Part shown: piece after piece, positions 1 to 64,000 of the stretch
Position numbering within the stretch: position 1 is the stretch's first letter
How the letters are laid out: each line of letters begins with the position of its first letter
NCBI GenBank assembly: GCA_039808985.1
Contig: JBDHUC010000001.1
Location: forward strand, 76,038-140,037
DNA from: Alphaproteobacteria bacterium
GTDB lineage: Bacteria > Pseudomonadota > Alphaproteobacteria > Rickettsiales > SXRF01
DNA length: 64,000 nucleotides
Reading direction: 5' to 3'
The notes under the pieces: model-generated
What the model was told of the DNA's origin: nothing
Databases searched by the model: none
Seen by the model: only the letters and a program-made list of their open reading frames with translations
Translations under genes and position numbers: made by a program

Positions 1-542
1 CTTATGGGATGTGCAGGGAAGCCAGTAAAAACAACCGGCTTGTTATAAATGCTTCTGCCGAGCAATTACCGCTTGCGGATGAAAGCGTGGATTGTGTTTT
101 TTCATCATTGCTTTTGCAATGGACAGAAAAACCAGAGTTGGTGATAGCTGAAATACTCCGTGTACTTAAAATGTCCGGTACAGCCATAATAACAACATTT
201 GTCCATGGCAGCCTGGAAGAATTAAGCGCGGCGTTTGCCAGCGTTGATTCCAACCAGCATATAAGTCAATTCATTGAGTCTAACCAGCTATTATTTAAAA
301 TAGCCCATATAGGCGGGTTCACACTTAAGGTTTCTGAAAAAAGATATGTTGAGTCATTTGACGATATGCGCTCACTTATGAACTCTATAAAGAATATTGG
401 CGCTGCTAACAAGCTGTCTTCCAGACGTAAAGGGATGATGACGCCTGCGCAATTCAAGAAGATCGAAAATTCGTATAAAAAAGAAAAAGGCAAATATCAG
501 CTTGGCTGGAATGTTATTACTGTTGTTATTGGAAAGTTATAA
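1..542 (+). CDS. bioC: malonyl-ACP O-methyltransferase BioC (5'-partial)
   Basis: SAM-methyltransferase motifs (AEQLPLADESVDCVFSSLLLQW, SIKNIGA); directly upstream of bioD; frame open at window edge. Confidence 0.8.
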   Translation, partial: YGMCREASKNNRLVINASAEQLPLADESVDCVFSSLLLQWTEKPELVIAEILRVLKMSGTAIITTFVHGSLEELSAAFASVDSNQHISQFIESNQLLFKIAHIGGFTLKVSEKRYVESFDDMRSLMNSIKNIGAANKLSSRRKGMMTPAQFKKIENSYKKEKGKYQLGWNVITVVIGKL

Positions 543-1232
543 ATGCAGAAATTTTTTATAACATCTACAGGAACAGGAATAGGGAAAACATTAGTCACGA
601 CCACTCTTTGCTACCAATTGCAAAAAAATGGGAGGCAGGTGGCTGCAATAAAGCCGGTTATAAGCGGCTATGATGCCAGTGATACGGCCAGCGATACAGC
701 GCTCATACTTGCGAGCCTGGGAGCCGAAGTAACAGCAGAAAATGTTGAAAAAATCTCCCCGTGGCGATTTTCCAGGCCACTTTCGCCAGATATGGCCGCT
801 GCCATTGAGGGTAAAAAAATAGATCTTGGCGAAGTTGTTGCATTTTTTAAAAACTGTGAAAAACAGGATGCAGATATATTGATAGCAGAAGGAGCAGGAG
901 GGGTTTGCGTACCCCTTAATGAAAAGAGCACCATGCTCGATCTGATGGCTGAGATTGATTTTAAGATAATATTAGTTGCCGGAAGCTATTTAGGTTCAAT
1001 AAGCCATACGCTTACAGCTTTAAACGCATTGTCGGCACGTGGAATTGCTGTGCATGCGCTCATAATAAACGAGTCGGAAAATAATAATGTCGGTATTGCC
1101 CAAACCCAGGGAACCATTATGAATTTTATCCCTGAAAAAACATTGGTTGTTACTTTGGAACGACTGGCAAAAATGAATGGCAACAATAAGCTCTGGGAAA
1201 ATATGCCGGATATAAGTAAGATATGCTCATGA
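543..1232 (+). CDS. bioD: dethiobiotin synthase
   Basis: TGTGIGKT P-loop, KPVISG, EGAGG, LGSISHT. Confidence 0.95.
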   Translation: MQKFFITSTGTGIGKTLVTTTLCYQLQKNGRQVAAIKPVISGYDASDTASDTALILASLGAEVTAENVEKISPWRFSRPLSPDMAAAIEGKKIDLGEVVAFFKNCEKQDADILIAEGAGGVCVPLNEKSTMLDLMAEIDFKIILVAGSYLGSISHTLTALNALSARGIAVHALIINESENNNVGIAQTQGTIMNFIPEKTLVVTLERLAKMNGNNKLWENMPDISKICS

Positions 1233-1912
1233 ATAAAGAAAAATCATCAAAAACAGAAGAAAAAGAAATAAAGAAGATAAAGGATATGCTTCCTTTTGAC
1301 CCCTTAAAGCTGCTTGGACTTCGTCCAAAAAAAATTGATGAAAGATACAAAAAATATGCAAGCCTCAATCGCAGGATAATAGCTGCTTCCATTGATTCGG
1401 TTATTGCTTCCTTTACATTAGAGCCATTTACCGTGTGGTTTATGCGGAAATTTTATCATATGCAGGATATTGCCCCGTCAACTATTGCCAAGGCATTGGA
1501 AAATGATAATACCGCATTTTCTGAGCTATTCAAACTTCTTGTGGAATCCGGTAAAATTCAAGAGTTCAGTATAGAAATATTATTATATCTCCTGGCAAAC
1601 GCCATATGCTGGAAATTATGGTCGGCAACGCCCGGAAAATTGCTGTTAGGAATAAGGATTGTCGATGTTAAGACAGACAAACCAATAAGTGACAGGCAGA
1701 TAATTTTAAGGTTGCTTGGCTATATACCGGCATGCGGATTTTTCTTTTTAGGTATCTTATGGATTGGGTTTAACAAGCGCCGTCAGGGCTGGCATGATTT
1801 GATTGCTGGAACTGCTGTAATAGTAGCTAACAAAGCCAGTAAAAATGTTATTGAGCCAGACCAGGAAGAATATGTGAGCAAGTCTGTAGAAGTATCGGCG
1901 GCAGCTAGCTGA
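1223..1912 (+). CDS. RDD family membrane protein
   Basis: YASLNRRIIAASID, TPGKLLLGIRIV, QGWHDLIAGT motifs. Confidence 0.85.
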   Translation: MLMNKEKSSKTEEKEIKKIKDMLPFDPLKLLGLRPKKIDERYKKYASLNRRIIAASIDSVIASFTLEPFTVWFMRKFYHMQDIAPSTIAKALENDNTAFSELFKLLVESGKIQEFSIEILLYLLANAICWKLWSATPGKLLLGIRIVDVKTDKPISDRQIILRLLGYIPACGFFFLGILWIGFNKRRQGWHDLIAGTAVIVANKASKNVIEPDQEEYVSKSVEVSAAAS

Positions 1913-1917
1913 TATAT

Positions 1918-2925
1918 TTAATATGCGCGATTTGCACAGAAATCCACAAGGTCAAATAATGCAGTACGCGAAAGCGAAGGAGGGAACGACATTAGCTCCT
2001 GACGTGCTTTTTCACAATATTCACCTGCCATTTTGATTGTTTTTTCAATGGCATCATGTTTTTCCAGAAGCGATATAGCTTGCGTAAGATCCTCATTGCA
2101 CTGGTTCAAATCACTAAGGGTGCGTGTCCAGAAGCTTTTTTCTTCCTTGCTGCCTGCTTCATAGGCAAGTATCACCGGCAAAGTTACTTTGCCTTCACGG
2201 AAATCATCCCCGATTGCTTTGCCCAGGCTTTTTTCATCAGCCACATAATCAAGGGCATCATCAATTAGCTGGAAGGCATTTCCTATTCCCATACCGAAAT
2301 TACGAAGCTTATCCTCATATTCCGGTTTTTCAGAAACTACCGCCCCCAATTGGCAGGCCGAAGCAAACAGCACCGCAGTTTTTGCAGATACCACATCAAG
2401 GTAGCTTTGAATTGTGGTTTGCGGTTCACCTTCCGTCATAAGCTGCATAACCTCGCCTTTTGCAATGATTGCCGAGGCGTCTGAGAGTATTTTTAAAACT
2501 TTAAGCGAGCCATCGGAAACCATAAACTGGAAAGCCTGGCTTAATAAAAAATCTCCAACAAGAACACTGGCCTTGTTGCCAAAAAGCTCATTTGCAGTAG
2601 GCAGGCCGCGCCTTAGCTTGCTTTCGTCAACTACGTCATCATGCAGTAATGTTGCTGTGTGGATAAACTCAACAGCAGCGGCCAGTGGAATATGGCGGTT
2701 TCCGCTATAATTGCATAATTGGGAGCAGATAAGCGTCAGGGCAGGGCGAATCCTCTTGCCGCCTGAAGAAACTATATGAGTTATAATATCACTTATAAGT
2801 GGGATTTCATTCTTAACACGCTCTAAAATAACATTATTAACCAATTTCAAATCATCACCTATAAGCGCATTCATTGAATCTAATGAAGCTGGCTTAGTGG
2901 CTGTAATGGTAGCGTTTTTTTTCAT
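1918..2925 (-). CDS. ispB: polyprenyl (octa/decaprenyl) diphosphate synthase
   Basis: GGKRIRP, LLHDDVVD, FQLIDDALD, GDDFREGK; start moved to MKKNA. Confidence 0.92.
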   Translation of the reverse strand: MKKNATITATKPASLDSMNALIGDDLKLVNNVILERVKNEIPLISDIITHIVSSGGKRIRPALTLICSQLCNYSGNRHIPLAAAVEFIHTATLLHDDVVDESKLRRGLPTANELFGNKASVLVGDFLLSQAFQFMVSDGSLKVLKILSDASAIIAKGEVMQLMTEGEPQTTIQSYLDVVSAKTAVLFASACQLGAVVSEKPEYEDKLRNFGMGIGNAFQLIDDALDYVADEKSLGKAIGDDFREGKVTLPVILAYEAGSKEEKSFWTRTLSDLNQCNEDLTQAISLLEKHDAIEKTIKMAGEYCEKARQELMSFPPSLSRTALFDLVDFCANRAY

Positions 2926-2932
2926 ATTCTTA

Positions 2933-2970
2933 ATATTTAAGCCATTTTTTTTATATTTAAGCCATTTTTT
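2933..2970. repeat. 18-bp direct repeat (atatttaagccatttttt x2, period 20) upstream of ispB
   Basis: seen directly. Confidence 0.8.
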
Positions 2971-3184
2971 CTGAAAAACCAAAGGAAATATTTATTATTA
3001 ATAATTTCTATACCAGTCTTATAGTATTCTGCCATCTTGCCTTGGTATAAACAAAATATATATAATTTCCATCATTTTAATGCATATATGCCAATGTTTT
3101 TGTTTTGTTGGTTTTTCTTGTGGTAATTGTTAATGATTTTTGATTATATTAAAGATGAATTATATCGTTAAGTATAGAGATACA

Positions 3185-3925
3185 ATGGAAAATAACGAAC
3201 AGACCGCAGAAGATTACATCGAGATAGCCGATAAAATCCGTAGTGGAGAATATTTCCGCGATGCAAGGGCAATGTATGATATTGATGTTCATGCCCCAAT
3301 GTCAGACCGTTACTGGTATTTATTCATTACATTAATTGCTTTGGTTATTACCGTAGTTGCGATAGTGGCATGGCTGGGTTTTTTCCCGCTTAATAACCGG
3401 GTTCCTTTTATTTTTGCCACTAATAATATCATTGATGATTACCCAAGGGTCAGGTCGCTGCTTAATTACCGTGGGGAAAATCCTAACACTGCCCTGCAAC
3501 GCTATCTGGCACGCAATTATGTAAGGATTCGCGAGGAATATGACGCTTCATTGTTTGATCGCAGCCATAACGCAGTTTTAAGCTTAAGCACAAAAGATGT
3601 AGCGCAGGAATATGAAAAAGACGTTTCTCCCCTTAATCCTGAAAGTCCTATTACCTTGTACCAGCGCCATACTGTGCGGCAAATCAATATTTTGAACTCG
3701 CAGCCTGTTGAGGATGAAACCAAGAAAAAAGTAAATGGCATCAAGGAATATCGTATGCTAATTACATTTGAGGACAGGCTAATAAGCGGTGAGCAGGAAA
3801 ATCCGCATGGCCGCTATCAAGTAGATATTGCTTTTATGTATAAAGATATTAAGTTAGACACAATTACAAACAAGATAGAGCCGTACGGTTTTATTGTAAC
3901 ATCCTACCACATTAAGAGTTTATAG
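3185..3925 (+). CDS. virB8: type IV secretion system VirB8 family protein (RvhB8-like)
   Basis: single N-terminal TM, YVRIREEY, C-terminal EPYGFIVTSY; adjacent to virB9; start uncertain (3140-3185). Confidence 0.85.
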   Translation: MENNEQTAEDYIEIADKIRSGEYFRDARAMYDIDVHAPMSDRYWYLFITLIALVITVVAIVAWLGFFPLNNRVPFIFATNNIIDDYPRVRSLLNYRGENPNTALQRYLARNYVRIREEYDASLFDRSHNAVLSLSTKDVAQEYEKDVSPLNPESPITLYQRHTVRQINILNSQPVEDETKKKVNGIKEYRMLITFEDRLISGEQENPHGRYQVDIAFMYKDIKLDTITNKIEPYGFIVTSYHIKSL

Positions 3926-3937
3926 GGCGTATTTTAT

Positions 3938-4717
3938 ATGAAATTTTTGAATATAGATGTTAAAATCCTGGCCGTTTCCCTGGTACTTGCGCTTTCGTTC
4001 CTATCTCGAAATGAAGCTCTGGCTGCCAGTGATTCACGCTCCCTGCCGGTTGATCACCGTGTACATGTTATCTCTTACCAGCCAGATCAGGTATACAGGA
4101 TGGATGGGCATTACCGCTACCAGTCGGCTATCGAATTTGAAAAAGATGAAGAAATACGCACAATCTCAATGGGTGATTCCAGCGCGTGGATGATTAACCC
4201 ATCGGGCAACCGCTTGTTTTTAAAGCCTATTGAGCAGGATGCCACGACAAATATGACGGTTCTTACCAATAAAAGGGTATATTTATTTGAATTACATGGC
4301 CATGAAGCATCAGATATAAATGATTCCAACATGGTATTTATCATGCGTTTTATTTATAACGACAAAGCAGATGCTCTTGGACGCACTGATCTTGATGGTG
4401 TTCCTGATCCTGACAGTGAAGCTGATAAAGCGAAATTCAACTATAACTACACTATTTCTGGTAGTGATGCTGTTGCTCCGCTGCGCATATTTGATGATGG
4501 CGAGTTCACATACTTCCAGTTCCCGAATAAGAATGCTGATGTGCCTGCGTTCTTCTGGGTTGATAGTGATAATAATGAGAATGTTATCAACTACCGGACC
4601 CGAGGCGATTATATCGTTGTGGAAAGGGTAGCCGTAAGATTCACACTTCGCCATGGCGGTGATGTGGTCTGCGTATTTAATGAAAAGAGATTGGCTGAAA
4701 CTAAAAATAAAAATTAA
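3938..4717 (+). CDS. virB9: type IV secretion system VirB9 family protein
   Basis: signal peptide, NRLFLKP, TNMTVLTNKRVY, FDDGEFTYFQF. Confidence 0.92.
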   Translation: MKFLNIDVKILAVSLVLALSFLSRNEALAASDSRSLPVDHRVHVISYQPDQVYRMDGHYRYQSAIEFEKDEEIRTISMGDSSAWMINPSGNRLFLKPIEQDATTNMTVLTNKRVYLFELHGHEASDINDSNMVFIMRFIYNDKADALGRTDLDGVPDPDSEADKAKFNYNYTISGSDAVAPLRIFDDGEFTYFQFPNKNADVPAFFWVDSDNNENVINYRTRGDYIVVERVAVRFTLRHGGDVVCVFNEKRLAETKNKN

Positions 4718-4739
4718 TGCCAACAGTCAGTGAATACTA

Positions 4740-5744
4740 ATGCAAAACAACTATCGTGTAGGCGTAATCGGCGGTGGTGCATGGGGTACGGCCTTAAGCA
4801 TCATCGCTAACCGCGCCGGAAGCCAGGTAACGCTTGGCACACGTAATAGTAATGTAATTGCGTCAATCAGCAATAAGCGCGCTAACGATATATACCTGCC
4901 AAACATATTTATTGACCCCAATATACTTGTTACTGACCAGTTTAAAGACGTATGCCGCAGCGATGTGGTTGTGCTGGCCATGCCATCTTACTGCCTGCGC
5001 ACAATGTGTATTTCCATATCTGACATGTTGCCACCTGAAGTTATAATACTGGTAGCAAGCAAAGGGATAGAGCGCGGCAGCCTTATGTTCATGAGCGAGG
5101 TGGTGAAATCAATATTACCACATAATCCAGTTGCAATAATTTCCGGACCTAATTTTGCCGATGAGGCAGCAAAAGGTCAGCCTACAGCTACTACAATAGC
5201 ATGTGACGATACAGATTTGTGGGATACATTGATGTATGCAATAGGTGGTCGCTTATTCCGCCCATACATGACTCAGGATATAATAGGAACACAGATTGGT
5301 GGTGTCGTAAAAAATGTAATTGCCATAGCATGTGGTATAGCCATGGGAAAGAATCTCGGAGAGAATGCCAGGGCTGCGCTTGTAACCCGTGGTTTTGCTG
5401 AAATGAGCAGATTCACCCTGGCCAATGGTGGAAAATATGAAACATTAATGGGGCTTTCCGGCCTTGGCGATCTTATACTTACCTGCGGCAGCCCTAAATC
5501 GCGCAACATGTCGTTTGGCATGGCAATAGGACAGGGAAAAGCCAAGGATGAATTGCTTACCAGCCGCGGCAGGACAGCGCTTGAGGGCGTTATTTCATCG
5601 GAATCCGTATCAAAGCTGGCAAGGAAATTTAATGTATCCATGCCTATATGTGAGGCGGTTTCACATATAATCCATGACAACGTACCGGTTGATAAGGTTA
5701 TAGAAACCCTTTTAGAACGCCCGTTTGTAAGCGAAACTATTTAA
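4740..5744 (+). CDS. gpsA: NAD(P)H-dependent glycerol-3-phosphate dehydrogenase
   Basis: GGGAWGTAL, SKGIE, SGPNFA, KNVIAIACG, GLGDLILTC. Confidence 0.95.
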   Translation: MQNNYRVGVIGGGAWGTALSIIANRAGSQVTLGTRNSNVIASISNKRANDIYLPNIFIDPNILVTDQFKDVCRSDVVVLAMPSYCLRTMCISISDMLPPEVIILVASKGIERGSLMFMSEVVKSILPHNPVAIISGPNFADEAAKGQPTATTIACDDTDLWDTLMYAIGGRLFRPYMTQDIIGTQIGGVVKNVIAIACGIAMGKNLGENARAALVTRGFAEMSRFTLANGGKYETLMGLSGLGDLILTCGSPKSRNMSFGMAIGQGKAKDELLTSRGRTALEGVISSESVSKLARKFNVSMPICEAVSHIIHDNVPVDKVIETLLERPFVSETI

Positions 5745-5768
5745 AATACATGAAATTTATCCTATAAT

Positions 5769-6746
5769 ATGCCCATGAATAATTTAGCCGCTAAACATAT
5801 AGATTTTGAAGCTGAAATTAATCGCCTGAAACGCGAGATGAATGCGGTTATGCTTGCGCATTATTACCAGGAAGATGAAATCCAGGATATTGCAGATTTC
5901 GTAGGAGATTCGCTGGAGCTTGCACGCAAGGCCGCAGCTACCAATGCTGATGTTATAGTTTTCTGCGGTGTGCGTTTTATGGCTGAAGGAGCAAAAATAT
6001 TAAATCCTGATAAGCTGGTGCTGATACCTGACATGAAAGCCGGATGTTCACTTGAAGATTCATGTCCGCCAAAAGAATTTTCGGCATTCAAAGCCCAGCA
6101 TCCTGACCATATGGTAATTACTTATATCAACTGCTCAGCAGAAATTAAGGCATTGTCTGATATTATAGTAACGTCAAGCAACGCGGAAATGATAATAAAC
6201 CAGCTTCCCAAAGATCAGAAAATAATATTTGCCCCGGATAAATATCTTGGCGCTTATCTTAATAAAAAAACCGGTCGGGATATGTTGCTATGGAATGGGA
6301 CATGCATGGTGCATGAGCGTTTTTCCGAGCAGGAGCTTATAAAATTAAAAACTCTCCATCCCCAAGCGCATGTTATAGCCCATCCCGAATGCCCGGAAAC
6401 ATTGTTGCGCTATGCTGAGCATGTTGGCTCCACCTCATCGCTTCTGCGTTACACCCAGGAGCATGCCGGGCAAAGTTTTATTGTACTTACTGAAATGGGT
6501 ATATTGCACCAGATGAAAAAGCTCTCGCCAGGCAGCATTTTTTATGATGTGCCAAGCGTAAGCAACGAATCGGCAGGAGCTTGTGTTTCCTGCAATGAAT
6601 GCCCTTATATGAAGCTGAACAGCCTGGAGAAAATATATAACTGCATGATCAATCGTTCGCCGTCATTGGAATTATCGCCTGATCTTATAGAGCGCGCCAA
6701 AAAACCGCTTGTGCGGATGCTGGAAATGAGCAAGCCGACTAAATAG
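5769..6746 (+). CDS. nadA: quinolinate synthase
   Basis: AHYYQ, VGDSLEL, FCGVRFMAE, HPECP, CNECPYMK. Confidence 0.95.
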   Translation: MPMNNLAAKHIDFEAEINRLKREMNAVMLAHYYQEDEIQDIADFVGDSLELARKAAATNADVIVFCGVRFMAEGAKILNPDKLVLIPDMKAGCSLEDSCPPKEFSAFKAQHPDHMVITYINCSAEIKALSDIIVTSSNAEMIINQLPKDQKIIFAPDKYLGAYLNKKTGRDMLLWNGTCMVHERFSEQELIKLKTLHPQAHVIAHPECPETLLRYAEHVGSTSSLLRYTQEHAGQSFIVLTEMGILHQMKKLSPGSIFYDVPSVSNESAGACVSCNECPYMKLNSLEKIYNCMINRSPSLELSPDLIERAKKPLVRMLEMSKPTK

Positions 6747-6767
6747 TAGAACATCAGGCCACATGGC

Positions 6768-7220
6768 TCAGAATTTTTGACGGGTATTTGATTTACCCGA
6801 AGGAACTGCGGGGCGAACCTGTGGAACTGGCTCCTGCTCTATATACATTTTATCCCATGGGTAAAGTATGAACCGGGGCGGGCGCTTACGATTTGGATAA
6901 TACTCAATATATTGCTTGCTTGCATTTTTGTAGTTATACAGGCTGTTACGCATCATAACGATGCAGGCTTCACGGTTATTTATAATATGTTCCGATTGAG
7001 GGACTATCCAGTATGAGGTTCCGTTTGGATAAAGGCTGCTATAGTAATCATTTATAGACTCCATATACTCCTTTGGCCCTTGCCCTATAGTATTTTCGCA
7101 GGATTTTGAGGTGCTATATACGTTAGAAATGCTTTTGGTGAAATTTCCTATAACGGTATCTTCAGCGTAGCTGGCTGTTGGAAGAAATATAAGGATGACA
7201 CTTAATCTAGTAATCTTCAT
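6768..7220 (-). CDS. hypothetical secreted protein
   Basis: signal-peptide-like N-terminus ending ASYA; fills intergenic gap. Confidence 0.6.
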   Translation of the reverse strand: MKITRLSVILIFLPTASYAEDTVIGNFTKSISNVYSTSKSCENTIGQGPKEYMESINDYYSSLYPNGTSYWIVPQSEHIINNREACIVMMRNSLYNYKNASKQYIEYYPNRKRPPRFILYPWDKMYIEQEPVPQVRPAVPSGKSNTRQKF

Positions 7221-7257
7221 GCTTTTCCATTATACAATCATGTTCCAGGTTTATATT

Positions 7258-8406
7258 CTAGGTTTGAAGCAGTTCCAGATACACCCTTATGGTTTGCTCG
7301 CACATTTTTTCTAGCGAAAATAGCTGGGCATTAGCTATTGAATCGCGCTCTACCTGCTGCTGCAAGTCTAATGGCATGGAAAGAACCTCGTTAATGGCTG
7401 TAGAAAGGGCATCAACATCATTAGGCTCTATAAGCAGTCCGGTTTCCTTATCAATTACAGTTTCCTGAGGGCCGCCATGGTTAGTGGTTATTACAGGCTT
7501 GCCCATTGCCTGTGCTTCCAGAACTACGCGCCCGAAAGCTTCAGGCTGCACAGATGTTGCCACTACCAGCTTAGAAAGCATATAAGCCTCGGTTATGTAA
7601 TGCGTGTGTTTGGCAATGCGTACATGACCGGAAAGCCCAAGATCCACTATCAGTTTTTCTATTTCCTGGCGGTAGGCTTCGTGCCCCTTATCATCGCCCA
7701 GCAAAACTGCGAAGAAGTTTCGGTGCGGAAGCTGCGCTAAAGCTTTTATAAACACTTCCTGTCCCTTCCAGCGGGCGAACCTGCCAGGAAAAAGTATAAG
7801 CGGGAATTCTTCAGGAAGCCTCCATTCCTTTGACAGCTCTATCATATGCTGGGTGGAATGACGTTGTGGGCTGAACAAGCTTAGGTCAACCCCGCGATGA
7901 ATTATGCGTAGCTTCTGCGGGTCTATCTCATAATTTTCAAGGATATGGTTGGCAATAAAATGCGAAATGGCGATAACCCTTTCGCCGCGTGTCATTATGC
8001 TGTTATATTCCCTTTTATATTTATTTTGCAGGCCATATGTGCCATGAAAAGTCGTTATGAAATGGCATCCGGTTTTTTGCGCTGCAAGCCATGAACTCCA
8101 TGCGGGGGCGCGTGAACGGGCGTGAATTATGTCAACTTCATATTTTCGTATGACACGCGCAAGGCGCAGGGAATTTATCCAGATTGTAACGGGGTTCTTT
8201 GTGGCAAGTGGTAAGGTGATATGCTCGGCGCCTATTTTTTGAAGCTGGTTTACCATCGGCCCACCGCTGGAAGCGACCAGTGATTTTCCACCGGCCTGCA
8301 CGATGGCACGCGCTATTTCTATCGTTCCGCGCTCAACACCCCCGCTGCGCAACTCTGGTAAAATCTGCAATATAACCGGTGGCTTGTAATTCATAACTTT
8401 GTTCAT
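7258..8406 (-). CDS. glycosyltransferase family 4
   Basis: GGVERG, HARSRAPAW, EAFGRVVLEAQAMG. Confidence 0.92.
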   Translation of the reverse strand: MNKVMNYKPPVILQILPELRSGGVERGTIEIARAIVQAGGKSLVASSGGPMVNQLQKIGAEHITLPLATKNPVTIWINSLRLARVIRKYEVDIIHARSRAPAWSSWLAAQKTGCHFITTFHGTYGLQNKYKREYNSIMTRGERVIAISHFIANHILENYEIDPQKLRIIHRGVDLSLFSPQRHSTQHMIELSKEWRLPEEFPLILFPGRFARWKGQEVFIKALAQLPHRNFFAVLLGDDKGHEAYRQEIEKLIVDLGLSGHVRIAKHTHYITEAYMLSKLVVATSVQPEAFGRVVLEAQAMGKPVITTNHGGPQETVIDKETGLLIEPNDVDALSTAINEVLSMPLDLQQQVERDSIANAQLFSLEKMCEQTIRVYLELLQT

Positions 8407-8468
8407 TAGAATTTTAATAACTGTTCAATCGCATACAATATTGGCATACAACATAGAAATAATAATTT

Positions 8469-9215
8469 ATGCAACATTCTTTTCTTGAATCAGACAATAA
8501 TAATCGCATTGCTTATATTTTAAACGATGGAAAAGCGCCATTCGTTATTTTCTTCGGCGGCTTCAAATCGGATATGACCGGCACCAAGGCAGTTGCCCTG
8601 GAAAAATATTGCAAAGAGCAGGGGCAGGGCTTCATACGTTTTGATTATAGTGGGCACGGGCAGTCATCCGGCCTGTTTAAGGAAGGAACAATTGGGACAT
8701 GGAAAAACGATGCGCTGGCAATAATAGATAATCTGGGGGCAGATAAAAATATATTCGTTGGCTCCAGCATGGGGGCGTGGATAGCAATGCTCTGCGCCTT
8801 GGAAAGGCCAAAAAAAATACATGGGCTGGTTGGCGTGGCCAGTGCGCCGGATTTCACAGAAAAACTAATATGGGAAAAATTAAATGACGCGCAGAAGGCA
8901 GAGCTACATAAAAACGGTGTGTATTATGCTCCGTCATGTTATGGCGAAGAGCCATACCCGATAATGATGACGCTGATAAAATCGGCACGAAACCACCTGC
9001 TTCTGGATAAAGAGATAGAAATAGATGTTCCGGTGCGCCTGCTCCATGGAACGGATGATGAGGATGTCCCATGGCAGGTTTCAGCGCAGATTATGGAAAA
9101 AATAACCTCTAAAAATGCAATGCTTACCCTTATTAAGGGCGGCAACCACAGATTGTCCGAACCCAGCCAGCTAAATATGCTGTGTGAGGCTGTAAAAACC
9201 CTTTGCAAGACCTGA
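8469..9215 (+). CDS. alpha/beta hydrolase
   Basis: GFKSDMTGTKA, GSSMG nucleophile elbow, GNHRLS. Confidence 0.9.
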   Translation: MQHSFLESDNNNRIAYILNDGKAPFVIFFGGFKSDMTGTKAVALEKYCKEQGQGFIRFDYSGHGQSSGLFKEGTIGTWKNDALAIIDNLGADKNIFVGSSMGAWIAMLCALERPKKIHGLVGVASAPDFTEKLIWEKLNDAQKAELHKNGVYYAPSCYGEEPYPIMMTLIKSARNHLLLDKEIEIDVPVRLLHGTDDEDVPWQVSAQIMEKITSKNAMLTLIKGGNHRLSEPSQLNMLCEAVKTLCKT

Positions 9216-9263
9216 AAAAATCGTTAGAAATAGCGCATCAAAAACTTCTCAGGGAAATATCCT

Positions 9264-10427
9264 ATGAAACCTTCTGCAAAGCCCCAAAATCCTTGTTTTT
9301 CCTCTGGCCCATGCGCAAAGCGTCCGGGATGGTCGCTGGATGCGTTGAAAGACGCTGCCCTTGGCCGTTCACACCGCGCAAAGCTTGGTAAAAACAAGCT
9401 TGCAGAAGTAATTGACCGCAGCAAGAAAATTCTTGGTATACCGGATAATTACCTGCTGGGTATTGTTCCTGCGTCCGACACCGGGGCTATCGAAATGGCG
9501 CTTTGGTCTTTGCTGGGGGCGCGTGGGGTTGATGTTTTAGCGTGGGAAAGCTTTGGCTCCGGTTGGGGCGCAGATTGCAAAAACCAGTTAAAACTCACCG
9601 ACCTCAATATTTACAAAGCTGACTACGGTAAAATTGCCGATCTAAGCAAGGTAGACTGGAAGCGTGATGTGGTATTCACATGGAACGGGACAACATCAGG
9701 GGTGCGCGTGGCTGGTGGCGACTGGATTCCTGCGAACCGCGAAGGGCTTGCAATATGTGATGCGACTTCAGCGGTATTTGCCATGGATATGCCATGGGAC
9801 AAGCTGGATGTGGTCACATGGTCGTGGCAAAAGGTATTGGGCGGTGAAGCGGCGCACGGAATGATTGCCCTGTCACCGCGTGCGGTAGAACGCCTGCAAA
9901 GCTATACTCCTTCATGGCCTCTGCCAAAAATCTTCCAGATGACCAAAGGTGGCAAGCTGATTGAAGGCATATTTAAAGGAGAAACCATCAATACCCCTTC
10001 CATGCTTTGCGTTGAAGACGCGTTGGATGGGCTTAAATGGAGCGAATCTGTTGGTGGTATTTCAGGGCTTATCAAACGTTCGGAAGCCAATCTTGCCGCA
10101 ATTGCTGCGTGGGTTTCCAAATCCAACTGGGCGGCTTTCCTTGCTGAAGATACAAAAACCATTTCCTGCACTTCAATATGCCTGAAAATAACCGACCCGT
10201 GGTTTACCGGTTTAAGCGCTGAAGCGCAGGCGGAAGCTGCCAAAAAAATAGCTTCTACCCTGGAAAAAGAAGGTGTGGCTTATGACATCGGAGCATACCG
10301 CGATGCTCCTGCCGGGCTTCGTATCTGGGGCGGGGCTACTGTTGAAACTTCAGATATTGAAAAACTGCTGCCATGGCTCGACTGGGCATATGCGGAAGTG
10401 AAAAACAGTGAGGCGAAAGCTGCTTAA
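9264..10427 (+). CDS. serC: phosphoserine aminotransferase
   Basis: [28 protein letters not shown]. Confidence 0.93.
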
Positions 10428-10431
10428 TATT

Positions 10432-10725
10432 ATGATGCAGTTAAATTATCAATTCATTGAAAAGATAAAATCCCTACCATTCGTTGATAGTGTTTATCTT
10501 TTTGGTTCGCGCGCCCGCGGTGATAATCGTCCACGTTCAGATATTGATTTGGCTATCAAGGTTTCTGAGGAGAATGCTTATAACTGGAATAGTATTATGG
10601 AAATAATCGAAAATGCTGATACTCTATTGGAAATTGATTGTGTGGATTTGAATAATGCTGATGAAAAACTAAAGGGTCGTATATTAACTCAGGGAAAGCT
10701 TCTTTATGAACGAAATCCACAGTGA
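10432..10725 (+). CDS. minimal nucleotidyltransferase (MNT) antitoxin
   Basis: FGSRARGDNRPRSDIDL (GS-x10-DxD). Confidence 0.9.
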   Translation: MMQLNYQFIEKIKSLPFVDSVYLFGSRARGDNRPRSDIDLAIKVSEENAYNWNSIMEIIENADTLLEIDCVDLNNADEKLKGRILTQGKLLYERNPQ

Positions 10726-11122
10726 GTTGTTAAGGGACAGTTTAGACAATATGGGAAAAGCCATATTGCGCCTTAAAGAAGGCTTATTAGAATCATCAGG
10801 AAAAGATAGCGGTTCATTGCTTATTGATGGCACAATTCAGCGATTTGAAATTTGTACTGACCAGATGTGGAAATTATTTTTGCGAGCCTTACGCGAAGAA
10901 AAATTTGATGTGGAGCCATCTCCTAAAAAGGTTATGCAAAAAGCATATTCTCTGGAGTGGATAGATAATGAGAAATTGTGGATAGACATGCTTAATGATC
11001 GAAATGCCACCTCCCATATTTATGACGAAAAACTAGCAAAGGAAATTCACGACAGAATAAAAATTTACCATGAACAAATGGAAGAAGCCCTTAACAAGCT
11101 AGTGCAAAAGTTTAAACTATAA
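10706..11122 (+). CDS. HEPN-domain protein, HI0074 / HepT-like
   Basis: IQRFE and RNATSHIY (R-x4-H-x-Y); overlaps the MNT gene. Confidence 0.9.
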   Translation: MNEIHSELLRDSLDNMGKAILRLKEGLLESSGKDSGSLLIDGTIQRFEICTDQMWKLFLRALREEKFDVEPSPKKVMQKAYSLEWIDNEKLWIDMLNDRNATSHIYDEKLAKEIHDRIKIYHEQMEEALNKLVQKFKL

Positions 11123-11171
11123 ACCAATTTTATCAACCCGTTTTCCCCAAGAAAAAGTAAGGAGAATTACA

Positions 11172-12746
11172 ATGCCTAAAGTTCTGATTGCCGATAAATT
11201 ATCCACCCAAGCCATTGATGTTTTTAAGCAGCGCGGCGTTGAAGCCGATGTTAAAACTGGTCTTGCGCCGGAGGAAATACTGAAAATAATAGGCGATTAT
11301 GATGGGCTCGCGGTGCGTTCGGCAACCAAGGCGACTGCGGCCCTCATCAAGGCTGGCAAAAAACTTAAAGTAATTGGCCGGGCCGGGATCGGGGTGGATA
11401 ATGTTGATATACCTGCTGCAACTGCAAATGGCGTGGTAGTAATGAATACCCCGTTTGGCAATTCCGTGACCACTGCGGAACATACCATTTCACTCATGAT
11501 GTCGCTTGCGCGGCAGATTCCGCAGGCTAACGCATCTACCCATGCAGGTAAGTGGGAAAAGAATGGGTTTATGGGTGTGGAACTGGCAGGAAAAACCCTT
11601 GGTTTAATCGGTGCTGGAAATATCGGCTCAATAGTTGCTGACCGGGCGCAGGGGCTTAAAATGAAGGTGGTTGCTTATGATCCATTCCTTTCCAAGGAAC
11701 GGGCAGAAGCTTTAAATATTGAAAAAGTTGAACTTGATGAACTTTTAAAACGCGCTGATTTCATCACCCTGCATACGCCGCTTACTGAAGGAACAAAAAA
11801 TATACTCAACAAAGACTCGCTGGCTAAATGCAAAAAAGGCGTACGAATTATAAATTGCGCACGTGGTGGGCTGGTTAATGAGGCTGACATAAAAGCCGCT
11901 ATCGAAAGCGGGCAGGTCGCTGGTGCTGCTTTTGACGTATTTGAAGAAGAGCCAGCAAAAACCAATATTTTATTCGGTATGCCGCAGGTTATCTGCACAC
12001 CGCATCTGGGTGCATCAACCAATGAGGCACAGGAAAATGTAGCTGTCCAGGTTGCCGAGCAGATGTCAGATTACCTTACAACAGGCGCGGTTACTAATGC
12101 GCTTAATATTCCTTCCATGTCGGCGGAAGATGCCGCGAAACTAAAGCCTTATTTGCAGTTGGTTGACCAGCTTGGAAGTTTTGCCGGGCAACTAACTGAG
12201 CACGGATTGAAGCAGGTTAAAATCGACTATGAAGGCAAAGCTGGAAAATTAAACACCAAACCGCTTACCGCAGTTGCGCTTAAAGGCATACTCTCGCCGC
12301 TTATCGAGGGTGTTAACATGGTTAATGCCCCGGTAATTGCGGCTGAGCGAGGAATTGACGTAAGCTCTACCAGCCATGATAAAGTTGGTGATTACCAGAC
12401 GCTGATACGTATTACCGTTGTTACTGAAAAACGTACACGCACAGTTTCAGGGACTTTATTCGCTGACAAACCACGTATTGTTGAGGTGAATGGCATAAAA
12501 CTGGAGGCAGGTCTTGGCGCAAAAACACTGTATGTCAATAATGATGACAAACCTGGGTTCATAGGCAGCCTTGGAACGCTCCTTGGAAAACATGGCGTAA
12601 ATATAGCATATTTCCACCTGGGCCGTAACCAGGCTGGCAGCGAGGCCATTGCTTTAGTTGAGGTTGACCAGGCCATATCGCCGGAATTGTTGTCAGAAAT
12701 TGATAAACTTCCTAGTGTAAAGCAGGCTAAGCTTCTGGAATTTTAA
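11172..12746 (+). CDS. serA: D-3-phosphoglycerate dehydrogenase
   Basis: RAGIGVDNVD, GAGNIG, NCARGG, PHLGAST, C-terminal ACT domain. Confidence 0.96.
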   Translation: MPKVLIADKLSTQAIDVFKQRGVEADVKTGLAPEEILKIIGDYDGLAVRSATKATAALIKAGKKLKVIGRAGIGVDNVDIPAATANGVVVMNTPFGNSVTTAEHTISLMMSLARQIPQANASTHAGKWEKNGFMGVELAGKTLGLIGAGNIGSIVADRAQGLKMKVVAYDPFLSKERAEALNIEKVELDELLKRADFITLHTPLTEGTKNILNKDSLAKCKKGVRIINCARGGLVNEADIKAAIESGQVAGAAFDVFEEEPAKTNILFGMPQVICTPHLGASTNEAQENVAVQVAEQMSDYLTTGAVTNALNIPSMSAEDAAKLKPYLQLVDQLGSFAGQLTEHGLKQVKIDYEGKAGKLNTKPLTAVALKGILSPLIEGVNMVNAPVIAAERGIDVSSTSHDKVGDYQTLIRITVVTEKRTRTVSGTLFADKPRIVEVNGIKLEAGLGAKTLYVNNDDKPGFIGSLGTLLGKHGVNIAYFHLGRNQAGSEAIALVEVDQAISPELLSEIDKLPSVKQAKLLEF

Positions 12747-12769
12747 GGTTAAACAATTATATAATTAAT

Positions 12770-12804
12770 ATAGCGCATCTGAGCAAATCAGGTGCGCTAT
12801 TTTC
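12770..12804 (+). terminator. intrinsic terminator after serA
   Basis: atagcgcatctga/tcaggtgcgctat stem followed by T-run. Confidence 0.8.
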
Positions 12805-12816
12805 TTTGTTAATTTA

Positions 12817-12832
12817 TTAACAAATCATTAGC
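12817..12832 (+). promoter_or_regulatory. possible CtrA site upstream of divK
   Basis: TTAA-N7-TTAGC, one mismatch to TTAA-N7-TTAAC; the AT-rich context weakens it. Confidence 0.4.
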
Positions 12833-12963
12833 ATTTATAATTTGTAGTTATTTCAAATAATAATTTTACGATTATTGCCCTGGGTTTCGCGTATATTAGG
12901 GGTTTATTAAGGCTTTCAGTGTAAAAATTATCTATTGAAAGTCATTTCACTAAATAATGCGCT

Positions 12964-13344
12964 ATGAAAAAAAGAATACTGATTGTCGAAGATAACGACC
13001 TGAACCTGAAATTGTTCCGCGACCTGTTAAGCGCGCATGGCTACGAAACCTTGGAAACAAAGGACGGGCTTGAAGCTATAACGCTTACCCGCCAGGAACA
13101 TCCTGATCTTATACTCATGGATATTCAGCTTCCTGAAATTTCCGGTCTTGATGTTACCCGTCGTTTAAAAGCTGATGAAAGCATTGCAAATATACCAATT
13201 ATCGCAGTGACCGCTTTTGCAATGAAAGATGATGAAGAAAAGATACTCTCGGCTGGTTGTGAGGCATACATATCAAAGCCTATTTCCATTATGCCTTTTC
13301 TTAATACGATACGCAGGTTCCTCGGCGAAGAGGAAGTGTTATAG
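12964..13344 (+). CDS. divK: single-domain response regulator DivK
   Basis: [30 protein letters not shown]; upstream of pleD. Confidence 0.92.
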
Positions 13345-13350
13345 CGGTTT

Positions 13351-14739
13351 ATGACAGCGCAAATTTTAGTAGTTGATGATGTTGCAGCTAACGTTAAGCT
13401 ATTAGAAGCAAAGCTTATCAGTGATTATTATGAGGTTATTACTGCGTCTGATGGATTTGAGGCGCTGGATCAGGCAAAAGCCCATAAACCGGATTTGATA
13501 TTGCTTGATGTCATGATGCCAGGGATGGACGGGTTTGAAACCTGCCAGCGCATTAAAGCTGACCCTGAGATTTCGCATATCCCTGTAGTTATGGTAACAG
13601 CTCTTTCGGAAAAAACCGACCGCCTTAAAGGCCTTGAAGCCGGGGCTGATGATTTTATCACCAAGCCAATAAACGACGCAGCAATGTTTGCCCGTGTAAA
13701 ATCATTGATAAGAATAAAAACCCTGCTTGATGAATTGCGCCTGCGCGATACCACCGGAATGCAGATGGGGGTTGATACTAATGAAAATAACAGTTTTGTA
13801 GCAGATGTGGCCGGGGCCAGGGTTATGCTGGTTGACGATGACTCCGTGCAGTCGAAACAGATACTTTCAAAACTGAATGAAACATATGAAACATATCTGG
13901 TAGAAGACCCTGAAAAAGCGCTGCAGGTTGCCAAAGAGGGGGCTTTCGACATAATAATAATTAGCACATTCCTTTCGGATATGGATGGCTTGCGTCTTGC
14001 TTCGCATTTGAAAACGCAGGAGGAAACCCGCAACGTGCCGATACTGGTTTTCGTCGATGAGGATGAACATCATGTAATGCTCAAGGCGCTGGAAATGGGT
14101 ATAAATGATTATCTTGCCGCGCCTGTCGATAAAAACGAAATGGCTGTTCGTGTCCGTACGCAGCTTCGCCGCAAACGTTATCAGGACGCACTTAAATCGC
14201 AATATCAGAAAAGCGTTTCCATGGCCCTGACCGATGCGCTTACCGGGCTTTACAACCGCCATTATTTAAATGCGCATTTAGGTAATATGGTAAAACAATC
14301 GCTTAAAAATGAGCGCAAATTTGCGCTTATGATTATGGATATGGACCATTTTAAAAATGTAAATGATACTTACGGGCATGACGCTGGCGATATGGTGTTA
14401 AAGCAACTTGCATCATTAATAACCAGCTCTGCGCGCGCAACTGACCTTGCGGCCCGTTTTGGAGGAGAAGAATTCGTAGTGCTGATGCCGGAAACAAATG
14501 AAGAAGCATCACTCTGGGCTGCTAACCGTATGCGTGAAATGGTGGAGCGCACCCCATTTCCTGTCGGTAATGGCAAGACCATAAATCTTACAATAAGTAT
14601 TGGTATAGCAAATATTATACACACCGGGGATAGCGCGGAAAACCTTATTAAACGTGCTGACGAAGCACTATATGAAGCAAAGAATAGTGGCCGTAACCAG
14701 GTGAAGGCCGCTAAACCGCCGGTTCCTACCGGCTGGTAA
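13351..14739 (+). CDS. pleD: diguanylate cyclase response regulator PleD
   Basis: REC-REC-GGDEF architecture with GGEEF and RATD I-site. Confidence 0.93.
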   Translation: MTAQILVVDDVAANVKLLEAKLISDYYEVITASDGFEALDQAKAHKPDLILLDVMMPGMDGFETCQRIKADPEISHIPVVMVTALSEKTDRLKGLEAGADDFITKPINDAAMFARVKSLIRIKTLLDELRLRDTTGMQMGVDTNENNSFVADVAGARVMLVDDDSVQSKQILSKLNETYETYLVEDPEKALQVAKEGAFDIIIISTFLSDMDGLRLASHLKTQEETRNVPILVFVDEDEHHVMLKALEMGINDYLAAPVDKNEMAVRVRTQLRRKRYQDALKSQYQKSVSMALTDALTGLYNRHYLNAHLGNMVKQSLKNERKFALMIMDMDHFKNVNDTYGHDAGDMVLKQLASLITSSARATDLAARFGGEEFVVLMPETNEEASLWAANRMREMVERTPFPVGNGKTINLTISIGIANIIHTGDSAENLIKRADEALYEAKNSGRNQVKAAKPPVPTGW

Positions 14740-14761
14740 GGCACCGTGCCATGTTGTCTGA

Positions 14762-15085
14762 TTACGAGGCAAGAGGAGGTTCGGGTGCAATCACCTCGCA
14801 AACGCCATCATCACAGTGATAAATCAATCTGCCTGATTCCCTAACGTACTTTAGAGGGATTTTTGGGTTGTTGATGTCTTTGCCTCCGCTTTTATGCCAT
14901 TTTTTTTCCCATCTTGAATAGTAAGGTTCTATATCTTGTGGCGTAAGTTTATATATCTCTTTAAGTTCAATTCCTTCATAGACCGCAAATACCCAATCAA
15001 CTTTTCTGTATTTGGCTATTATTACAGGATTCATGTGATGGTGTGTAGAAAAGCTCCTAGTAAGTAGAGTGTTTACAGATTTTAG
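14762..15085 (-). pseudogene. 5'-truncated PvuII-family type II restriction endonuclease
   Basis: LKSVN...[16 protein letters not shown]...KDINNPKIP matches the PvuII C-terminal part as I recall it; homology stops at a repeat element; no methyltransferase nearby. Confidence 0.85.
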
Positions 15086-15248
15086 AGCATTTTCCATTTA
15101 ATCGTGCGTGTTGTTATCCTTTGTCTCATGTACTAACAAAATCCGCATGCGGGATTTTGTAATTTACAAAAAGCAAATCCCACATGTGGATTTGCTGTGT
15201 ACACTTCGCCTCGGATGCCTAACGCACAACTAAAGCGAAAACGCTCTA
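15083..15248. mobile_element. RPE-like palindromic MITE, copy 1 (166 bp, TA ends)
   Basis: TIR tagagcattttc/gaaaacgctcta, ctcatgtac...gtacac core, near-identical copy at 49587. Confidence 0.85.
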
Positions 15249-15370
15249 GAAAATATCTATCAAAGCATTTTGACGAGAGAACCGCCATCCCTAACAACAA
15301 AACAACCAAAAGTTTGGCTTGAAAGAATTGATCTTGCTCTGGCATTATAGGTTTTGAATGTCAGCAGAGC

Positions 15371-16159
15371 CTAACTGAAAACCCCGACTACCGGCGCATG
15401 GTCGGAAGCTTTATCCAGAGCTCGCAGTTCCTTTTTTACATAATAACCACTTATCCTGTCAGCGGCCTGTGGCGAAAGCAGGAGATGGTCGATACGCAAG
15501 CCATTATCCGATGCAAATGAATTAGCGCGGTAATCCCACCAGCTATAATCGCTTTCACCGTCAGGCTTTAAAACCCGGCATGCATCATAAACTCCAAGAT
15601 TAAATACGCGGCGCAGGGCTTTTCGCGCCTCATCATGCGTAAGTACGCTTCCTTCCCATAATTTCGGGTCATGTACATCGCTATCATGCGGAGCAATATT
15701 GTAATCTCCGCCTATTATGAGCACTTCCTCATATGCCAGGATTTTTTTTATATGGTTATAAAACTTATCCAGGAAACGCAGCTTATATATGAATTTTTCC
15801 GATGAAGTTTCCTGCCCGTTTGGAACATAAACTGAGGCTACGCGTATCGCTCCTTTGGGCAGATTCACCACAGCTTCGATATAGCGCGACTGGCTGTCGG
15901 CTTCATTATCCATAAGGCCACGGCAAATATCATCAAGAGGAAATTTTGAAAGTATGGCAACGCCGTTATAGGATTTTTCGCCATGGATAGCGATGTTATA
16001 GCCCAGCTCTTCAATTTCCATATATGGGAATGAATCTTCAGTGCATTTAAGCTCCTGAAGCAATATTATGTCTGGCTTGTCATCTCTTAGCCAGCCCAGG
16101 AGATGCGAAAGCCGGGAGCGTATGGAATTTACATTCCAGCTCGCTACAGTAAGGCTCAT
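15371..16159 (-). CDS. xth: exodeoxyribonuclease III
   Basis: SWNVNSIR, LQELK, YNGVAILS, GDYN, SDHAPV; start moved to MSLTV. Confidence 0.95.
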   Translation of the reverse strand: MSLTVASWNVNSIRSRLSHLLGWLRDDKPDIILLQELKCTEDSFPYMEIEELGYNIAIHGEKSYNGVAILSKFPLDDICRGLMDNEADSQSRYIEAVVNLPKGAIRVASVYVPNGQETSSEKFIYKLRFLDKFYNHIKKILAYEEVLIIGGDYNIAPHDSDVHDPKLWEGSVLTHDEARKALRRVFNLGVYDACRVLKPDGESDYSWWDYRANSFASDNGLRIDHLLLSPQAADRISGYYVKKELRALDKASDHAPVVGVFS

Positions 16160-16171
16160 AAAATAGGATTC

Positions 16172-16196
16172 GCAAAATCCCACATGTGGATTTTGC
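16172..16196. repeat. free copy of the small hairpin gcaaaatcccacatgtggattttgc
   Basis: same hairpin is nested inside both RPE-like copies. Confidence 0.8.
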
Positions 16197-16199
16197 CGT

Positions 16200-16556
16200 T
16201 CATAAATTGACAGAAAAACTGTTGCCGCAACCGCATTTTGCAGTAGCGTTGGGATTCTTAATGGAAAAACCTGCCTGTGATAAATCCTCTGTATAATCAA
16301 GAATAGCACCTGATAGCAAGCCAAGAGAAATATCGTCAATTACAGCTTCTGCGCCGGATGCTGAAACTATTATGTCGGTTGCTTCCGGCTCTTTGTCGTC
16401 CAGAGTGAATTCATACTGGAAGCCTGAACAACCGCCACCTTTTACGCTTACGCGAAAGCGCAGGTCAGGATTTTTATCCTGCGCTTTAAGAAGGTTTATG
16501 CGTTCTGCCGCGCTTGGCGTCAGGGAAAATTGCCCGGTGTTCTGTGTTGTTTCCAT
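16200..16556 (-). CDS. erpA: iron-sulfur cluster insertion protein ErpA
   Basis: GGGCSGFQY, NPNATAKCGCGNSF; xth-erpA/dgt synteny. Confidence 0.9.
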   Translation of the reverse strand: METTQNTGQFSLTPSAAERINLLKAQDKNPDLRFRVSVKGGGCSGFQYEFTLDDKEPEATDIIVSASGAEAVIDDISLGLLSGAILDYTEDLSQAGFSIKNPNATAKCGCGNSFSVNL

Positions 16557-16659
16557 GGTAATAATATGTGCTAAAAACCATCATGTTGCAAGATGATTGA
16601 AATAAATTAGTGGATTGCTCCTTGCCATATTGCACGAAATCTTTTATTTTCAAATACCT

Positions 16660-17835
16660 ATGAGAAGATACGAAGACAACCTAGCAATATATGCCTGCAA
16701 CCCGGAAGCTAGCCGAGGCAGGCTTTATCCTGAGGAAGAAAGCAATGCACGCTCGCCTTACCAGCGTGACCGCGACCGCATAATACATTCCACAGCCTTT
16801 CGCCGCCTGGAATATAAAACACAGGTATTCGTGAACCATGAAGGCGATCATTACCGCACAAGGCTTACCCATAGCCTGGAAGTTTCGCAGCTTGCGCGTT
16901 CAATGTGCCGTTCGCTGGGATTAAATGAAGACCTTGGCGAAGCGCTGGCATTGGCGCATGACCTTGGCCATACCCCATTTGGCCATGCAGGGGAGGATGC
17001 GTTGTCAGAGGTTATGGAGCCATATGGCGGGTTTGACCATAATGCGCATACCATAAAAATACTCACCAGACTTGAACACAGATATGCTGAGTTTGATGGG
17101 CTTAACCTTACCTGGGAAACACTTGAAGGCATTGCCAAGCATAACGGCCCACTTAAAAACCCGCCGCGTGAACTTTCTGAATATAATGACCGTCATGACC
17201 TGATACTTTCCAGCTATGCCAGCGGCGAAGCGCAGGTCGCATCGCTGGCTGACGACATAGCCTATAATAACCACGACATTGATGATGGAATGCGTGCCGG
17301 ACTTATTACTTTTGAGCAGATTTATGAGGTAAGGCCGGTTGCAGAAATTTTCCATGAGGTGCGTAAAAAATACCCTGACATCAGCGCTCCGCGCCTGACA
17401 CATGAAGCCATACGCCGCCTGATAAACCGGATGGTTACTGACCTTGTAAGGCAAACACGCAGCAATATAAAAGAATATAATATAAAGTCGGTTGATGATA
17501 TACGAAGCCTTGGAAAGCCACTGGTGTTTTTTTCACCGCAGATGCAGGATATAAACCGGGAGCTACAGGCTTTTTTGATGAAAAACATGTACCGGCATTA
17601 CAAAGTAAACCGTATGGCCAGCAAAGCCGGGCGTGTTATAAAAGACCTGTTCAATTTTTTCCTGGCAGAGCCCGAATGCCTGCCTGATGCGTGGCGGGTA
17701 ATGGCTGATGGTCCGCAAAGCAAACTGACTGCAGTAGTAGTTGCCGATTTTATAGCGGGGATGACCGATCGTTTTGCGCTTGATGAATATAGGAGGGTTT
17801 TTGACGTACAGGCAAGGAGCTGGCTGGGACGGTGA
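16660..17835 (+). CDS. dgt: deoxyguanosinetriphosphate triphosphohydrolase
   Basis: RDRDRIIHS, RTRLTHSLEV, AHDLGH, AGMTDRFA. Confidence 0.93.
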   Translation: MRRYEDNLAIYACNPEASRGRLYPEEESNARSPYQRDRDRIIHSTAFRRLEYKTQVFVNHEGDHYRTRLTHSLEVSQLARSMCRSLGLNEDLGEALALAHDLGHTPFGHAGEDALSEVMEPYGGFDHNAHTIKILTRLEHRYAEFDGLNLTWETLEGIAKHNGPLKNPPRELSEYNDRHDLILSSYASGEAQVASLADDIAYNNHDIDDGMRAGLITFEQIYEVRPVAEIFHEVRKKYPDISAPRLTHEAIRRLINRMVTDLVRQTRSNIKEYNIKSVDDIRSLGKPLVFFSPQMQDINRELQAFLMKNMYRHYKVNRMASKAGRVIKDLFNFFLAEPECLPDAWRVMADGPQSKLTAVVVADFIAGMTDRFALDEYRRVFDVQARSWLGR

Positions 17836-18308
17836 AATTCATAAAAAAATACAAGCAGCGTGACAAAGATCGTGTAACTATCAGCCTGTTGCAGTATTAT
17901 TATATAGCATTCTGGATGCCGGTTTTTTTGCCGCCATTTGTTTTTGTATACTCCCTGGCAAGGCCCCAATTTTCCACCTTATCACCACTTTTTTATGCTG
18001 TAGTATTTGGCACTTTGCAATATGTGCCATTTGCATTGTGGAATTTGTTTAAATTCAGGAATGCTTCGACACGTGACCTGTATGAATTCAGTTTTAAAGC
18101 CCCTATAGCTTTCGTGCCTTTTTATGCAACAGGATTCCTGCTTGCCCATATGTATTCAAGCATAAGTCTGCCCAGCATTGATAGCATATTGATTTTGCTG
18201 GTTTTTAGTCTGCTTTCTATTCCGGTTGGCTATTTTTATGTGGCGCTTGCGCATTTTATTGCGCGGTTTTTAGAAAAAATTGGTTTTATTGAGCAGGAAT
18301 TCCTATAA
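17832..18308 (+). CDS. hypothetical integral membrane protein
   Basis: about 4 hydrophobic segments; GTGA overlap with dgt. Confidence 0.65.
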   Translation: MKFIKKYKQRDKDRVTISLLQYYYIAFWMPVFLPPFVFVYSLARPQFSTLSPLFYAVVFGTLQYVPFALWNLFKFRNASTRDLYEFSFKAPIAFVPFYATGFLLAHMYSSISLPSIDSILILLVFSLLSIPVGYFYVALAHFIARFLEKIGFIEQEFL

Positions 18309-18345
18309 GTTACCGTGCAATTTAATATAGGTAAGCTGAAATCAA

Positions 18346-20097
18346 ATGAATATATACAAAAAAATTGAAAATGAAGTCAAAGCGGCAATTGCGCAGCTAC
18401 AGGCAGAATCATTATTGCCGGAAGCTTCTTCCGATAAGGTGGAAGCAACACCAACCCGCGACCAATCGCATGGTGATGTAGCGACTAATGCAGCTATGGT
18501 GCTGGCAGCGCCAACTGGTAAAAACCCAAAAGAAATTGCTGCGTTGCTTGTTGCTAAATTAAAAGCGCATCCTGGCATAGAAAAAGTTGAGATAGCCGGG
18601 GCTGGGTTTGTTAACATGACGCTTTCCCCGGGTGTATGGCAGTCGGCTGTTCTTGATATAATTACCGAGGGCAGGGGATATGGCAATTCTAATATTGGTG
18701 ATGGAAAACGTGTAAATGTTGAGTATGTTTCCGCTAACCCAACAGGACCTATGCATGTTGGGCATGGGCGTGGCGCAGTGTTTGGCGATGCGCTTTCAAC
18801 CCTGTTGATAAAAGCCGGGTATGACGTTACCCGCGAGTATTATATTAACGATGCCGGAGCACAGGTTGATAAGCTTGCAGACTCTGTTTTCCTGCGTTAT
18901 GGGGTTGTTTGCGGCAATGAATTTACAGGCATTCCCGAAGGAATGTATCCTGGCGAGTATCTTATACCTATAGCTGAGGCATTATATTCGATATATGGCA
19001 AAACGCTGCTTACAAAGAACCGTGCCGAATGGTTGCCTATAGTGCGTGATTACACGCTCGGCGCGGTAATGGAAATAATTAAGGAAGATCTAGCCCTAAT
19101 TGGCATAACGCATGATGTATTCAGCTCAGAACGGGCTATAACAAATGCCGGGGAAGTTGAAGCCGCCATGCGCGCGCTTGATGATAAAGGCCTTATTTAT
19201 GAAGGTGTACTTGAACCACCAAAGGGAAAAACACCGGATGACTGGGAGCCGCGCCCACAGACTTTATTCAAATCCACCCAGTTTGGCGATGATTGCGACC
19301 GTCCGGTAAAAAAATCCGATGGAAGCTGGACATATTTTGCTCCAGACATCGCATATCATTATGATAAATGTAAGCGCGGATTTGAATGGATAATAAATAT
19401 ATTCGGCGCTGACCATGGTGGCTATGTAAAGCGCATTAAAGCCGCTGTTGCCGCCCTTTCTGACAATAAAGTAAAGATTGACATTAAACTCTGCCAGCTT
19501 GTTAAATTCCTGAGGGATGGGGAGCCAGCCAAAATGTCAAAACGCGCAGGCACGTTTGTAACCGTCCGCGAAGTTGTTGAAGAGGTAGGGCGTGATGTTT
19601 TCCGTTTTATAATGCTTACCCGGAAAAATGATGCGCCGCTGGATTTTGATTTTGCAAAAGTAACCGAACAATCCAAAGATAATCCGGTTTTTTATGTGCA
19701 GTATGCACATGCGCGAGCAAGGTCAATCCGTCGCAATGCATCTATTGAGATGCCAACTGCGATGGCAATGGCAAAGACGGCAAATGCAGAATTGCTTTCG
19801 CTTCTTTCGCACCCGCAGGAGCTTGCGCTTATTCGCCTCATGTGTAACTGGCCGCGCATAGTGGAATCATCGGCTATTTCGCTTGAGCCACACCGCATAG
19901 CTTTTTACCTGCAGGATCTGGCAGCAGCTTTCCATGGTTTATGGAACCAGGGGAATGGCGATGCTGGCTTGCGTTTTATTTTAAAGGATGATGTGAATTT
20001 GACAGCAGCGCGGGTTGCGCTTGCCCATGCGCTATCATTTGTGATAGCTTCCGGGCTTATGGTCCTTGGAGTTGAACCAGTTGAGGAGATGCGATAA
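18346..20097 (+). CDS. argS: arginine--tRNA ligase
   Basis: SANPTGPMHVGH, KMSKR, YVQYAHAR. Confidence 0.97.
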   Translation: MNIYKKIENEVKAAIAQLQAESLLPEASSDKVEATPTRDQSHGDVATNAAMVLAAPTGKNPKEIAALLVAKLKAHPGIEKVEIAGAGFVNMTLSPGVWQSAVLDIITEGRGYGNSNIGDGKRVNVEYVSANPTGPMHVGHGRGAVFGDALSTLLIKAGYDVTREYYINDAGAQVDKLADSVFLRYGVVCGNEFTGIPEGMYPGEYLIPIAEALYSIYGKTLLTKNRAEWLPIVRDYTLGAVMEIIKEDLALIGITHDVFSSERAITNAGEVEAAMRALDDKGLIYEGVLEPPKGKTPDDWEPRPQTLFKSTQFGDDCDRPVKKSDGSWTYFAPDIAYHYDKCKRGFEWIINIFGADHGGYVKRIKAAVAALSDNKVKIDIKLCQLVKFLRDGEPAKMSKRAGTFVTVREVVEEVGRDVFRFIMLTRKNDAPLDFDFAKVTEQSKDNPVFYVQYAHARARSIRRNASIEMPTAMAMAKTANAELLSLLSHPQELALIRLMCNWPRIVESSAISLEPHRIAFYLQDLAAAFHGLWNQGNGDAGLRFILKDDVNLTAARVALAHALSFVIASGLMVLGVEPVEEMR

Positions 20098-20903
20098 TGA
20101 GCAGAGAAGAAGAGGAAGATTACGCTAATGCTGGCGGAATAACTAAATGGGTGCCTACCATAATGCTGGTGAGTGTAATCACAGGATTTCTTGTGCTGTC
20201 ATATTTCGCATATAATTCCGGAAGGCAATCAGTTAAGGAGGATGACCTGCTGGTGGTTGAAGCGGAAAAAACACCGATGAAGGAAAAGCCTACTGATCCT
20301 GGCGGAATGAAATTCCCCAACCAGGATAAAACCATCTTTGAAACATTCTCCAAGAAACAGGCGCCACCACAGGTTGAGCGCGTCCTGCCGCCACCTGAAG
20401 AACCTATAACCCGCACTGAAGCCATTGAAGCTATTGTCGGCAAAAATGCGGATAAAATGTCTGCTGCTGATAGTGACAGGAGAGAAACTATAATACAGGA
20501 AGACACTACCGGGCCAACAGATGTTAGTGTGGCTGAGGTAGTTGGTGTTGATGACAAAAAAGAAGAGAAAAAACCGGAAATAAAAGCGGAAGAAAAGCCT
20601 GCCCCTGTAAAAACTCCTGAGAAACCAGTGGAAAAACAGTCATCCGCCAAAGCAGCCAGTGGCGTTAAAGTCCAGCTTGGTGCGTATGGCTCAGAATCGG
20701 AAGCGCAGGATGTGTGGGGTAAATTGCAAAAGAAATATTCACAGCTTGCTGATAAATCCCCTCTTATAGTCCGGGCGGATCTGAAGGCCAAGGGAATTTT
20801 CTATCGCCTGCGTGTTGGTGGTTTTTCCAGTAAGGATGCCGCCAAGTCATTCTGCAAAACTTTATCAGATAAAGGCCAGGCCTGCATTTTGGCGGCTGAA
20901 TAA
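20097..20903 (+). CDS. SPOR-domain cell division protein (FtsN-like)
   Basis: TM, charged linker, C-terminal VQLGA...YRLRVG SPOR domain; argS-nagZ synteny. Confidence 0.88.
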   Translation: MSREEEEDYANAGGITKWVPTIMLVSVITGFLVLSYFAYNSGRQSVKEDDLLVVEAEKTPMKEKPTDPGGMKFPNQDKTIFETFSKKQAPPQVERVLPPPEEPITRTEAIEAIVGKNADKMSAADSDRRETIIQEDTTGPTDVSVAEVVGVDDKKEEKKPEIKAEEKPAPVKTPEKPVEKQSSAKAASGVKVQLGAYGSESEAQDVWGKLQKKYSQLADKSPLIVRADLKAKGIFYRLRVGGFSSKDAAKSFCKTLSDKGQACILAAE

Positions 20904-20908
20904 TAAAG

Positions 20909-21928
20909 ATGGGGTCATCTGTAGAACTGACGGCAGCAATTTTCGGAATGCAAGGCACAAGCCTTACAGCGCAGGAAATAGAGTTTTTCAAACGGGTTAA
21001 ACCATATGGTTATATATTATTTGCTCGTAACTGCGATTCGCCGCAGCAGATAAAAAAACTGGTTGGTGAACTTAAGGAAGTTTCCGGGCGTGAGATACTA
21101 CCAATCCTCATAGATCAGGAAGGGGGCAGGGTAGCTCGGCTTAAACCACCACACTTCCCTGTATTTCCGCCTGCAGGAGCTTTTGCCAACCTGGGAATGA
21201 AGGATATGGAAGCGGCAAAGAACGCCGTATACCATAATGCAAGGCTAATAGCGTATGAGCTGCATGAGCTTGGGATTACGGTAAATTGCGGCCCACTGGC
21301 TGATATACCTGTCGATGGAGCGCATGATATAATAGGCGACAGGGCATTTGGTAAAAAAGCCCATCAGGTTTGTGATTTAGCGGATGCGTTTGCCAGGGGA
21401 CTTGCAGATGGCGGAGTGGTTTCGGTTCTTAAGCATATACCCGGGCATGGACGGGCATTTGCCGATAGCCATATGGAGCTTCCGGTAGTAGACACACCGC
21501 TTGAAACATTGCGCCAGACAGATTTTATCCCGTTTAAAGCATTGGCGCATCTTCCTATGGCAATGACTGCGCATGTATTATATACTTCTATAGACCCGAA
21601 AAATATGGCAACGGTTTCATCGTCTGCCATTAAAATAATCCGCGATGAAATAGGTTTTGGCGGCCTGCTTATGTCTGACGATTTATCAATGAAGGCGATG
21701 CAGGGTGATTTTACGCAACGTGCCAAGGATACCCTTTCTGCCGGATGCGATGTGGCTCTGCATTGCAACGGTGAAATGGGGGAGATGCTGGCAGTTGAAA
21801 AAGGGCTTAAGCCACTTACGGGAAAATCGCTTGAACGAGCGCAAAAAGCCATGGTTGGGGCAGGCAAGGTAAGGGAATTTGATATTGCTTTTTCCCGCAA
21901 AAATGTAAATGAACTGCTTAACAGCTAA
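20909..21928 (+). CDS. nagZ: beta-N-acetylhexosaminidase
   Basis: DQEGGRV, KHIPGHG, DSH, SDDLSM. Confidence 0.95.
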   Translation: MGSSVELTAAIFGMQGTSLTAQEIEFFKRVKPYGYILFARNCDSPQQIKKLVGELKEVSGREILPILIDQEGGRVARLKPPHFPVFPPAGAFANLGMKDMEAAKNAVYHNARLIAYELHELGITVNCGPLADIPVDGAHDIIGDRAFGKKAHQVCDLADAFARGLADGGVVSVLKHIPGHGRAFADSHMELPVVDTPLETLRQTDFIPFKALAHLPMAMTAHVLYTSIDPKNMATVSSSAIKIIRDEIGFGGLLMSDDLSMKAMQGDFTQRAKDTLSAGCDVALHCNGEMGEMLAVEKGLKPLTGKSLERAQKAMVGAGKVREFDIAFSRKNVNELLNS

Positions 21929-21936
21929 AATTTTGT

Positions 21937-22608
21937 ATGGAAATACTATATAATATTTCGGTGTGGGTAATACCTGTTATGCTGGCTATAATCCTGCATG
22001 AAATAGCGCATGGCCTGGCTGCCCTTTATTTCGGTGACAACACCGCCAAACAGGCAGGACGGCTTAGTTTAAACCCTATAAGGCATATCGACCGAACCGG
22101 CACTATTATAATACCGGCTATACTTGTTCTGGTTAAATCACCTGTTGTGTTTGGGTATGCCAAGCCAGTCCCGGTTGATTTTTCCAACTTGAAGCCGCTG
22201 CGGCTTGGGACAATATGTGTTGCGCTTGCCGGACCATTTACCAATTTTATACTTGCGATATGCGCCGGGATTTTACTCCATATTGATAATTTAATGCCGC
22301 AGGAGCAATATCCATGGCTGTTTGATAATATAACCAATATGTTGCTTATTAATTGCGTTCTTATGCTGTTTAATTTAATTCCCCTGCCGCCGCTGGATGG
22401 TGGAAGGGTAGTAGCAGCAATATTAACCAGAAACCCACAAATATGGTTCGCACGCTATGACAGGGCCGGGATGATGATATTATTTGCCATTTTATTCCTT
22501 CCGGGGTTTTTTGGCTATAATATCGTAAGCGCCAGCCTGCAAAGGCCTATATTATGGCTTATCGAGCTGATTTTATGGCTTACTGGCAATAATAATGCCA
22601 TTGCTTAA
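21937..22608 (+). CDS. site-2 protease family (M50) protein
   Basis: HEIAH, AGP, NLIPLPPLDG. Confidence 0.92.
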   Translation: MEILYNISVWVIPVMLAIILHEIAHGLAALYFGDNTAKQAGRLSLNPIRHIDRTGTIIIPAILVLVKSPVVFGYAKPVPVDFSNLKPLRLGTICVALAGPFTNFILAICAGILLHIDNLMPQEQYPWLFDNITNMLLINCVLMLFNLIPLPPLDGGRVVAAILTRNPQIWFARYDRAGMMILFAILFLPGFFGYNIVSASLQRPILWLIELILWLTGNNNAIA

Positions 22609-22665
22609 GTGACAAGAGCTAAATTTCCGCTATTATGCAACTATAAAATTATACAGGGGGTCGAT

Positions 22666-22836
22666 ATGCTTAGTTTACCACATTTACTACTCATTCTGGT
22701 GATTGTGCTGCTTTTATTTGGGGCAGGGCGTATACCAAGGGTTATGGGGGATATAGGCAAAGGTATACGTGCCATGCGCGAAGGCCTTAAAGGCGACGAA
22801 CAGACAAAAATTGAAGATAAAGATAAAAACCCGTAG
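22666..22836 (+). CDS. tatA: twin-arginine translocase TatA
   Basis: TM + FG hinge + amphipathic helix. Confidence 0.9.
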   Translation: MLSLPHLLLILVIVLLLFGAGRIPRVMGDIGKGIRAMREGLKGDEQTKIEDKDKNP

Positions 22837-22839
22837 GTT

Positions 22840-23148
22840 ATGCTTGATTTTTCCTTCGCTGAGCTATTGCTGATAGTTATTGTGGCTGTGATATTCATTA
22901 AGCCAGGCGACCTGCCTGTGATAATCAGGGCGATTTCAAAGGCCATGAGCAGCATACGCAGCTTAAGCAATGAGGTTAAGCAGGCATTTGACGACGTAGC
23001 CCGTGAAACCGGATTGCATGATGCCAAACAGACTCTTGATGCAGAACTTCGCATGATACAGGGCGATGACGGGAAAATGTACGAATCCTACGATATTAAA
23101 AATATATTAGATAAGCCTGCGGCCAAAAATGACAAACAAGGAAGCTGA
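22840..23148 (+). CDS. tatB: twin-arginine translocase TatB
   Basis: FSFAELLLI...PGDLP; between tatA and tatC. Confidence 0.88.
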   Translation: MLDFSFAELLLIVIVAVIFIKPGDLPVIIRAISKAMSSIRSLSNEVKQAFDDVARETGLHDAKQTLDAELRMIQGDDGKMYESYDIKNILDKPAAKNDKQGS

Positions 23149-23902
23149 GTTGCATACACAGCCTCTGATTGAGCATATTTACGAGCTTAAAAGGAGAATC
23201 ATCTATAGCCTGATCGCATTTTTTGCTGCAACCGGGGTATGCTATTATTTCGCGCCGCAGATTTATGCTTTCCTGGTGCAACCGCTGGCTGATTCATTTC
23301 CCGACATGGCCAACCGCCGCCTGATATATACAAGCCTTACCGAAGCATTCCTTACATATTTAAAACTTGCGGTTTTTGCCGGGGTTTTCCTTTCATTTCC
23401 GGTTATCGCAACCCAGTTTTACCTGTTCCTTGCCCCAGGGTTATACAAAAAAGAGCGCCAGGCTCTGATTCCATATCTCATAGCAGCTCCCAGCCTTTTT
23501 ATCGCCGGGGCAGCCTTTGTTTATTATATGATCTTCCCGGCGGCATGGAAATTTTTTCTTGGATTTGAGTCAAATGGTTTACATGGTGGCCTGCCCATAC
23601 AGCTTGAGGCAAAGGTAAGTGATTACCTGAATCTTGTAATGCATCTTATGCTGGCTTTCGGGCTTTCGTTCCAACTCCCGGTAGTGCTTGTTCTTCTGGT
23701 GCGTTCAGGAATGGTGCAGCTTGCAACTTTAAAGCGTGGCCGGCGTTATGCCATAGTCCTTATAGTCACTGTTGCCGCTTTTATAACCCCACCTGATATT
23801 TTCAGCCAGATTGCGCTTTCCGTTCCGCTTTATATGCTCTATGAAATATCAATTTTATTATGCCGGAATGTTAAGCAGGAACCAGAAGAAACAGAATTAT
23901 AG
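23129..23902 (+). CDS. tatC: twin-arginine translocase TatC
   Basis: EHIYELKRR, FLAPGLY, FQLPV, ITPPD. Confidence 0.95.
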   Translation: MTNKEAELHTQPLIEHIYELKRRIIYSLIAFFAATGVCYYFAPQIYAFLVQPLADSFPDMANRRLIYTSLTEAFLTYLKLAVFAGVFLSFPVIATQFYLFLAPGLYKKERQALIPYLIAAPSLFIAGAAFVYYMIFPAAWKFFLGFESNGLHGGLPIQLEAKVSDYLNLVMHLMLAFGLSFQLPVVLVLLVRSGMVQLATLKRGRRYAIVLIVTVAAFITPPDIFSQIALSVPLYMLYEISILLCRNVKQEPEETEL

Positions 23903-23931
23903 ACCAGGCCCCGCAGCAAGTGCGGGGTGGT
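23903..23931. repeat. REP-like hairpin ccccgcagcaagtgcgggg between tatC and serS
   Basis: GC hairpin related to the one at 27895. Confidence 0.55.
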
Positions 23932-23944
23932 AAAGGAGAAGAAT

Positions 23945-25228
23945 ATGCACGATATAAAATATATAAGAAACAATCCCCAGGAATTTGACGCAGGCCTTGC
24001 ACGCCGTGGCCTTGCTCCGCTTTCCGCTGAAATTTTAAGGCTGGATGAGGAAAAGAGGGCTGTGCAGACAGAATTGCAGGAACTGCTTTCCAAGCGTAAC
24101 AGCTTTGCTAAAAAAATAGGCGAAGCAAAACGCAGCGGTGCTGACACTACGCAGATAATGGAAGAATCCAGGCTGGTTAATGATAAAATAGCCGGGTTGG
24201 AAAGCGCGCTTTCAGGCCGGGGGAAATTAGAGGAGATGCTTGAAACCATCCCAAACCTTCCGGCTGCCGATGTGCCAGACGGCGCGGACGAGCATGGTAA
24301 CAAACAAGTACGGATAGTTGGCGAGAAGCCAAAAATGGATTTTGCTCCAAAGCTGCATGACGAACTTGGAGTTGCCTTGAAACTAATGGATTTTGACGCA
24401 GCAGCGAAATTATCAGGTGCAAGGTTCGTTGTTCTAAAAGGTGCGCTTGCAAAAATGGAGCGTGCCCTTGCCAGTTTTATGCTCGATATTCACACCAACG
24501 CCAATAATCCAAATTTAGGTGGTTATACGGAGCATGTGCCGCCGTTTCTGGTGCGTGATAACGCTGTTTATGGAACAGGGCAGCTACCTAAATTCTCTGA
24601 AGATCTGTTCAAAACAGAAAATGGCTTCTGGCTGATACCAACTGCTGAAGTTCCGCTTACCAATCTGGTAGCCGATTCAATTATTGACGCTGATAGCCTG
24701 CCTATACGCATGACCGCATACACTCCTTGTTTCCGTTCAGAAGCCGGGGCTGCTGGCAAGGATACTCGCGGAATGATACGCCAGCACCAGTTCTCTAAGG
24801 TGGAGCTGGTTAGCATTACCTCTGCCGATAAGTCTGAAGAAGAGCATGAGCGCATGACAGGTTGTGCCGAAGAAATATTAAAACGCCTCGGGCTGCATTA
24901 CCGGGTTATGCTGCTTTGCACAGGGGATATGGGGTTTGGTTCACAAAAAACCTATGACCTGGAAGTATGGATGCCTGGACAGAATGCTTTTCGTGAAATA
25001 TCAAGCTGTTCCAATTGCGGTGCATTCCAGGCACGCAGGATGAAAGCGCGCAGCAAGGCAAAAGGCGCTAAGGAAACCGAATTTGTGCATACGCTGAACG
25101 GCTCCGGGCTTGCTATTGGCCGCACTATGGTTGCAATCCTTGAAAATTACCAGCAGGCTGACGGAAGCATATTAGTTCCGGAAGCCCTCAGGCCTTATAT
25201 GGGTGGATTGAAAGTGATTAGTGGTTAG
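23945..25228 (+). CDS. serS: serine--tRNA ligase
   Basis: [31 protein letters not shown]. Confidence 0.97.
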
Positions 25229-25295
25229 TGGATGGCGAATAGTGGGGAAAGAAAACAAGACTATGCCTAAACACAAATCACTAACTACTAGCCGT
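25214..25295. repeat. 7-nt periodic inverted-repeat element at the serS/surE junction
   Basis: gtgatta-gtggtta-gtggatg-gcgaata-gtgggga ... taaacac-aaatcac-taactac-tagccgt. Confidence 0.7.
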
Positions 25296-26063
25296 CAGAA
25301 AACGCCCCGTATCTTAGTGACTAACGACGATGGGATAAACGCGGAAGGCCTTAAAATACTCGAAGAAATTGCGCTTGCCATTTCCGATGATGTGTGGGTG
25401 GTGGCTCCTGAAACCGAGCAAAGCGGCGTTGCCCATTCACTGACCCTGCATTTGCCTGTGCGGGTACGTAAAATTTCGGCAAAGCGCTTTGCTGTTGGTG
25501 GCACACCAACTGATTGTGTGCTGCTTGCGGTCAAAGAGATAATTCCGGTAAAGCAAAAGAATGTTTCCCTGATATTATCAGGCGTCAATCATGGCTCCAA
25601 TGTTGGCGATGATGTCACCTATTCAGGAACTATCGCCGCTGCCATGGAGGGTACGATACTACATGTTCCTTCTATTGCGCTCAGCATGTCTAATGGTGAT
25701 TCAAATGGGATTAACTGGAAAACCGCGCAGAAACACGCTCCTGATCTAATTAAGAATCTACTCAAAGTAGGCTGGGAAGATAACGTGCTAATCAATATGA
25801 ATTTTCCTAATTGTCCACCAGGAAAGCTAAAAGGCGTGCAGGTTTGCCAGCAGGGAAAAAGGATTATGAATATAAACCTTAGCGAACGTACTGATCCTAA
25901 AGGGCGCCCATATTTCTGGCTTGGTGGGGAGCGCGATAATACGCCGGAAAAACCTGATGTTGATATTGATTATTTACAAAAAGGATTCATCACCATCACC
26001 CCCATCTGCATGGATCTTACAGACTATAAATCACTTGAAAAAATACGCTCTATTTTTAATTAA
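25263..26063 (+). CDS. surE: 5'/3'-nucleotidase SurE
   Basis: ILVTNDDG, GTPTDC, SGVNHG, YSGT. Confidence 0.95.
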   Translation: MPKHKSLTTSRQKTPRILVTNDDGINAEGLKILEEIALAISDDVWVVAPETEQSGVAHSLTLHLPVRVRKISAKRFAVGGTPTDCVLLAVKEIIPVKQKNVSLILSGVNHGSNVGDDVTYSGTIAAAMEGTILHVPSIALSMSNGDSNGINWKTAQKHAPDLIKNLLKVGWEDNVLINMNFPNCPPGKLKGVQVCQQGKRIMNINLSERTDPKGRPYFWLGGERDNTPEKPDVDIDYLQKGFITITPICMDLTDYKSLEKIRSIFN

Positions 26064-26088
26064 AAATTAAGTTTTTTTTGCTACGCAT

Positions 26089-26787
26089 GTGAGTGTGAAC
26101 CATATAGTAAAATCGCGAACAGTTTATCATTCCTCGCCGACCTTGCCGGTGGCTGAGGATGAGGCTTCGCAACGTATAAGATTATTGATGAAGCTACGCA
26201 GCAGCGGCATACGCGATGCTGCAGTGCTCTCGGCTATGGAGTCGATTCCAAGGGAATTATTTGTCGAGGATGTTTTTCGTGAACATGCTTATGACGATAC
26301 CGCGCTGCCAATAGCCCTGGGACAGACTATCAGCCAGCCTACTATAGTTGCTATGATGACTGTGGCATTAGAGGTTAAACCAAGAATGAGGGTTCTGGAA
26401 ATTGGCACAGGATCAGGATACCAGGCGGCAGTGCTGGCCAAACTGGCAAGAAGGGTATATAGTGTGGAGCGCCATAAGAACCTGCTGGCTATTGCTGAGC
26501 AGCGTTTTTTGCAATTACGGCTTACTAATATCGTCACTAAGCGCGGTGATGGCGCCAAAGGTTGGAAAGAGGCGGCACCGTTTGAGCGAATCATAGTGAC
26601 AGCGGCAGCTAAGGAAATTCCTGCGGCTCTGGTTGAACAACTGGCAGCAGGCGGGATTATGGTTATTCCGGTTGGCGAAAATGTAGCGAACCAGAAGCTT
26701 ATGCGCCTTACTAAAGGCGAAGATGGGAAAACATTTATAGAATCCTTGATGGATGTGCGTTTTGTGCCGCTGGTCGAGGAAAGATAG
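26089..26787 (+). CDS. pcm: protein-L-isoaspartate O-methyltransferase
   Basis: GQTISQP, VLEIGTGSGYQ, RFVPL. Confidence 0.95.
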   Translation: MSVNHIVKSRTVYHSSPTLPVAEDEASQRIRLLMKLRSSGIRDAAVLSAMESIPRELFVEDVFREHAYDDTALPIALGQTISQPTIVAMMTVALEVKPRMRVLEIGTGSGYQAAVLAKLARRVYSVERHKNLLAIAEQRFLQLRLTNIVTKRGDGAKGWKEAAPFERIIVTAAAKEIPAALVEQLAAGGIMVIPVGENVANQKLMRLTKGEDGKTFIESLMDVRFVPLVEER

Positions 26788-26796
26788 GATAAGTTT

Positions 26797-27684
26797 ATGT
26801 TAAAAAATTATTATACGGCCAGCATTCTTTTAGCCTTTGTAATTTGTGGCTGTACCCAGCAATCTTCTGCGCCGGTTGATTATAAAGGCGCGCAAAGCTA
26901 TACGCGCGGCAGCCAGTCTTATAATTCTTCACGTTCTTCCTCCTATAACAGCTATAATGGGGGAACAAACCCGGCCTATACTGCGCCTGTCCCCCAGGAA
27001 ACAGTACAGGATGCCTCTGTAGGCTCCATCGGAGTAAGCGATTTATCAGCGCCGGATAAAAATTCAGCACCTGCCGCGCTTGTCACTTCGCCAAACCAGG
27101 ATTCATATAGCGATTCACAAATAATTACCGAACGCCCGCCAGCTCCTAAGCCACAAGGCAGAAGCTCAAAGCCAGCAGTAAAAACCACGGTGAATCCATG
27201 GACCAACAAGCCGCGCAGCTCGAATGATACTAAGCAAACTCGTAAGCATGAGGTTAAGCTTGCCAAGGCCAGTATCCCGCAAAAAGATACAACTGATTTA
27301 AAATGGCCGGTTGCCGGGCGGAAGGTTATTTCCAATTTTGGCTCCAAAGGCAGGGGTAAGGCCAATGATGGCATTAATATAGCTGGTGCAGAAGGCGACC
27401 CGGTATGGGCAGCAGCCGATGGGCAGGTTGTTTATGCCAGCAACCGGCTTAAAGGGTTTGGCAATATGGTGTTCATAAAGCATCCCGGTGGGAAAACCAC
27501 GAGTTATGCGCATTTAAGCCGGACCAAAGTTGCTTTAAATGAAAAGGTAAAGCGCGGTGATGTTATAGGTTATATAGGCAAAACCGGAAATGTAAAAACC
27601 CCTCAGCTCTTTTTCTCCCTGCATAAGGGCAAGGAAGCCGTCAATCCTCAAAAATATATGAGCAGCGAAATAGCTGGGCTTTGA
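26797..27684 (+). CDS. M23 peptidase-like lipoprotein (NlpD-like)
   Basis: lipobox-like ICGC, WPVAG, NDGINI, YAH; surE-pcm-nlpD synteny. Confidence 0.85.
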   Translation: MLKNYYTASILLAFVICGCTQQSSAPVDYKGAQSYTRGSQSYNSSRSSSYNSYNGGTNPAYTAPVPQETVQDASVGSIGVSDLSAPDKNSAPAALVTSPNQDSYSDSQIITERPPAPKPQGRSSKPAVKTTVNPWTNKPRSSNDTKQTRKHEVKLAKASIPQKDTTDLKWPVAGRKVISNFGSKGRGKANDGINIAGAEGDPVWAAADGQVVYASNRLKGFGNMVFIKHPGGKTTSYAHLSRTKVALNEKVKRGDVIGYIGKTGNVKTPQLFFSLHKGKEAVNPQKYMSSEIAGL

Positions 27685-27745
27685 GGGCATGGCATTGCAT
27701 TTGGCTTTTATAATTCCGAGTAAAATGATGAATCATTGCTCAAAT

Positions 27746-27925
27746 GCCGTCATTGCGAGGGCGTAAGCCTGCGGCAATCCATTTGCTGGATGTGTCGTCA
27801 TCTTGCGAATTGCAATAGCAATTGCGCAGGATCTCAGGATATTTTTTCAGCTTGTCATGCCGCCGTATGGCGGTATCCGGTATTAAGCCTAAGGCCCAGA
27901 CCCCGCAACTGGTGCTGGGTCTGGG
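27746..27925. repeat. cluster of REP/RPE-like hairpins
   Basis: three different hairpins each preceded by GTCAT, plus a cccagaccc...gggtctggg hairpin. Confidence 0.7.
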
Positions 27926-27932
27926 CTGTATG

Positions 27933-28142
27933 CTATATTCCTCTTCCGGCAATTTCCGACTGTGGATTAGCGTTTTTATAATCAACCATAATTCTAGCAA
28001 CCAGATTTTTTGCATCTGGGTTATTAAGTAATGAATGCTTTATAATAGTAGCTGCACCTGGATTTTTCTGACCAGTCAACTCCCGGTCAACGTACCAATG
28101 TATAGCCCTTACTTCTTGTTCATTTGGTTGATACGCTGCCAT
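27933..28142 (-). CDS. small hypothetical protein
   Basis: 69-aa ORF from MAAYQP with ggagag RBS. Confidence 0.5.
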   Translation of the reverse strand: MAAYQPNEQEVRAIHWYVDRELTGQKNPGAATIIKHSLLNNPDAKNLVARIMVDYKNANPQSEIAGRGI

Positions 28143-28254
28143 AAACTCTCCTATGCATCTGTTGTTGTTAAGTAAGCAGAAGTGTAACAACTTATAGTAA
28201 TTTTAACAGTGACAGTTTTATTACAAGATTAATGCATTGTTTTACATATATTAT

Positions 28255-29115
28255 TTACAAAAGCCTTTTGCCCATTTTTCCGGCGAGGTCCTGTATGAAC
28301 TGCCATGCCACCCGGCCACTGCGCGCCCCGCGGGTTATCTGCCATTCAAGGGCCTTTTTCTTTAAATCATCAGGCGCTATGTCCAGCTTGTAGCGTTTTA
28401 CATAGCCCTCAACTATATTGAGATAGGTATCCTGCGAGCAGGAATAAAAGCCGATCCAAAGGCCGAAGCGGTCTGAGAGAGATACTTTTTCTTCCATAGG
28501 TTCGCCGCCATGAATTGCCGCATTGCTTTCATTTTCAATCATTTCCCGCGCCATCAAATGGCGGCGGTTGGATGTTGCGTAAAACAATATATGCGACGGG
28601 CGGCCTTCAATCCCACCATCAAGTATGGATTTAAGGGATTTATAACTGCTGTCATTACTATCGAATGACAAATCATCGCAAAAAATTATAAAGCGGCGGA
28701 TAACCCAGCCACGCAAGGTTTGGATAAGCTGCGGCAGGGTTGCTATATCTTCGCGGTGTATTTCAACCAGCACCAAAGACCTTGGGTTAAGTTGGTTTAC
28801 ATGTGAGTAAACAGACTTAACCAGGGAGCTTTTGCCCATGCCCCTGGCGCCCCAGAGCAATACATTATTTGCTGGCAGGGATTTTGCAAACTGCATGGTA
28901 TTGGCAAGCAATGCATCCCTTGCTTCGTCTATACCCTGAAGCAGGTTAATATCCATTGCGTCCGGATATTCAACCGGTATCAGGCTTCTTTCCTCCGCGT
29001 TCCACACATAAGCATCGGCGTTTTTAATATCGGCGGGTGGTTTCGCCTTTGGCAGCATTTCTTCCAGCGCGGTTGCTATACGCTGTAAAACCCTGATTGC
29101 GTCCTGCGTTGTCAT
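28255..29115 (-). CDS. DUF815 family AAA+ ATP-binding protein
   Basis: WGARGMGKSS, FCDDLSF, YATSNRRHL, SLSDRFG. Confidence 0.9.
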   Translation of the reverse strand: MTTQDAIRVLQRIATALEEMLPKAKPPADIKNADAYVWNAEERSLIPVEYPDAMDINLLQGIDEARDALLANTMQFAKSLPANNVLLWGARGMGKSSLVKSVYSHVNQLNPRSLVLVEIHREDIATLPQLIQTLRGWVIRRFIIFCDDLSFDSNDSSYKSLKSILDGGIEGRPSHILFYATSNRRHLMAREMIENESNAAIHGGEPMEEKVSLSDRFGLWIGFYSCSQDTYLNIVEGYVKRYKLDIAPDDLKKKALEWQITRGARSGRVAWQFIQDLAGKMGKRLL

Positions 29116-29122
29116 ATTCGTG

Positions 29123-29629
29123 CTAAACCAATGTTGAAAGCTGCTGGTCGGTCAAATTGCCGGGAACCATTAGTATCGGTGTTAACAAAGTGCTGTTAAG
29201 CTGGCCTGCAAGCCATGCGGAAAGCTTGCTTATCCCAGCATGTTGTTGCTGGGTTACGCCTAGAACCAATATTATTATATTAGGGTCGTTCATAGCTGTT
29301 TCTATGATTTTTTCCCCTGGCGAACCTTCAAGAAGCAGCAATGTAGGAGTAATTCCGAAATTTTCCTGGGCTTCTGCGCTTAATGATGCAAGCAGGGCTT
29401 CTCCTTCATTCAGGCGTTCGATGCGCATTCGGTCCGCTATTGAACCCAGGGTCTGAAAATCAACTGGCGGCGCCACATGCAATAAGGTTATATGGCCAGA
29501 GCGAGCCTTTACTTTCATGCAGGCAAGACGCAGGGCTACCCTGCATTCCTTACGTCCGTCAACGCAAACAAGGTAGCGACGGTTACTTGATGCCGGAATA
29601 ACAATTTCCTTATTTTCCTGTTCTTCCAT
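29123..29629 (-). CDS. universal stress protein
   Basis: LVCVDG, C-terminal PILMVPG. Confidence 0.85.
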   Translation of the reverse strand: MEEQENKEIVIPASSNRRYLVCVDGRKECRVALRLACMKVKARSGHITLLHVAPPVDFQTLGSIADRMRIERLNEGEALLASLSAEAQENFGITPTLLLLEGSPGEKIIETAMNDPNIIILVLGVTQQQHAGISKLSAWLAGQLNSTLLTPILMVPGNLTDQQLSTLV

Positions 29630-29653
29630 AATTCCTCCCTGAGCGTTTTATCT

Positions 29654-30394
29654 TTAAGTTCTAACCTCAAATAGTCGCCCACTCAACCATCCTGCGGATA
29701 ATGCCAGTATAATTGCCGATATGCCGTATAATACAGGAGAATTATGGGCATAATTATAAATAAATGCATCCAATCCGCTTTTTACAACATTTATAGGCAT
29801 TGATTGCATTCCTACCACTTCTCCATCGCTTATAAGATATATTTCAGCGGTATAATCACCAGGTGGTATACTATCAGAAAATTCTATAACCGTTTTAAAG
29901 AGTGTTTCGCTCATAAACCCTATATTTTCAGGGTTTGTTGCATAAAGCTTGTTCACATGCTGGTGATCTAGGAAAGCGGTCTGGAATTCACTGAATTTAT
30001 CAGTTTCCATTTCGGATGACGCGTTGGTAAACAGGTTTTCCTCACCAATGCCAAGCCTTTTGAAAAGAGCTGATTTATTTATTTCGGATAAAGGCTTGCT
30101 GCTTGCTACTGCATAGTAATCCGGAACATCATAAAATTTCATGCGGTCATGGTTTATCCATATACCTGCGAATTTTTCTTTTTTACGTATCATGTAGTTT
30201 TTTTTAGGGCCACGCACCACAACCACTATATCCCCGCTATCATTACGCACACCGAATAAAAACATGCGAGTGCCGTTGAACCCGGCATCCATCGCTATGC
30301 TATAGTTGGAGAGATCCGCAACTAACGGTGCTGCATTTGCATGTGGCGCAAGCAATAAAAAAACAAGCATCAATAAGCTGAAAAATTTAGTCAT
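29654..30394 (-). CDS. TIGR02186 family membrane protein
   Basis: LVADLS, FNGT..FLFG, RKKEK.AGIWIN; paired with a TauE gene. Confidence 0.85.
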   Translation of the reverse strand: MTKFFSLLMLVFLLLAPHANAAPLVADLSNYSIAMDAGFNGTRMFLFGVRNDSGDIVVVVRGPKKNYMIRKKEKFAGIWINHDRMKFYDVPDYYAVASSKPLSEINKSALFKRLGIGEENLFTNASSEMETDKFSEFQTAFLDHQHVNKLYATNPENIGFMSETLFKTVIEFSDSIPPGDYTAEIYLISDGEVVGMQSMPINVVKSGLDAFIYNYAHNSPVLYGISAIILALSAGWLSGRLFEVRT

Positions 30395-31295
30395 TTATAA
30401 TGCTCACGCTATAAATGTCATCAGGCGGGGTAAATAATGCGAATGCCAGTTTTATGGCAACAGCCAGAACAATTACCGCAAGCAGGGCGCGCAGCCAGTC
30501 AGCGGGTAGTTTATCGCCAACCCTTATTCCTATCTGCACGCCAAAAACTGAGCCGGTAATAAGCAGGAGGGCGAGCAGGAGATCGACAGTCTGTGTAGTT
30601 ATAGATTGCAGCAGGGTTACATTTGCGGTGATAAAAATAATCTGCAGCAGCGATGTGCCAATAACAATGTTGGTTGGCATACCAAGCAGGTATATCATGG
30701 CCGGGACAAGGAAAAACCCTCCGCCAACCCCCATGAGCGACACCATTATACCTACAAAGAATCCTATTACTACCGGCATTATGATGCTTATATTAAGCTT
30801 TGAGCGCGGGAACTCTCTACGAAGTGGCAGCCTTTGCGCCAACGGCTGTTTAGGGTTGGCGACTATTTTTTTAGGCAGTTTCATAACCGAGCGTATGCTT
30901 TCTGCCGCCATCATAGCGCCTATGGTTCCAAGAAAAGTTACGTATGCAACTGATATTATCAGGTCTATATGCCCAAGCTGCTTTAACCAGCGGAACATCA
31001 TAACCCCAAGAGTTGAGCCAACCATGCCTCCCGCCAGCAAATATCCACCCATTTTCAGGTCAACATTTTTCCTGCGCCAATGGGCTATTACGCCCGAAAG
31101 AGAGGAAGCGATTATCTGGTTGGCAACGGTAGACACCGAAATACTTGGCGGAACACCTATAAAAATAAGCAGCGGTGTCATAAGGAATCCACCGCCGACA
31201 CCAAATAATCCTGACAGGACACCGGTAAGCCCCCCAAGACCAAGTATCAGGAAAATATTTACCGATATTTCGGCAATAGGCAGGTAGATATTCAT
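30387..31295 (-). CDS. sulfite exporter TauE/SafE family protein
   Basis: IYLPIAE, twice GVGGGF. Confidence 0.9.
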   Translation of the reverse strand: MNIYLPIAEISVNIFLILGLGGLTGVLSGLFGVGGGFLMTPLLIFIGVPPSISVSTVANQIIASSLSGVIAHWRRKNVDLKMGGYLLAGGMVGSTLGVMMFRWLKQLGHIDLIISVAYVTFLGTIGAMMAAESIRSVMKLPKKIVANPKQPLAQRLPLRREFPRSKLNISIIMPVVIGFFVGIMVSLMGVGGGFFLVPAMIYLLGMPTNIVIGTSLLQIIFITANVTLLQSITTQTVDLLLALLLITGSVFGVQIGIRVGDKLPADWLRALLAVIVLAVAIKLAFALFTPPDDIYSVSIIND

Positions 31296-31303
31296 TATTT
31301 ATT

Positions 31304-31918
31304 TTACCTGCTGATAAAATTTCCCATATAGCTGCGCATATTCGATTCCAGCTTATCATTTAGCATTTTCATCATATCCTGGACCATCTGTAAATAGGCT
31401 GATTTGCGGTAGTTCACGCTTGCATTTTCCGGTATGGTAATGCTCCTGGTTATAACTACTGAGGTATCAGCAAGCGACATAGGCTGGTCGCCATATATCC
31501 GCATTTCCACTTCCAGGCGGCCATCATATCTTTTATCCTGATCATTGGTGAACAGGCCAGTAAGGCCTTTCGTTTTTGGCAGGTCTGTTGATTTTACTGC
31601 AGCGTCTTTAATTGTAACCTGCAGTATTTTGTCATGGCCGGTTGCATGCAAACGATCTTTTACCCAGAGAGCCATGGCATCAGCCGGTGAATATGGCATT
31701 AAATGCTCCACATTAGGAGCAGCAAAAGGTGATTTATATTCCTCTATCAAATCTATTCTTGCAACATCAACATTAATTGGGGCGTATTGGCTGAAGTTGA
31801 TTGGCTGCTGGTTTATAGGAGGAGTAGGGGAAGAGCAGGCCGCAACTGCAAAAAATATTAAAGTTATAAAGAAGGCTTTTTCCCTGGCAAATATTTTATA
31901 CATTTTTCTCTCCATCAT
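31304..31918 (-). CDS. hypothetical lipoprotein
   Basis: VAAC lipobox. Confidence 0.75.
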   Translation of the reverse strand: MMERKMYKIFAREKAFFITLIFFAVAACSSPTPPINQQPINFSQYAPINVDVARIDLIEEYKSPFAAPNVEHLMPYSPADAMALWVKDRLHATGHDKILQVTIKDAAVKSTDLPKTKGLTGLFTNDQDKRYDGRLEVEMRIYGDQPMSLADTSVVITRSITIPENASVNYRKSAYLQMVQDMMKMLNDKLESNMRSYMGNFISR

Positions 31919-31926
31919 TTAAAATT

Positions 31927-32910
31927 CTATTTCTGGGTAAGAATAGAAGGGTATTCAGTGCGCCCACCACGGATTTCTTCGGCAAAATAAAGGGGGCGAT
32001 TTTTGCTTTCACGAAGTATACGGCTTATATATTCCGAGATAACGGCAAGAAAAGCAAACAGCAGGCAGAACAGCATATTTATAAGTACTACCAGCGATGT
32101 CCAGCCATTGGCAATTGCTGTTGTGTTGCCCATTATTATCTTATAACCGATAACATAAGCGGTAAGTAATAAAGCAAACGCGGAAACAGCAAGGCTCATA
32201 AGCGATATATAACGTAGCGGCTTATCGGAAAATGATATTATCGCGTCAAGCGCAGCCTGTATCAGGCGCGGGTAATTATACTTTGTATAACCGGCAAAAC
32301 GCGGCTCGCGCTCGTACAATACCGTTGCATTGCGGAACCCGACATAGGCATATATCATTTTCATGTAGCGCACATTATCTTTAACGCTTGTAACCGCATC
32401 CACTACCTTGCGGCGCATGACACGGTAATCACCAACCGTATCTGGTATGCTAAGCCCGGTCATATGCGTTGCAATCCTGTAAAATAATTTGGATGTCGAT
32501 TTTTTTATCCAGGTTTCTTTACGGCGCATGGTGTGTTGCGCAGACACTATATCAAAACCATCATCAAGTTTTTTTACCAGTGAAGGTATAAGTGATGGCG
32601 GATCCTGCAAATCAGAATCCAGCATTACTACAACTTCGCCGTTGGAATGCTCAAGACCCGCTGTTACCGCAGCCTCTTTGCCGAAATTACGGGAAAAACG
32701 GATGAGGCGGATATTAGAGTTTTTACGCTGGTATTCCGCAATTCTTTCAACTGTCGAATCTTTAGAGCCATCATCTACCAGCAATAATTCATAGTTATGG
32801 AAATTCTCTTCCAATACCTCAACGGTACGAGTTATGAATTCGCCTATGGCTTCTTCTTCATTATAACATGGCGCTACAACCGAAAGCATTGTGTCTTTGT
32901 GAATTGTCAT
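31927..32910 (-). CDS. glycosyltransferase family 2 (GtrB/ArnC-like)
   Basis: PCYNEE, DDGSKD, SRNFGKE, DSDLQDPP, two C-terminal TMs. Confidence 0.92.
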   Translation of the reverse strand: MTIHKDTMLSVVAPCYNEEEAIGEFITRTVEVLEENFHNYELLLVDDGSKDSTVERIAEYQRKNSNIRLIRFSRNFGKEAAVTAGLEHSNGEVVVMLDSDLQDPPSLIPSLVKKLDDGFDIVSAQHTMRRKETWIKKSTSKLFYRIATHMTGLSIPDTVGDYRVMRRKVVDAVTSVKDNVRYMKMIYAYVGFRNATVLYEREPRFAGYTKYNYPRLIQAALDAIISFSDKPLRYISLMSLAVSAFALLLTAYVIGYKIIMGNTTAIANGWTSLVVLINMLFCLLFAFLAVISEYISRILRESKNRPLYFAEEIRGGRTEYPSILTQK

Positions 32911-32922
32911 CTTTTTATCCGA

Positions 32923-33666
32923 TTATTTGAGTATTACTGGTTGTACTGGGGCTGAAATCTGCTGTGTTGGCGCCTTTTTTTCCGGCGTATCCTTTATAGC
33001 CGGTTCCATAGGTTGTTGCGCATGCTGGTCAGATGGCGCGTTTAATATTACAGGCGGTTTTTTAAACAATGAATATTGCACTTCATCGCCAGCGTTTATT
33101 GACAGTCCAGCACAAGCGCCACCCTTTAGAAACAGGAATGCAAGCACAGGTGAGCTTGGATATATATCTTCTTCAAGCTCTGAAAGCAGGATATTTGGTA
33201 CTATCTGTATTATTTTTCCCTGTTTATCTATGAATAATATGTCAACAGGCGCATATTGGTTGGAGCGTATTATAGGCTTTATATCCGGCTTTCCAAATGC
33301 CATCATGATACCTGATTTTTCCGAATAGCTGCTTAAGTTAAACCATCCGTTTTGCCTGTAAAGGGACATGGCATCACGCACTTCAACATCAATTACTATT
33401 CCAGTATCCACTACAGGAGCTGGTTCCGGCTCCGGTTCTTTTACCGGTTGTATATTATCCTTGTCAGGAAGAGGGGTTGGTTTAGGCACAGGCCTTTGCA
33501 GCGATTTCCGCACTATAAGTATATTGGTTCGCGTATAATCTATCGGGCTATTACTATCACCATATAATATGCCGCTTTTATTATTAGCTTTTTTTGCAGC
33601 AAAAGAATCTGTGCTGAATATTAAGCCAAGAACGGTAGTAAGAATTATAATAAAAACATATTTCAT
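32923..33666 (-). CDS. divergent DUF192-like secreted protein
   Basis: signal peptide, Pro-rich arms, PVDILFIDKQGKI...GG...INAGDEV. Confidence 0.7.
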   Translation of the reverse strand: MKYVFIIILTTVLGLIFSTDSFAAKKANNKSGILYGDSNSPIDYTRTNILIVRKSLQRPVPKPTPLPDKDNIQPVKEPEPEPAPVVDTGIVIDVEVRDAMSLYRQNGWFNLSSYSEKSGIMMAFGKPDIKPIIRSNQYAPVDILFIDKQGKIIQIVPNILLSELEEDIYPSSPVLAFLFLKGGACAGLSINAGDEVQYSLFKKPPVILNAPSDQHAQQPMEPAIKDTPEKKAPTQQISAPVQPVILK

Positions 33667-34133
33667 TGTTTAAATGCCTTATAAATAATTTCGCTGCCCA
33701 CTAAAATATTCTTCTTTTTGGCCAGTCCGCCTTGTATTTCCATTACCGCTTTTACTGACATGCCTCCCGCATCTATATTATCAAGCGACTCTGGTTTTGC
33801 ATCATGCTCTATATAAACAACCTTTCCCTTGCTGTCGATAAACAGCATATCTAGTGGAATCAATGTGTTTTTCATCCACATATTAATGATTTGCTGGTTG
33901 TCAAATACAAATAACATTGCTTTATTTTCGCTAATTTCCTTGCGGAACATAAGACCATGCTCCTGCTGCCTAGGCTCTAATGCAAGCTCTGTATCAAAAG
34001 GCAGGTTGCCTTGTGCGGTGCGAATAACAACCTTCTCAACGCTAAACCTGACATCTTCATCTGCAATAATGGAAGAGGCATAAAACCCTAAGAAAACCGC
34101 CATTATTGCCAAATAAATATATTTTTTTCTCAT
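33663..34133 (-). CDS. DUF192 domain protein
   Basis: GLMFR, MWMKNTLIPLDMLF. Confidence 0.92.
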   Translation of the reverse strand: MRKKYIYLAIMAVFLGFYASSIIADEDVRFSVEKVVIRTAQGNLPFDTELALEPRQQEHGLMFRKEISENKAMLFVFDNQQIINMWMKNTLIPLDMLFIDSKGKVVYIEHDAKPESLDNIDAGGMSVKAVMEIQGGLAKKKNILVGSEIIYKAFKQ

Positions 34134-34241
34134 GGTTTTTACAGGTTTGTTACAGTTTTATGAAATTTGACTTAATAGTGTGGATATTATGCTGAAAATT
34201 AGATATAATACAAGAATAAGAGTATATAAAGGGATTAAATT

Positions 34242-34955
34242 ATGAGCCGTAATTTTATCGGGCAGCGCTCAGCAGGCAGTTCTAATATCACGCTTAGAGT
34301 TATCCGCAATACCCTTAGAAAAGGCGGCAGGATAAATGAAGACACGTTCCGTAAAATAGTCCGTGGCAAGCTGGACGAGGCTCGTGCCAACATGGGCAAA
34401 AAGGGATATAACGCTTCTATGTTCGGCTCGATAGGCGGGAATAAAAGGCGTTCTAAAAAAGCTGAAGAAACGATCGAGAAGGTGAACAGGCTGCGCGAGG
34501 AAAGGGCTGTTAAAAAGGCCAATAAGGAAGTTGTAATTGTTCCAAGGCGCTTCATAAACGGCAAGATAGACGAGAAGGGCCGAATCAAGGATATAACCGG
34601 AAACGTGGTTGCGAAAGTTAACCTGAAAAACGGGGCGATGACGGATATAAATGGTCAGTATTTCGGTGTTTACATTTCTAAAAACCAGGGTGTTGTTAAT
34701 AAGATTGAAGCTCAAATTGACAAAGTAAGCCCTTACTATATCGGTCAGCGTACCGCGTTACTTAAAGCAAAAGAACTAAAAGAAAAATTACTGGAATCTG
34801 TTTCACTTGACGTATGGAGCCGTACCCCGGTTGACGCCTGGGGAAGGCCAAAAGATACGGACGTCTGGGGCAGGCCAAAAACTGACATCTGGGGCAGGAC
34901 GCAAAGCGATATGTGGGGCAACCAGCAGCTTGATATGTGGGGCAACCAGCTCTAA
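34242..34955 (+). CDS. hypothetical basic protein with C-terminal DxWG repeats
   Basis: 237-aa ORF; six D-x-W-(S/G) motifs at the C-terminus. Confidence 0.75.
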   Translation: MSRNFIGQRSAGSSNITLRVIRNTLRKGGRINEDTFRKIVRGKLDEARANMGKKGYNASMFGSIGGNKRRSKKAEETIEKVNRLREERAVKKANKEVVIVPRRFINGKIDEKGRIKDITGNVVAKVNLKNGAMTDINGQYFGVYISKNQGVVNKIEAQIDKVSPYYIGQRTALLKAKELKEKLLESVSLDVWSRTPVDAWGRPKDTDVWGRPKTDIWGRTQSDMWGNQQLDMWGNQL

Positions 34956-35710
34956 GCCTTGCGCGCAACCGCAAATGCTGAAAAAGCCTGCTGCGTTGGC
35001 ATTATTTCCACACGGTTTATATTTACATGCGCTGGCCTGCTTATAGTCCATAATATAGTTTCAGCTATGTCATTTGCGGTCAGGGGTTGCATCCCGGAAT
35101 ATACGCCTGCTGCCTTGCTTTTATCGCCTGAGAAACGGACAATTGAAAATTCGGTTTCGGCCATGCCTGGCTCGATATTCGTTACCCTGATATTTTTGCC
35201 TATAAGATCTGCGCGTAAGTTAAGCGAGAATTGAGTTACAAAAGCTTTTGTGGCACCGTAAACGTTGCCGCCGGGATATGGGTATGTCCCTGCAATCGAA
35301 CTTAAGTTGATTATATGACCGTTATCGCGCTCTATCATGCCAGGCAGCAGGGCATGAGTGCAATTTATAACCCCCGTGATATTGGTTTGCACCATGCGCT
35401 CTAAATCAGTTTCTTCCTGTCTGTCAAATGGCGACAGGCCAAGCGCCAGGCCAGCATTATTCACCAGTATATCAACTTTCGAAAATTCCTCAGGAAGCCC
35501 GGCAATAGCCTTTTTTACTGCGGCATTGTCCCCAACATCGAGCCTTATCCCAAAAACACTGTCAGGAATTTCACTTTTCAATTCGTCCAGGCGTTCCTGT
35601 CTTCTGCCACAGGCGATTATTTTTGCACCGTTATGGGCAAATAATTTTACGCAGGCCAGGCCAAAACCAGCGGTTGCGCCTGTAATGAATATGGTTTTAT
35701 GTTTGAGCAT
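34952..35710 (-). CDS. SDR oxidoreductase, YdfG-like
   Basis: TGATAGFG, NNAGLALG, YGATK. Confidence 0.9.
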   Translation of the reverse strand: MLKHKTIFITGATAGFGLACVKLFAHNGAKIIACGRRQERLDELKSEIPDSVFGIRLDVGDNAAVKKAIAGLPEEFSKVDILVNNAGLALGLSPFDRQEETDLERMVQTNITGVINCTHALLPGMIERDNGHIINLSSIAGTYPYPGGNVYGATKAFVTQFSLNLRADLIGKNIRVTNIEPGMAETEFSIVRFSGDKSKAAGVYSGMQPLTANDIAETILWTISRPAHVNINRVEIMPTQQAFSAFAVARKA

Positions 35711-35714
35711 TGGA

Positions 35715-35801
35715 TTAGCTACGGAATACCAGTTACTAGTTGCGAGTAAATATAATATAAACTAAAAAACTGGCAACTAGTAACTAGTAACCAGTAGCTA
35801 A
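35715..35801. repeat. 7-nt periodic inverted-repeat element between the SDR gene and ccmC
   Basis: tagctac-ggaatac-cagttac-tagttgc ... gcaacta-gtaacta-gtaacca-gtagcta. Confidence 0.8.
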
Positions 35802-35804
35802 ATT

Positions 35805-36524
35805 ATGCATCGCTTTGCTAATCCTGCCCAGTTTATCCGTCTTGCCGATAAATGCCTGCCGTGGCTTGCAGGAATTACCTGCTTTGCAATATGCGTGGGC
35901 CTGCTTGAAGCATTATTTGTTTCTCCGCCGGATTATCAGCAGGGTGACAGCGTGCGAATTATGTATGTGCATGTTCCCGCTGCCATGCTTTCAATGGCTA
36001 TTTACAGCGCGATGGCCGCTGCATCAGCAAGCTTCCTGGTATGGCGGCATCCACTTGCTGATATTGCAGCGCAGGCAAGCGCACCAATCGGGGCCGGATT
36101 TACATTAATAACCCTTATAACAGGCTCGCTATGGGGAAAGCCGATGTGGGGAACATGGTGGGTATGGGATGCAAGGCTTACCTCAGAGCTTATATTATTT
36201 TTCATGTATATAGGGTACATAGCACTCGCCGATAGCTATGCTTTCCAGGAGCGCGGAAAGAAAATATGCGCGGTCATGGCGCTTGTCGGGTTTGTCAATA
36301 TTCCGATCATTCATTTTTCCGTTGAATGGTGGAATACGCTGCACCAGCCAGCAAGCATAATACGCAGCGGCGGAATCGCTATTGACAATGCAATGCAGAT
36401 ACCGCTTTTTTCAATGCTTGCGGCCTTTGCCCTGATTTATATCACCCTTCTTATTCTGCGCGTTAAAACTATGGTTTTACAGCAAAAACTCCGCCGCCTG
36501 CAATTTAACGTGAAATCAACGTGA
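35805..36524 (+). CDS. ccmC: heme exporter protein C
   Basis: YVHVP, WGKPMWGTWWVWDARLT, WWNTLHQ. Confidence 0.96.
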   Translation: MHRFANPAQFIRLADKCLPWLAGITCFAICVGLLEALFVSPPDYQQGDSVRIMYVHVPAAMLSMAIYSAMAAASASFLVWRHPLADIAAQASAPIGAGFTLITLITGSLWGKPMWGTWWVWDARLTSELILFFMYIGYIALADSYAFQERGKKICAVMALVGFVNIPIIHFSVEWWNTLHQPASIIRSGGIAIDNAMQIPLFSMLAAFALIYITLLILRVKTMVLQQKLRRLQFNVKST

Positions 36525-36633
36525 AATCATAGGGTAACTAAGTCACGCAGAAGTTGAGAAAAACACTAGACAAATCTATAATCAGTGACTAGTAATTCCA
36601 CTTTCCAATATTTAGCATAAATCTGGAGTTGTT

Positions 36634-36972
36634 ATGACCTTCGTTGTTACCGATGCCTGTATAAAATGCAAGTATACCGATTGCGTGGAAGTGTGCCCGG
36701 TAGATTGCTTCTATGAGGGCGAAAACATGCTGGTAATAAACCCTGACGAGTGCATTGATTGTGGTGTATGCGAACCTGAATGCCCGGCAGAAGCAATCCT
36801 CCCTGAATCAGATGAACTTCTTAAGTGGGTGGAAATGAATAGGGAGTATGCTGCCAAGTGGCCAAACCTTACATCTAAGAAAACTCCACCAGCAGATGCC
36901 GATAGTTTTAAAGGCGTAGCCGGTAAATTTGAGCAGTTTTTCAGCCCCAACCCTCCCAAGGGTGGAAAATAA
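36634..36972 (+). CDS. fdxA: ferredoxin FdxA
   Basis: [30 protein letters not shown]. Confidence 0.95.
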
Positions 36973-37162
36973 CTGTATTTATTCTATAATTTAGCGTTTA
37001 TGGAAAATTTATAATAAATTGTTTCTTTTCCCTTAATTTCATGATATATTAATACACGTTATTTTGGCTCCGAATCATTTTATAGCGGTTTAGATGCTTT
37101 AAATATACTATATATAGTCAAACCATGCAGCTACCTGCATTAACATTGCGTTAGGAACATCT

Positions 37163-37978
37163 ATGCCACAGAAAAACCTAAAAAAGAAAATTGTTAATAC
37201 CAAACCAAAAACAACGCAAGCCACTAAAATTCAAGCCAAGCAGGCAGCAACCAAAAAAACGGTAAAAGGCGCTTCAAAGAGCACTTCCGTTAAGCACACC
37301 AGCAAAGTGATAGCTGCTGTTGCTTCATCCAAAAAGCCTGCTGCTAAGGTAGCCCCGGCAAAAGTTTCAATGCCAGCAAAGCCAACAATTGCTGCAACCC
37401 CTGTTGCCAGGCAGGCAGATAAAAAACCTGCCGCCAAGGTAGCTTCCCTGAAAATGCTATATAAGGTTGGGAATTATGTTGTGTACCCAACACATGGTGT
37501 GGGCAAGATAATGGCGGAAGAAACCCAGATGATTGGCGATATTGAATTGCGGATGCTGGTTATTTCCTTCGAAAAGGACAAAATGACCCTGCGTGTACCG
37601 CTTTCGCGGGCTTCTGCAGCAGGTCTTCGCCCGGTAAGCTCGGCTGAGCAGATGAAGCGGGTATTCGTCACACTTAAGAGCCGCGCACGCACCAGCCGTG
37701 GGATGTGGAGCCGCCGTGCCCAGGAATATGAAACCAAGATAAATTCCGGCAATATTCATTTCATTGCTGAGGTTGTTCGTGATCTTCACCAGAATGTTGA
37801 TCAATCAGAGCGCTCTTACAGCGAACGCATGATCTATGAATCAGCTCTTGCCCGCCTGGTTGGCGAACTTGCTGCCTGCGAAGGCACTGATTATAAAACA
37901 GCAACTGATAAGCTTATGAAGCTTCTGCGCGCTAAAGTAGCTGCGGCAGCGGCGGAAGCTTTGAAAGAAGCTGCGTAA
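37163..37978 (+). CDS. carD: CarD/CdnL family regulator with Lys/Ala-rich N-terminal extension
   Basis: VVYPTHGVG, WSRRAQEYE, SYSER; fdxA-carD synteny. Confidence 0.9.
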   Translation: MPQKNLKKKIVNTKPKTTQATKIQAKQAATKKTVKGASKSTSVKHTSKVIAAVASSKKPAAKVAPAKVSMPAKPTIAATPVARQADKKPAAKVASLKMLYKVGNYVVYPTHGVGKIMAEETQMIGDIELRMLVISFEKDKMTLRVPLSRASAAGLRPVSSAEQMKRVFVTLKSRARTSRGMWSRRAQEYETKINSGNIHFIAEVVRDLHQNVDQSERSYSERMIYESALARLVGELAACEGTDYKTATDKLMKLLRAKVAAAAAEALKEAA

Positions 37979-37984
37979 TTATAT

Positions 37985-38028
37985 AACTTCAAGGTGGACG
38001 ATTTATTCGTTTGCCTTGAAGTTTTTTT
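37985..38028 (+). terminator. intrinsic terminator after carD
   Basis: aacttcaagg/ccttgaagtt stem + T7. Confidence 0.8.
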
Positions 38029-38029
38029 G

Positions 38030-38150
38030 TATTCAAAGTATTTCAATAATTGGCTAGGCAGCCGAGGCGAGTAGCACGGAGTGTACGCTTGGTACATGAG
38101 TACTACGAGTCCGAAGTATAACAACGCCAATTATTGAAAGACAAAGAATA
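38030..38150. mobile_element. RPE-like palindromic MITE (121 bp, TA ends)
   Basis: tttcaataattggc/gccaattattgaaa stem, cggagtgtac...gtacatgag core. Confidence 0.8.
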
Positions 38151-39221
38151 ATGACATTCAACACATTCGGACATCTATTTCGTTTTACAACATGGGGAGA
38201 AAGCCACGGTGAGGCCATAGGCTGCGTGGTGGATGGGGTGCCATCCCTTATCGACCTGTGCGAAGCTGACATACAGGTGTGGCTGGACAAGCGTAAACCA
38301 GCCCAATCGCGTTATACTACCCAGCGCAAGGAAAGCGATACGGTAAAAATCTTATCCGGTGTATTCGATGGCAAAACTACTGGTGCGCCTATATCGCTTA
38401 TAATACATAATGAAGACCAGAAATCGAAAGATTATGCTGATATAAAAGATAAGTTCCGCCCCGGCCATGCCGACTATACCTATATGCAGAAATACGGTAT
38501 CCGTGACTATCGCGGTGGCGGGCGCTCATCGGCACGTGAAACCGCGATGCGAGTTGCTGCTGGTGCTATTGCGCGCAAGATACTTGGCGATTCGATCACT
38601 ATTAGCGGTTCTATGGTGCAAATGGGAAATGATAAGATAGACAGCAGCCTGGCAGATATAAAAGAAACCGGGAACAACCCGTTCTGGTGCGCTGATGCCA
38701 AGGCCGCAGCACGTTGGGCAGAAAAGCTTGATGAAATCCGCAAGAACGGCTCATCAATCGGCGCAGTTATCGAAGTTGTTGCCAAAGGGGTTCCCGCCGG
38801 ATTTGGTGCGCCAATCTATAAAAAGCTCGATGCCGATATAGCAACCGCGATAATGAGCATTAACGCAGTAAAAGGCGTAGAAATAGGTGATGGATTCGCT
38901 AGCGCTGGCTTAAGCGGCGAGGAAAATGGCGATACAATGCGCGCTGGCAAAAACGGTACAATTTTTGAATCAAACCATGCTGGCGGAATCCTGGGTGGAA
39001 TTTCGACTGGCCAACCCATAGTTGTACGCTTTGCGGTAAAGCCTACCAGTTCAATTTTAAATGAAGTAAATACCGTGGATATAAACGGCAATAACACCAC
39101 CATTCAAACCAAAGGCCGCCATGACCCATGCGTTGGTATTCGAGCTGTTCCGGTGGGCGAGGCAATGCTTGCCTGCGTGCTCGCCGACCATTATTTAATG
39201 GCTAAACCGTATGTGAAGTAG
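38151..39221 (+). CDS. aroC: chorismate synthase
   Basis: [25 protein letters not shown]. Confidence 0.97.
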
Positions 39222-39741
39222 CCGGTTGCTGCTGCGGCGCTTTTCCACCATTATATGCAAGATGGGTAGTCTGCTCTTTTTGCATTTCGATGCCGCTATT
39301 AGATAAATCCTTTTTTAGCTCCGCTACTTTTGCAAGCTCACCTTTAGGCATGTCACTAATCATTTTTTCAGGGGCAACCCTTGTAGCTGAAGCTTCAACC
39401 ACCTGTGCTGTTGCACCGTTTTGAATACTAGCATCAGCTTTAACATGCTGTTTTTCTTCCTGAGTTAGTCCTTTAATAAAATTGAGTACAGCTTCTATAA
39501 AAGCTATTAGCGGCTGCTTTTCCTGTGTGTCTTTACCAGACATTTCAGTTACTTTTGTTTTATCTGGCAAAGTCCTGACTTGTGCGCTTGCGGCTGCCGC
39601 ACTACCATTGTTATCATTTGGTATTGCTGCCGGAATAATATTACCCACATCCTTAGGAGCATTATTATTAGTTTTAAGCCCCAATGTTTGTGGATTAGGC
39701 TTTATACCTTCAAATTTTGCTTCTAAAGTTTCAATAGCCAT
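39202..39741 (-). CDS. hypothetical protein
   Basis: 179-aa hydrophilic ORF with aagga RBS. Confidence 0.65.
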
Positions 39742-39815
39742 AAAACATCCTTTTTGTATTTATACCAGCCAGTTTAGCAGCTTATTTTTAATAATAATAT
39801 GAAGATTGTGTGACA

Positions 39816-40151
39816 TCACATTATTTTGGTGAAAAAGCAGCTATGCTCCCCGGTGTGGCAGGCTGGGCCAACCTGCTCAATTATAACAAGTATTGTGTCA
39901 CCATCACAATCAATCAGGAACTCTTTAAGAGTTTGGGTATGGCCGGAGGTTTCGCCCTTGCGCCATATTGCACTCCTGGAGCGCGACCAGTAATGCACCT
40001 GGCCAGTTGCCAGAGTTTTTTCAATAGCCTCGACATTCATCCAGGCCATCATAAGAACTTCACCGGTCTGGAAGTCCTGCGCAATAGCTGGAACCAGCCC
40101 GTTCTCAGTGAATTTTACCTGTTTCAGTATTTCTGTAATGTCGTGTTCCAT
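39816..40151 (-). CDS. hisI: phosphoribosyl-AMP cyclohydrolase
   Basis: WSRSR, KGETSG, DCDGD, ACHTG..SCF. Confidence 0.95.
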
Positions 40152-40165
40152 CTATGCAATATATG

Positions 40166-40963
40166 CTATAAATCAATTTCCATCAATACCGGAACATGGT
40201 CGGAAGGTGATTGCCAGTCGCGGGCATCTTTGAGGATGGAAAAACTCCTGAGGGCAGGGGTTAGCGCAGGTGTTACCCAGATATGGTCTAGCCTGCGCCC
40301 ACGGTCGGATTTACGCCAGTCGCGGTTACGGTAACTCCACCAGCTATATAGCTTTTGTCCGCTATCAACATAGTGACGCGCTACATCACACCAGCCGTAA
40401 GAGTCCTTAAGCGCATCCAGCCGGGTAATTTCAGGCTCCGTATGACTAACCACATTCATAAGCTGTTTGTGCGACCATACGTCATGCTCCTGCGGGGCAA
40501 TATTAAAATCACCAAGTATAATCGCCTGCCGTTTTTCTTTTTTAAGCGTATGCGACCAGTCAGTCATATGCTCTACAAAACGCAGCTTGAAATCATAGGC
40601 CGGGTTAAGAGCCGGGTCAGGAATATCGCCACCGGCAGGAACATAAAAATTATGCAGGCTGACCCCGCCAGGTAGCTCAACCGAAATATGGCGCTTGTCA
40701 TCGGATTTTGCTATCGACATGCAGGCTTGATTATCCAGCTTATATTTTGATAATATCGCCACGCCGTTATAGCTTTTCTGGCCAGAAAAAACTATGTACG
40801 GAAAACCCAGGGCTTTCAAATCCTCACACGGGAACACGTCATCTGATGCTTTGGTTTCCTGAAGGCAGATTATATCAGGATTGACCTGTTCAACCAGAAT
40901 CTTCAGTAGTGATATGCGGATGCGTACTGAATTTATATTCCAGCTTAAAATTTTAAGCAGCAT
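40166..40963 (-). CDS. xth: exodeoxyribonuclease III (second paralog)
   Basis: SWNINSVR, LQETK, GDFN, RLDHIW, SDHVPV. Confidence 0.93.
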   Translation of the reverse strand: MLLKILSWNINSVRIRISLLKILVEQVNPDIICLQETKASDDVFPCEDLKALGFPYIVFSGQKSYNGVAILSKYKLDNQACMSIAKSDDKRHISVELPGGVSLHNFYVPAGGDIPDPALNPAYDFKLRFVEHMTDWSHTLKKEKRQAIILGDFNIAPQEHDVWSHKQLMNVVSHTEPEITRLDALKDSYGWCDVARHYVDSGQKLYSWWSYRNRDWRKSDRGRRLDHIWVTPALTPALRSFSILKDARDWQSPSDHVPVLMEIDL

Positions 40964-41193
40964 TATATGCTATCTTCTGATTTAGGTGGCTTTGCAACTA
41001 TTGTTTTTTGCTGCTGACCTTCTTGCTGTTTTAGCTGTTCTTCTTTGGCCTTTTGCTCTTTTTCCCGTTGCTCGCGCTGCTCTGCCGACGGCGGCTCATA
41101 ATCACTTACGCGGTTGCTTACAAAGCGCGGCGTGGCAATGCAGCCAGACAGTTGTATAATTATAGACGATAAAAACAAATAGCGTATAAACAT
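40963..41193 (-). CDS. small hypothetical lipoprotein
   Basis: LSGC lipobox; coupled to both neighbours. Confidence 0.65.
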   Translation of the reverse strand: MFIRYLFLSSIIIQLSGCIATPRFVSNRVSDYEPPSAEQREQREKEQKAKEEQLKQQEGQQQKTIVAKPPKSEDSI

Positions 41194-41672
41194 TACATAA
41201 TCCTTTTATCAGGCTGCGAGTTAGAGTAATCGGCTGTAAGTAATGAATGTATTTCCATTGCATTTTCTGTTGCACGCAATTTTTTACAAAGGTTCTTATC
41301 GCGCAGCAATTTAGAAATTGTTGCCAGGGCTTTCAAATGCTCAGTATCAGCGGATGTTGGGCTTAAGAGAAGAAAAACCAGATCAACTTTTTTCCCATCC
41401 GCTGCGCCAAATTCAATTGCCTTTTCAAGCCTTGCGAAAAAAATATATATAGTTTGCAGGGAGTCAAAACGCCCATGCGGTATGCATACGCCATTGCCCA
41501 TCCCTGTGCAGCTTAAATGCTCGCGCTCGGAAAGAACCGAGAATATCTCTTTTTCCGACAGTTTACATATCGGGGCCGCATGGGATGACATTATCCTGAA
41601 TACTTGTTTTTTATCACGCGCCCTCAAAGATGGTATAATGGCTTCAACAGGTAAATACTGGGCAATATTCAT
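41193..41672 (-). CDS. ptsN: PTS EIIA(Ntr)
   Basis: ERE...TGMGNGVCIPH, DLVFLLLSP, HLKALA. Confidence 0.92.
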   Translation of the reverse strand: MNIAQYLPVEAIIPSLRARDKKQVFRIMSSHAAPICKLSEKEIFSVLSEREHLSCTGMGNGVCIPHGRFDSLQTIYIFFARLEKAIEFGAADGKKVDLVFLLLSPTSADTEHLKALATISKLLRDKNLCKKLRATENAMEIHSLLTADYSNSQPDKRIM

Positions 41673-41686
41673 ATAACTAATTAAAG

Positions 41687-42274
41687 TTATGCTGCTTTCC
41701 CGGAAGGATCAACCCATGAAATATTGCCATCTACTCGCCTGTAAACAACATTGAGGCGTCCATGCGCGGAGTTAAAAAACATCACAGCCGGAAGATCCTC
41801 AAGATCCATTTTCATAACCGCTTCACTTACCGTCATCCTTACAATGTCAGTTGGTTTTTCAGCAATTATTATTCCCGTCTGCTTGTCGTCTTCCTGTTCA
41901 CCAGATTCCGGGGAAATTATATATTTTGTTCCATTATTGGCGCTTGCCATAGCCTGCTGTTCATGGGTATTTTTATGATGGTTGGTGATTTTGCGCTTAT
42001 AACGGCGGAGTTGCTTGCTTATTTTTTCCAATGCTTCATCAAACGCCGCATAAACATCCTCGGAAGCGCCGCGACCGCGCACAACAAGCCCGGAATGGGT
42101 CCCCATATTACCAGTAATATCGACACGGAATAAATGCGCTTCACGGGATATTACAACGCTGACACTGGTCACGCGGTCTATATATTTTTTTACATGTTCT
42201 TCAATTTGGTTTTCAATATGTCCTTGCAATGTTGCGCCAACATCCACGCCTTTACCGGATACAGAAATTTGCAT
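41687..42274 (-). CDS. hpf: ribosome hibernation promoting factor (long HPF)
   Basis: KQLRRYK, NVVYRRVDGNISW. Confidence 0.92.
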   Translation of the reverse strand: MQISVSGKGVDVGATLQGHIENQIEEHVKKYIDRVTSVSVVISREAHLFRVDITGNMGTHSGLVVRGRGASEDVYAAFDEALEKISKQLRRYKRKITNHHKNTHEQQAMASANNGTKYIISPESGEQEDDKQTGIIIAEKPTDIVRMTVSEAVMKMDLEDLPAVMFFNSAHGRLNVVYRRVDGNISWVDPSGKAA

Positions 42275-42431
42275 ATAGATTCTCTTTTTATGGATAAATA
42301 ATATTGTAGAATATACTATAAGGCTAATTATAGCACAAAATGCCGCAATGCAATAGAATTAAGAATATATTTATCGTAAAAAAGGCATAAAAAGCCTAAA
42401 TTACCAAGCGTCACAGCGGGATTAATATAAG

Positions 42432-43568
42432 CTACATACTTGTCTGGACTTTAGGTATTCTTACGCCAAGGGCTTTGGAAAGCCTGTCCAGTTCTCCGTA
42501 ATATGCGACACGGCGCAGGCAGCGCGGCATCACGCCAGTCCATTTAAAAATACCGTCTGTTGATAACGCAACACCAACATTATTTCCTTCTTTGGAACAG
42601 TTGAAAAGTTCGTTCATGGTTATCATATCGCCTTCCATACCGGCGATTTCGGAAATGAAGGAAATACGGCGGCTACCATTGCCCTGACGGCTTACCTGGA
42701 TGATAAGGTGGATAGCTGATGCAACCTGTGTCCGTACCGAGCGCAGCGATGCATTCACGTTGGCCATACTAACGATATTATCAAGGCGCATAAGCGCATC
42801 GCGGGGGTGGTTGGCGTGGATGGTGGCCAACGAACCTTCATGGCCGGTATTCATCGCCTGTAACATGTCGAAAGCTTCTGCGCCGCGCACCTCGCCAAGG
42901 ATGATACGATCAGGGCGCATACGCAGGGCGTTTTTAACCAGGTCGCGGATAGTCACTTCTTCTTTTGGGTTTTCACCAAGTATCGCAGGTTGTGATTCAA
43001 GGCGAACCACATGCGCTTTTTGTAATTGCAATTCTGCCGCATCCTCGATTGTAACCACACGTTCCCATTCATTGATATGATTAGAAATAGCGTTGAGCAA
43101 TGTGGTTTTACCCGAACCAGTACCGCCGGAAATCAAAATATTCATACGGCAGATAGCAGCAAGTTTCAAAAACTCGCACATTGCTTCCGACATACAGCCC
43201 TGATTCACCATATCATTCAGCGAGCGTTTTTTCGGGGCGAATTTACGTATTGAGATGGTAGTACCATCAACGGCAAGGGGCGGGGCTATTATATTAACAC
43301 GGCTGCCATCAGCAAGGCGCGCATCAACCATTGGCCGCGATTCCTCAAGCGTCCTGCCTACAAGCTTTACAATGTAATGTGCAAGCTCAAGAACTTCTTT
43401 TTCGCTCTCAAAAACCACGTCGGTTTTTTTAAGCACACCTTCGCGCTCTATATATATATCGTTGTAACCATTGATAAGAATATCGTTTATCGTATGGTCG
43501 GCGAGGAGAGGGGCAATAACCCCGAACTTACTGTAATCGCGCAATGCAGGCGGCGTCTCAATTATCAT
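42432..43568 (-). CDS. cpaF: CpaF/TadA family pilus ATPase
   Basis: VDARLADGSRVN, GGTGSGKTT, LRMRPDRI, AMNTGH. Confidence 0.88.
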   Translation of the reverse strand: MIIETPPALRDYSKFGVIAPLLADHTINDILINGYNDIYIEREGVLKKTDVVFESEKEVLELAHYIVKLVGRTLEESRPMVDARLADGSRVNIIAPPLAVDGTTISIRKFAPKKRSLNDMVNQGCMSEAMCEFLKLAAICRMNILISGGTGSGKTTLLNAISNHINEWERVVTIEDAAELQLQKAHVVRLESQPAILGENPKEEVTIRDLVKNALRMRPDRIILGEVRGAEAFDMLQAMNTGHEGSLATIHANHPRDALMRLDNIVSMANVNASLRSVRTQVASAIHLIIQVSRQGNGSRRISFISEIAGMEGDMITMNELFNCSKEGNNVGVALSTDGIFKWTGVMPRCLRRVAYYGELDRLSKALGVRIPKVQTSM

Positions 43569-43679
43569 AATCTTCCAATATTTAGTTATTTTACTTCACA
43601 TTGCCGACTATAATACAGATATATTAATTTTTTATTTAGTTTATGCAGGGTTCTATAAAGAAAACCCGGGAATACTTTA

Positions 43680-43695
43680 TTAACAACGGATTAAC
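43680..43695 (+). promoter_or_regulatory. CtrA consensus site upstream of cpaF
   Basis: exact TTAA-caacgga-TTAAC. Confidence 0.6.
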
Positions 43696-43696
43696 A

Positions 43697-44368
43697 TTAT
43701 CTGCATTTATTACCATCTCCTAGTTTTATTGGAAAGTTATCACCATTTGTCAGCATACCCATTATTTCCTTTCTCGCTGCTCTTACCTCTTGCTCCCCAG
43801 AAGGACCTAACACATGCTGTTTAAATCTATATGACTGGTGTTCTTCAACACGTTTTAGCATAGTTATCAATTGAGATGGTTTAAGCTCAGGAAACTTATT
43901 AGCATCTATTTTGAAGCTGTGATTATTAGTAGTGCTTTGCGGCAATTCAACAATTGGATTAATATATCCCTCCGATAATGAATCATGTTTAAAAAAACTT
44001 TTAATATTTTCAACTATAGCTTCAGGTTTCTTACTATTTTCTACAGCAAACTCTATAACAGGTTTTTCACCATTACTACCTTCAAAAAAAATTAATCTGC
44101 CTGATATAGAGGCTTTAAAACCGCTGGATAGAACAGATATTACTTTGCTAATGTTATCAATAGACTCTCTAGTTTTTTCAAGTTTTCTTATTTGCTGTAT
44201 ATCAGCACTGGATTGTTTGCTTGAAATTATAATTTTATTACGCCCTTCTTCATTAATCCCTGCTCTTTGTGCATAATGCTTGGGTTCTATTGATAGGGAG
44301 CCTTCAGGGATTTTAATTTCTAATCGAGAGGTTTTTGGAGAACCCATATTTTTATTAAACTCAGACAT
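43697..44368 (-). CDS. hypothetical protein (AT-rich)
   Basis: 223-aa ORF, no recognised motif. Confidence 0.65.
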   Translation of the reverse strand: MSEFNKNMGSPKTSRLEIKIPEGSLSIEPKHYAQRAGINEEGRNKIIISSKQSSADIQQIRKLEKTRESIDNISKVISVLSSGFKASISGRLIFFEGSNGEKPVIEFAVENSKKPEAIVENIKSFFKHDSLSEGYINPIVELPQSTTNNHSFKIDANKFPELKPSQLITMLKRVEEHQSYRFKQHVLGPSGEQEVRAARKEIMGMLTNGDNFPIKLGDGNKCR

Positions 44369-44529
44369 AACATTACCCTTCAGTAATTAATCTTAATTAT
44401 CCTTTTATACAGCATATTAAAGAATATAATTATTACAATTATGTGAAATTGCAATAATTTGACCGCAGTCAATGTTTTTTGGTGTAAAATAGCTATATTA
44501 CGGCCCGTAACCACATTACGGGGTCTTTT

Positions 44530-44778
44530 ATGAAAGCAGAAAAACATCATAACGAGGCGAAGTCATCCCCAAAGGCGGCGCCTTTTTATAAGCATAATAT
44601 TAATTCTGCAGAATATCCTCATTTAAAGCTGGTCAGGGCATCGGCAATGGCAATTAAGAAACTGCCGGTTTCTGTCGAGCATATAATAGGCGAGGACGTT
44701 GAACATTTCAGAAACCTTGAAGATTTCCTGTCTTATGATGGTGACGATGATGAAATGATAGAGCTTTTAACCCACTAA
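44530..44778 (+). CDS. small hypothetical protein
   Basis: 82-aa ORF followed by a terminator. Confidence 0.55.
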   Translation: MKAEKHHNEAKSSPKAAPFYKHNINSAEYPHLKLVRASAMAIKKLPVSVEHIIGEDVEHFRNLEDFLSYDGDDDEMIELLTH

Positions 44779-44826
44779 GGAGGCAGATAACCTGTGACTA
44801 TGTAATCTTGCAGTTTTTATATTCAC

Positions 44827-44860
44827 CGCCCGGCGTTATCCCCTCGCCGGGCGTTTTTTT
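44827..44860 (+). terminator. intrinsic terminator
   Basis: cgcccggcg/cgccgggcg + T7. Confidence 0.85.
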
Positions 44861-44999
44861 ATTTGATATAGGATTTAGCAGCTTTTGGCTTGCTTCAGGC
44901 GCAAATAATGATATTAATATGCGGTATACTGATCCATATGAAATCGACCATTCATATATACGTTCAACGAATCAATAATAAACTCTGGAAAGAACAACT

Positions 45000-45254
45000 A
45001 TGGCAAGCCAGTCATCAAGCAAATACGTAATATCGGCGCTTATAATTATTATTGCAGGCTTCGTTGCCTATACCGTGCTTAATGCTCCTGACAAAAGGAA
45101 CGCGGCTGAGAGGCTTGGAGATGCAGTAAAGGAATTACCAAACGGTGTTGATAAGGCTGCAGACCAGTTGAAAGACCGTTCTACAGCAGAAAAACTTGGT
45201 GATGCTGTAGATAATATCGGCGCAAAAGTAAGAAAAGTCACCAACGGCGAATAA
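45000..45254 (+). CDS. small membrane-anchored protein
   Basis: N-terminal TM; two AE(R/K)LGDAV repeats. Confidence 0.7.
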   Translation: MASQSSSKYVISALIIIIAGFVAYTVLNAPDKRNAAERLGDAVKELPNGVDKAADQLKDRSTAEKLGDAVDNIGAKVRKVTNGE

Positions 45255-45294
45255 ACCAGGCAAATAAATTATTAGAAATTGACAGGTAATTTAG

Positions 45295-45324
45295 ATGCGC
45301 CGGGCAAAAATCCGGCGCATTTTT
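45295..45324 (+). terminator. intrinsic terminator
   Basis: atgcgccgg/ccggcgcat + T-run. Confidence 0.75.
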
Positions 45325-45461
45325 ATTATAACCAGCAACGATACTTATAACTTCCTTATTTTGCTGGGTTCTAGGCCGCATCGTATCTTTGCATGGCATA
45401 TGACATTAATTAATTACAATCTATTGACTAAAGATGCTATTTTAACCAACTATGAAGGAGT

Positions 45462-45713
45462 ATGTTTATGTTTACCGCTACTAAAGAAGATACAGTTGCT
45501 AATTTAAAATCAGCCAGTCGGGATTTAGGCTGCGACCTGAATAAAGCAGCGAATCAGGCAGGGCGCAAGATGCGTAGCCTGTATAACAGCGCTGCCGATG
45601 AAATCGGCCATGTAAGCGATACTGTAACCAGCGAAATACGCAGCAACCCAGTACGTTCAAGCGCATTTGCCCTGGGAGCAGGAATACTTATCGGGATGCT
45701 TATACGCCGCTAA
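45462..45713 (+). CDS. DUF883 / ElaB-YqjD family protein
   Basis: C-terminal NPVRS..FALGAGILIGMLIRR. Confidence 0.85.
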   Translation: MFMFTATKEDTVANLKSASRDLGCDLNKAANQAGRKMRSLYNSAADEIGHVSDTVTSEIRSNPVRSSAFALGAGILIGMLIRR

Positions 45714-45872
45714 ATAATCAATAACCGTGGATAAAATATCGCTTTTATCCACGGTTATTTTTTTATCAAGAATGATGCTACGAATAAGAAATATAATCTA
45801 TGAAAAAATTACTTTTATTATTAAATATTGGGCAAGGAGTATATACTTGCTGTGCGTTGACGTATACCATTC

Positions 45873-46304
45873 CTATCTCCTCGGCACATATTTAAAGGGC
45901 TGTTCGTCCAAACCAGAAATCACCAGAACATCATATTTAAAAACTGGCAAATGGGTAAGACCATTCTGCCCATAGGCTATAATCGCTTCTTTCATTAATT
46001 GCTTTAATTCCTGCTCCTGCCCGCGCAATTCAGGCGGGATATTAAGGTGTTTAATCGACCAGTATACTCTGTTTATCCCTTCATGGTTTTTTCCTCCAGA
46101 TATCGGAGATCTAAATGTAACCATGTATCCTTTCCAACGGAATTCACAGCGATAATCAGGACTTTCATTGCGCCCACCCCCCCCTCTATTCACTAATATA
46201 GCATCGCGCTCTTCATCTACAGCGCAGCGTCCTGAACCTAGAAATTCTCCTATACGAAACTCTTCGTATTCTGCTTCAGTTAGATTTCTTACTACAAATG
46301 CCAT
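45873..46304 (-). CDS. hypothetical protein (immunity-protein-like)
   Basis: 143-aa ORF with aagga RBS; paralogous 3' fragment at 46499. Confidence 0.7.
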   Translation of the reverse strand: MAFVVRNLTEAEYEEFRIGEFLGSGRCAVDEERDAILVNRGGGGRNESPDYRCEFRWKGYMVTFRSPISGGKNHEGINRVYWSIKHLNIPPELRGQEQELKQLMKEAIIAYGQNGLTHLPVFKYDVLVISGLDEQPFKYVPRR

Positions 46305-46498
46305 GTTTTTATTATTCCTTAAAATTACCTTAATAATCAGTTGATAATAGATAAAACATCTAAGTCGTCAATAAATAGTTAACCATTTAACTTAATTACC
46401 TTATGTATCTGTAATAGCACAAAAAATCTACATCACCTCAACATCAGGAGCACTATTTAGGGCATCCCAAACCTGCTATGCATTAATGTATGTCATGC

Positions 46499-46597
46499 CT
46501 ATCTCTCCGGCACATATTTAAAGGACTGCTCTTCCAAACCAGAAATCACCAGAATATCATATTTGAATTCAGGAATGTGATTAAGACCATTCTCCCC
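46499..46597 (-). pseudogene. 3' remnant of a paralog of 45873..46304
   Basis: GENGLNHIPEFKYDILVISGLEEQSFKYVPER*; 24/32 aa and 83/99 nt identical by manual alignment. Confidence 0.8.
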
Positions 46598-46606
46598 AGC
46601 AGATGG

Positions 46607-46912
46607 ATGCTGTATCGACTGCTGTCTGGTGTTGCCATTATATTAGGCCTGACAATAATTATTGCGATATTAATAAGCGCTGTCCTTATAGCCGCACTGT
46701 TTGTATTCTATCATAGCGCATTGGTATATGGCCTGGACCCTCAGGCTTCAATCATACTTACATTCCTGCTGGCCTTGATATTTATTTTATCCTTAATAAT
46801 ATGCATAAACATGTGCCTAAAAAAATTCCGCAGGTTTTCAAAATCAACTGGAAAATCTTCACCCATTGCTTCAATGTTTGATTCATTTATCGCTGGTTTC
46901 ATGGAGAAATAG
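46607..46912 (+). CDS. two-TM membrane protein (YqjE/holin-like), possibly 5'-truncated
   Basis: two long hydrophobic helices; DUF883/DUF1328 context. Confidence 0.55.
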   Translation: MLYRLLSGVAIILGLTIIIAILISAVLIAALFVFYHSALVYGLDPQASIILTFLLALIFILSLIICINMCLKKFRRFSKSTGKSSPIASMFDSFIAGFMEK

Positions 46913-46934
46913 ATTTTAAAAACTAAAGAAAAAA

Positions 46935-46957
46935 GAAGGGGGCTTTAAGCCCCCTTC
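46935..46957. terminator. terminator hairpin between convergent genes
   Basis: gaagggggctt/aagcccccttc with A-run on the left. Confidence 0.8.
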
Positions 46958-46977
46958 AATATTGTAGTTTGTTTGGT

Positions 46978-47160
46978 TTATAGCGGCGGATTTGTCCTGC
47001 GCCCTGTTATCACACTGTAAATCAGGGTAGCAACGAATAATATGACAAAAATACCAGCCAGGAACTTTGCGATACCGGCAAAATCAGCAGCAAGGCCACC
47101 AAAACCGAGCAGTGCAGCAAGCACCGCAAGGAAGAAAAATGTTATGATATAATTTAGCAT
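46978..47160 (-). CDS. DUF1328 family membrane protein
   Basis: AALLGFGGLA...IAKFL; aggagg RBS. Confidence 0.88.
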   Translation of the reverse strand: MLNYIITFFFLAVLAALLGFGGLAADFAGIAKFLAGIFVILFVATLIYSVITGRRTNPPL

Positions 47161-47182
47161 AAGACCTCCTGTTTAAGTTAGG

Positions 47183-47599
47183 TTATTTCCAGACGAAGTG
47201 AATAATTGCAGGCTTGTTTCCCGATACATTGATCTTCTGTTTTTTTACCTGGTCCTTACTTGAGCCCTGAACCAGATAACGGCCTTTTGGCAGGCTTGCA
47301 TAGAATAGTGGACCGCCATTGACATCGAGCAATTCATTGCCATTTTCATCGCTGATTAATATGTTGCGCGTCCCATCGAAATGCCCAGTGCTATCAGAAT
47401 TCATGATCTGCAGGTTGTAATCGCTACGCTCAGACTCCATAGCTTTGGTTTCTTCAACGCCAATCCCGCCTGTAATATAAGAAATATCACCCAGGATATG
47501 CACATCAGGGAGGTAATTTCCAGCCTGCACTAATGGGGAATAAAGCATTGTGGACAATGCAATGGATAGCACAGCAAATTTATTTTTAAACAAAACCAT
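47183..47599 (-). CDS. secreted protein, carboxypeptidase-regulatory-like fold
   Basis: signal peptide, YITGGIG, GPLFYASLPKGRY. Confidence 0.7.
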   Translation of the reverse strand: MVLFKNKFAVLSIALSTMLYSPLVQAGNYLPDVHILGDISYITGGIGVEETKAMESERSDYNLQIMNSDSTGHFDGTRNILISDENGNELLDVNGGPLFYASLPKGRYLVQGSSKDQVKKQKINVSGNKPAIIHFVWK

Positions 47600-47610
47600 A
47601 AAAACCTCCA

Positions 47611-47853
47611 TTATTTCCAAGCTGGTTTACCTAAGTTAATATCACTAGACTTTGTTAAGCCTCCGGCTGCGGCGCCAACTGCTCCGCCAATTACTGCCCC
47701 GCTTACCGGATCGCCACCTATGGCGCCAGCCACAGCCCCTGCACCAGCGCCAATTCCGGCACCGCTTAGTGCGCGCTCACCAGGCTGCTGGCCACATGCG
47801 ACAAGCATTGATACTGATGCTATTGCCACTAATGTGCTTTTAAGTTCTAACAT
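47611..47853 (-). CDS. glycine-zipper lipoprotein
   Basis: LVAC lipobox, GxxxG zipper, INLGKPAW end. Confidence 0.85.
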   Translation of the reverse strand: MLELKSTLVAIASVSMLVACGQQPGERALSGAGIGAGAGAVAGAIGGDPVSGAVIGGAVGAAAGGLTKSSDINLGKPAWK

Positions 47854-48005
47854 ATAGATTCTCCTAAAATTATTATTCTTAAAATCATTACTTTATTGCC
47901 CATGTTCCAAGGCAACATATTTAACTATTTTAATTTAAACAATGGGTTGTAAAATTGCCGCAGGAGAGTACGCGGCAAGATATAAAGGAAGTATAAGGCC
48001 TTAAG

Positions 48006-48785
48006 TTACCCGGCCTGCACAGCAAGCATCGAAATAGATCCTCCATCAACACCTTCAACCGGGAATTGGATTTTTTTATCTCCCTGTGCGGCTCCCAATA
48101 CGTAAAGCAACGGCAGGTAATGCTCAGGTGTTGGGATTGACAGCATGGCGTCCTTTCCCATTTGTTCATAATTTATCAGGGAATCATGCTCACCTGCCAG
48201 CAGCATCTTCCTCGCTGCCTGCTCAAATCTGGCTGCCCATTCATAAGGCTCAGCCATATATTTTCCCCATGAGTAGGCATGCAGGTTATGCACCAGGTTT
48301 CCGCTTCCTATAATCAGTATTTTCTCATCTCTTAACGGCGCAAGTTTCTGCCCTAATTCATAATGAAATAATGGGGGCTCCGATTTATTGATGCTAAGCT
48401 GGACCACTGGAACATCAGCATCAGGATAAACATGTGTCAAAACAGACCATGTGCCATGATCCAGTCCCCAGCTATCATCAGGCTTTACTGCAAAAGGCTT
48501 CAGAAGTTCCTGTACACGGCTGGCAAGGGCAGGGGAGCCGGGAGCGCCGTATTGAACCTGGTATAGTTCTGGCGGGAAGCCGCCAAAATCATGAATGGTA
48601 CGCGGGGCAGGTGATGAGGTAACATTGGTTTCAGCGATATACCAATGCGCGGAGATGGCAAGTATGGCAACCGGCTTTGGCACATCATACCCAATTTTTT
48701 GCCAGCTTTTCGTGTATACATTGCTACTCAAGGCATTCATTGGGTTGCCATGGCCGAAAAAAATAACAGGCATCCTGCCGGTCAT
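48006..48785 (-). CDS. ygiD: 4,5-DOPA dioxygenase, extradiol
   Basis: GHGNPMNA, ISAHW, GLDHGTW, SGNLVHNL, PEHYLPL. Confidence 0.92.
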   Translation of the reverse strand: MTGRMPVIFFGHGNPMNALSSNVYTKSWQKIGYDVPKPVAILAISAHWYIAETNVTSSPAPRTIHDFGGFPPELYQVQYGAPGSPALASRVQELLKPFAVKPDDSWGLDHGTWSVLTHVYPDADVPVVQLSINKSEPPLFHYELGQKLAPLRDEKILIIGSGNLVHNLHAYSWGKYMAEPYEWAARFEQAARKMLLAGEHDSLINYEQMGKDAMLSIPTPEHYLPLLYVLGAAQGDKKIQFPVEGVDGGSISMLAVQAG

Positions 48786-48799
48786 TGACGCGCCTGCTT

Positions 48800-49372
48800 C
48801 TAAGCTGCCCTGGCCGCAGTATTAGCGGTATGTTGCGCTACCCATGCACTAAAGCCATCAACAAATTTCTGCAGGAATTTCTGTGTGTTTTCGTTGGCGA
48901 TATTGCCATCGCTGTCAATAAGCGAATCGGTGAAATGCAGGTATAGCTCCGGCTGCCCCATTAGAACCGTATCCAGATGACTAAGGGTGGATTTTAGTAT
49001 GGCCTGTGAGCAGGCCGTCCCTATAGCACCAAGGGATGCCCCACAAACAGCCACTGGTTTTTTAGCAAATGAATTATTGCCATAAGGGCGGCTACACCAA
49101 TCTATTGCATTTTTCAGCGGCCCGGGTACAGAACGGTTATATTCAGGCGTAACCACTAAAACGGCATCTGCCTCCGAAATACCATTCTTCATAATTGTAA
49201 CCGCTTCAGGAAAATTAGCTTCCATATCCTGATTAAAGAGAGGCAGGTCGATTGACAGGAATTTTGTTTCAAATTTATCCTGACCTAGCTTTGCAATAGC
49301 CTTGCCAAGCTTAAGATTTATTGAATCCCTGCGCAGGCTACCTACTATAATTGCTACTTTAAATTTTGCCAT
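48800..49372 (-). CDS. NADPH-dependent FMN reductase (ChrR/YieF-like)
   Basis: GSLRRDS, TPEYNRSVPGPLKNAIDW. Confidence 0.92.
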   Translation of the reverse strand: MAKFKVAIIVGSLRRDSINLKLGKAIAKLGQDKFETKFLSIDLPLFNQDMEANFPEAVTIMKNGISEADAVLVVTPEYNRSVPGPLKNAIDWCSRPYGNNSFAKKPVAVCGASLGAIGTACSQAILKSTLSHLDTVLMGQPELYLHFTDSLIDSDGNIANENTQKFLQKFVDGFSAWVAQHTANTAARAA

Positions 49373-49433
49373 ATATTAACTCCTGTCCTAGCCTGTAATT
49401 TTATAGGGAAGCTAGCATCTTATATACAAATCA

Positions 49434-49589
49434 TCAATTAGAAGTTTTTGATATTTTTGTATTAAAAAAATTCTCTACATTTGCAGTTTCCTCCTTTATT
49501 GCCGCCAGCCTTTCCAGCTTTTTATGCTCAACATCTTCAAAATGCGTTTCAGCACGTTTGCAAAGATGGTGCAGCTTCATTGCCCCTAG
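49434..49589 (-). pseudogene. possible 3' remnant of an HPt-domain gene
   Basis: LGAMKLHHLCKRAE resembles HPt LGAxxLxxxCxxxE; begins at a repeat element end. Confidence 0.45.
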
Positions 49590-49750
49590 CATTTTCCATT
49601 TAATCGTGCGCGTTGTTATCCTTCGCCTCATGTACTAACAAAATCCGCATGCGGGATTTTGTAATTTATAAAAAGCAAATCCCACATGTGGATTTGCTGT
49701 GTACACTTCGCCTCGGATTCCTAGCGCACAATTAAAGCGAAAACGCTCTA
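49587..49750. mobile_element. RPE-like palindromic MITE, copy 2 (164 bp)
   Basis: 7 substitutions and a 2-nt deletion relative to 15083..15248. Confidence 0.85.
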
Positions 49751-49770
49751 GGTTGTTTCTTTTGTTAGCG

Positions 49771-49802
49771 CAAGATTCTGCGCAATTGCTATGCGATTCG
49801 CA
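49771..49802. repeat. inverted copy of the hairpin at 27804-27835
   Basis: rc tgcgaatcgcatagcaattgcgcagaatct vs tgcgaattgcaatagcaattgcgcaggatct. Confidence 0.65.
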
Positions 49803-49859
49803 GGTTTAGTGGTTAGCAGTGTATGTAGTGCGAGATGACAAGAATGTACCGTTTAGTGA

Positions 49860-50108
<249 letters not shown>

Positions 50109-50112
<4 letters not shown>

Positions 50113-50193
50113 TGATTAGATTATTAGATGACAAGGTGATTAAAAAGTACTAAATATCTTAGCTATCTAATCATCAAATAATCTAATCATCTA
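50109..50193. repeat. 8-nt periodic inverted-repeat element
   Basis: tagatgat-tagattat-tagatgac ... atcatcaa-ataatcta-atcatcta; 17-bp perfect terminal IR. Confidence 0.85.
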
Positions 50194-50245
50194 AAATCCG
50201 AGTCACCTTCTTAACCTCCAACTTCAAACTGTCAACTAGAAAATT

Positions 50246-51121
50246 ATGTATAAAGGCATATATACCGCATTAATTACACCATTTACCGCTTCCGGCGCCG
50301 TAGACGAGAAAGCTTTTCAGGAATTTGTCGAATGGCAGATAGGGGAGGGCGTGCATGGTCTTGTACCATGCGGGACCACCGGGGAATCCCCAACTTTAAC
50401 CCATGAGGAGCATAACCGGGTTATAAAGCTCTGTGTTGAAGCTGCGGCAGGCAGGGTTCCGGTAATGGCAGGCACCGGCTCTAATTCCACGGAAGAGGCA
50501 ATAATGACTACGCGTTATGCCAGGGAAGCAGGGGCTGACTGCGCTCTTATAGTTACTCCTTATTACAACAAACCTACCCAGGAAGGCCTATACCAGCATT
50601 TTAAAGCCATCAATGACGCGGTGGATATACCAATTATTTTATACAATGTTCCTGGCCGCAGCATTGTTGACCTGAAAGATGATACGATAGCCCGTCTTGC
50701 TGAATTACCTAACATTGTCGGGCTTAAAGATGCAACAGGCGACCTGGCACGCCCATATACACTGCGCAATAAGCTAAAAAGTGAATTCCAGCTCTTATCC
50801 GGAGAGGATATGACGGCAGTTGCCTTCAATGCTTCCGGTGGGCAGGGATGTATTTCCGTCGCCTCTAACATAATGCCAAAAGCATGCGCGCAAATTCAGG
50901 AAGCATGCCTGAAAAAAGATTATGTCAGTGCGCTGACTTTGCAGGACAGATTGGTTGCGTTAAACTCTATTTTATTTTGTGAAACGAGTCCTGGTCCTGT
51001 CAAATATGCAGCATCATTAATGGGCAAATGTTTACCCAACCTGCGCCTGCCCTTGGTTGATGTTTCTGATAGCGCGAAAAAAGAAATTAAAAATATATTA
51101 AGCAATTTAGACTTGCTATAA
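50246..51121 (+). CDS. dapA: 4-hydroxy-tetrahydrodipicolinate synthase
   Basis: GTTGES, PYYNKP, YNVPGR, GLKDA. Confidence 0.96.
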   Translation: MYKGIYTALITPFTASGAVDEKAFQEFVEWQIGEGVHGLVPCGTTGESPTLTHEEHNRVIKLCVEAAAGRVPVMAGTGSNSTEEAIMTTRYAREAGADCALIVTPYYNKPTQEGLYQHFKAINDAVDIPIILYNVPGRSIVDLKDDTIARLAELPNIVGLKDATGDLARPYTLRNKLKSEFQLLSGEDMTAVAFNASGGQGCISVASNIMPKACAQIQEACLKKDYVSALTLQDRLVALNSILFCETSPGPVKYAASLMGKCLPNLRLPLVDVSDSAKKEIKNILSNLDLL

Positions 51122-51164
51122 AACATTTTTTCATCTTTATTAGCAATCCGATTGGAATGATTCC

Positions 51165-51671
51165 ATGTCTGTAAAAAATAATACTGCTGGTAAAACTAAC
51201 AGTGCAAAAAAAACTGGTAGCAGCAGTGTTGCACTAAACCGCAAGGCACGCTTTGAATATTCTGTAGAGGAAGAATTCGAAGCAGGCATAATGCTAACGG
51301 GAACTGAGGTTAAGTCGCTGCGTGCGAACAAGGTTCAGATAACCGATGCATATGCGGGAGAAAAGGAAGGCGAAATATGGCTGTTTAACGCCTATATCGC
51401 TGAGTATACTGGTGGGAATCGTTTTAACCACGAAACCCACCGCCCACGCAAGTTGCTGCTGCATAAAAAACAGATACGCAAATTGCTTGGAAGACTGAAA
51501 GTTAAAGGAGTGACGCTGGTGCCTATGTCGCTCTACTTTAATAGCCGCGGTCTGGCAAAAGTAAAACTGGCACTGGCAATGGGTAAAAAACAGTATGAAA
51601 AACGTGACACTATAAAACAGCGTGACTGGCAGCGTGACAAGGCCAGAATCATGCGAAACAAAAACGGGTAA
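51165..51671 (+). CDS. smpB: SsrA-binding protein
   Basis: [23 protein letters not shown]. Confidence 0.96.
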
Positions 51672-51685
51672 ATGGGTAAAAAATT

Positions 51686-53230
51686 ATGTTGGAAGCAATT
51701 ACAGATTTCTGGAAGCCGGTAAAGAAAACAGCACAGGCAGCTAAACTCAAGCTGACTGACATGCAGATCGGCAGCATTGTAACTTTTGGTTATGTTCCTC
51801 AGGCAGCGTTAAGCGGCAAAAAACTCACAGTAAGCTCTATAAACAGCTATCAGTTCGGCCAGGATGTACTTACTTCCTTTGTTTTAAATAATGAAAAAGA
51901 CGGCATGATCTCGGTGATAATTGCGGAAGCGCAGGGCGAGCAATATCTTGCTATTTCCCGCCGCATCTCTGAAAGCGAGCGTTCCCGGCTATTTGATGAG
52001 GATTCCATAAAAGAAGTAACTTCTAACAACGAAGTTTCAACATTCAAATGCAAAGATAACATACCGGAGCTTAAGGGCTGGCTGGTTTCCAATTACAAAC
52101 GTGAAATCCAGGGCATGCGCGGCTTCCTGCATAAGGCTGATTTTCGCAATGGAAATACTGGCTCGCATTCAGGTGCTGAATTCAGCTATACTTTGCTTGG
52201 CAGCAACAGTAACGAACATGCCATCGAGATAGAATCCTACAAAGACGGGCATATGGATATTTATGCAACAATTTACCGCCGTACCAGCGATATAACCGAT
52301 GTAACCAATAATGATGACAAAACACAAAAGTCAGATGTTAAGCTGGTAAGCAAAAATGAGGAGTTGCCCGTTAAGGCTCCTGAACCAGCTAAATCTGCAC
52401 AGCAGCCGGTAATTAATATACCTGATACCACTGAAAAACCAGTAGAGGCCGCAAAACCAGAGAAAAATACGCCAAAGCTTGATAATGGTTCGGAAATCAC
52501 TCTAAAATCAGATAAGCCGGAACCGCCCAAGCTAGCATCTTCCGCTTCAGAACCTGTAAAGCTTGAATCCGTTGCGCTGCCGCAGATGGTAGCAACACCG
52601 CTTGCGCCGGAGCTTGAAAAACCAAAAGCTGAAGAAATAAAGCAGGAGCCTGAAGCTGTAAAAGTTGAGCCGGTCAAGGCTGAACCTGCCAAAGAAGAAA
52701 TTTCCAGGAAGGAAGAAGTTAAAGCACAAGAGCCTGAAACTAAAAAACCTACAATAACTGAGCCAGAACCAATTAAAAACAATGAGGAGAAAAAAATCAT
52801 GAGTACGGCCACAACAATGGGAAATGATATAAAGCCAGCGGGAACTAATGGCACGGCCCCTGCCGACCCGTCTGCAAAGAATTTCGGAAATTATAATAAG
52901 GACTATAATAATAAACAGGAGATTAAAGCCGTGAATAAAATAACAAATGGTATGGATAATGAATCCGTAGAGTGCGACCTGCGTGTTGCCAACCAGTTAA
53001 TTGATGAAGCAATCCGCAATGAAATGCGCTTATCAGATGTCGTGCGCCGCATTATAGAGCTTCCGGTTGCCCATCAGGAAGCAGTACATATTCCTATCAA
53101 CCTGGCCGATGAAGATTATTCGCTTCTGGCTATACGTTATGGCATACCATCAACCGATCGCAATGCTATAAAGCTTCGCATCATTCAGGATCTGGGCGAT
53201 TTTTCAGGAAACAAGAAGAAAGCCTCTTAG
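51686..53230 (+). CDS. multidomain hypothetical protein (DUF2491/YjfK-like N-terminus, Pro/Glu/Lys linker, small C-terminal domain)
   Basis: 514-aa ORF; domain calls from memory of motif patterns. Confidence 0.7.
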   Translation: MLEAITDFWKPVKKTAQAAKLKLTDMQIGSIVTFGYVPQAALSGKKLTVSSINSYQFGQDVLTSFVLNNEKDGMISVIIAEAQGEQYLAISRRISESERSRLFDEDSIKEVTSNNEVSTFKCKDNIPELKGWLVSNYKREIQGMRGFLHKADFRNGNTGSHSGAEFSYTLLGSNSNEHAIEIESYKDGHMDIYATIYRRTSDITDVTNNDDKTQKSDVKLVSKNEELPVKAPEPAKSAQQPVINIPDTTEKPVEAAKPEKNTPKLDNGSEITLKSDKPEPPKLASSASEPVKLESVALPQMVATPLAPELEKPKAEEIKQEPEAVKVEPVKAEPAKEEISRKEEVKAQEPETKKPTITEPEPIKNNEEKKIMSTATTMGNDIKPAGTNGTAPADPSAKNFGNYNKDYNNKQEIKAVNKITNGMDNESVECDLRVANQLIDEAIRNEMRLSDVVRRIIELPVAHQEAVHIPINLADEDYSLLAIRYGIPSTDRNAIKLRIIQDLGDFSGNKKKAS

Positions 53231-53233
53231 TAT

Positions 53234-53295
53234 CAGATGACGGATGACAGACGGCAGATGACAAGCTGTCATCCGTAATCCGTTATCCGTCATCC
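53234..53295. repeat. 7-nt periodic inverted-repeat element between convergent genes
   Basis: cagatga-cggatga-cagacgg-cagatga ... tcatccg-taatccg-ttatccg-tcatcca. Confidence 0.85.
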
Positions 53296-53298
53296 AAT

Positions 53299-53811
53299 TT
53301 ATTTCGGGCCAACCAGCATTGAGATTTGCTTGCCTTCTATGCGCGGCGACTGCTCTATTTTAGCGTGCTCAGCAAGAGCTGCCTGGACCTGGTTTATAAC
53401 CTTCATCCCGATCTCGGAATGATCCATTTCGCGCCCACGGAAGCGCAGGGTAATACGTACCTTATCACCTTCTTCAAGGAAGGCCAGTGTATTACGCATC
53501 TTAATGTCGAGGTCATGCTTGTCGATCATAGGGCGGAGCTTGATTTCCTTCACCACCACTACTTTCTGCTTTTTGCGCGCTTCGTGAGCTTTCTTTTGAA
53601 TTTCGTAACGGTATTTACCGTAATCAAGAATTTTGCATACCGGAGGGGAAGCAGTTGGAGATATTTCTACCAGATCCAAGCCCGCTTTTTCGGCAAGCGC
53701 TATACCTTCGTTGACTGTAACAACGCCAACCATATTGCCATTTTGATCTACTAAGCGGATTGATTGTGAGGTGATTTCGCGATTTACGCGTGGTTCTTCG
53801 GGGCGGCTCAT
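53299..53811 (-). CDS. infC: translation initiation factor IF-3
   Basis: RVNREI, GLDLVEI, PPVCKILDYGK, KEIKLRP, RFRGRE. Confidence 0.96.
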   Translation of the reverse strand: MSRPEEPRVNREITSQSIRLVDQNGNMVGVVTVNEGIALAEKAGLDLVEISPTASPPVCKILDYGKYRYEIQKKAHEARKKQKVVVVKEIKLRPMIDKHDLDIKMRNTLAFLEEGDKVRITLRFRGREMDHSEIGMKVINQVQAALAEHAKIEQSPRIEGKQISMLVGPK

Positions 53812-53848
53812 GCTAAGCCTACTAACAGTTTAATCAAACAGTCCTCCT
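53808..53848 (-). promoter_or_regulatory. AGGAGG + TTG/ATT-initiated uORF whose stop overlaps the infC ATG
   Basis: aggagg-actgt-TTG ATT AAA CTG TTA GTA GGC TTA GCA TGA. Confidence 0.6.
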
Positions 53849-54058
53849 ATAAAAATTAACAATACCATATATATGGGCAAACAAAACTATAGCGCAAAGA
53901 TATTAAAAATCCATTGCGAATATCTGTAGATAGCTCAAATCCGCAGAAAATCAAGGCATAAATGGCAATATCGCATCTATGGCCCGTATTTTTGATGGCT
54001 TAACAGTCTACTTTCATGTTATATCAGTGCTATATATCTCCATCCTCCAGGCCAACTA

Positions 54059-54844
54059 ATGCCCAATATTAGCACCCCCACCTGCAAAACTGGCTTCACA
54101 CTAATAGAGCTAGCTATAGTCATGGTTATTATCGGCTTGGTTGTAGGCGGAATCATGATTGGTAAGGAGTTGATAAGGGCGGCAGAAATCCGTGCTTCAA
54201 TCAGCCAGGTCGAGCAGATAAAAACTGCCATAAACACATTCAAGGTTAAATATAATTGCCTTCCTGGCGATTGTACCTATGCAACAAATCTATTCGGCAC
54301 CGATTCAAACGGATGCCCCGCTGGCGGTGGCACCGGGACCTGCAATGGCGATGGCAATGAAAAGATTTCTGATATTAGCTACACCGACAACGGGCAGGAA
54401 GTTTACCGCCTGTGGCAACAGCTAGGTTCCGGTTACGCCGACCTTATACCAGGTAAATATACAGGAGTTTACACCAGTGCAGCTTTTAAATTCAGACCAA
54501 ACGCCGGTGTAAATGCGCCTATTAACAAACTTTTTCCTAATGGAGTTATGCGTTTATACAATCTCGATAATTATGCAGGAGGCAGCAATTTTTTTGCCGC
54601 AAATTATAAACATATACTGGAATTCTGGGGTAACAGCACCGTTATAACCCCATCAGTTACTCCATCAGAGGCACTTTCTATTGATACAAAATATGACGAT
54701 GGGATGCCTGGATATGGAAATATAATGAGTTACAGGAACACTATTCTCCCTAATTGCCTTACAACCAACTCTGTTATCACTGCAAAATATGACATCAGCT
54801 ACGCGGCCATAAATTGCAGCGTGTTTTTCAAGATGGGGTTTTAA
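54059..54844 (+). CDS. prepilin-type (pseudopilin) protein
   Basis: [11 protein letters not shown]-methylation motif, [14 protein letters not shown]. Confidence 0.88.
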
Positions 54845-56754
54845 GCCGGAACTTCTGCCTCAGCGAGCAGTAGTTTTTTAGCTTCGGCAAAGCTCATATT
54901 TTCCTGTTTTTCTGAGCCGAGCCTACGGATGGAAACGCTGGCGCTTTCCTGCTCTTTTGCGCCGACCACAAACATTACAGGTACTTTCTGCAAACTATGC
55001 TCACGCACTTTGTAATTTATTTTGTTGTTGGAAATATCAAGCTGGGCGCGGACTCCTGATTGTTTCAATTCATCGCAGAGTTTCTGGGCGTATTCGTCTG
55101 CTGCTTCGGTGATAGTTGCCACCACCACCTGCACAGGTGCAAGCCACAGCGGGAATTTGCCTGAATGCTCCTCAATCAAAATGCCGATGAAGCGTTCCAG
55201 CGAGCCGAGTATAGCGCGGTGCAGCATCACCGGGCGTTTTTTGCTTCCGTCCGGCGCTACATAATTAGCGTCAAGGCGTTCAGGCAGCACAAAATCCACT
55301 TGCAGGGTGCCGCATTGCCAATCGCGCCCGATGGCGTCACGCAGCACAAATTCCAGCTTAGGGCCATAAAACGCGCCCTCGCCAGAGTTCAACGTCCATT
55401 CCAGCCCGGCAGCGTTTACTGCTTCTTTCAGGGCGTTTTCGGCTTTGTCCCATGTTTCATCAGTTCCGGCGCGCTTGGCGGGGCGGTCGGAGAATTTCAC
55501 ATTTACCTGGGTGAAGCCAAAGGTTTTATATACGTCTTTAAGCAGGTCGCAGAAAGCAACTGTTTCTGAGGTGATCTGGTCTTCGGTGCAGAATATATGC
55601 GCGTCATCCTGCACAAAGCCACGAATACGCATTATCCCATGCAAACTGCCGGATGGTTCATTGCGGTGGCAAGTGCCGAATTCCGCCATACGCAGCGGCA
55701 GGTCACGGTAGCTCTTTAGTCCCTGACGGAAAATCTGCACATGGCAAGGGCAGTTCATCGGCTTTACCGCCATTGTGCGCTCTTCATCAGAGTTGCTTAC
55801 GAACATGTTTTCGTGGAATTTTTCCCAATGCCCGCTGGCTTCCCACAGGCTGCGGTCAACCAGTATCGGGGTTTTTACTTCGATATAGCCGTTTTTCCTG
55901 ATTTTAGTGCGGATATAATTTTCAATGATGCGGAAAATCGTCCAGCCTTTGTCATGCCAGAATACCATGCCCGGTGTGTGTTCTTCAATGTGGAAAAGTT
56001 CAAGCTCTTTACCGAGTTTGCGGTGGTCGCGCTTTTCCGCTTCTTCGAGCATGGTCAGGTAATTTTTCAGGTCTTTCTCGGAAGCCCAGGCTGTGCCGTA
56101 AACCCGCTGTAACATTTCATTGTTGGAATTGCCGCGCCAGTATGCGCCTGCTACTTTAAGCAGCTTGAAACCTGTGCCGATCTTGGCAGTGCTTTCCGCG
56201 TGAGGCCCACGGCAGAGGTCAATAAAATTGCCTTGTCTGTATAAGGATATTTTCTGTTCGGCAGGAATTGCGCCGATGATTTCTGCTTTGTAATCCTCAC
56301 CGATTGATTTGAAGAATTTTACTGCTTCATCCCTGTCCCATTCCTCACGGCGGATTGGCTCACCACGCGCCACAATCTCACGCATACGCTTTTCAATCGC
56401 CTCTAAATCATTGCTGGAAAACGGGGTAGGGCGGGAAAAATCATAATAAAAGCCGTTATCGATGGCAGGGCCAATGGTAACTTGCGTTTCCGGGAATAAT
56501 TCTTTTACTGCCTCTGCCAGTATATGCGCTGTATCATGACGGATAAGCTCCAGCCCATCTGCATCTTTGGCGGTGATTATCTGCACCTTGGCATCATGCT
56601 CAATCGGCAGGTAAATGTCTTTTAACTCACCATCCACCCGCACACATAAAGCAGCTTTGGCAAGCCCTGCGCCAATGGACGCGGCAAGCTCTTCACCGGT
56701 TACGGCATTTGCAAATTCTCGTTTTGAACCATCAGGAAGGGTGATTATGGGCAT
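54841..56754 (-). CDS. thrS: threonine--tRNA ligase
   Basis: TGS domain, [32 protein letters not shown]. Confidence 0.97.
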
Positions 56755-56757
56755 AGT
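56722..56757. repeat. 36-bp direct repeat copy A (thrS start)
   Basis: 35/36 identical to 59252..59287. Confidence 0.95.
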
Positions 56758-56762
56758 CTTTG

Positions 56763-56797
56763 GTTATTTGTGGTTAGTAATTAGTGGTTAGTTATAA
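56763..56797. repeat. single heptamer arm upstream of thrS
   Basis: gttattt-gtggtta-gtaatta-gtggtta-gttataa. Confidence 0.7.
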
Positions 56798-56815
56798 GGA
56801 AAATTTAGGCGGTGT

Positions 56816-59284
56816 CTAGTGTTCAGTATTATTTTTACCTTTGCAGGGATACCTTGAACTATCAATACAGCCAAACCAGAATGGCGTGGCTTTTGCCCAT
56901 GTTGTATAGCCATACCGTTTATGTAGTATTTTGTATGCTTTATGGGAATAATCAGCATGTGAACCATTGCTGGCACAACCATAACGGGTGGTCCTTATTG
57001 CATTGGATAAATCAGAAGCTATCTGGTTGTTGTCATTTTCCGAATTCCAGAATTTCCAACGCTCTATATTAGCACGTGCTATTATAGAGCGGCTTAGATA
57101 TTCCGGCCCGGATTTAAGTTCTTCAAGCTGCTCAAGTTCATTTTTGTTCATTACGCTACGATATGGATGCTGTTCCATGAGCACCTTTTGCTTTTCAATA
57201 TATGGCTCGATTTCCTTGTGAATATCAACACCATCTATTAAAGTTTTTCTTAGCCCCCAGCTTATATCCGGCGGCCTTATGCGCGCCGCTTCAAAAATAC
57301 CGTCCTCAATGTTTTTTTCATCCACCTTACACCACCAGTTATTATCATTGTGGTTATAGGTGTCTATTTTTGACATATCTTCAACAACGCCGTTACCGGA
57401 ATTATTAGTCACCACATATTCCAGATATGGATTTGGCCGGAATCTTGGCGAGCGCACTAAAAACTCGATAAATTTATACCTGTCGTTGCTGGCCGCAGCC
57501 GTCAGCAATTCCTGCCGTACCGGTGGGTTAAGTTTAGCAGCAAGCTTTGCGTACGTATCAAATTTATCTTTATCAAATCCAAGCAGAAAAGCACGGGTTA
57601 CAGCAGCCCTTGCAAATAAAGGTCGTTCCAGTGGCAAAGTTTCTTCGCTATTTGCCAGATTATAAAGCTCTTGCGTGGAAACTGCATCAACCATCTTCTT
57701 CCATAATTCCGGAGAATTTGTATTTTCCCAAGAATTAGGGTTATGATTTCGGTTTATTTTTACCACTTCATCCCAACTTGTTGCAAGCAATGTCCTCCAA
57801 TGCTGGAATTTATCTGGATAGATTTTTAGTATTGCCGCAAGTTGCGCCCTTGCTTCATCCACCTTGCCAGTATACACGAGCCAGCGCAGGGATTTTTGCA
57901 GTATGGCTATACCCATATCATTCCTGCTTGAATATGGAGAGTCCATTTCCAATTCCAAGCCGCTGTAATCAACATGCTGTTCAACAAGATTCAAAGCTTC
58001 CTTATATTCCTCCCGCCCTAGGTGGATTCGTATTGCCTGCTCCCACATATCGAGCAGCCAATAACGGTATTCCTGTGTTTCGTTTTTCCAGGCACGGTTG
58101 AAATATGGCTCTGATTCTTTCAATATATTGCCTGCTAGTTCATCTTCAGGATGCGCGCGGCGGGCTGCAATTTGCAGCCACTCAAGCCCATCTCCATTTT
58201 TCCAGCGCTGCCATGCGTGGGTAACTATGTTACGATTTTGCTCCCAATAAGGGTTGCTTGCAATATGCAGAGCAAATAGCCAGTCAGTATCGAAAATATT
58301 ATAAGCCCACTTTGCCTGCATCCAGTCCACCAGTTCATTCTTTGGTGCAAGCGCTTCTACAGCTTTCATCCTGCCTGAAGAAACAGGAATATCTCTCAGC
58401 CACCAGTCCACTGTTTTTGATTCGCCGTCATAAACCGGGAAATAAGTATTTAATTGCTCCATCGCATCCGAATAATCATTAAAGCTCTGCTTAAGATTTA
58501 CCGCCTTTTCTGGTGTTACTTTTATAGTTTTCAGCAACCAGTTTAAATGCTTTTCTGGATCAGGAGCGCCATACCAGCCCATGATGAATTTATAGTTAGC
58601 GGTAATATCATGGACGGATTTCAGGCTATCATCAGCGAGTACAACATCTATAAGGTTATAAGCCTCAGCTTCACCGCCTAGTTTAACCATCGTCCTAAGT
58701 GACATATATGCTGCCATGGGACGTATAGGCGCATCATACATATGCACAATTTTTTTATATATCTGCATGGCATCTATAAAATCACCGCGATAAAAATGCT
58801 GGGAGGCTTTCTGGTACAGAAAATCGCTTTCAGCACGCTTAGGCAATTCGCCTTTTGGTTCCACTAAATCAACAGGATTATTCTGGCGGAAATCGCACGC
58901 AGAAAAAACCCTATCCTGGTTTTCAGCCCATATTTTCTGGTATGGGGTTTCCTTGCCTAATTCAGCTCGTATCTGCTCAAGGACTTTAATAGCACTGTCA
59001 TATTGGCAATTTCCTATACTCCAGTTTGCTGATGGCGGAGCTACGGCTTTAATATCCATCCCAATAAGCAGTTTATTCCATATTTTTACCTTTTGCTGGC
59101 CAGAATCATAATCGTAACTATCCCTGCGCTGGTAAAACAAACCTGGTTTATCAGAAAAAAATTCTTCCGTAATTAACGATGGTCTTTTGCTTTCTTCAGC
59201 AAAAACAATATTTGGCAAAAGAAGGATTATAAGCAATAGGATAGAATGCCATTTTAAACCATCAGGAAGGGTGATTATGGGCAT
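56816..59284 (-). CDS. large secreted helical (TPR-like) hypothetical protein starting with the ThrS N-terminus
   Basis: 822 aa; MPIITLPDG then signal peptide; C-terminal TRYGC...LHKRY...WAKATPFW. Confidence 0.8.
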   Translation of the reverse strand: MPIITLPDGLKWHSILLLIILLLPNIVFAEESKRPSLITEEFFSDKPGLFYQRRDSYDYDSGQQKVKIWNKLLIGMDIKAVAPPSANWSIGNCQYDSAIKVLEQIRAELGKETPYQKIWAENQDRVFSACDFRQNNPVDLVEPKGELPKRAESDFLYQKASQHFYRGDFIDAMQIYKKIVHMYDAPIRPMAAYMSLRTMVKLGGEAEAYNLIDVVLADDSLKSVHDITANYKFIMGWYGAPDPEKHLNWLLKTIKVTPEKAVNLKQSFNDYSDAMEQLNTYFPVYDGESKTVDWWLRDIPVSSGRMKAVEALAPKNELVDWMQAKWAYNIFDTDWLFALHIASNPYWEQNRNIVTHAWQRWKNGDGLEWLQIAARRAHPEDELAGNILKESEPYFNRAWKNETQEYRYWLLDMWEQAIRIHLGREEYKEALNLVEQHVDYSGLELEMDSPYSSRNDMGIAILQKSLRWLVYTGKVDEARAQLAAILKIYPDKFQHWRTLLATSWDEVVKINRNHNPNSWENTNSPELWKKMVDAVSTQELYNLANSEETLPLERPLFARAAVTRAFLLGFDKDKFDTYAKLAAKLNPPVRQELLTAAASNDRYKFIEFLVRSPRFRPNPYLEYVVTNNSGNGVVEDMSKIDTYNHNDNNWWCKVDEKNIEDGIFEAARIRPPDISWGLRKTLIDGVDIHKEIEPYIEKQKVLMEQHPYRSVMNKNELEQLEELKSGPEYLSRSIIARANIERWKFWNSENDNNQIASDLSNAIRTTRYGCASNGSHADYSHKAYKILHKRYGYTTWAKATPFWFGCIDSSRYPCKGKNNTEH

Positions 59285-59287
59285 AGT
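59252..59287. repeat. 36-bp direct repeat copy B
   Basis: duplicate of the first 11 thrS codons plus 3 upstream nt. Confidence 0.95.
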
Positions 59288-59288
59288 T

Positions 59289-59398
59289 GTATTTTGTGGA
59301 TGGTGAATTGTTATTGGTGATTAGTGAGCCGTTATTTATAATGAAAATTACTGATATGTCCACTACTCACTATCCACTAATCGCTAACCACAAGTTAC
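59289..59398. repeat. 7-nt periodic inverted-repeat element
   Basis: seven GT-starting heptamers, then tgtccac-tactcac-tatccac-taatcgc-taaccac-aagttac. Confidence 0.8.
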
Positions 59399-59402
59399 TG
59401 AT

Positions 59403-61178
59403 TCAATACCCACGTTCCTCTGGCGGGAAGGACAGGGTCTTTTCAGAATTTTCAAGGCGTACGGGTCGGGTAGAGTGCTGGGTTTTTCCATTTTCATCAA
59501 GCAGAACCAGGCTATGCGCCAGCCAGTTTTCGTCATCCCGCCTGGGGAAATCTGCACGAAAATGCGCGCCGCGGCTTTCCGTGCGGTTTAATGCTGAGGT
59601 CAGTGTAACCAGCGCAAGGCGCAGGAGATTATCGGTTTCCATGGCATCAAGCAGGTCATTATTCCAGACCAGGGATTTGTCAGTTACCTTCATATCGAAA
59701 GCCGCTAAATCCCATAACTTTGCAAGCTTATCAACGCCTTCTTTTAAAATATCATTTGTGCGGAAAATACTACCATGATGCTGCATTATTTTTTGCAATT
59801 CCCTGCGTATTTTATTGGGTGCTGTGCTACCTGCTGCCTGCCTGAATTTTTCAAAACGGGCGAGGGGAGCAGCAAGCATGGAATTGCTAATTATTTTATG
59901 TGAAGTCTGGCGGTTTATTGTTTCAGCAGCCAGCTCTCCTGCTGCCTTGCCAAACACCACCAGCTCCAGCAAGGCATTGCAGCCAAGCCGGTTTGCCCCA
60001 TGAACTGAGGCGCAGGCTGCCTCGCCAATAGCCAGCAGGCCACCCACAATATTTTCGCCGATTACCACCTGGCTTTTTGAATTTGTTGGTATTCCGCCCA
60101 TTGTATAATGCACAGCAGGAAGTATTGGAATTGACTGCTTATGTATATCAATCCTTGCGAAAGTACGGGTAATTTCCTTTATGGAAGGCAATTTGCTGTC
60201 GATAAGCTTCTCTGGCAAATGCTCTAGCCGCAGGTGCAGATGGTCTTTTTTCTCGCCACAACCGCGTCCTTCTAATATTTCCTGCGCCATTGCACGTGAT
60301 ACTACATCACGTGAAGCAAGCTCCATTGAACCTGGAGCGTAACGCTGCATAAAGCGCTCGCCTGTTGCGTTGGTAAGATATGCGCCCTCGCCGCGGGCAC
60401 CCTCGGTTATAAGCACCCCGGTATCATAAAGGCTGGTTGGATGGAACTGGATGAACTCCATATCCTGAAGCGCAATACCGGCGCGAAGTGCCATAGCGTT
60501 TCCATCACCTGTGCATATGGTAGAAGCAGTTGTCGCAGCGTAAACCTGCCCAAACCCACCAGTAGCAAGGATCGTTACATGCGCCTGGAATATATGCAAA
60601 TCCCCGGTTTCCATTTGCCATGCAATTACGCCAAGGCAGTTTCCCTGTTCATCGAAAACCAGATCCAGCGCTGTATATTCGATAAAAAATTCAACATTAT
60701 GGCGCAAAGCCTGGGCATAAAGCGTATGCAGCAGGGAATGCCCGGTACGGTCAGCCACAGCGCAGGCACGGTAAGCTAACCCTCCTTTACCAAAATCTGT
60801 TTTCTGCCCTCCGTAAGCACGCTGATAAATCTGTCCTGATTCATCACGGGTGAAGGGCATACCCATATGCTCAAGCTCAACAATCGCTTCGGGCGCACGC
60901 TCACACATCAGCGCAATCGCATCCTGATCACCAAGCCAGTCAGAGCCGCGGATAGTATCATACATGTGCCATTGCCAGCTATCCTCGCTGCGGTTGCCAA
61001 GCGCAGCGTTTATTCCGCCCTGGGCCGCGACAGTATGGCTGCGGGTAGGCGGCACTTTGGAAACGCAGGCAACCGATAAGCCGCTTTCGCTGGCCGCAAC
61101 TGCTGCGCGAAGCCCGGCTCCCCCAGCCCCAAGAACCAGAACATCATGGGTATGATATATAAAATTATATTGTTCCAT
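59403..61178 (-). CDS. sdhA: succinate dehydrogenase flavoprotein subunit
   Basis: [40 protein letters not shown]; start moved to MEQYN. Confidence 0.9.
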
Positions 61179-61290
61179 ATTCCGATGATACGATGTTTTT
61201 ACTTGGGATGACAATAAAAGTTATGCTTGTAGAAAATAATGAGTTATGTAAATTGTTACAGTTAATAAACCAATACCTAGGAGAAGTAAT

Positions 61291-61755
61291 ATGGCTGGCA
61301 GCGTTAATAAAGTTATACTGGTTGGTAATCTGGGCCGCGACCCTGAAATACGTACTACCCAGGATGGGCGCGAGATAGCAAATCTCGCTATCGCAACATC
61401 TGAAAGCTGGAAAGATAAAAATACCGGGGAGCGTAAGGAAAAGACTGAATGGCACCGCGTTGCCATATTCAATGATGGACTGGTAAGCGTGGTAAAGAAT
61501 TACCTGAAAAAAGGCGCGAAAGTATATATTGAAGGCCAACTCCAGACCCGTAAATGGACAGATAAAGATAACCAGGAAAAATATTCCACCGAAGTTGTGC
61601 TACAGGGTTTTAACAGCACATTGCATATGCTGGATGGCAAAGGCGGCAGTAGCGAAAGCGCTGGCGGCGGGAATTACAACCAGTCTTATTCACAACCATC
61701 AACGCAAGGCCAGAAAGCTCCGGCTGAGCTTATGGATGACGAAATCCCGTTTTAG
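61291..61755 (+). CDS. ssb: single-stranded DNA-binding protein
   Basis: [24 protein letters not shown] tail. Confidence 0.97.
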
Positions 61756-61853
61756 TATTACAAATCAATAAACTATTTTTTTAGTTTGTTCTTGTTGCAA
61801 AGTCTATTTATGGTAAAATACTAAGTTATATTAACCAATATAATGGGTTTACC

Positions 61854-62285
61854 ATGCGCATCGGAACTGACTTAGAAGAAGAATTTATTACAGACAAGAC
61901 TGAAAGACTAGAGCGCAGGAAGTTAGGCAAGAAGGCGGGAGAAGCATATAAAATTATTGAACAGATAATGGGTAAGCATCACCTTAAATCAAATCTGCAT
62001 GCGCATCCTGCAAATCAGGGTTTAGTAAGCGGCACAAATTTAGTATTAAAGCCTTCATCAGCTCCAGTTGCTGATAAGGGAAGTGATAGCTATGAAAACA
62101 GCAAAGCGCATTTAACGCCCGTTCAAGATGTACTGAATGAAGCTGGCATATCAAGCAGCATTGTTAAAGATGAGCGCAATAAAATAAATGTACTGCATGT
62201 AGATTTAACACAGCAGGATCTCACTGAAAAACTGGAAAAATCAGCAGAAAGTCTGAATATTAAATTATCTGGTTTCGGACGTTAA
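61854..62285 (+). CDS. hypothetical protein
   Basis: 143-aa hydrophilic ORF. Confidence 0.65.
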   Translation: MRIGTDLEEEFITDKTERLERRKLGKKAGEAYKIIEQIMGKHHLKSNLHAHPANQGLVSGTNLVLKPSSAPVADKGSDSYENSKAHLTPVQDVLNEAGISSSIVKDERNKINVLHVDLTQQDLTEKLEKSAESLNIKLSGFGR

Positions 62286-62294
62286 TTATATTAA

Positions 62295-62768
62295 TTACGC
62301 CTGGTTTATAGCGGATGAGAATTCAGCCACTATTTCCTGATATAGCTTGCGCTTGAATGGAACTATCATTTCCGGCAGTTTTTTAATATCAACCCATTGC
62401 CAATGGGAAAATTCCGGGTGTGCTGTTGCTATGTTAATGTCACTATCATTTCCGGTAAAGCGCAGGCAGAACCATTTTTGCCTCTGGCCACGAAATTTTC
62501 CGCCCCAAAGCTTAGGAACCAGATGATCCGGCAGGTCATAATCATGCCAGCCTTTGCTCTGGGCTATCAATTCGGCCTTATTGGTTCCCACTTCCTCCAT
62601 CATTTCGCGCATTGCCGAGGCAAATGGCTCTTCCCCTTCGTCAATACCACCTTGCGGCATCTGCCATGCTTCAGAAGTACTGTCAATGCGTTTGCCAACA
62701 AATACTTTGCCTTCTGGGTTAAGCAGCATTATGCCGACACATGGGCGATAAGGTAAATGCTCGTACAT
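62295..62768 (-). CDS. rppH: RNA pyrophosphohydrolase
   Basis: YRPCVG, WQMPQGGID Nudix box, GQRQKWF. Confidence 0.94.
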   Translation of the reverse strand: MYEHLPYRPCVGIMLLNPEGKVFVGKRIDSTSEAWQMPQGGIDEGEEPFASAMREMMEEVGTNKAELIAQSKGWHDYDLPDHLVPKLWGGKFRGQRQKWFCLRFTGNDSDINIATAHPEFSHWQWVDIKKLPEMIVPFKRKLYQEIVAEFSSAINQA

Positions 62769-62769
62769 A

Positions 62770-64000
62770 TCAATAACGCTTGGAGATTATCATGGACACA
62801 GGGACAAGGTTAAAGCCATTTTCTTCAGACTTTGCCGCCCATGTATTTAATTGCTTAATGGTAAGCGGGTAGCTTCGGGCAATACCAACCGCATAACCGT
62901 TCTGTTTTGCAATTTGCTCAAGAAGCGAAAGTCTTGCGTCAATTCCTGTTGGTGATAGTTCCTCATCAATCAGCGTATCAGCTATAATACTTGCCGTATT
63001 TCCCTGCTCGACTATATCCTTTGTTTCATTCTTTGCCGGTTGTTTGCCTATAACCAGCAGAAGGCCACGCCCTGAAAGAACCTGCAGAAGCGATTTAAAC
63101 AGCTCATTATTACCAAGGAATGCCTCATCCTGCGGCGTAAGGAACCCTACATAGCCAGAATCACGCGCCATAAGTTTTTTGATTTTTGTTTCATTTTCCG
63201 GCTGGTCATTGGACACAAGAAGACCAAGCGGACCTGGGTCTGAAACCGGATAATTAGAGGCTTCCATCGGCAGATCCAGCATTGTTTCATGGCCGCTTAT
63301 ACGCGCCGCCGTCATCCAGCTATGCAGATCCCTGGAATATACTGACAGGCTTAAATCAACAGCTTCCGGCAGGCGCAAGGCCTGTTCACTTGTGCTTCTA
63401 TTGGTGCCAACCCCGCTTACGATTATAGCTATCATCGGCCTTTTATCTTTAAGCACAAGCGGCTTGGAATAATATTTCCATGGCTTCGTGCCATCGTTCC
63501 CGATTTTTGGCAAAGCTCCGAATTCTGTCTTATCAATTAAATTTTTAGATATATCTGCAGGTGGGGTGGTTGACGGTATAATCGTTGGCATTTGTGCATC
63601 TTCTGATGGCTCTGGCGCCGGGGTTATGGCTTCTTCAACCTGTTCTTTTGCCTGTTCCTGAATCTGGCTGTCCTGCTTAACCTGCGGTGTCGGCACGGTT
63701 TCCGCCGGTGATTCTTTAGGATGCTCGACAGTCGGTTCCGGCTCTTTGGCTGGCTGTGGCTCAGGTTCTTTTACAGGCTCGCTTTCCTTGGTTTCTTTAG
63801 CGGCAGGCTCAGGTGCCGGTGGATTCTTATCAACTGTTTCCTGCTTCTGCTTATCTGATGTTGCGTCTGCTCCTTCAGGATTTTTGGAAGAAATAATATT
63901 TCCGTATATATCGGAAGTCTCCAGAGTAACAAGCAATCTGCGCCCTGATGAGAAGGCATCGGCAGTTTCCTGCTCACTCATTAGCCAGATAAGGGCAACC
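62770..64000 (-). CDS. divergent polysaccharide deacetylase (YibQ-like), 5'-partial
   Basis: GHETMLDLPME, DPGP, GYAVGI; frame open to window edge. Confidence 0.85.
   Translation of the reverse strand, partial: VALIWLMSEQETADAFSSGRRLLVTLETSDIYGNIISSKNPEGADATSDKQKQETVDKNPPAPEPAAKETKESEPVKEPEPQPAKEPEPTVEHPKESPAETVPTPQVKQDSQIQEQAKEQVEEAITPAPEPSEDAQMPTIIPSTTPPADISKNLIDKTEFGALPKIGNDGTKPWKYYSKPLVLKDKRPMIAIIVSGVGTNRSTSEQALRLPEAVDLSLSVYSRDLHSWMTAARISGHETMLDLPMEASNYPVSDPGPLGLLVSNDQPENETKIKKLMARDSGYVGFLTPQDEAFLGNNELFKSLLQVLSGRGLLLVIGKQPAKNETKDIVEQGNTASIIADTLIDEELSPTGIDARLSLLEQIAKQNGYAVGIARSYPLTIKQLNTWAAKSEENGFNLVPVSMIISKRY

Follow-up and report, generated by a model that had tools for sequence, protein, structure and literature searches.

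Hairpin elements with periodic 7- and 8-nt arms at gene junctions of an alphaproteobacterial genome: probable gene-less members of a PF05635 cassette family

The window analysed here, a stretch of 64,000 nucleotides, carries six sites of short tandem repeats which, as an earlier note on this DNA had claimed, build periodic inverted-repeat elements at gene junctions. Sequence inspection located all of them at the positions reported before, and TRF detected a period of 7 or 14 at 25213, 35775, 53271, 56766 and 59359 and a period of 8 at 50109 and 50165. The junctions, which host 6/6 sites, are serS stop/surE start (25214), SDR start/ccmC start (35715), tRNA-Pro/dapA (50109), the stop of an uncharacterised 514-aa gene/infC stop (53234), thrS start/TPR-gene stop (56763) and TPR-gene start/sdhA stop (59289). 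Arms measure 23-33 nt and spacers 3-39 nt; no ORF lies within the spacers. In an Rfam scan of the window tRNA-Pro was the sole match, and no element is located inside a 23S rRNA gene, where ORF-bearing IVSs occupy helix 25 or 45. The features are as follows.

25214..25247, plus strand: element 1, left arm of GTGRTTA-type heptamers (TRF, gene map)
25248..25271, plus strand: element 1, spacer with a purine-rich run, then ATG (25263-25265)
25272..25296, plus strand: element 1, right arm of reverse-complement units, a SurE N-terminal extension when translated
35715..35747, plus strand: element 2, left arm, CAGTTAC/AGTTGC-type
35748..35768, no strand: element 2, AT-rich spacer of 21 nt
35769..35801, plus strand: element 2, right arm, ending 3 nt short of the ccmC ATG (35805)
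50109..50131, plus strand: element 3, left arm, 8-mer TAGATGAT-type (TRF, inverted-repeat scan)
50132..50170, no strand: element 3, AT-rich spacer of 39 nt
50171..50193, plus strand: element 3, right arm, inverted-repeat partner of the 8-mer left arm
53236..53263, plus strand: element 4, left arm of GATGACR heptamers
53267..53294, plus strand: element 4, right arm, after a 3-nt loop
56727..56757, minus strand: 31-nt exact repeat, copy A, with the thrS start codon and 9 codons
56762..56794, plus strand: lone arm, GTGGTTA-type, left arm at the thrS-proximal copy of the duplicated thrS 5' region
59257..59287, minus strand: 31-nt exact repeat, copy B, now the start codon of the 822-aa TPR ORF (56816-59284)
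59288..59328, plus strand: element 6, left arm, GTGRWTR-type, degenerate
59329..59359, no strand: element 6, spacer with the core TTATTTATAATGAA, common to the thrS upstream region of the relatives G008, G001 and G007
59360..59393, plus strand: element 6, right arm, 9 nt short of the sdhA stop (59403-59405)

RNA folding yielded strong hairpins for elements 2, 3 and 4 (z -7.9, -6.9 and -7.0) and weak ones for elements 1 and 6 (z -3.1 and -2.25), and no fold for the arm at 56763. This arm had been listed as a lone one; it is no isolated half-element but the left arm of a copy of the duplicated thrS 5' region. The left arm of element 1 encodes the last serS codons together with the TAG stop (25226-25228), and from the ATG in its spacer the frame is open through the right arm into surE. 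The same spacer layout recurs in filled and empty alleles of relatives. A distance of 4 nt separates the left arm of element 2 from the minus-strand SDR start codon (35708-35710), and a minus-strand promoter-like site, seen by consensus scan only, has its -10 box in the spacer of this element and its -35 box in the right arm. The 8-mer family of element 3 is also present at the tRNA-Pro/dapA junction of G008, G002 and G007. Element 4 occupies the whole interval between the stop codons of its two convergent neighbours (53230 and 53299), and its unit GATGACR equals the Coxiella IVS repeat word GACAGAT, rotated.

No T-run follows element 4, and an intrinsic-terminator scan of two elements (35650-35860 and 53150-53380) returned 0 terminator-like sites. 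In lacking the T-run after the stem, these two differ from intrinsic terminators, and they are therefore not canonical ones. This counts against the reading, highly improbable in our view, that selection by the host has made the hairpins structural or regulatory signals (terminators, stabilisers of mRNA or protein-binding arrays) which arose by in-place slippage, with the link to a four-helix-bundle gene incidental. The same reading would account well for arms abutting start codons, comparable to the TAACTGA repeats proposed as translational signals in PMC4679880, and for the fact that the element at 53234 is unchanged in contigs of three studies. Moreover, the convergent junction of the 514-aa gene and infC holds some hairpin in 5/5 comparable genomes, and since these hairpins come from at least three families, one seems to be needed there.

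In the genome as a whole, the pattern is far above chance. We counted 71 period-7 and 26 period-8 arrays versus 1-5 for periods 4-6, and three order-3 Markov simulated genomes gave 0, 0 and 0 period-7 and 4, 0 and 2 period-8 arrays. The intergenic segments, a crude call covering 12.4% of the genome, contain 42 of the 71 period-7 arrays and 19 with period 8, compared with 0-2 in each of five dinucleotide shuffles; a frequency no higher than in shuffled intergenic DNA, which the earlier note had named as refuting it, was thus not observed. A scan for autocorrelation and inverted repeats, as suggested in that note, gave 249 merged inverted repeats. Where the arm autocorrelation reached 0.7 or more, lag 7 (27 cases) and lag 8 (12) were the maxima, with 3 at lag 6 and 1 each at lags 2, 5 and 11. 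The 97 arrays comprise 54 canonical units in at least 10 unit families, the two commonest units with 9 arrays each, and identical families are found at many sites of the genome.

The earlier note mentioned similar arms around four-helix-bundle genes of the 23S IVS type and stated that no such gene lies between the arms here. Within the window the latter is correct; genome-wide it is not, as eight genes of PF05635 (23S rRNA IVS protein) are located between arms elsewhere, all outside the window. Inverted 7/8-mer arms flank 8/8 of these by inspection and 6/8 by an automated criterion; several further PF05635 matches are fragments. Family-wide, 35 loci were examined; at 32 of them the inverted repeat is better than in 20 shuffles, and 25 pass a strict periodic criterion. 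In 51 of the 97 arrays the unit is at most one mismatch away from the unit of one of the eight filled cassettes (random expectation 8.7%). The density of period-7/8 arrays per 400 kb, compared over six phylogenetically non-independent genomes, was 0-1 in two sampled genomes without PF05635, 1 in a genome with 2 PF05635 genes, 7 in one with a single gene, 10 in one with 7, and 16-28 in this genome with its eight. Both the arms at 8/8 genes and the scarcity of arrays in the two genomes without PF05635 argue against host signals with an incidental gene link. In G003, empty hairpins are retained and the PF05635 gene is absent.

The complete form consists of a left arm with 3-6 units of 7 or 8 nt in tandem, a ribosome-binding site, the PF05635 gene and a reverse-complement right arm. 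This is the build of ORF-bearing 23S rRNA IVSs, but located between protein genes. The elements of the window are probably gene-less members of this family of hairpin-armed insertion cassettes, the full form of which carries one PF05635 four-helix-bundle gene.

Comparison of orthologous junctions in relatives supports the earlier proposal of footprints or empty cassettes left by an insertion process. At serS/surE, 20 loci comprise 7 without an element, 6 filled, 4 empty, 1 with another gene and 2 not assessable; the 4 empty hairpins, this genome's among them, differ in their units. A SerS tree unites all occupied alleles of this genus in a single clade (support 96), the neighbours of which are unoccupied. 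Of the 16 sucC/sucD loci, 8 lack an element and 4 are filled; in G014 the arms enclose an ORF with an internal deletion, and 1 locus each is empty, nested or taken by another gene. At prs/rplY, 9 of 15 loci have none, 1 is filled (this genome), 3 are empty, 1 has a lone right arm (G003, of this genome's 8-mer type) and 1 a REP-like hairpin. Where these three junctions are unoccupied, the flanking genes abut or overlap. The cassettes are DNA insertions lying precisely at gene boundaries, a single junction is unoccupied, filled or empty across related genomes, and ORFs decay within the arms. The elements are thus not fixed in relatives as ordinary terminators; that most relatives lack them at these junctions also speaks against signals selected by the host.

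Arms evolve fast, yet both arms of one element stay matched. For the SDR/ccmC element the arm match has a mean score of 15.1 within species (n=6) versus 8.7 across species (30 pairs), and mirrored unit variants numbered 40 versus 20.2 +/- 3.4 with unit order shuffled, in a test that is biased because the best register was chosen. Among 20 empty elements, the spacers have nothing in common beyond words of 7-9 nt. There is consequently no recognisable common cassette remnant, which weighs against the cassette reading, and the spacers at divergent junctions, which look like native promoter DNA, fit arms placed around local DNA as well as a deleted cassette. Another point against this reading is that GATGACR and GATGAATR, an 8-mer, are abundant unit families but occur in this genome without any filled copy. 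A further one comes from G001 and G005, which are 93-96% identical in most shared loci: at serS/surE they carry differing cassette types with proteins only 57% identical, and at prs/rplY G005 has an empty element where G001 has none. As such close relatives differ in cassette type and presence, simple vertical decay is no explanation.

These differences, the unrelated units at one junction among close relatives and the families without a filled copy would be expected if the empty elements were non-autonomous mobile units of REPIN or MITE type, inserted as hairpins, with a host enzyme or the four-helix-bundle protein mobilising them in trans. The numbers point the same way, with 32 clean empty elements and many lone arrays in this genome against 8 filled cassettes. 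We nevertheless regard this as unlikely. Every spacer is distinct, and element pairs align only inside the arms, with a single pair aligning over at least 35 nt, unlike a true MITE of this genome, the copies of which are 94-97% identical over about 164 nt. The elements resemble MITEs in being short and ORF-less, with terminal inverted repeats and a location at gene junctions; unique spacers, the lack of near-identical copies and the lack of any visible target-site duplication at sucC/sucD and prs/rplY, judged against unoccupied alleles, set them apart. REP/REPIN elements with RAYT transposases (PMC3116915) are similar in forming hairpins between genes, in having a small gene with inverted copies of the repeat on either side and in the many copies that lack a gene. 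However, a search for the Y1/RAYT transposase (PF01797) gave 0 matches in this genome and was positive in 6/14 control genomes, and the copies here have a periodic word in common rather than a conserved palindrome. A four-helix bundle is their cargo, and PF05635 is not known to have a catalytic activity. In PMC4990558 the protein of ORF-bearing IVSs is given as of unknown function.

Some arms enclose ordinary genes (DUF3576, 5S rRNA and the TPR gene). This would be in line with arms made anew by a telomere-addition-like process, in which a DNA break has each of its 3' ends extended by repeats of a locally seeded unit; inverted arrays, (unit)n on the left and its reverse complement on the right, are then expected around whatever DNA was captured. 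As anecdotal evidence, the first unit continues the native flank in three places (GTGAT at serS, ATAGA upstream of tRNA-Pro and AGGAA on both sides at sucC/sucD). We consider such an origin exceedingly improbable: no reverse transcriptase gene was found in this genome, which is 100% complete by marker genes, and identical unit families turn up at many sites and accompany related proteins at one junction, in keeping with arms that move together with the gene and are not seeded locally.

Under the cassette reading, most empty elements and lone arms would be remnants after loss of the ORF in situ. The leftover arms may provide the stop of the upstream gene or a ribosome-binding site and ATG for the downstream gene, or may enclose a promoter, and empty elements are perhaps tolerated because the genes on either side remain functional thanks to arms and spacer. 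By analogy with the Coxiella IVS (PMC4990558), a transcript spanning both arms would form a 20-33 bp stem and hence a putative RNase III substrate, the cutting of which would part the flanking cistrons. An RNase III gene is present in this genome. Against the RNA step stands that stem mismatches of 17 co-directional elements (A.C 20, G.U 14, sense strand) have no G.U excess and so give no pointer to selection on an RNA stem, and that at divergent junctions each transcript would hold only one arm.

Short IVSs without an ORF occur in other bacteria, and the cyanobacterial STRR are dispersed heptamer repeats. According to PMC4990558, the ORF-bearing 23S rRNA IVS of Coxiella burnetii (helix 45) and Leptospira has terminal inverted repeats with a stem of about 28 bp, like the elements here. 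Its stem in Coxiella includes tandem GACAGAT heptamers, the unit of the element at 53236, in numbers that vary between strains, and RNase III cuts this stem in vitro; the full form carries a four-helix-bundle gene of PF05635/S23p, and decay of the ORF is described (same source). In contrast, the present elements lie between protein genes or beside a tRNA gene, outside rRNA, comprise many unit families in one genome with 8-nt as well as 7-nt units, and lack the S23p/PF05635 ORF in the window copies, which is present in the eight cassettes elsewhere and in alleles of relatives.

Heptamers of other bacteria are covered by parts of three further papers: 70-75 inverted GGGAATC pairs in Xanthomonas, often convergent and potentially forming stem-loops (PMC4692102), TAACTGA repeats in Beggiatoaceae, cyanobacteria and Bacteroidetes (PMC4679880) and heptanucleotide elements in Geobacter (PMC2700814). 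As far as these texts go, they too are tandem 7-mers, over-represented, mostly intergenic, often beside start codons and conserved in type between related species, but with one or few words per genome as opposed to at least 10 PF05635-tied families here. No gene cargo is described for dispersed heptamers in these portions, and the terms S23, 23S and 'intervening' occur 0 times in PMC4692102 and PMC4679880. Heptamer repeats and IVSs have each been described; a link between both was not found in the literature.

A further, rather doubtful idea is that the four-helix-bundle protein, a pentamer, partners its own repeats of 7 or 8 nt in a sequence-specific manner, with about one unit per subunit (arms have 3-6 units), and would drive insertion of the cassette, arm homogenisation or maintenance. 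Such a partnership, if true, would constitute a class of mobile elements without a classical transposase and would give one origin to the STRR, GGGAATC and TAACTGA heptamers of many phyla and to the rRNA IVSs.

The very large protein family PF05635 has no known function, and the dispersed heptamers of bacteria have been without explanation for decades. Since unoccupied, filled, half-deleted, empty and lone-arm states are seen at the same junctions within one genus, these two puzzles are tied to each other and to the rRNA IVSs. For annotation, long heptamer arrays explain contig breaks at such sites, and cassette arms explain odd C- and N-terminal extensions of housekeeping genes, here at the end of SerS and the start of SurE.

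The elements studied here, in which inverted arms of 7- or 8-nt tandem units enclose a spacer, are DNA insertions at gene borders, and one and the same site can be empty (gene-less), filled by a gene of PF05635, the four-helix-bundle protein family of the 23S rRNA intervening sequence (IVS), or half-deleted. Sequence inspection and TRF located six sites in the window, as the earlier note had described them, five being two-armed and one single-armed, with periods of 7, 14 and 8 reported by TRF.

Periodic elements of the window and their neighbouring genes (Pfam; SDR, short-chain dehydrogenase)
25214-25296, two-armed element between serS and surE, GTGRTTA-type heptamers
35715-35801, two-armed element between the SDR gene and ccmC, AGTTACY-type heptamers
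50109-50193, two-armed element between tRNA-Pro and dapA, 8-mer TAGATGAT
53236-53294, two-armed element between a 514-aa gene and infC, GATGACR heptamers
56762-56794, single-armed site between thrS and an 822-aa TPR gene
59288-59393, two-armed element between the 822-aa TPR gene and sdhA, GTGRWTR heptamers

Each of them takes up the intergenic gap almost wholly. RNA folding in comparison with shuffled sequences gave z values of -6.9 to -7.9 for three elements and modest ones (-3.1 and -2.25) for two. An Rfam search returned tRNA and 5S rRNA only and matched no other family, and a terminator scan ruled out the reading as terminators for the two elements scanned. Contigs from DNA sequencing runs of four studies (X2, X4, X7 and X11) bridged the element at 53234 in three runs and were identical, with no indels reported; the same was observed for the X2 contigs bridging the elements at 50109 and 59289. 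Since contigs lose rare variants, this is no proof that the elements are invariant.

Such arrays are far more abundant than in simulated or shuffled sequence. An autocorrelation scan of the whole genome (G000; 2.05 Mb, 62 contigs, 45.6% G+C) yielded 71 arrays of period 7 and 26 of period 8, and 1, 1 and 5 arrays for periods 4, 5 and 6. Three genomes simulated with an order-3 Markov model contained no period-7 and 0-4 period-8 arrays. Crude intergenic segments, comprising 12.4% of the genome, held 42 period-7 and 19 period-8 arrays, compared with 0-2 in five dinucleotide shuffles. Among 249 merged inverted repeats, periodic arms peaked at lag 7 (27) and lag 8 (12), the other lags being 6 (three cases) and 2, 5 and 11 (one each). 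Filtering left 32 clean two-armed elements with spacers of at most 135 nt, located at 22 co-directional, 4 convergent and 6 divergent junctions; most lie 0-25 nt from the flanking ORFs, and 6 fall inside crude ORF calls. Their median spacer is 34 nt at divergent, 15 nt at convergent and 16.5 nt at co-directional junctions, a weak trend with overlapping ranges. Of the 97 units, 79 contain a stop trinucleotide on one strand or both, versus 73% of letter-shuffled units; the excess is too weak and the arrays are too non-independent to support a designed all-frame stop. We also observed perfect (AACTACT)n arrays of 13-17 units (C31:23731-23851, C49:1-91 and C55:1-121); they are located at contig ends or close to them, so such arrays probably interrupt the assembly.

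The connection to PF05635 was seen in the same genome. A profile search detected eight genes of this family (23S_rRNA_IVP), all above the curated cut-off, and by inspection all eight are flanked on both sides by inverted arrays of 7- or 8-nt units. In an automated test the inverted repeat beat 20 shuffles at six of the eight. One of the two failing loci has weak arms, and at the other (on contig C37) about 190 nt separate the gene from the left arm, putting the arm beyond the scanned flank; a MITE match (92%) within this interval could be the cause of the gap. Across the bacterial family, 32 of 35 loci (8 own and 27 from relatives, one more being dropped for too short a flank) beat the shuffles and 25 passed a strict criterion, i.e. 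a score of at least 12 together with a period-7/8 autocorrelation of at least 0.6. The eight filled cassettes carry eight different units, two of them 8-mers, and in 51 of the 97 arrays the unit differs by at most one mismatch from that of a filled cassette, versus 8.7% for random words. Neither the GATGACR family (element at 53236) nor the 8-mer family GATGAATR has a filled copy in G000. Structures similar to the protein are PDB entries 2gsc and 2rld, both deposited as five-chain entries; the Xanthomonas protein is, as cited in PMC4990558, a homopentamer built from four-helix bundles. Other genes were seen between arms as well. At C5:12709-13395 (L167), TTAGGGA-type arms 655 nt apart surround a 101-aa ORF, which matched no Pfam family, and a REP-like GTCATNCCG hairpin. 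At C20:29449-30090 (L169), 8-mer arrays enclose a 5S rRNA gene and a copy of a MITE, with a complete empty element at 30038-30090. This 5S rRNA gene and a DUF3576 gene between arms are probably ordinary genes amid neighbouring elements.

The earlier note had regarded the window elements as footprints or empty cassettes, and alignment of orthologous junctions, the check that it suggested, bears this out with unoccupied, filled and empty alleles at serS|surE, sucC|sucD and prs|rplY. At serS|surE, 20 loci comprise seven without an element, six filled, four empty, one with an unrelated gene and two that are not assessable. Six of the unoccupied loci have a serS stop that overlaps the surE ATG or lies directly beside it, and the seventh has 30 extra repeat-free bases. 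Filled alleles use the unit GGCTTAR in relatives G002, G005 and G007, GGCATTR in G001 and G018, and a related unit in G004; the empty hairpins of G000, G008, G003 and G023 each have their own unit. In filled and empty alleles alike, the last serS codons and the stop come from the left arm, and an ATG immediately ahead of the arms or within them opens a frame that continues across the right arm into surE. A quick-method tree built from SerS alone (325 columns) groups the genus in a clade with support 96, all assessable alleles within it being filled or empty and the nearest neighbours unoccupied. The encoded PF05635 protein types track the unit, with 78-85% identity within GGCTTAR, 75% within GGCATTR and 53-65% in all other comparisons, G004 included.

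Among 16 sucC|sucD loci, eight are unoccupied and one has an unrelated gene. Three are filled with the 8-mer cassette of G000 and one (G007) with a different 7-mer cassette; G014 has the latter type with an internally deleted ORF covering PF05635 positions 1-50 only, G010 carries an empty element, and in G006 a left arm is followed by other genes. At this last locus (L115), about 1.2 kb of other genes and a REP-like hairpin lie behind the 8-mer left arm, and one gene end resembles, by eye, a GIY-YIG nuclease; this looks like a nested insertion, with a cassette as its target. The 15 assessable prs|rplY loci comprise nine unoccupied, one filled (G000) and three empty ones, the latter with two unrelated kinds of unit (by eye, the G005 and G007 units resemble each other); G003 has a lone right arm of G000's 8-mer type, and one locus has a REP-like hairpin. 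No target-site duplication was seen at sucC|sucD or prs|rplY, and at both the native ribosome-binding site is retained past the right arm. The first left-arm unit often extends the native flank, as with GTGAT of serS (25214-25219) and ATAGA upstream of tRNA-Pro (50105-50112), and AGGAA flanks the sucC|sucD cassette left and right (L107); this continuity may be due to chance, to microhomology during insertion or to the unit being seeded there.

Other junctions of the window were compared as well. At SDR|ccmC, arms abut both start codons in six of nine genomes, are degenerate in two and absent in one, and the units vary by 1-3 bases between species. The 8-mer family at tRNA-Pro|dapA is kept in four genomes of the genus, and a 7-mer hairpin occupies this place in another genus. 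Next to infC, all five comparable genomes have a hairpin, of at least three families. Turnover of the cassettes is fast: three of the junctions differ between G001 and G005, two genomes with 93-96% identity across most of the loci they share. An indel between the two at SDR|ccmC proved to be an unrelated gene. A non-periodic hairpin family (GTCATNCCG...CGGNATGAC) was found at some of the same junctions (L057 in G002, L089 in G009 and L138 in G034), and in G000 on contigs C5 and C52.

The site at 56762 was confirmed as single-armed; the view of it as an isolated half-element did not hold. The thrS 5′ region is duplicated in G000, with a 31-nt exact core covering the start codon and nine codons, so that this arm belongs to the thrS-proximal copy as its left arm. 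The duplication brackets the TPR gene (56727-59393 for the whole region), whose 822-aa ORF begins at the duplicated thrS ATG and continues with a signal-peptide-like stretch. In G008 and G002, thrS adjoins sdhA without the 2.5-kb TPR gene, and other relatives have different inserts here. Beyond the core, arm and spacer of the two copies are identical at just 52 of 87 aligned columns; given a recent duplication, this would mean that the arms have diverged much faster than the adjoining bases.

PF05635 is present in 17 of 25 genomes of the bacterial family, with counts within the genus of 8, 7, 1, 0, 2, 9, 6, 6, and 3 plus one broken copy. Array density was set against the number of these genes in six sampled genomes; the association is a hint and not a test, as the six are related.

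PF05635 genes and arrays (period 7 plus period 8, per 400 kb)
G013: 0 genes, 1 array
G030: 0 genes, 0 arrays
G004: 2 genes, 1 array
G002: 1 gene, 7 arrays
G001: 7 genes, 10 arrays
G000: 8 genes, 16-28 arrays per chunk

G003 has no PF05635 gene, yet it contains empty hairpins and the lone arm, which fits with relics outliving the gene. Most gene-less elements are probably what remained after loss of the ORF.

The two arms of an element change together. Arm match at SDR|ccmC had a mean score of 15.1 within the same species (n=6) versus 8.7 across species (30 ordered pairs). Unit variants mirrored between arms numbered 40 versus 20.2 +/- 3.4 with shuffled unit order (0 of 1000 reaching this), a test biased by the register being chosen for best fit. 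The spacers have no common sequence, and only one pair of elements aligns over at least 35 nt; the elements are therefore not recent whole copies of each other, and copies of a true MITE of G000 are 94-97% identical. Spacers vary by junction, with 3 nt at convergent infC, a purine run plus ATG at serS|surE, and at divergent SDR|ccmC an AT-rich sequence with a promoter-like site (consensus scan); in G001 and G005 this spacer holds, by eye, TTGACC-17-TATAAT.

Processing at the RNA level has a precedent in the Coxiella IVS, described in PMC4990558 as a 28-bp stem of tandem GACAGAT units, variable in number between strains and cut by RNase III in vitro. By analogy, the stems may be RNase III substrates in transcripts spanning both arms; RNase III is encoded in G000. 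Against a rationale based on RNA only, G.U is not in excess among the sense-strand mismatches in the stems of 17 co-directional elements (A.C 20, G.U 14), and a transcript at divergent junctions contains one arm only. Genes for reverse transcriptase or Y1/RAYT transposase were not found in G000. Heptamer repeats have been described elsewhere, among them 70-75 inverted pairs of GGGAATC in Xanthomonas (PMC4692102), TAACTGA repeats (PMC4679880) and Geobacter elements (PMC2700814). IVS-encoded PF05635 genes were noted in the rRNA of CPR bacteria (PMC11270868), and PF05635 was noted as a variable gene in UCYN-A (PMC11637426). In the literature searched, which covers main texts in part and few subscription journals, we found no link of repeats and PF05635 in cassettes at operon junctions, nor empty and filled alleles.

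Other repeats lie close to the tRNA-Pro element. A MITE copy of about 165 nt is located at 49588-49756, with many copies of 94-97% identity (e.g. C4:85376, C1:26065 and C5:63648), and a shorter 105-nt form is also common in G000. At 49918-50112 an 85-nt tandem repeat is present in 2.3 copies, each extra copy consisting of the first 19 nt of tRNA-Pro (49860-49936, minus strand) and a small hairpin insert. It resembles an old insertion accompanied by a long duplication of its target; one extra copy is found in G002 and a similar one in G013.

Follow-up and report, generated by a model that had tools for sequence, protein, structure and literature searches.

Why does an 822-aa ORF located between sdhA and thrS (here called X) begin with the first codons of thrS, and how did thrS itself, the essential gene for threonyl-tRNA synthetase (ThrRS), remain intact behind it? 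Our analysis indicates that the locus probably arose by recombination, which fused a foreign gene in frame to thrS codon 11 and duplicated the 36-nt thrS start (S). Coordinates refer to the window, i.e., the whole stretch of 64,000 nt that was analysed, in which sdhA, X, and thrS all lie on the minus strand.

Organization of the Locus

On the coding strand, sdhA is followed by an inverted leader-like stretch, an upstream promoter-like site and leader (P_U and L_U), the first copy of S, X codons 12–822, a second promoter-like site and leader (P_D and L_D), the second copy of S, and thrS (Table 1). The encoded ThrRS shares 83–92% amino acid identity with those of congeners (residues 1–636).

Table 1. 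Features of the sdhA–X–thrS region.
Feature	Position	Strand	Basis or remark
sdhA (succinate dehydrogenase flavoprotein), upstream neighbour	59403–61214	-	Pfam FAD_binding_2 (E 4.7e-114), Succ_DH_flav_C (E 6.7e-42)
Inverted copy of L_D, G/T-rich heptamer stretch directly after the sdhA stop	59369–59398	-	30 nt, 83% complementary to 56763–56792
P_U, upstream promoter-like site (TGGACA, 16 nt, TATAAA)	59335–59362	-	Putative, read from the sequence
L_U, upstream leader, C/A-rich	59285–59334	-	Last 27 nt match the L040 thrS leader
S_U, upstream copy of the thrS start (-3 to +33)	59252–59287	-	Provides the X ATG and residues 1–11
X, 822-aa ORF	56816–59284	-	Translation
Segment between the repeat copies (2494 nt: X codon 12 to stop, P_D, L_D)	56758–59251	-	Coordinates
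P_D, downstream promoter-like site (TAGACA, 16 nt, TATAAC)	56791–56818	-	Read from the sequence
L_D, downstream leader, heptamer repeats	56755–56790	-	TRF period 7 at 56770–56792
S_D, downstream copy of the thrS start	56722–56757	-	Runs straight into the thrS body
thrS, intact, 637 aa	54841–56754	-	Pfam TGS, tRNA_SAD, tRNA-synt_2b, HGTP_anticodon

An earlier sequence-only reading had reported that the first 11 thrS codons and 3 nt upstream of them recur 2530 bp upstream with a single mismatch, and the two copies are indeed identical at 35 of 36 positions. Across the 2.05-Mb genome, their exact core of 31 nt has just these two occurrences, even with up to three mismatches permitted, compared with a chance expectation of about 1e-6 for an exact 31-nt repeat in 2 Mb according to our own arithmetic. 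When 28,605 candidate ORF starts of the genome were scanned, a scan that the same reading had proposed, sharing of a 27-nt start followed by divergence was found in four pairs at three loci. One of these loci is thrS/X, which is essentially unique; the other two were judged from their sequences and ORF lengths (114–373 aa) to be candidate ORFs opening with the same short repeat. Two copies of the S pattern were found only in the present genome (G000), both among the 18 matching genomes of the family (44 searched) and among the 10 matching genomes at the class level (401 searched).

Support From Independent Metagenomes

Because the genome was assembled from metagenome data into 62 contigs, a chimeric join across the short repeat might produce such an arrangement. 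Junctions were checked in Logan contigs from four metagenome runs. In runs X1 and X3, the contigs on each of the four sides end at the repeat, where 31-mer contigs break; in run X1, the 31-nt repeat forms a contig of its own with a depth of 9, about twice that of its flanks (3.5–5.2). Run X5, which comes from another study, contains a 430-nt contig (59139–59568) that links the interior of X to sdhA by way of the upstream copy and the leader, and the stretch is present in runs of 12 studies. Moreover, the X frame stays open across the junction, which lies at the position where homologues start. Both junction types are backed by independent metagenome contigs; the arrangement is not a misassembly, and an assembly artefact has a negligible probability. 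In run X5, an A>G difference at position 59256 changes X codon 10 to TCA (Ser) as in thrS, so that the two copies of S are identical at 36 of 36 positions.

Gene X and Its Family

The translation of X agrees with the earlier statement that the upstream gene opens with thrS codons and continues in frame into a signal peptide: residues 1–11 come from thrS, residues 12–29 make up the rest of the signal peptide, with a hydrophobic stretch that follows the thrS-derived residues and ends at VFA-EE, and the mature part starts at about residue 30. TPR_14 and TPR_19 score above the Pfam cut-offs. The AF2 model of X (pLDDT 85.2, pTM 0.83) is all-alpha, and Foldseek searches with it returned only generic TPR solenoids (TM <= 0.21). 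X belongs to a family of approximately 800-aa, all-helical, TPR-like proteins that are predicted to be exported.

A list of 68 homologues including X's own cluster, i.e., 67 non-self homologues, was obtained from the protein collection searched, and the nearest of these is 54% identical to X. They have a patchy distribution across Alpha- and Gammaproteobacteria, Campylobacterota, and Syntrophia-type MAGs. X was found in none of 40 related genomes, including eight congeners. Homologues with complete N-termini have an ordinary signal peptide followed by a conserved RPSLITE motif, and none of the 67 non-self homologues carries the MPIITLPDG start, the absence of which the sequence-only reading had suggested checking. 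No thrS was identified within 3 kb of X homologues at 23 loci; the lone match, a 27%-identical class-II core, is probably another synthetase gene.

In the alignment, the Met-Lys/Arg start of homologues falls opposite X residues 10–12, and the C-terminal tail of X is within the family range. At 42.0%, the GC content of X is lower than that of the genome (45.6%) and of thrS and sdhA (50%), and it ranks at the 8th percentile among 813 long ORFs. Taken together, these data show X to be a horizontally acquired gene that is complete except for its own start, of which about one to two codons were lost. At its other end, the stop codon TAG forms the first three bases of the -35-like hexamer TAGACA of P_D. 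Long n-regions ahead of the hydrophobic core occur in several homologues (e.g., P0008, P0029, and P0055), an observation in favour of tolerance of the N-terminal extension of X.

Two Different Putative thrS-Type Promoters and Leaders

Of 10 sequences upstream of thrS in the genus, 8 contain the architecture T[AG]GACA-N16-TATAA[AC]. Neither P_U nor P_D appears in the list from the consensus promoter scan, in the case of P_U because the rule demands T at the last -10 position. The last 19 nt of L_U lack G, and L_U has no Shine-Dalgarno-like motif; L_D has a single G in its last 18 nt. L_D is predicted to be unstructured (the 112-nt region 56719–56830 containing it has a fold energy of -2.7 kcal/mol).

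Heptamer arms had been noted beside both copies, and TRF arrays do adjoin both of them, the one at the upstream copy spanning 59359–59391 with a period of 14. The idea that they are element termini did not hold: they correspond instead to the C/A-rich heptamer thrS leaders typical of the genus and to an inverted copy after sdhA. The predicted fold of the stretch 59369–59398 is no better than those of shuffled sequences (z -0.05).

Over promoter and leader, the upstream (U) and downstream (D) modules are 0.60 identical, within the background of unrelated pairs (0.53–0.67), whereas D reaches 0.75 and 0.76 with the modules of congeners G001 and G005, which are 0.91 identical to each other (their thrS genes share 94% identity). 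The sequence 'AACACTAGACA' at the P_D site also precedes thrS in congener G003, which is without X. These comparisons show, at the level of sequence, that neither 5′ module is a recent copy of the other and that P_D–L_D is of the type fronting thrS in G001, G005, and G003, which also have the nearest thrS among the compared genomes (0.82–0.84). The earlier description of an inserted cargo consequently stands for gene X but not for cargo alone: the last ~65 of the 2494 nt contain another, distinct thrS-type putative promoter with its leader, and thrS was therefore re-supplied with candidate expression signals.

Empty Sites and the L040 Allele

An empty sdhA–thrS allele, which the sequence-only reading had proposed to look for in relatives, is present in congeners G008 and G002, whose spacers of 69 and 92 nt contain no insert. 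In addition, a metagenome contig of a different species (L040), known from a single 3-kb view, shares the thrS allele of the window but has it directly preceded by the leader found here in front of X. Over 1544 nt, the two thrS sequences share 93.65% identity; the first 92 nt match throughout, and the first ~450 nt are 97–99% identical. In the L040 leader, the final 27 nt match L_U at 26 positions and are not D-like (96.7% identity to L_U–S in the 60-nt alignment from -27 to +33), while L_D shows background similarity to this leader (0.55–0.59). As judged from these alignments, the thrS body, S, and the 27 nt at the end of L_U belong to a single allele, and L040 carries that allele uninterrupted. 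The L040 organism is an ordinary congener because its flanking genes are only 70–75% identical to those of G003 and G000. L040 itself could be a deletion product between two copies of S. Along with the start of X, its homologues, and the empty sites, L040 supports the proposal that a cargo gene entered at the 5′ end of thrS, left thrS intact, and borrowed its start codon.

S is unusually conserved at synonymous sites throughout the genus. Six congeners compared in the same register differ at 1–9 nt (G006, which has a 9-nt insertion in its start, was left out of this ungapped comparison), and the nearer species at 1–4 of 36 nt, in contrast to ~80% identity over the first 150 nt of thrS. With so few differences, S is a natural recombination anchor.

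Origin of the Locus

The two modules might instead descend from an old in situ tandem duplication of the whole promoter, leader, and start (about 75–115 nt) at the insertion of X, the upstream parts having diverged and the 36 nt having been kept alike by gene conversion or selection on translation initiation. Both copies do share one architecture, their blocks around the -10 site match at 17 of 19 and 11 of 13 positions, and the synonymous conservation of the thrS start is in line with such selection. However, U and D are more diverged from each other than D is from G001 and G005, even though all eight congeners are without X, and the end of L_U resembles L040 whereas L_D is at background. Moreover, four to nine differences in S would be expected by our rough estimate, compared with zero to one observed. 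We therefore give this scenario little probability.

Precise direct repeats, a cargo cut almost exactly to the ORF at both ends, and the conservation of the 36 nt throughout the genus would also fit a site-specific cassette, in which the thrS start served as attachment site and X with its promoter was moved by a recombinase encoded elsewhere. Against this, and in agreement with the sequence-only reading, no integrase or transposase domain was detected in X, thrS, sdhA, or eight neighbouring ORFs (51.7–64 kb scanned). The repeat search at the locus yielded no insert-specific terminal inverted repeats, none of 43 other family and 400 other class genomes searched has a second occupied site, and X has no match in 72,556 plasmid records. 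Furthermore, the insertions known from congeners lie upstream of the promoter, outside the thrS start, and without a second start copy. A cassette of this kind is very improbable.

Most probably, the locus arose when diverged lineages recombined, with the conserved thrS start as the anchor. The donor would have been congener DNA in which X lay just ahead of that congener's thrS promoter, and this DNA would have recombined with thrS of the present lineage through S as the homologous anchor. The other joint, from thrS +33 to X codon 12, would be illegitimate and probably occurred at an AAA microhomology, suggested by the homologues, that corresponds to ThrRS Lys11 and to the Lys/Arg usually following Met in the signal peptides of the family. 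Exactly this topology would result from Campbell-type integration, in which a circularised fragment enters by a single crossover; a template switch during repair would produce it too. X would then be transcribed from the lineage's original thrS promoter, as motif conservation suggests, and translated from the original thrS leader and ATG, G-poor and without a Shine-Dalgarno motif. The 11 ThrRS residues would only extend the n-region and be removed with the signal peptide, so that mature X would bear no scar. thrS would be transcribed from the imported P_D, probably with read-through from X because no terminator is predicted between the two genes.

Several observations do not sit easily with this origin. 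A stretch of 36 nt is short for RecA-type recombination, and no donor genome with X adjoining thrS was found, nor any protein closer to X than the homologue mentioned above in the collection searched. X is bounded on both sides within a few codons of its ORF ends, which random breakpoints do not explain, barring selection or later trimming. P_D–L_D, being of the promoter class of the species with the nearest thrS, could also be a vertically inherited module.

The last point leads to the reverse direction, in which P_D–L_D–S–thrS is resident and a ready-made P_U–L_U–S–X cassette inserted immediately ahead of the resident promoter, with no duplication in this genome; the cassette would have formed in another lineage whose thrS allele was L040-like. 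Besides the promoter class of D, GTAAC(T/C)TGTGGTT precedes both the G001 promoter and P_U (12 of 13 identical), and A(A/C)CAC lies just ahead of the -35-like hexamer in D, G001, G005, and G003; since both motifs occur in G001, both outer flanks of the P_U-to-X segment are contiguous there. Insertions are also proven to occur upstream of the thrS promoter, where G001 has a BrnT/BrnA pair and five further congeners have unrelated neighbours. The thrS body, however, is itself L040-like from +1 onward, and two L040-like pieces, one before X and one behind L_D, would therefore have to arrive independently; the scenario also merely shifts the fusion event to another, unseen genome. We consider it unlikely and favour the anchored recombination described above.

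Comparison With Known Systems

Some prophages and islands, such as lambdoid elements in icd, integrate inside protein-coding genes and supply a replacement gene end; an integrase and an att core mediate their integration, it is usually the 3′ end that is replaced, and the elements bring along many genes. Similar to them, thrS/X involves entry into an essential or conserved gene that is kept intact by a duplicated segment. Different from them, the 5′ end is involved, the resident start was passed to the cargo, and no recombinase is present among the scanned ORFs.

When a circularised molecule integrates by a single crossover, the homologous segment ends up in two copies, and this Campbell-type integration (insertion-duplication) was the main outcome in the E. 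coli conjugation experiments described in PMC3240628. As at thrS/X, the insert is bracketed by direct repeats of the homologous segment, and a segment containing a gene 5′ end leaves one copy fused to incoming DNA and the other complete, which is the thrS/X topology. The homologous segment is 36 nt here compared with 109–950 bp in the cases given in that source, which are experimental whereas the thrS/X event is natural. Unlike those cases, the incoming DNA would consist of a foreign ORF body with the thrS promoter and leader of another species. thrS/X is known from the integrated sequence, and its circular form is hypothetical.

Homology-facilitated illegitimate recombination (HFIR), as outlined in PMC3240628, similarly combines one homologous anchor with one illegitimate joint at a microhomology of a few bases and brings foreign DNA beside a conserved gene. 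It usually deletes about as much recipient DNA as is inserted, whereas at thrS/X recipient DNA was duplicated and none was lost, and the AAA microhomology is deduced from homologues. The event would be a Campbell-type or homology-facilitated integration, neither a transposon nor an integrase element, and the thrS/X locus is a recombination scar rather than a new kind of mobile element.

Structure of the Locus and the Duplicated thrS Start

The region between sdhA and thrS is a real, well-resolved recombination scar, in which the gene for an 822-aa protein (X) has made an unusual double borrowing, of a start and of a stop, and in which a heterologous spare promoter is found. The sequence-only reading had described the start of thrS as recurring upstream with one mismatch, and this recurrence is real: the 36 nt from -3 to +33 of thrS (S) stand before X (S_U) and again before the thrS body (S_D), as direct repeats flanking the insert. 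The 31-nt exact core of the repeat has exactly two occurrences in the 2.05-Mb genome with three mismatches allowed. The translation of X also agrees with the earlier claim that X begins with the thrS start and runs in frame into a signal peptide, as the first 11 ThrRS residues are followed by a hydrophobic stretch ending in VFA/EE. The insert splits the thrS allele after +33 and consists of X from codon 12 together with a second type of thrS promoter and leader. The ThrRS reading frame is intact and complete, with all four Pfam families above cut-offs and 83-92% amino acid identity to congeners over residues 1-636.

Features of the sdhA-thrS region and further features of the window
Feature	Position	Strand	Description
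sdhA	59403-61214	minus	identified by Pfam
I1	56763-56792 / 59369-59398		30-nt inverted pair
S_U and S_D	59252-59287 and 56722-56757	minus	36-nt direct repeats, spacing 2530 nt, 35/36 identical
X	56816-59284	minus	822-aa ORF; only TPR families in Pfam
Insert	56758-59251		2494 nt
thrS	54841-56754	minus	Pfam TGS, SAD, class II core, anticodon-binding
261-aa ORF	54059-54844	plus	prepilin N-terminal methylation motif; between thrS and infC; overlaps thrS stop by 4 nt
Tandem-heptamer hairpin	53231-53294		28-nt arms, 79% complementary, 3-nt loop; between infC and a 514-aa ORF without Pfam family
85-nt tandem repeat	49918-50112		2.3 copies, 98% matches
Period-8 arrays	50109-50194		adjoin the 85-nt tandem repeat
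Period-7 arrays	35775-35800, 25213-25231
G/T-rich heptamer array	25213-25240		GTGATTA, GTGGTTA, GTGGATG and further units, from the stop codon of the 433-aa ORF
433-aa ORF	23927-25228		taken for a putative serS

The 261-aa ORF separates thrS from infC, so that the two are not adjacent here, and the G/T-rich array at the putative serS resembles the stretch after sdhA.

A genome-wide scan for ORF pairs with common starts, of the kind proposed in the sequence-only reading, covered 28,605 candidate starts and returned four pairs at three loci with 27 nt in common before they diverge; the two loci besides thrS/X look, on inspection, like ORFs opening with a common short repeat and not like gene starts. 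Many contigs of the genome also carry short repeats of one large family, dispersed and in part palindromic (e.g., C1:16504-16705, 20596-20816, and 103773-103946), with 606 exactly recurring intervals of at least 24 nt, mostly 25-125 nt, that are unrelated to the thrS repeat.

The sequence of the locus is present in runs of 12 studies, mostly of activated sludge, and Logan contigs of four runs were compared with it. None of the runs was listed as RNA; run X20, labelled 'RNA?', is probably DNA and contributed just two contigs. For X1 and X3, the 31-mer contigs break off at each of the four edges of the repeat copies; X1 has the repeat as a separate contig of depth 9 with flanks at 3.5-5.2, and this depth and these breaks are what a true two-copy 31-nt repeat gives. 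As to continuity over the junctions, to which the earlier reading had pointed as a check, a 430-nt contig of run X5 (59139-59568) begins within X, crosses the upstream copy with its leader, and reaches into sdhA. The X5 contig has G at 59256, which makes codon 10 of X TCA (Ser) as in thrS; the two copies are then 36/36 identical, and the Leu of the window at this codon must have arisen later. In X3, X carries seven single-base differences and no indels, distributed over six codons, of which three changes are silent (E348, S220, and S97) and three alter the amino acid (S391L, Q134H, and V138L, the last by two changes within one codon). No contig joining across the insert, as an excised or empty form would give, was seen in the four runs.

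X Encodes a Foreign Protein with Predicted Export

X was not found in any of 40 related genomes, including all eight other species of the genus, and its own genome has no second copy. A collection of 5.8 billion proteins gave 68 listed matches including the cluster of X itself, the best non-self match among those listed being 54% identical, and the top matches had E-values of 5.6e-288 and weaker at 94-98% coverage. Homology extends over the full length, including an RPSLITE motif after the signal peptide and a C-terminal RTTRYGC...ATPYWF region, and the alignment of 43 sequences has 38 invariant columns. The 23 homologue loci are scattered patchily over Alphaproteobacteria, Gammaproteobacteria, Campylobacterota, and Syntrophia-type MAGs; none has thrS within 3 kb, the sole match being a 27%-identical class II core in one locus (L023). 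Among 813 long ORFs, X ranks at the 8th percentile for GC content (42.0%, against 45.6% for the genome and 50% for thrS and sdhA). A search of plasmid records returned no match.

Complete homologues begin with Met, usually followed by Lys/Arg, a hydrophobic core, an Ala-X-Ala-like site, and then RPSLITE, which occupies residues 34-40 of X. As anticipated in the sequence-only reading, none of the 67 non-self homologues, at least five of which are N-terminally incomplete, carries the MPIITLPDG start. X lacks a Met start of its own, its first 11 residues being those of ThrRS. In the alignment, residues 10-12 of X lie opposite the first residues of the homologues, which suggests that ThrRS codons 1-11 stand in for about one or two codons of X. 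The C-terminus is complete, with an eight-residue tail past the last conserved Cys (family range 2-11). From these comparisons, X is deduced to be a horizontally acquired gene that is complete but for its own start.

The AlphaFold model of X, built with 43 sequences, is all-helical (pLDDT 85.2, pTM 0.83), and Foldseek matched it to generic TPR solenoids only. No named family was found for X, NCBIfam scores being far below cut-offs and ESM Atlas clusters unnamed; it is best described as a predicted exported TPR-like protein. The family, which is spread patchily over several phyla with no named function, also includes members whose N-terminus has an additional LprI-like domain (PF07007), and lengths of up to 1354 aa occur (P0007, P0011, P0012, P0019, and P0027; L023 and L029).

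Two Unlike thrS-Type Promoter-Leader Modules

Each copy of S is preceded by a promoter-like site and a leader. In module U, before X, the site (P_U) is TGGACA, 16 nt, and TATAAA, followed by a 50-nt C/A-rich leader (L_U); in module D, before thrS, the site (P_D) is TAGACA, 16 nt, and TATAAC, followed by a 36-nt leader (L_D). The pattern T[AG]GACA-N16-TATAA[AC] precedes thrS in six of eight congeners and was found in 8 of 10 sequences compared, G002 and G004 being those that lack it, and this conservation suggests that P_U and P_D are putative promoters. A promoter/terminator consensus scan found nothing on the minus strand in 56600-59500 under a rule that required T at the last -10 position and hence excluded TATAAA and TATAAC. 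The earlier proposal that X borrowed the start codon of thrS and possibly its promoter is sustained in its first part, as S_U supplies the ATG; for the second, a thrS-type promoter-like site does precede X, with a role suggested by its conservation.

The TAG at which X stops is formed by the opening three bases of the TAGACA hexamer of module D. Since AACACTAGACA is also present upstream of thrS in G003, a genome without X, X appears to take its stop, besides its start, from thrS-locus DNA. No terminator is predicted between X and thrS.

Over promoter and leader, modules U and D have an identity of 0.60, against a background of 0.53-0.67 for distant congeners. Module D reaches 0.75 and 0.76 with G001 and G005, respectively, and these two sister species, with thrS genes 94% identical, reach 0.91 with each other. 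The 36-nt start shows 1-9 differences among six same-register congeners (G006 is not comparable) and 0-1 difference between U and D. By these identities, the two modules are judged not to be recent copies of each other, and the thrS start is seen as a conserved island amid diverged flanks. In G006 (L016, about 1482-1530), ThrRS begins MPNKPIVITLPDG; here codon 2 is directly followed by 9 inserted nt in frame, possibly a minor trace of a separate event at this gene start.

G is absent from the last 19 nt of L_U, which also lacks a Shine-Dalgarno-like motif; by a crude count, such a motif occurs in only 30% of 1055 long ORFs of the genome. In fold predictions, the sdhA-to-X spacer was no more stable than shuffled sequences (z -0.05) and the X-to-thrS spacer came out as unstructured (z +0.86); Rfam gave no matches in 54500-61500 at E <= 1.

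An Uninterrupted thrS Allele in Another Congener

A metagenome scan with a 26-nt pattern over thrS codons 7-15 returned a single contig, L040, which was compared over 3 kb. Over 1544 nt, its thrS is 93.65% identical to that of the window; 7 of 514 residues differ, and the first 92 nt match throughout. The thrS genes of the congener genomes compared are only 74-84% identical. Of the 27 nt before the L040 ATG, 26 are identical to L_U, unlike L_D. L040 comes from another species and joins the last 27 nt of an L_U-type leader, one S, and the thrS body contiguously, the upstream match stopping at about -27/-30; this continuity argues that leader end, start, and thrS body form one allele. The neighbouring genes of L040, a divergent GST gene and divK/pleD-like genes, are 70-75% identical to G003 and 73% to the genome of the window. 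Flanks at only 70-75% identity indicate an ordinary congener that has its thrS allele in common with the window via between-species exchange, and, judged by sequence identity, the allele (window 54841-56781, L040 1456-3026) looks like a recent exchange between species.

Along thrS, sliding identity to L040 begins at 97-99% (first ~450 nt) and drops to 87-91% past 1000 nt. The 5' end is the most L040-like part of the gene, and this mosaic comparison detected no patch of donor type there; the homologous joint should therefore lie within or right at the 36 nt.

Mobile Elements and Variability Upstream of thrS

No integrase, transposase, or recombinase was found in X, thrS, sdhA, or the eight neighbouring ORFs scanned, and the family search thus agrees with the sequence-only reading on the first two. 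Of 44 family genomes and 401 class genomes searched, of which 18 and 10, respectively, gave any match, only the genome of the window had two copies of the thrS start; these searches showed no other genome with the site occupied, as would be a feature of integrase islands. The only inverted pair, I1, has one arm within the insert and the other beyond its opposite end, and it matches the thrS leader. Target duplications of transposons are usually far shorter than 36 nt. A transposon or insertion sequence was therefore rejected for want of a transposase, for the non-terminal position of I1, and for the 36-nt duplication, and an integrase-mediated island for want of a recombinase gene and of any other occupied site. 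The heptamer arms noted earlier by both copies were rejected as ends of a mobile element and turned out to be genus-typical C/A-rich thrS leaders plus one inverted copy after sdhA; the same leader type precedes thrS in congeners without X, and a regular expression for GTGRTTA-like arrays found 7 in the genome and 14 in a reversed control.

The empty sdhA-thrS allele that the earlier reading had proposed to look for in relatives was found in G002 and G008, where sdhA adjoins thrS with spacers of 92 and 69 nt, respectively. At the place of X, between sdhA and the thrS promoter, G001 has a toxin-antitoxin pair, BrnT/BrnA, that carries a promoter-like site of its own (L009 5136-5688) and its sister species G005 has yet another gene; G003, G004, G005, G006, and G007 have other neighbours upstream of thrS. 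Judging from gene order, the thrS upstream region is a hotspot of insertion and rearrangement.

Proposed History of the Locus

The most likely origin of the locus, as far as sequence comparison can tell, is recombination with a donor congener at the thrS start. The donor would have carried a thrS promoter of the G001/G005 type with X just upstream of it, and would have recombined with the thrS of this lineage, the conserved thrS start forming the homologous joint. The second joint, between thrS +33 and X codon 12, would be illegitimate, plausibly at AAA, a microhomology deduced from the Met-Lys/Arg starts of the homologues. A circularised fragment and a single crossover would yield the observed topology.

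In the reverse direction, P_D would be the resident site, and a cassette already composed of P_U-L_U-S-X would have landed upstream of it. This would suit the finding that module D belongs to the promoter class of the nearest species among the compared genomes, and that G001 has the outer flanks of P_U...X directly joined; we rank it lower because two L040-like pieces would have to arrive separately.

Under the preferred history of a donor joining at the thrS start, X would be transcribed from the original thrS promoter of the lineage and translated from the original thrS leader and ATG. The 11 ThrRS residues would extend the n-region of the X signal peptide, and n-regions of 16-35 residues are found in several X homologues; predicted cleavage at VFA/EE would strip the ThrRS residues together with the signal peptide, and the fusion may be tolerated for this reason. 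The intact thrS would be served by P_D and probably also by read-through.

A broader scheme, which we consider improbable, is that the 36-nt thrS start is a portable recombination anchor in the genus, and that cargo ORF body plus spare thrS promoter and leader form a recombinase-free, self-compensating cassette riding an essential gene. Such a cassette would exit by recombination between the start copies and enter the thrS of another species, where the cargo would gain the resident promoter, leader, and start codon and thrS would receive a substitute promoter; the near-exact trimming of X to its ORF at either end, the heterologous promoters, and the interspecies thrS allele would then be facets of one process.

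Significance and Comparison with Known Systems

A full-text literature search found no description of an insertion at the thrS start or of such start capture in bacteria, which is no proof of absence. The locus offers a clean natural example of an acquired gene that would gain expression by in-frame fusion to an essential housekeeping gene, whose promoter, leader, and start codon it would then use. Such a fusion would be tolerable with the borrowed residues in a predicted cleavable signal peptide and the essential gene re-supplied with a promoter in the same event. The thrS 5' region in this activated-sludge alphaproteobacterial genus appears to be a focus of between-species recombination, the evidence being the common thrS allele, the variable upstream neighbours, and the toxin-antitoxin insertion in a congener.

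In a study of conjugation in Escherichia coli (PMC3240628), single crossovers of circularised molecules, by which the homologous segment is duplicated, were more frequent than true homology-facilitated illegitimate recombination (HFIR), which uses 3-10 bp of microhomology and deletes recipient DNA. Campbell-type insertion-duplication is the closest known process, as direct repeats of the common segment flank the insert here too. HFIR comes second: its homologous end is plain here in S and a joint at AAA is suggested at the other end, but the recipient deletion typical of HFIR according to that study is absent, and recipient DNA has been duplicated instead.
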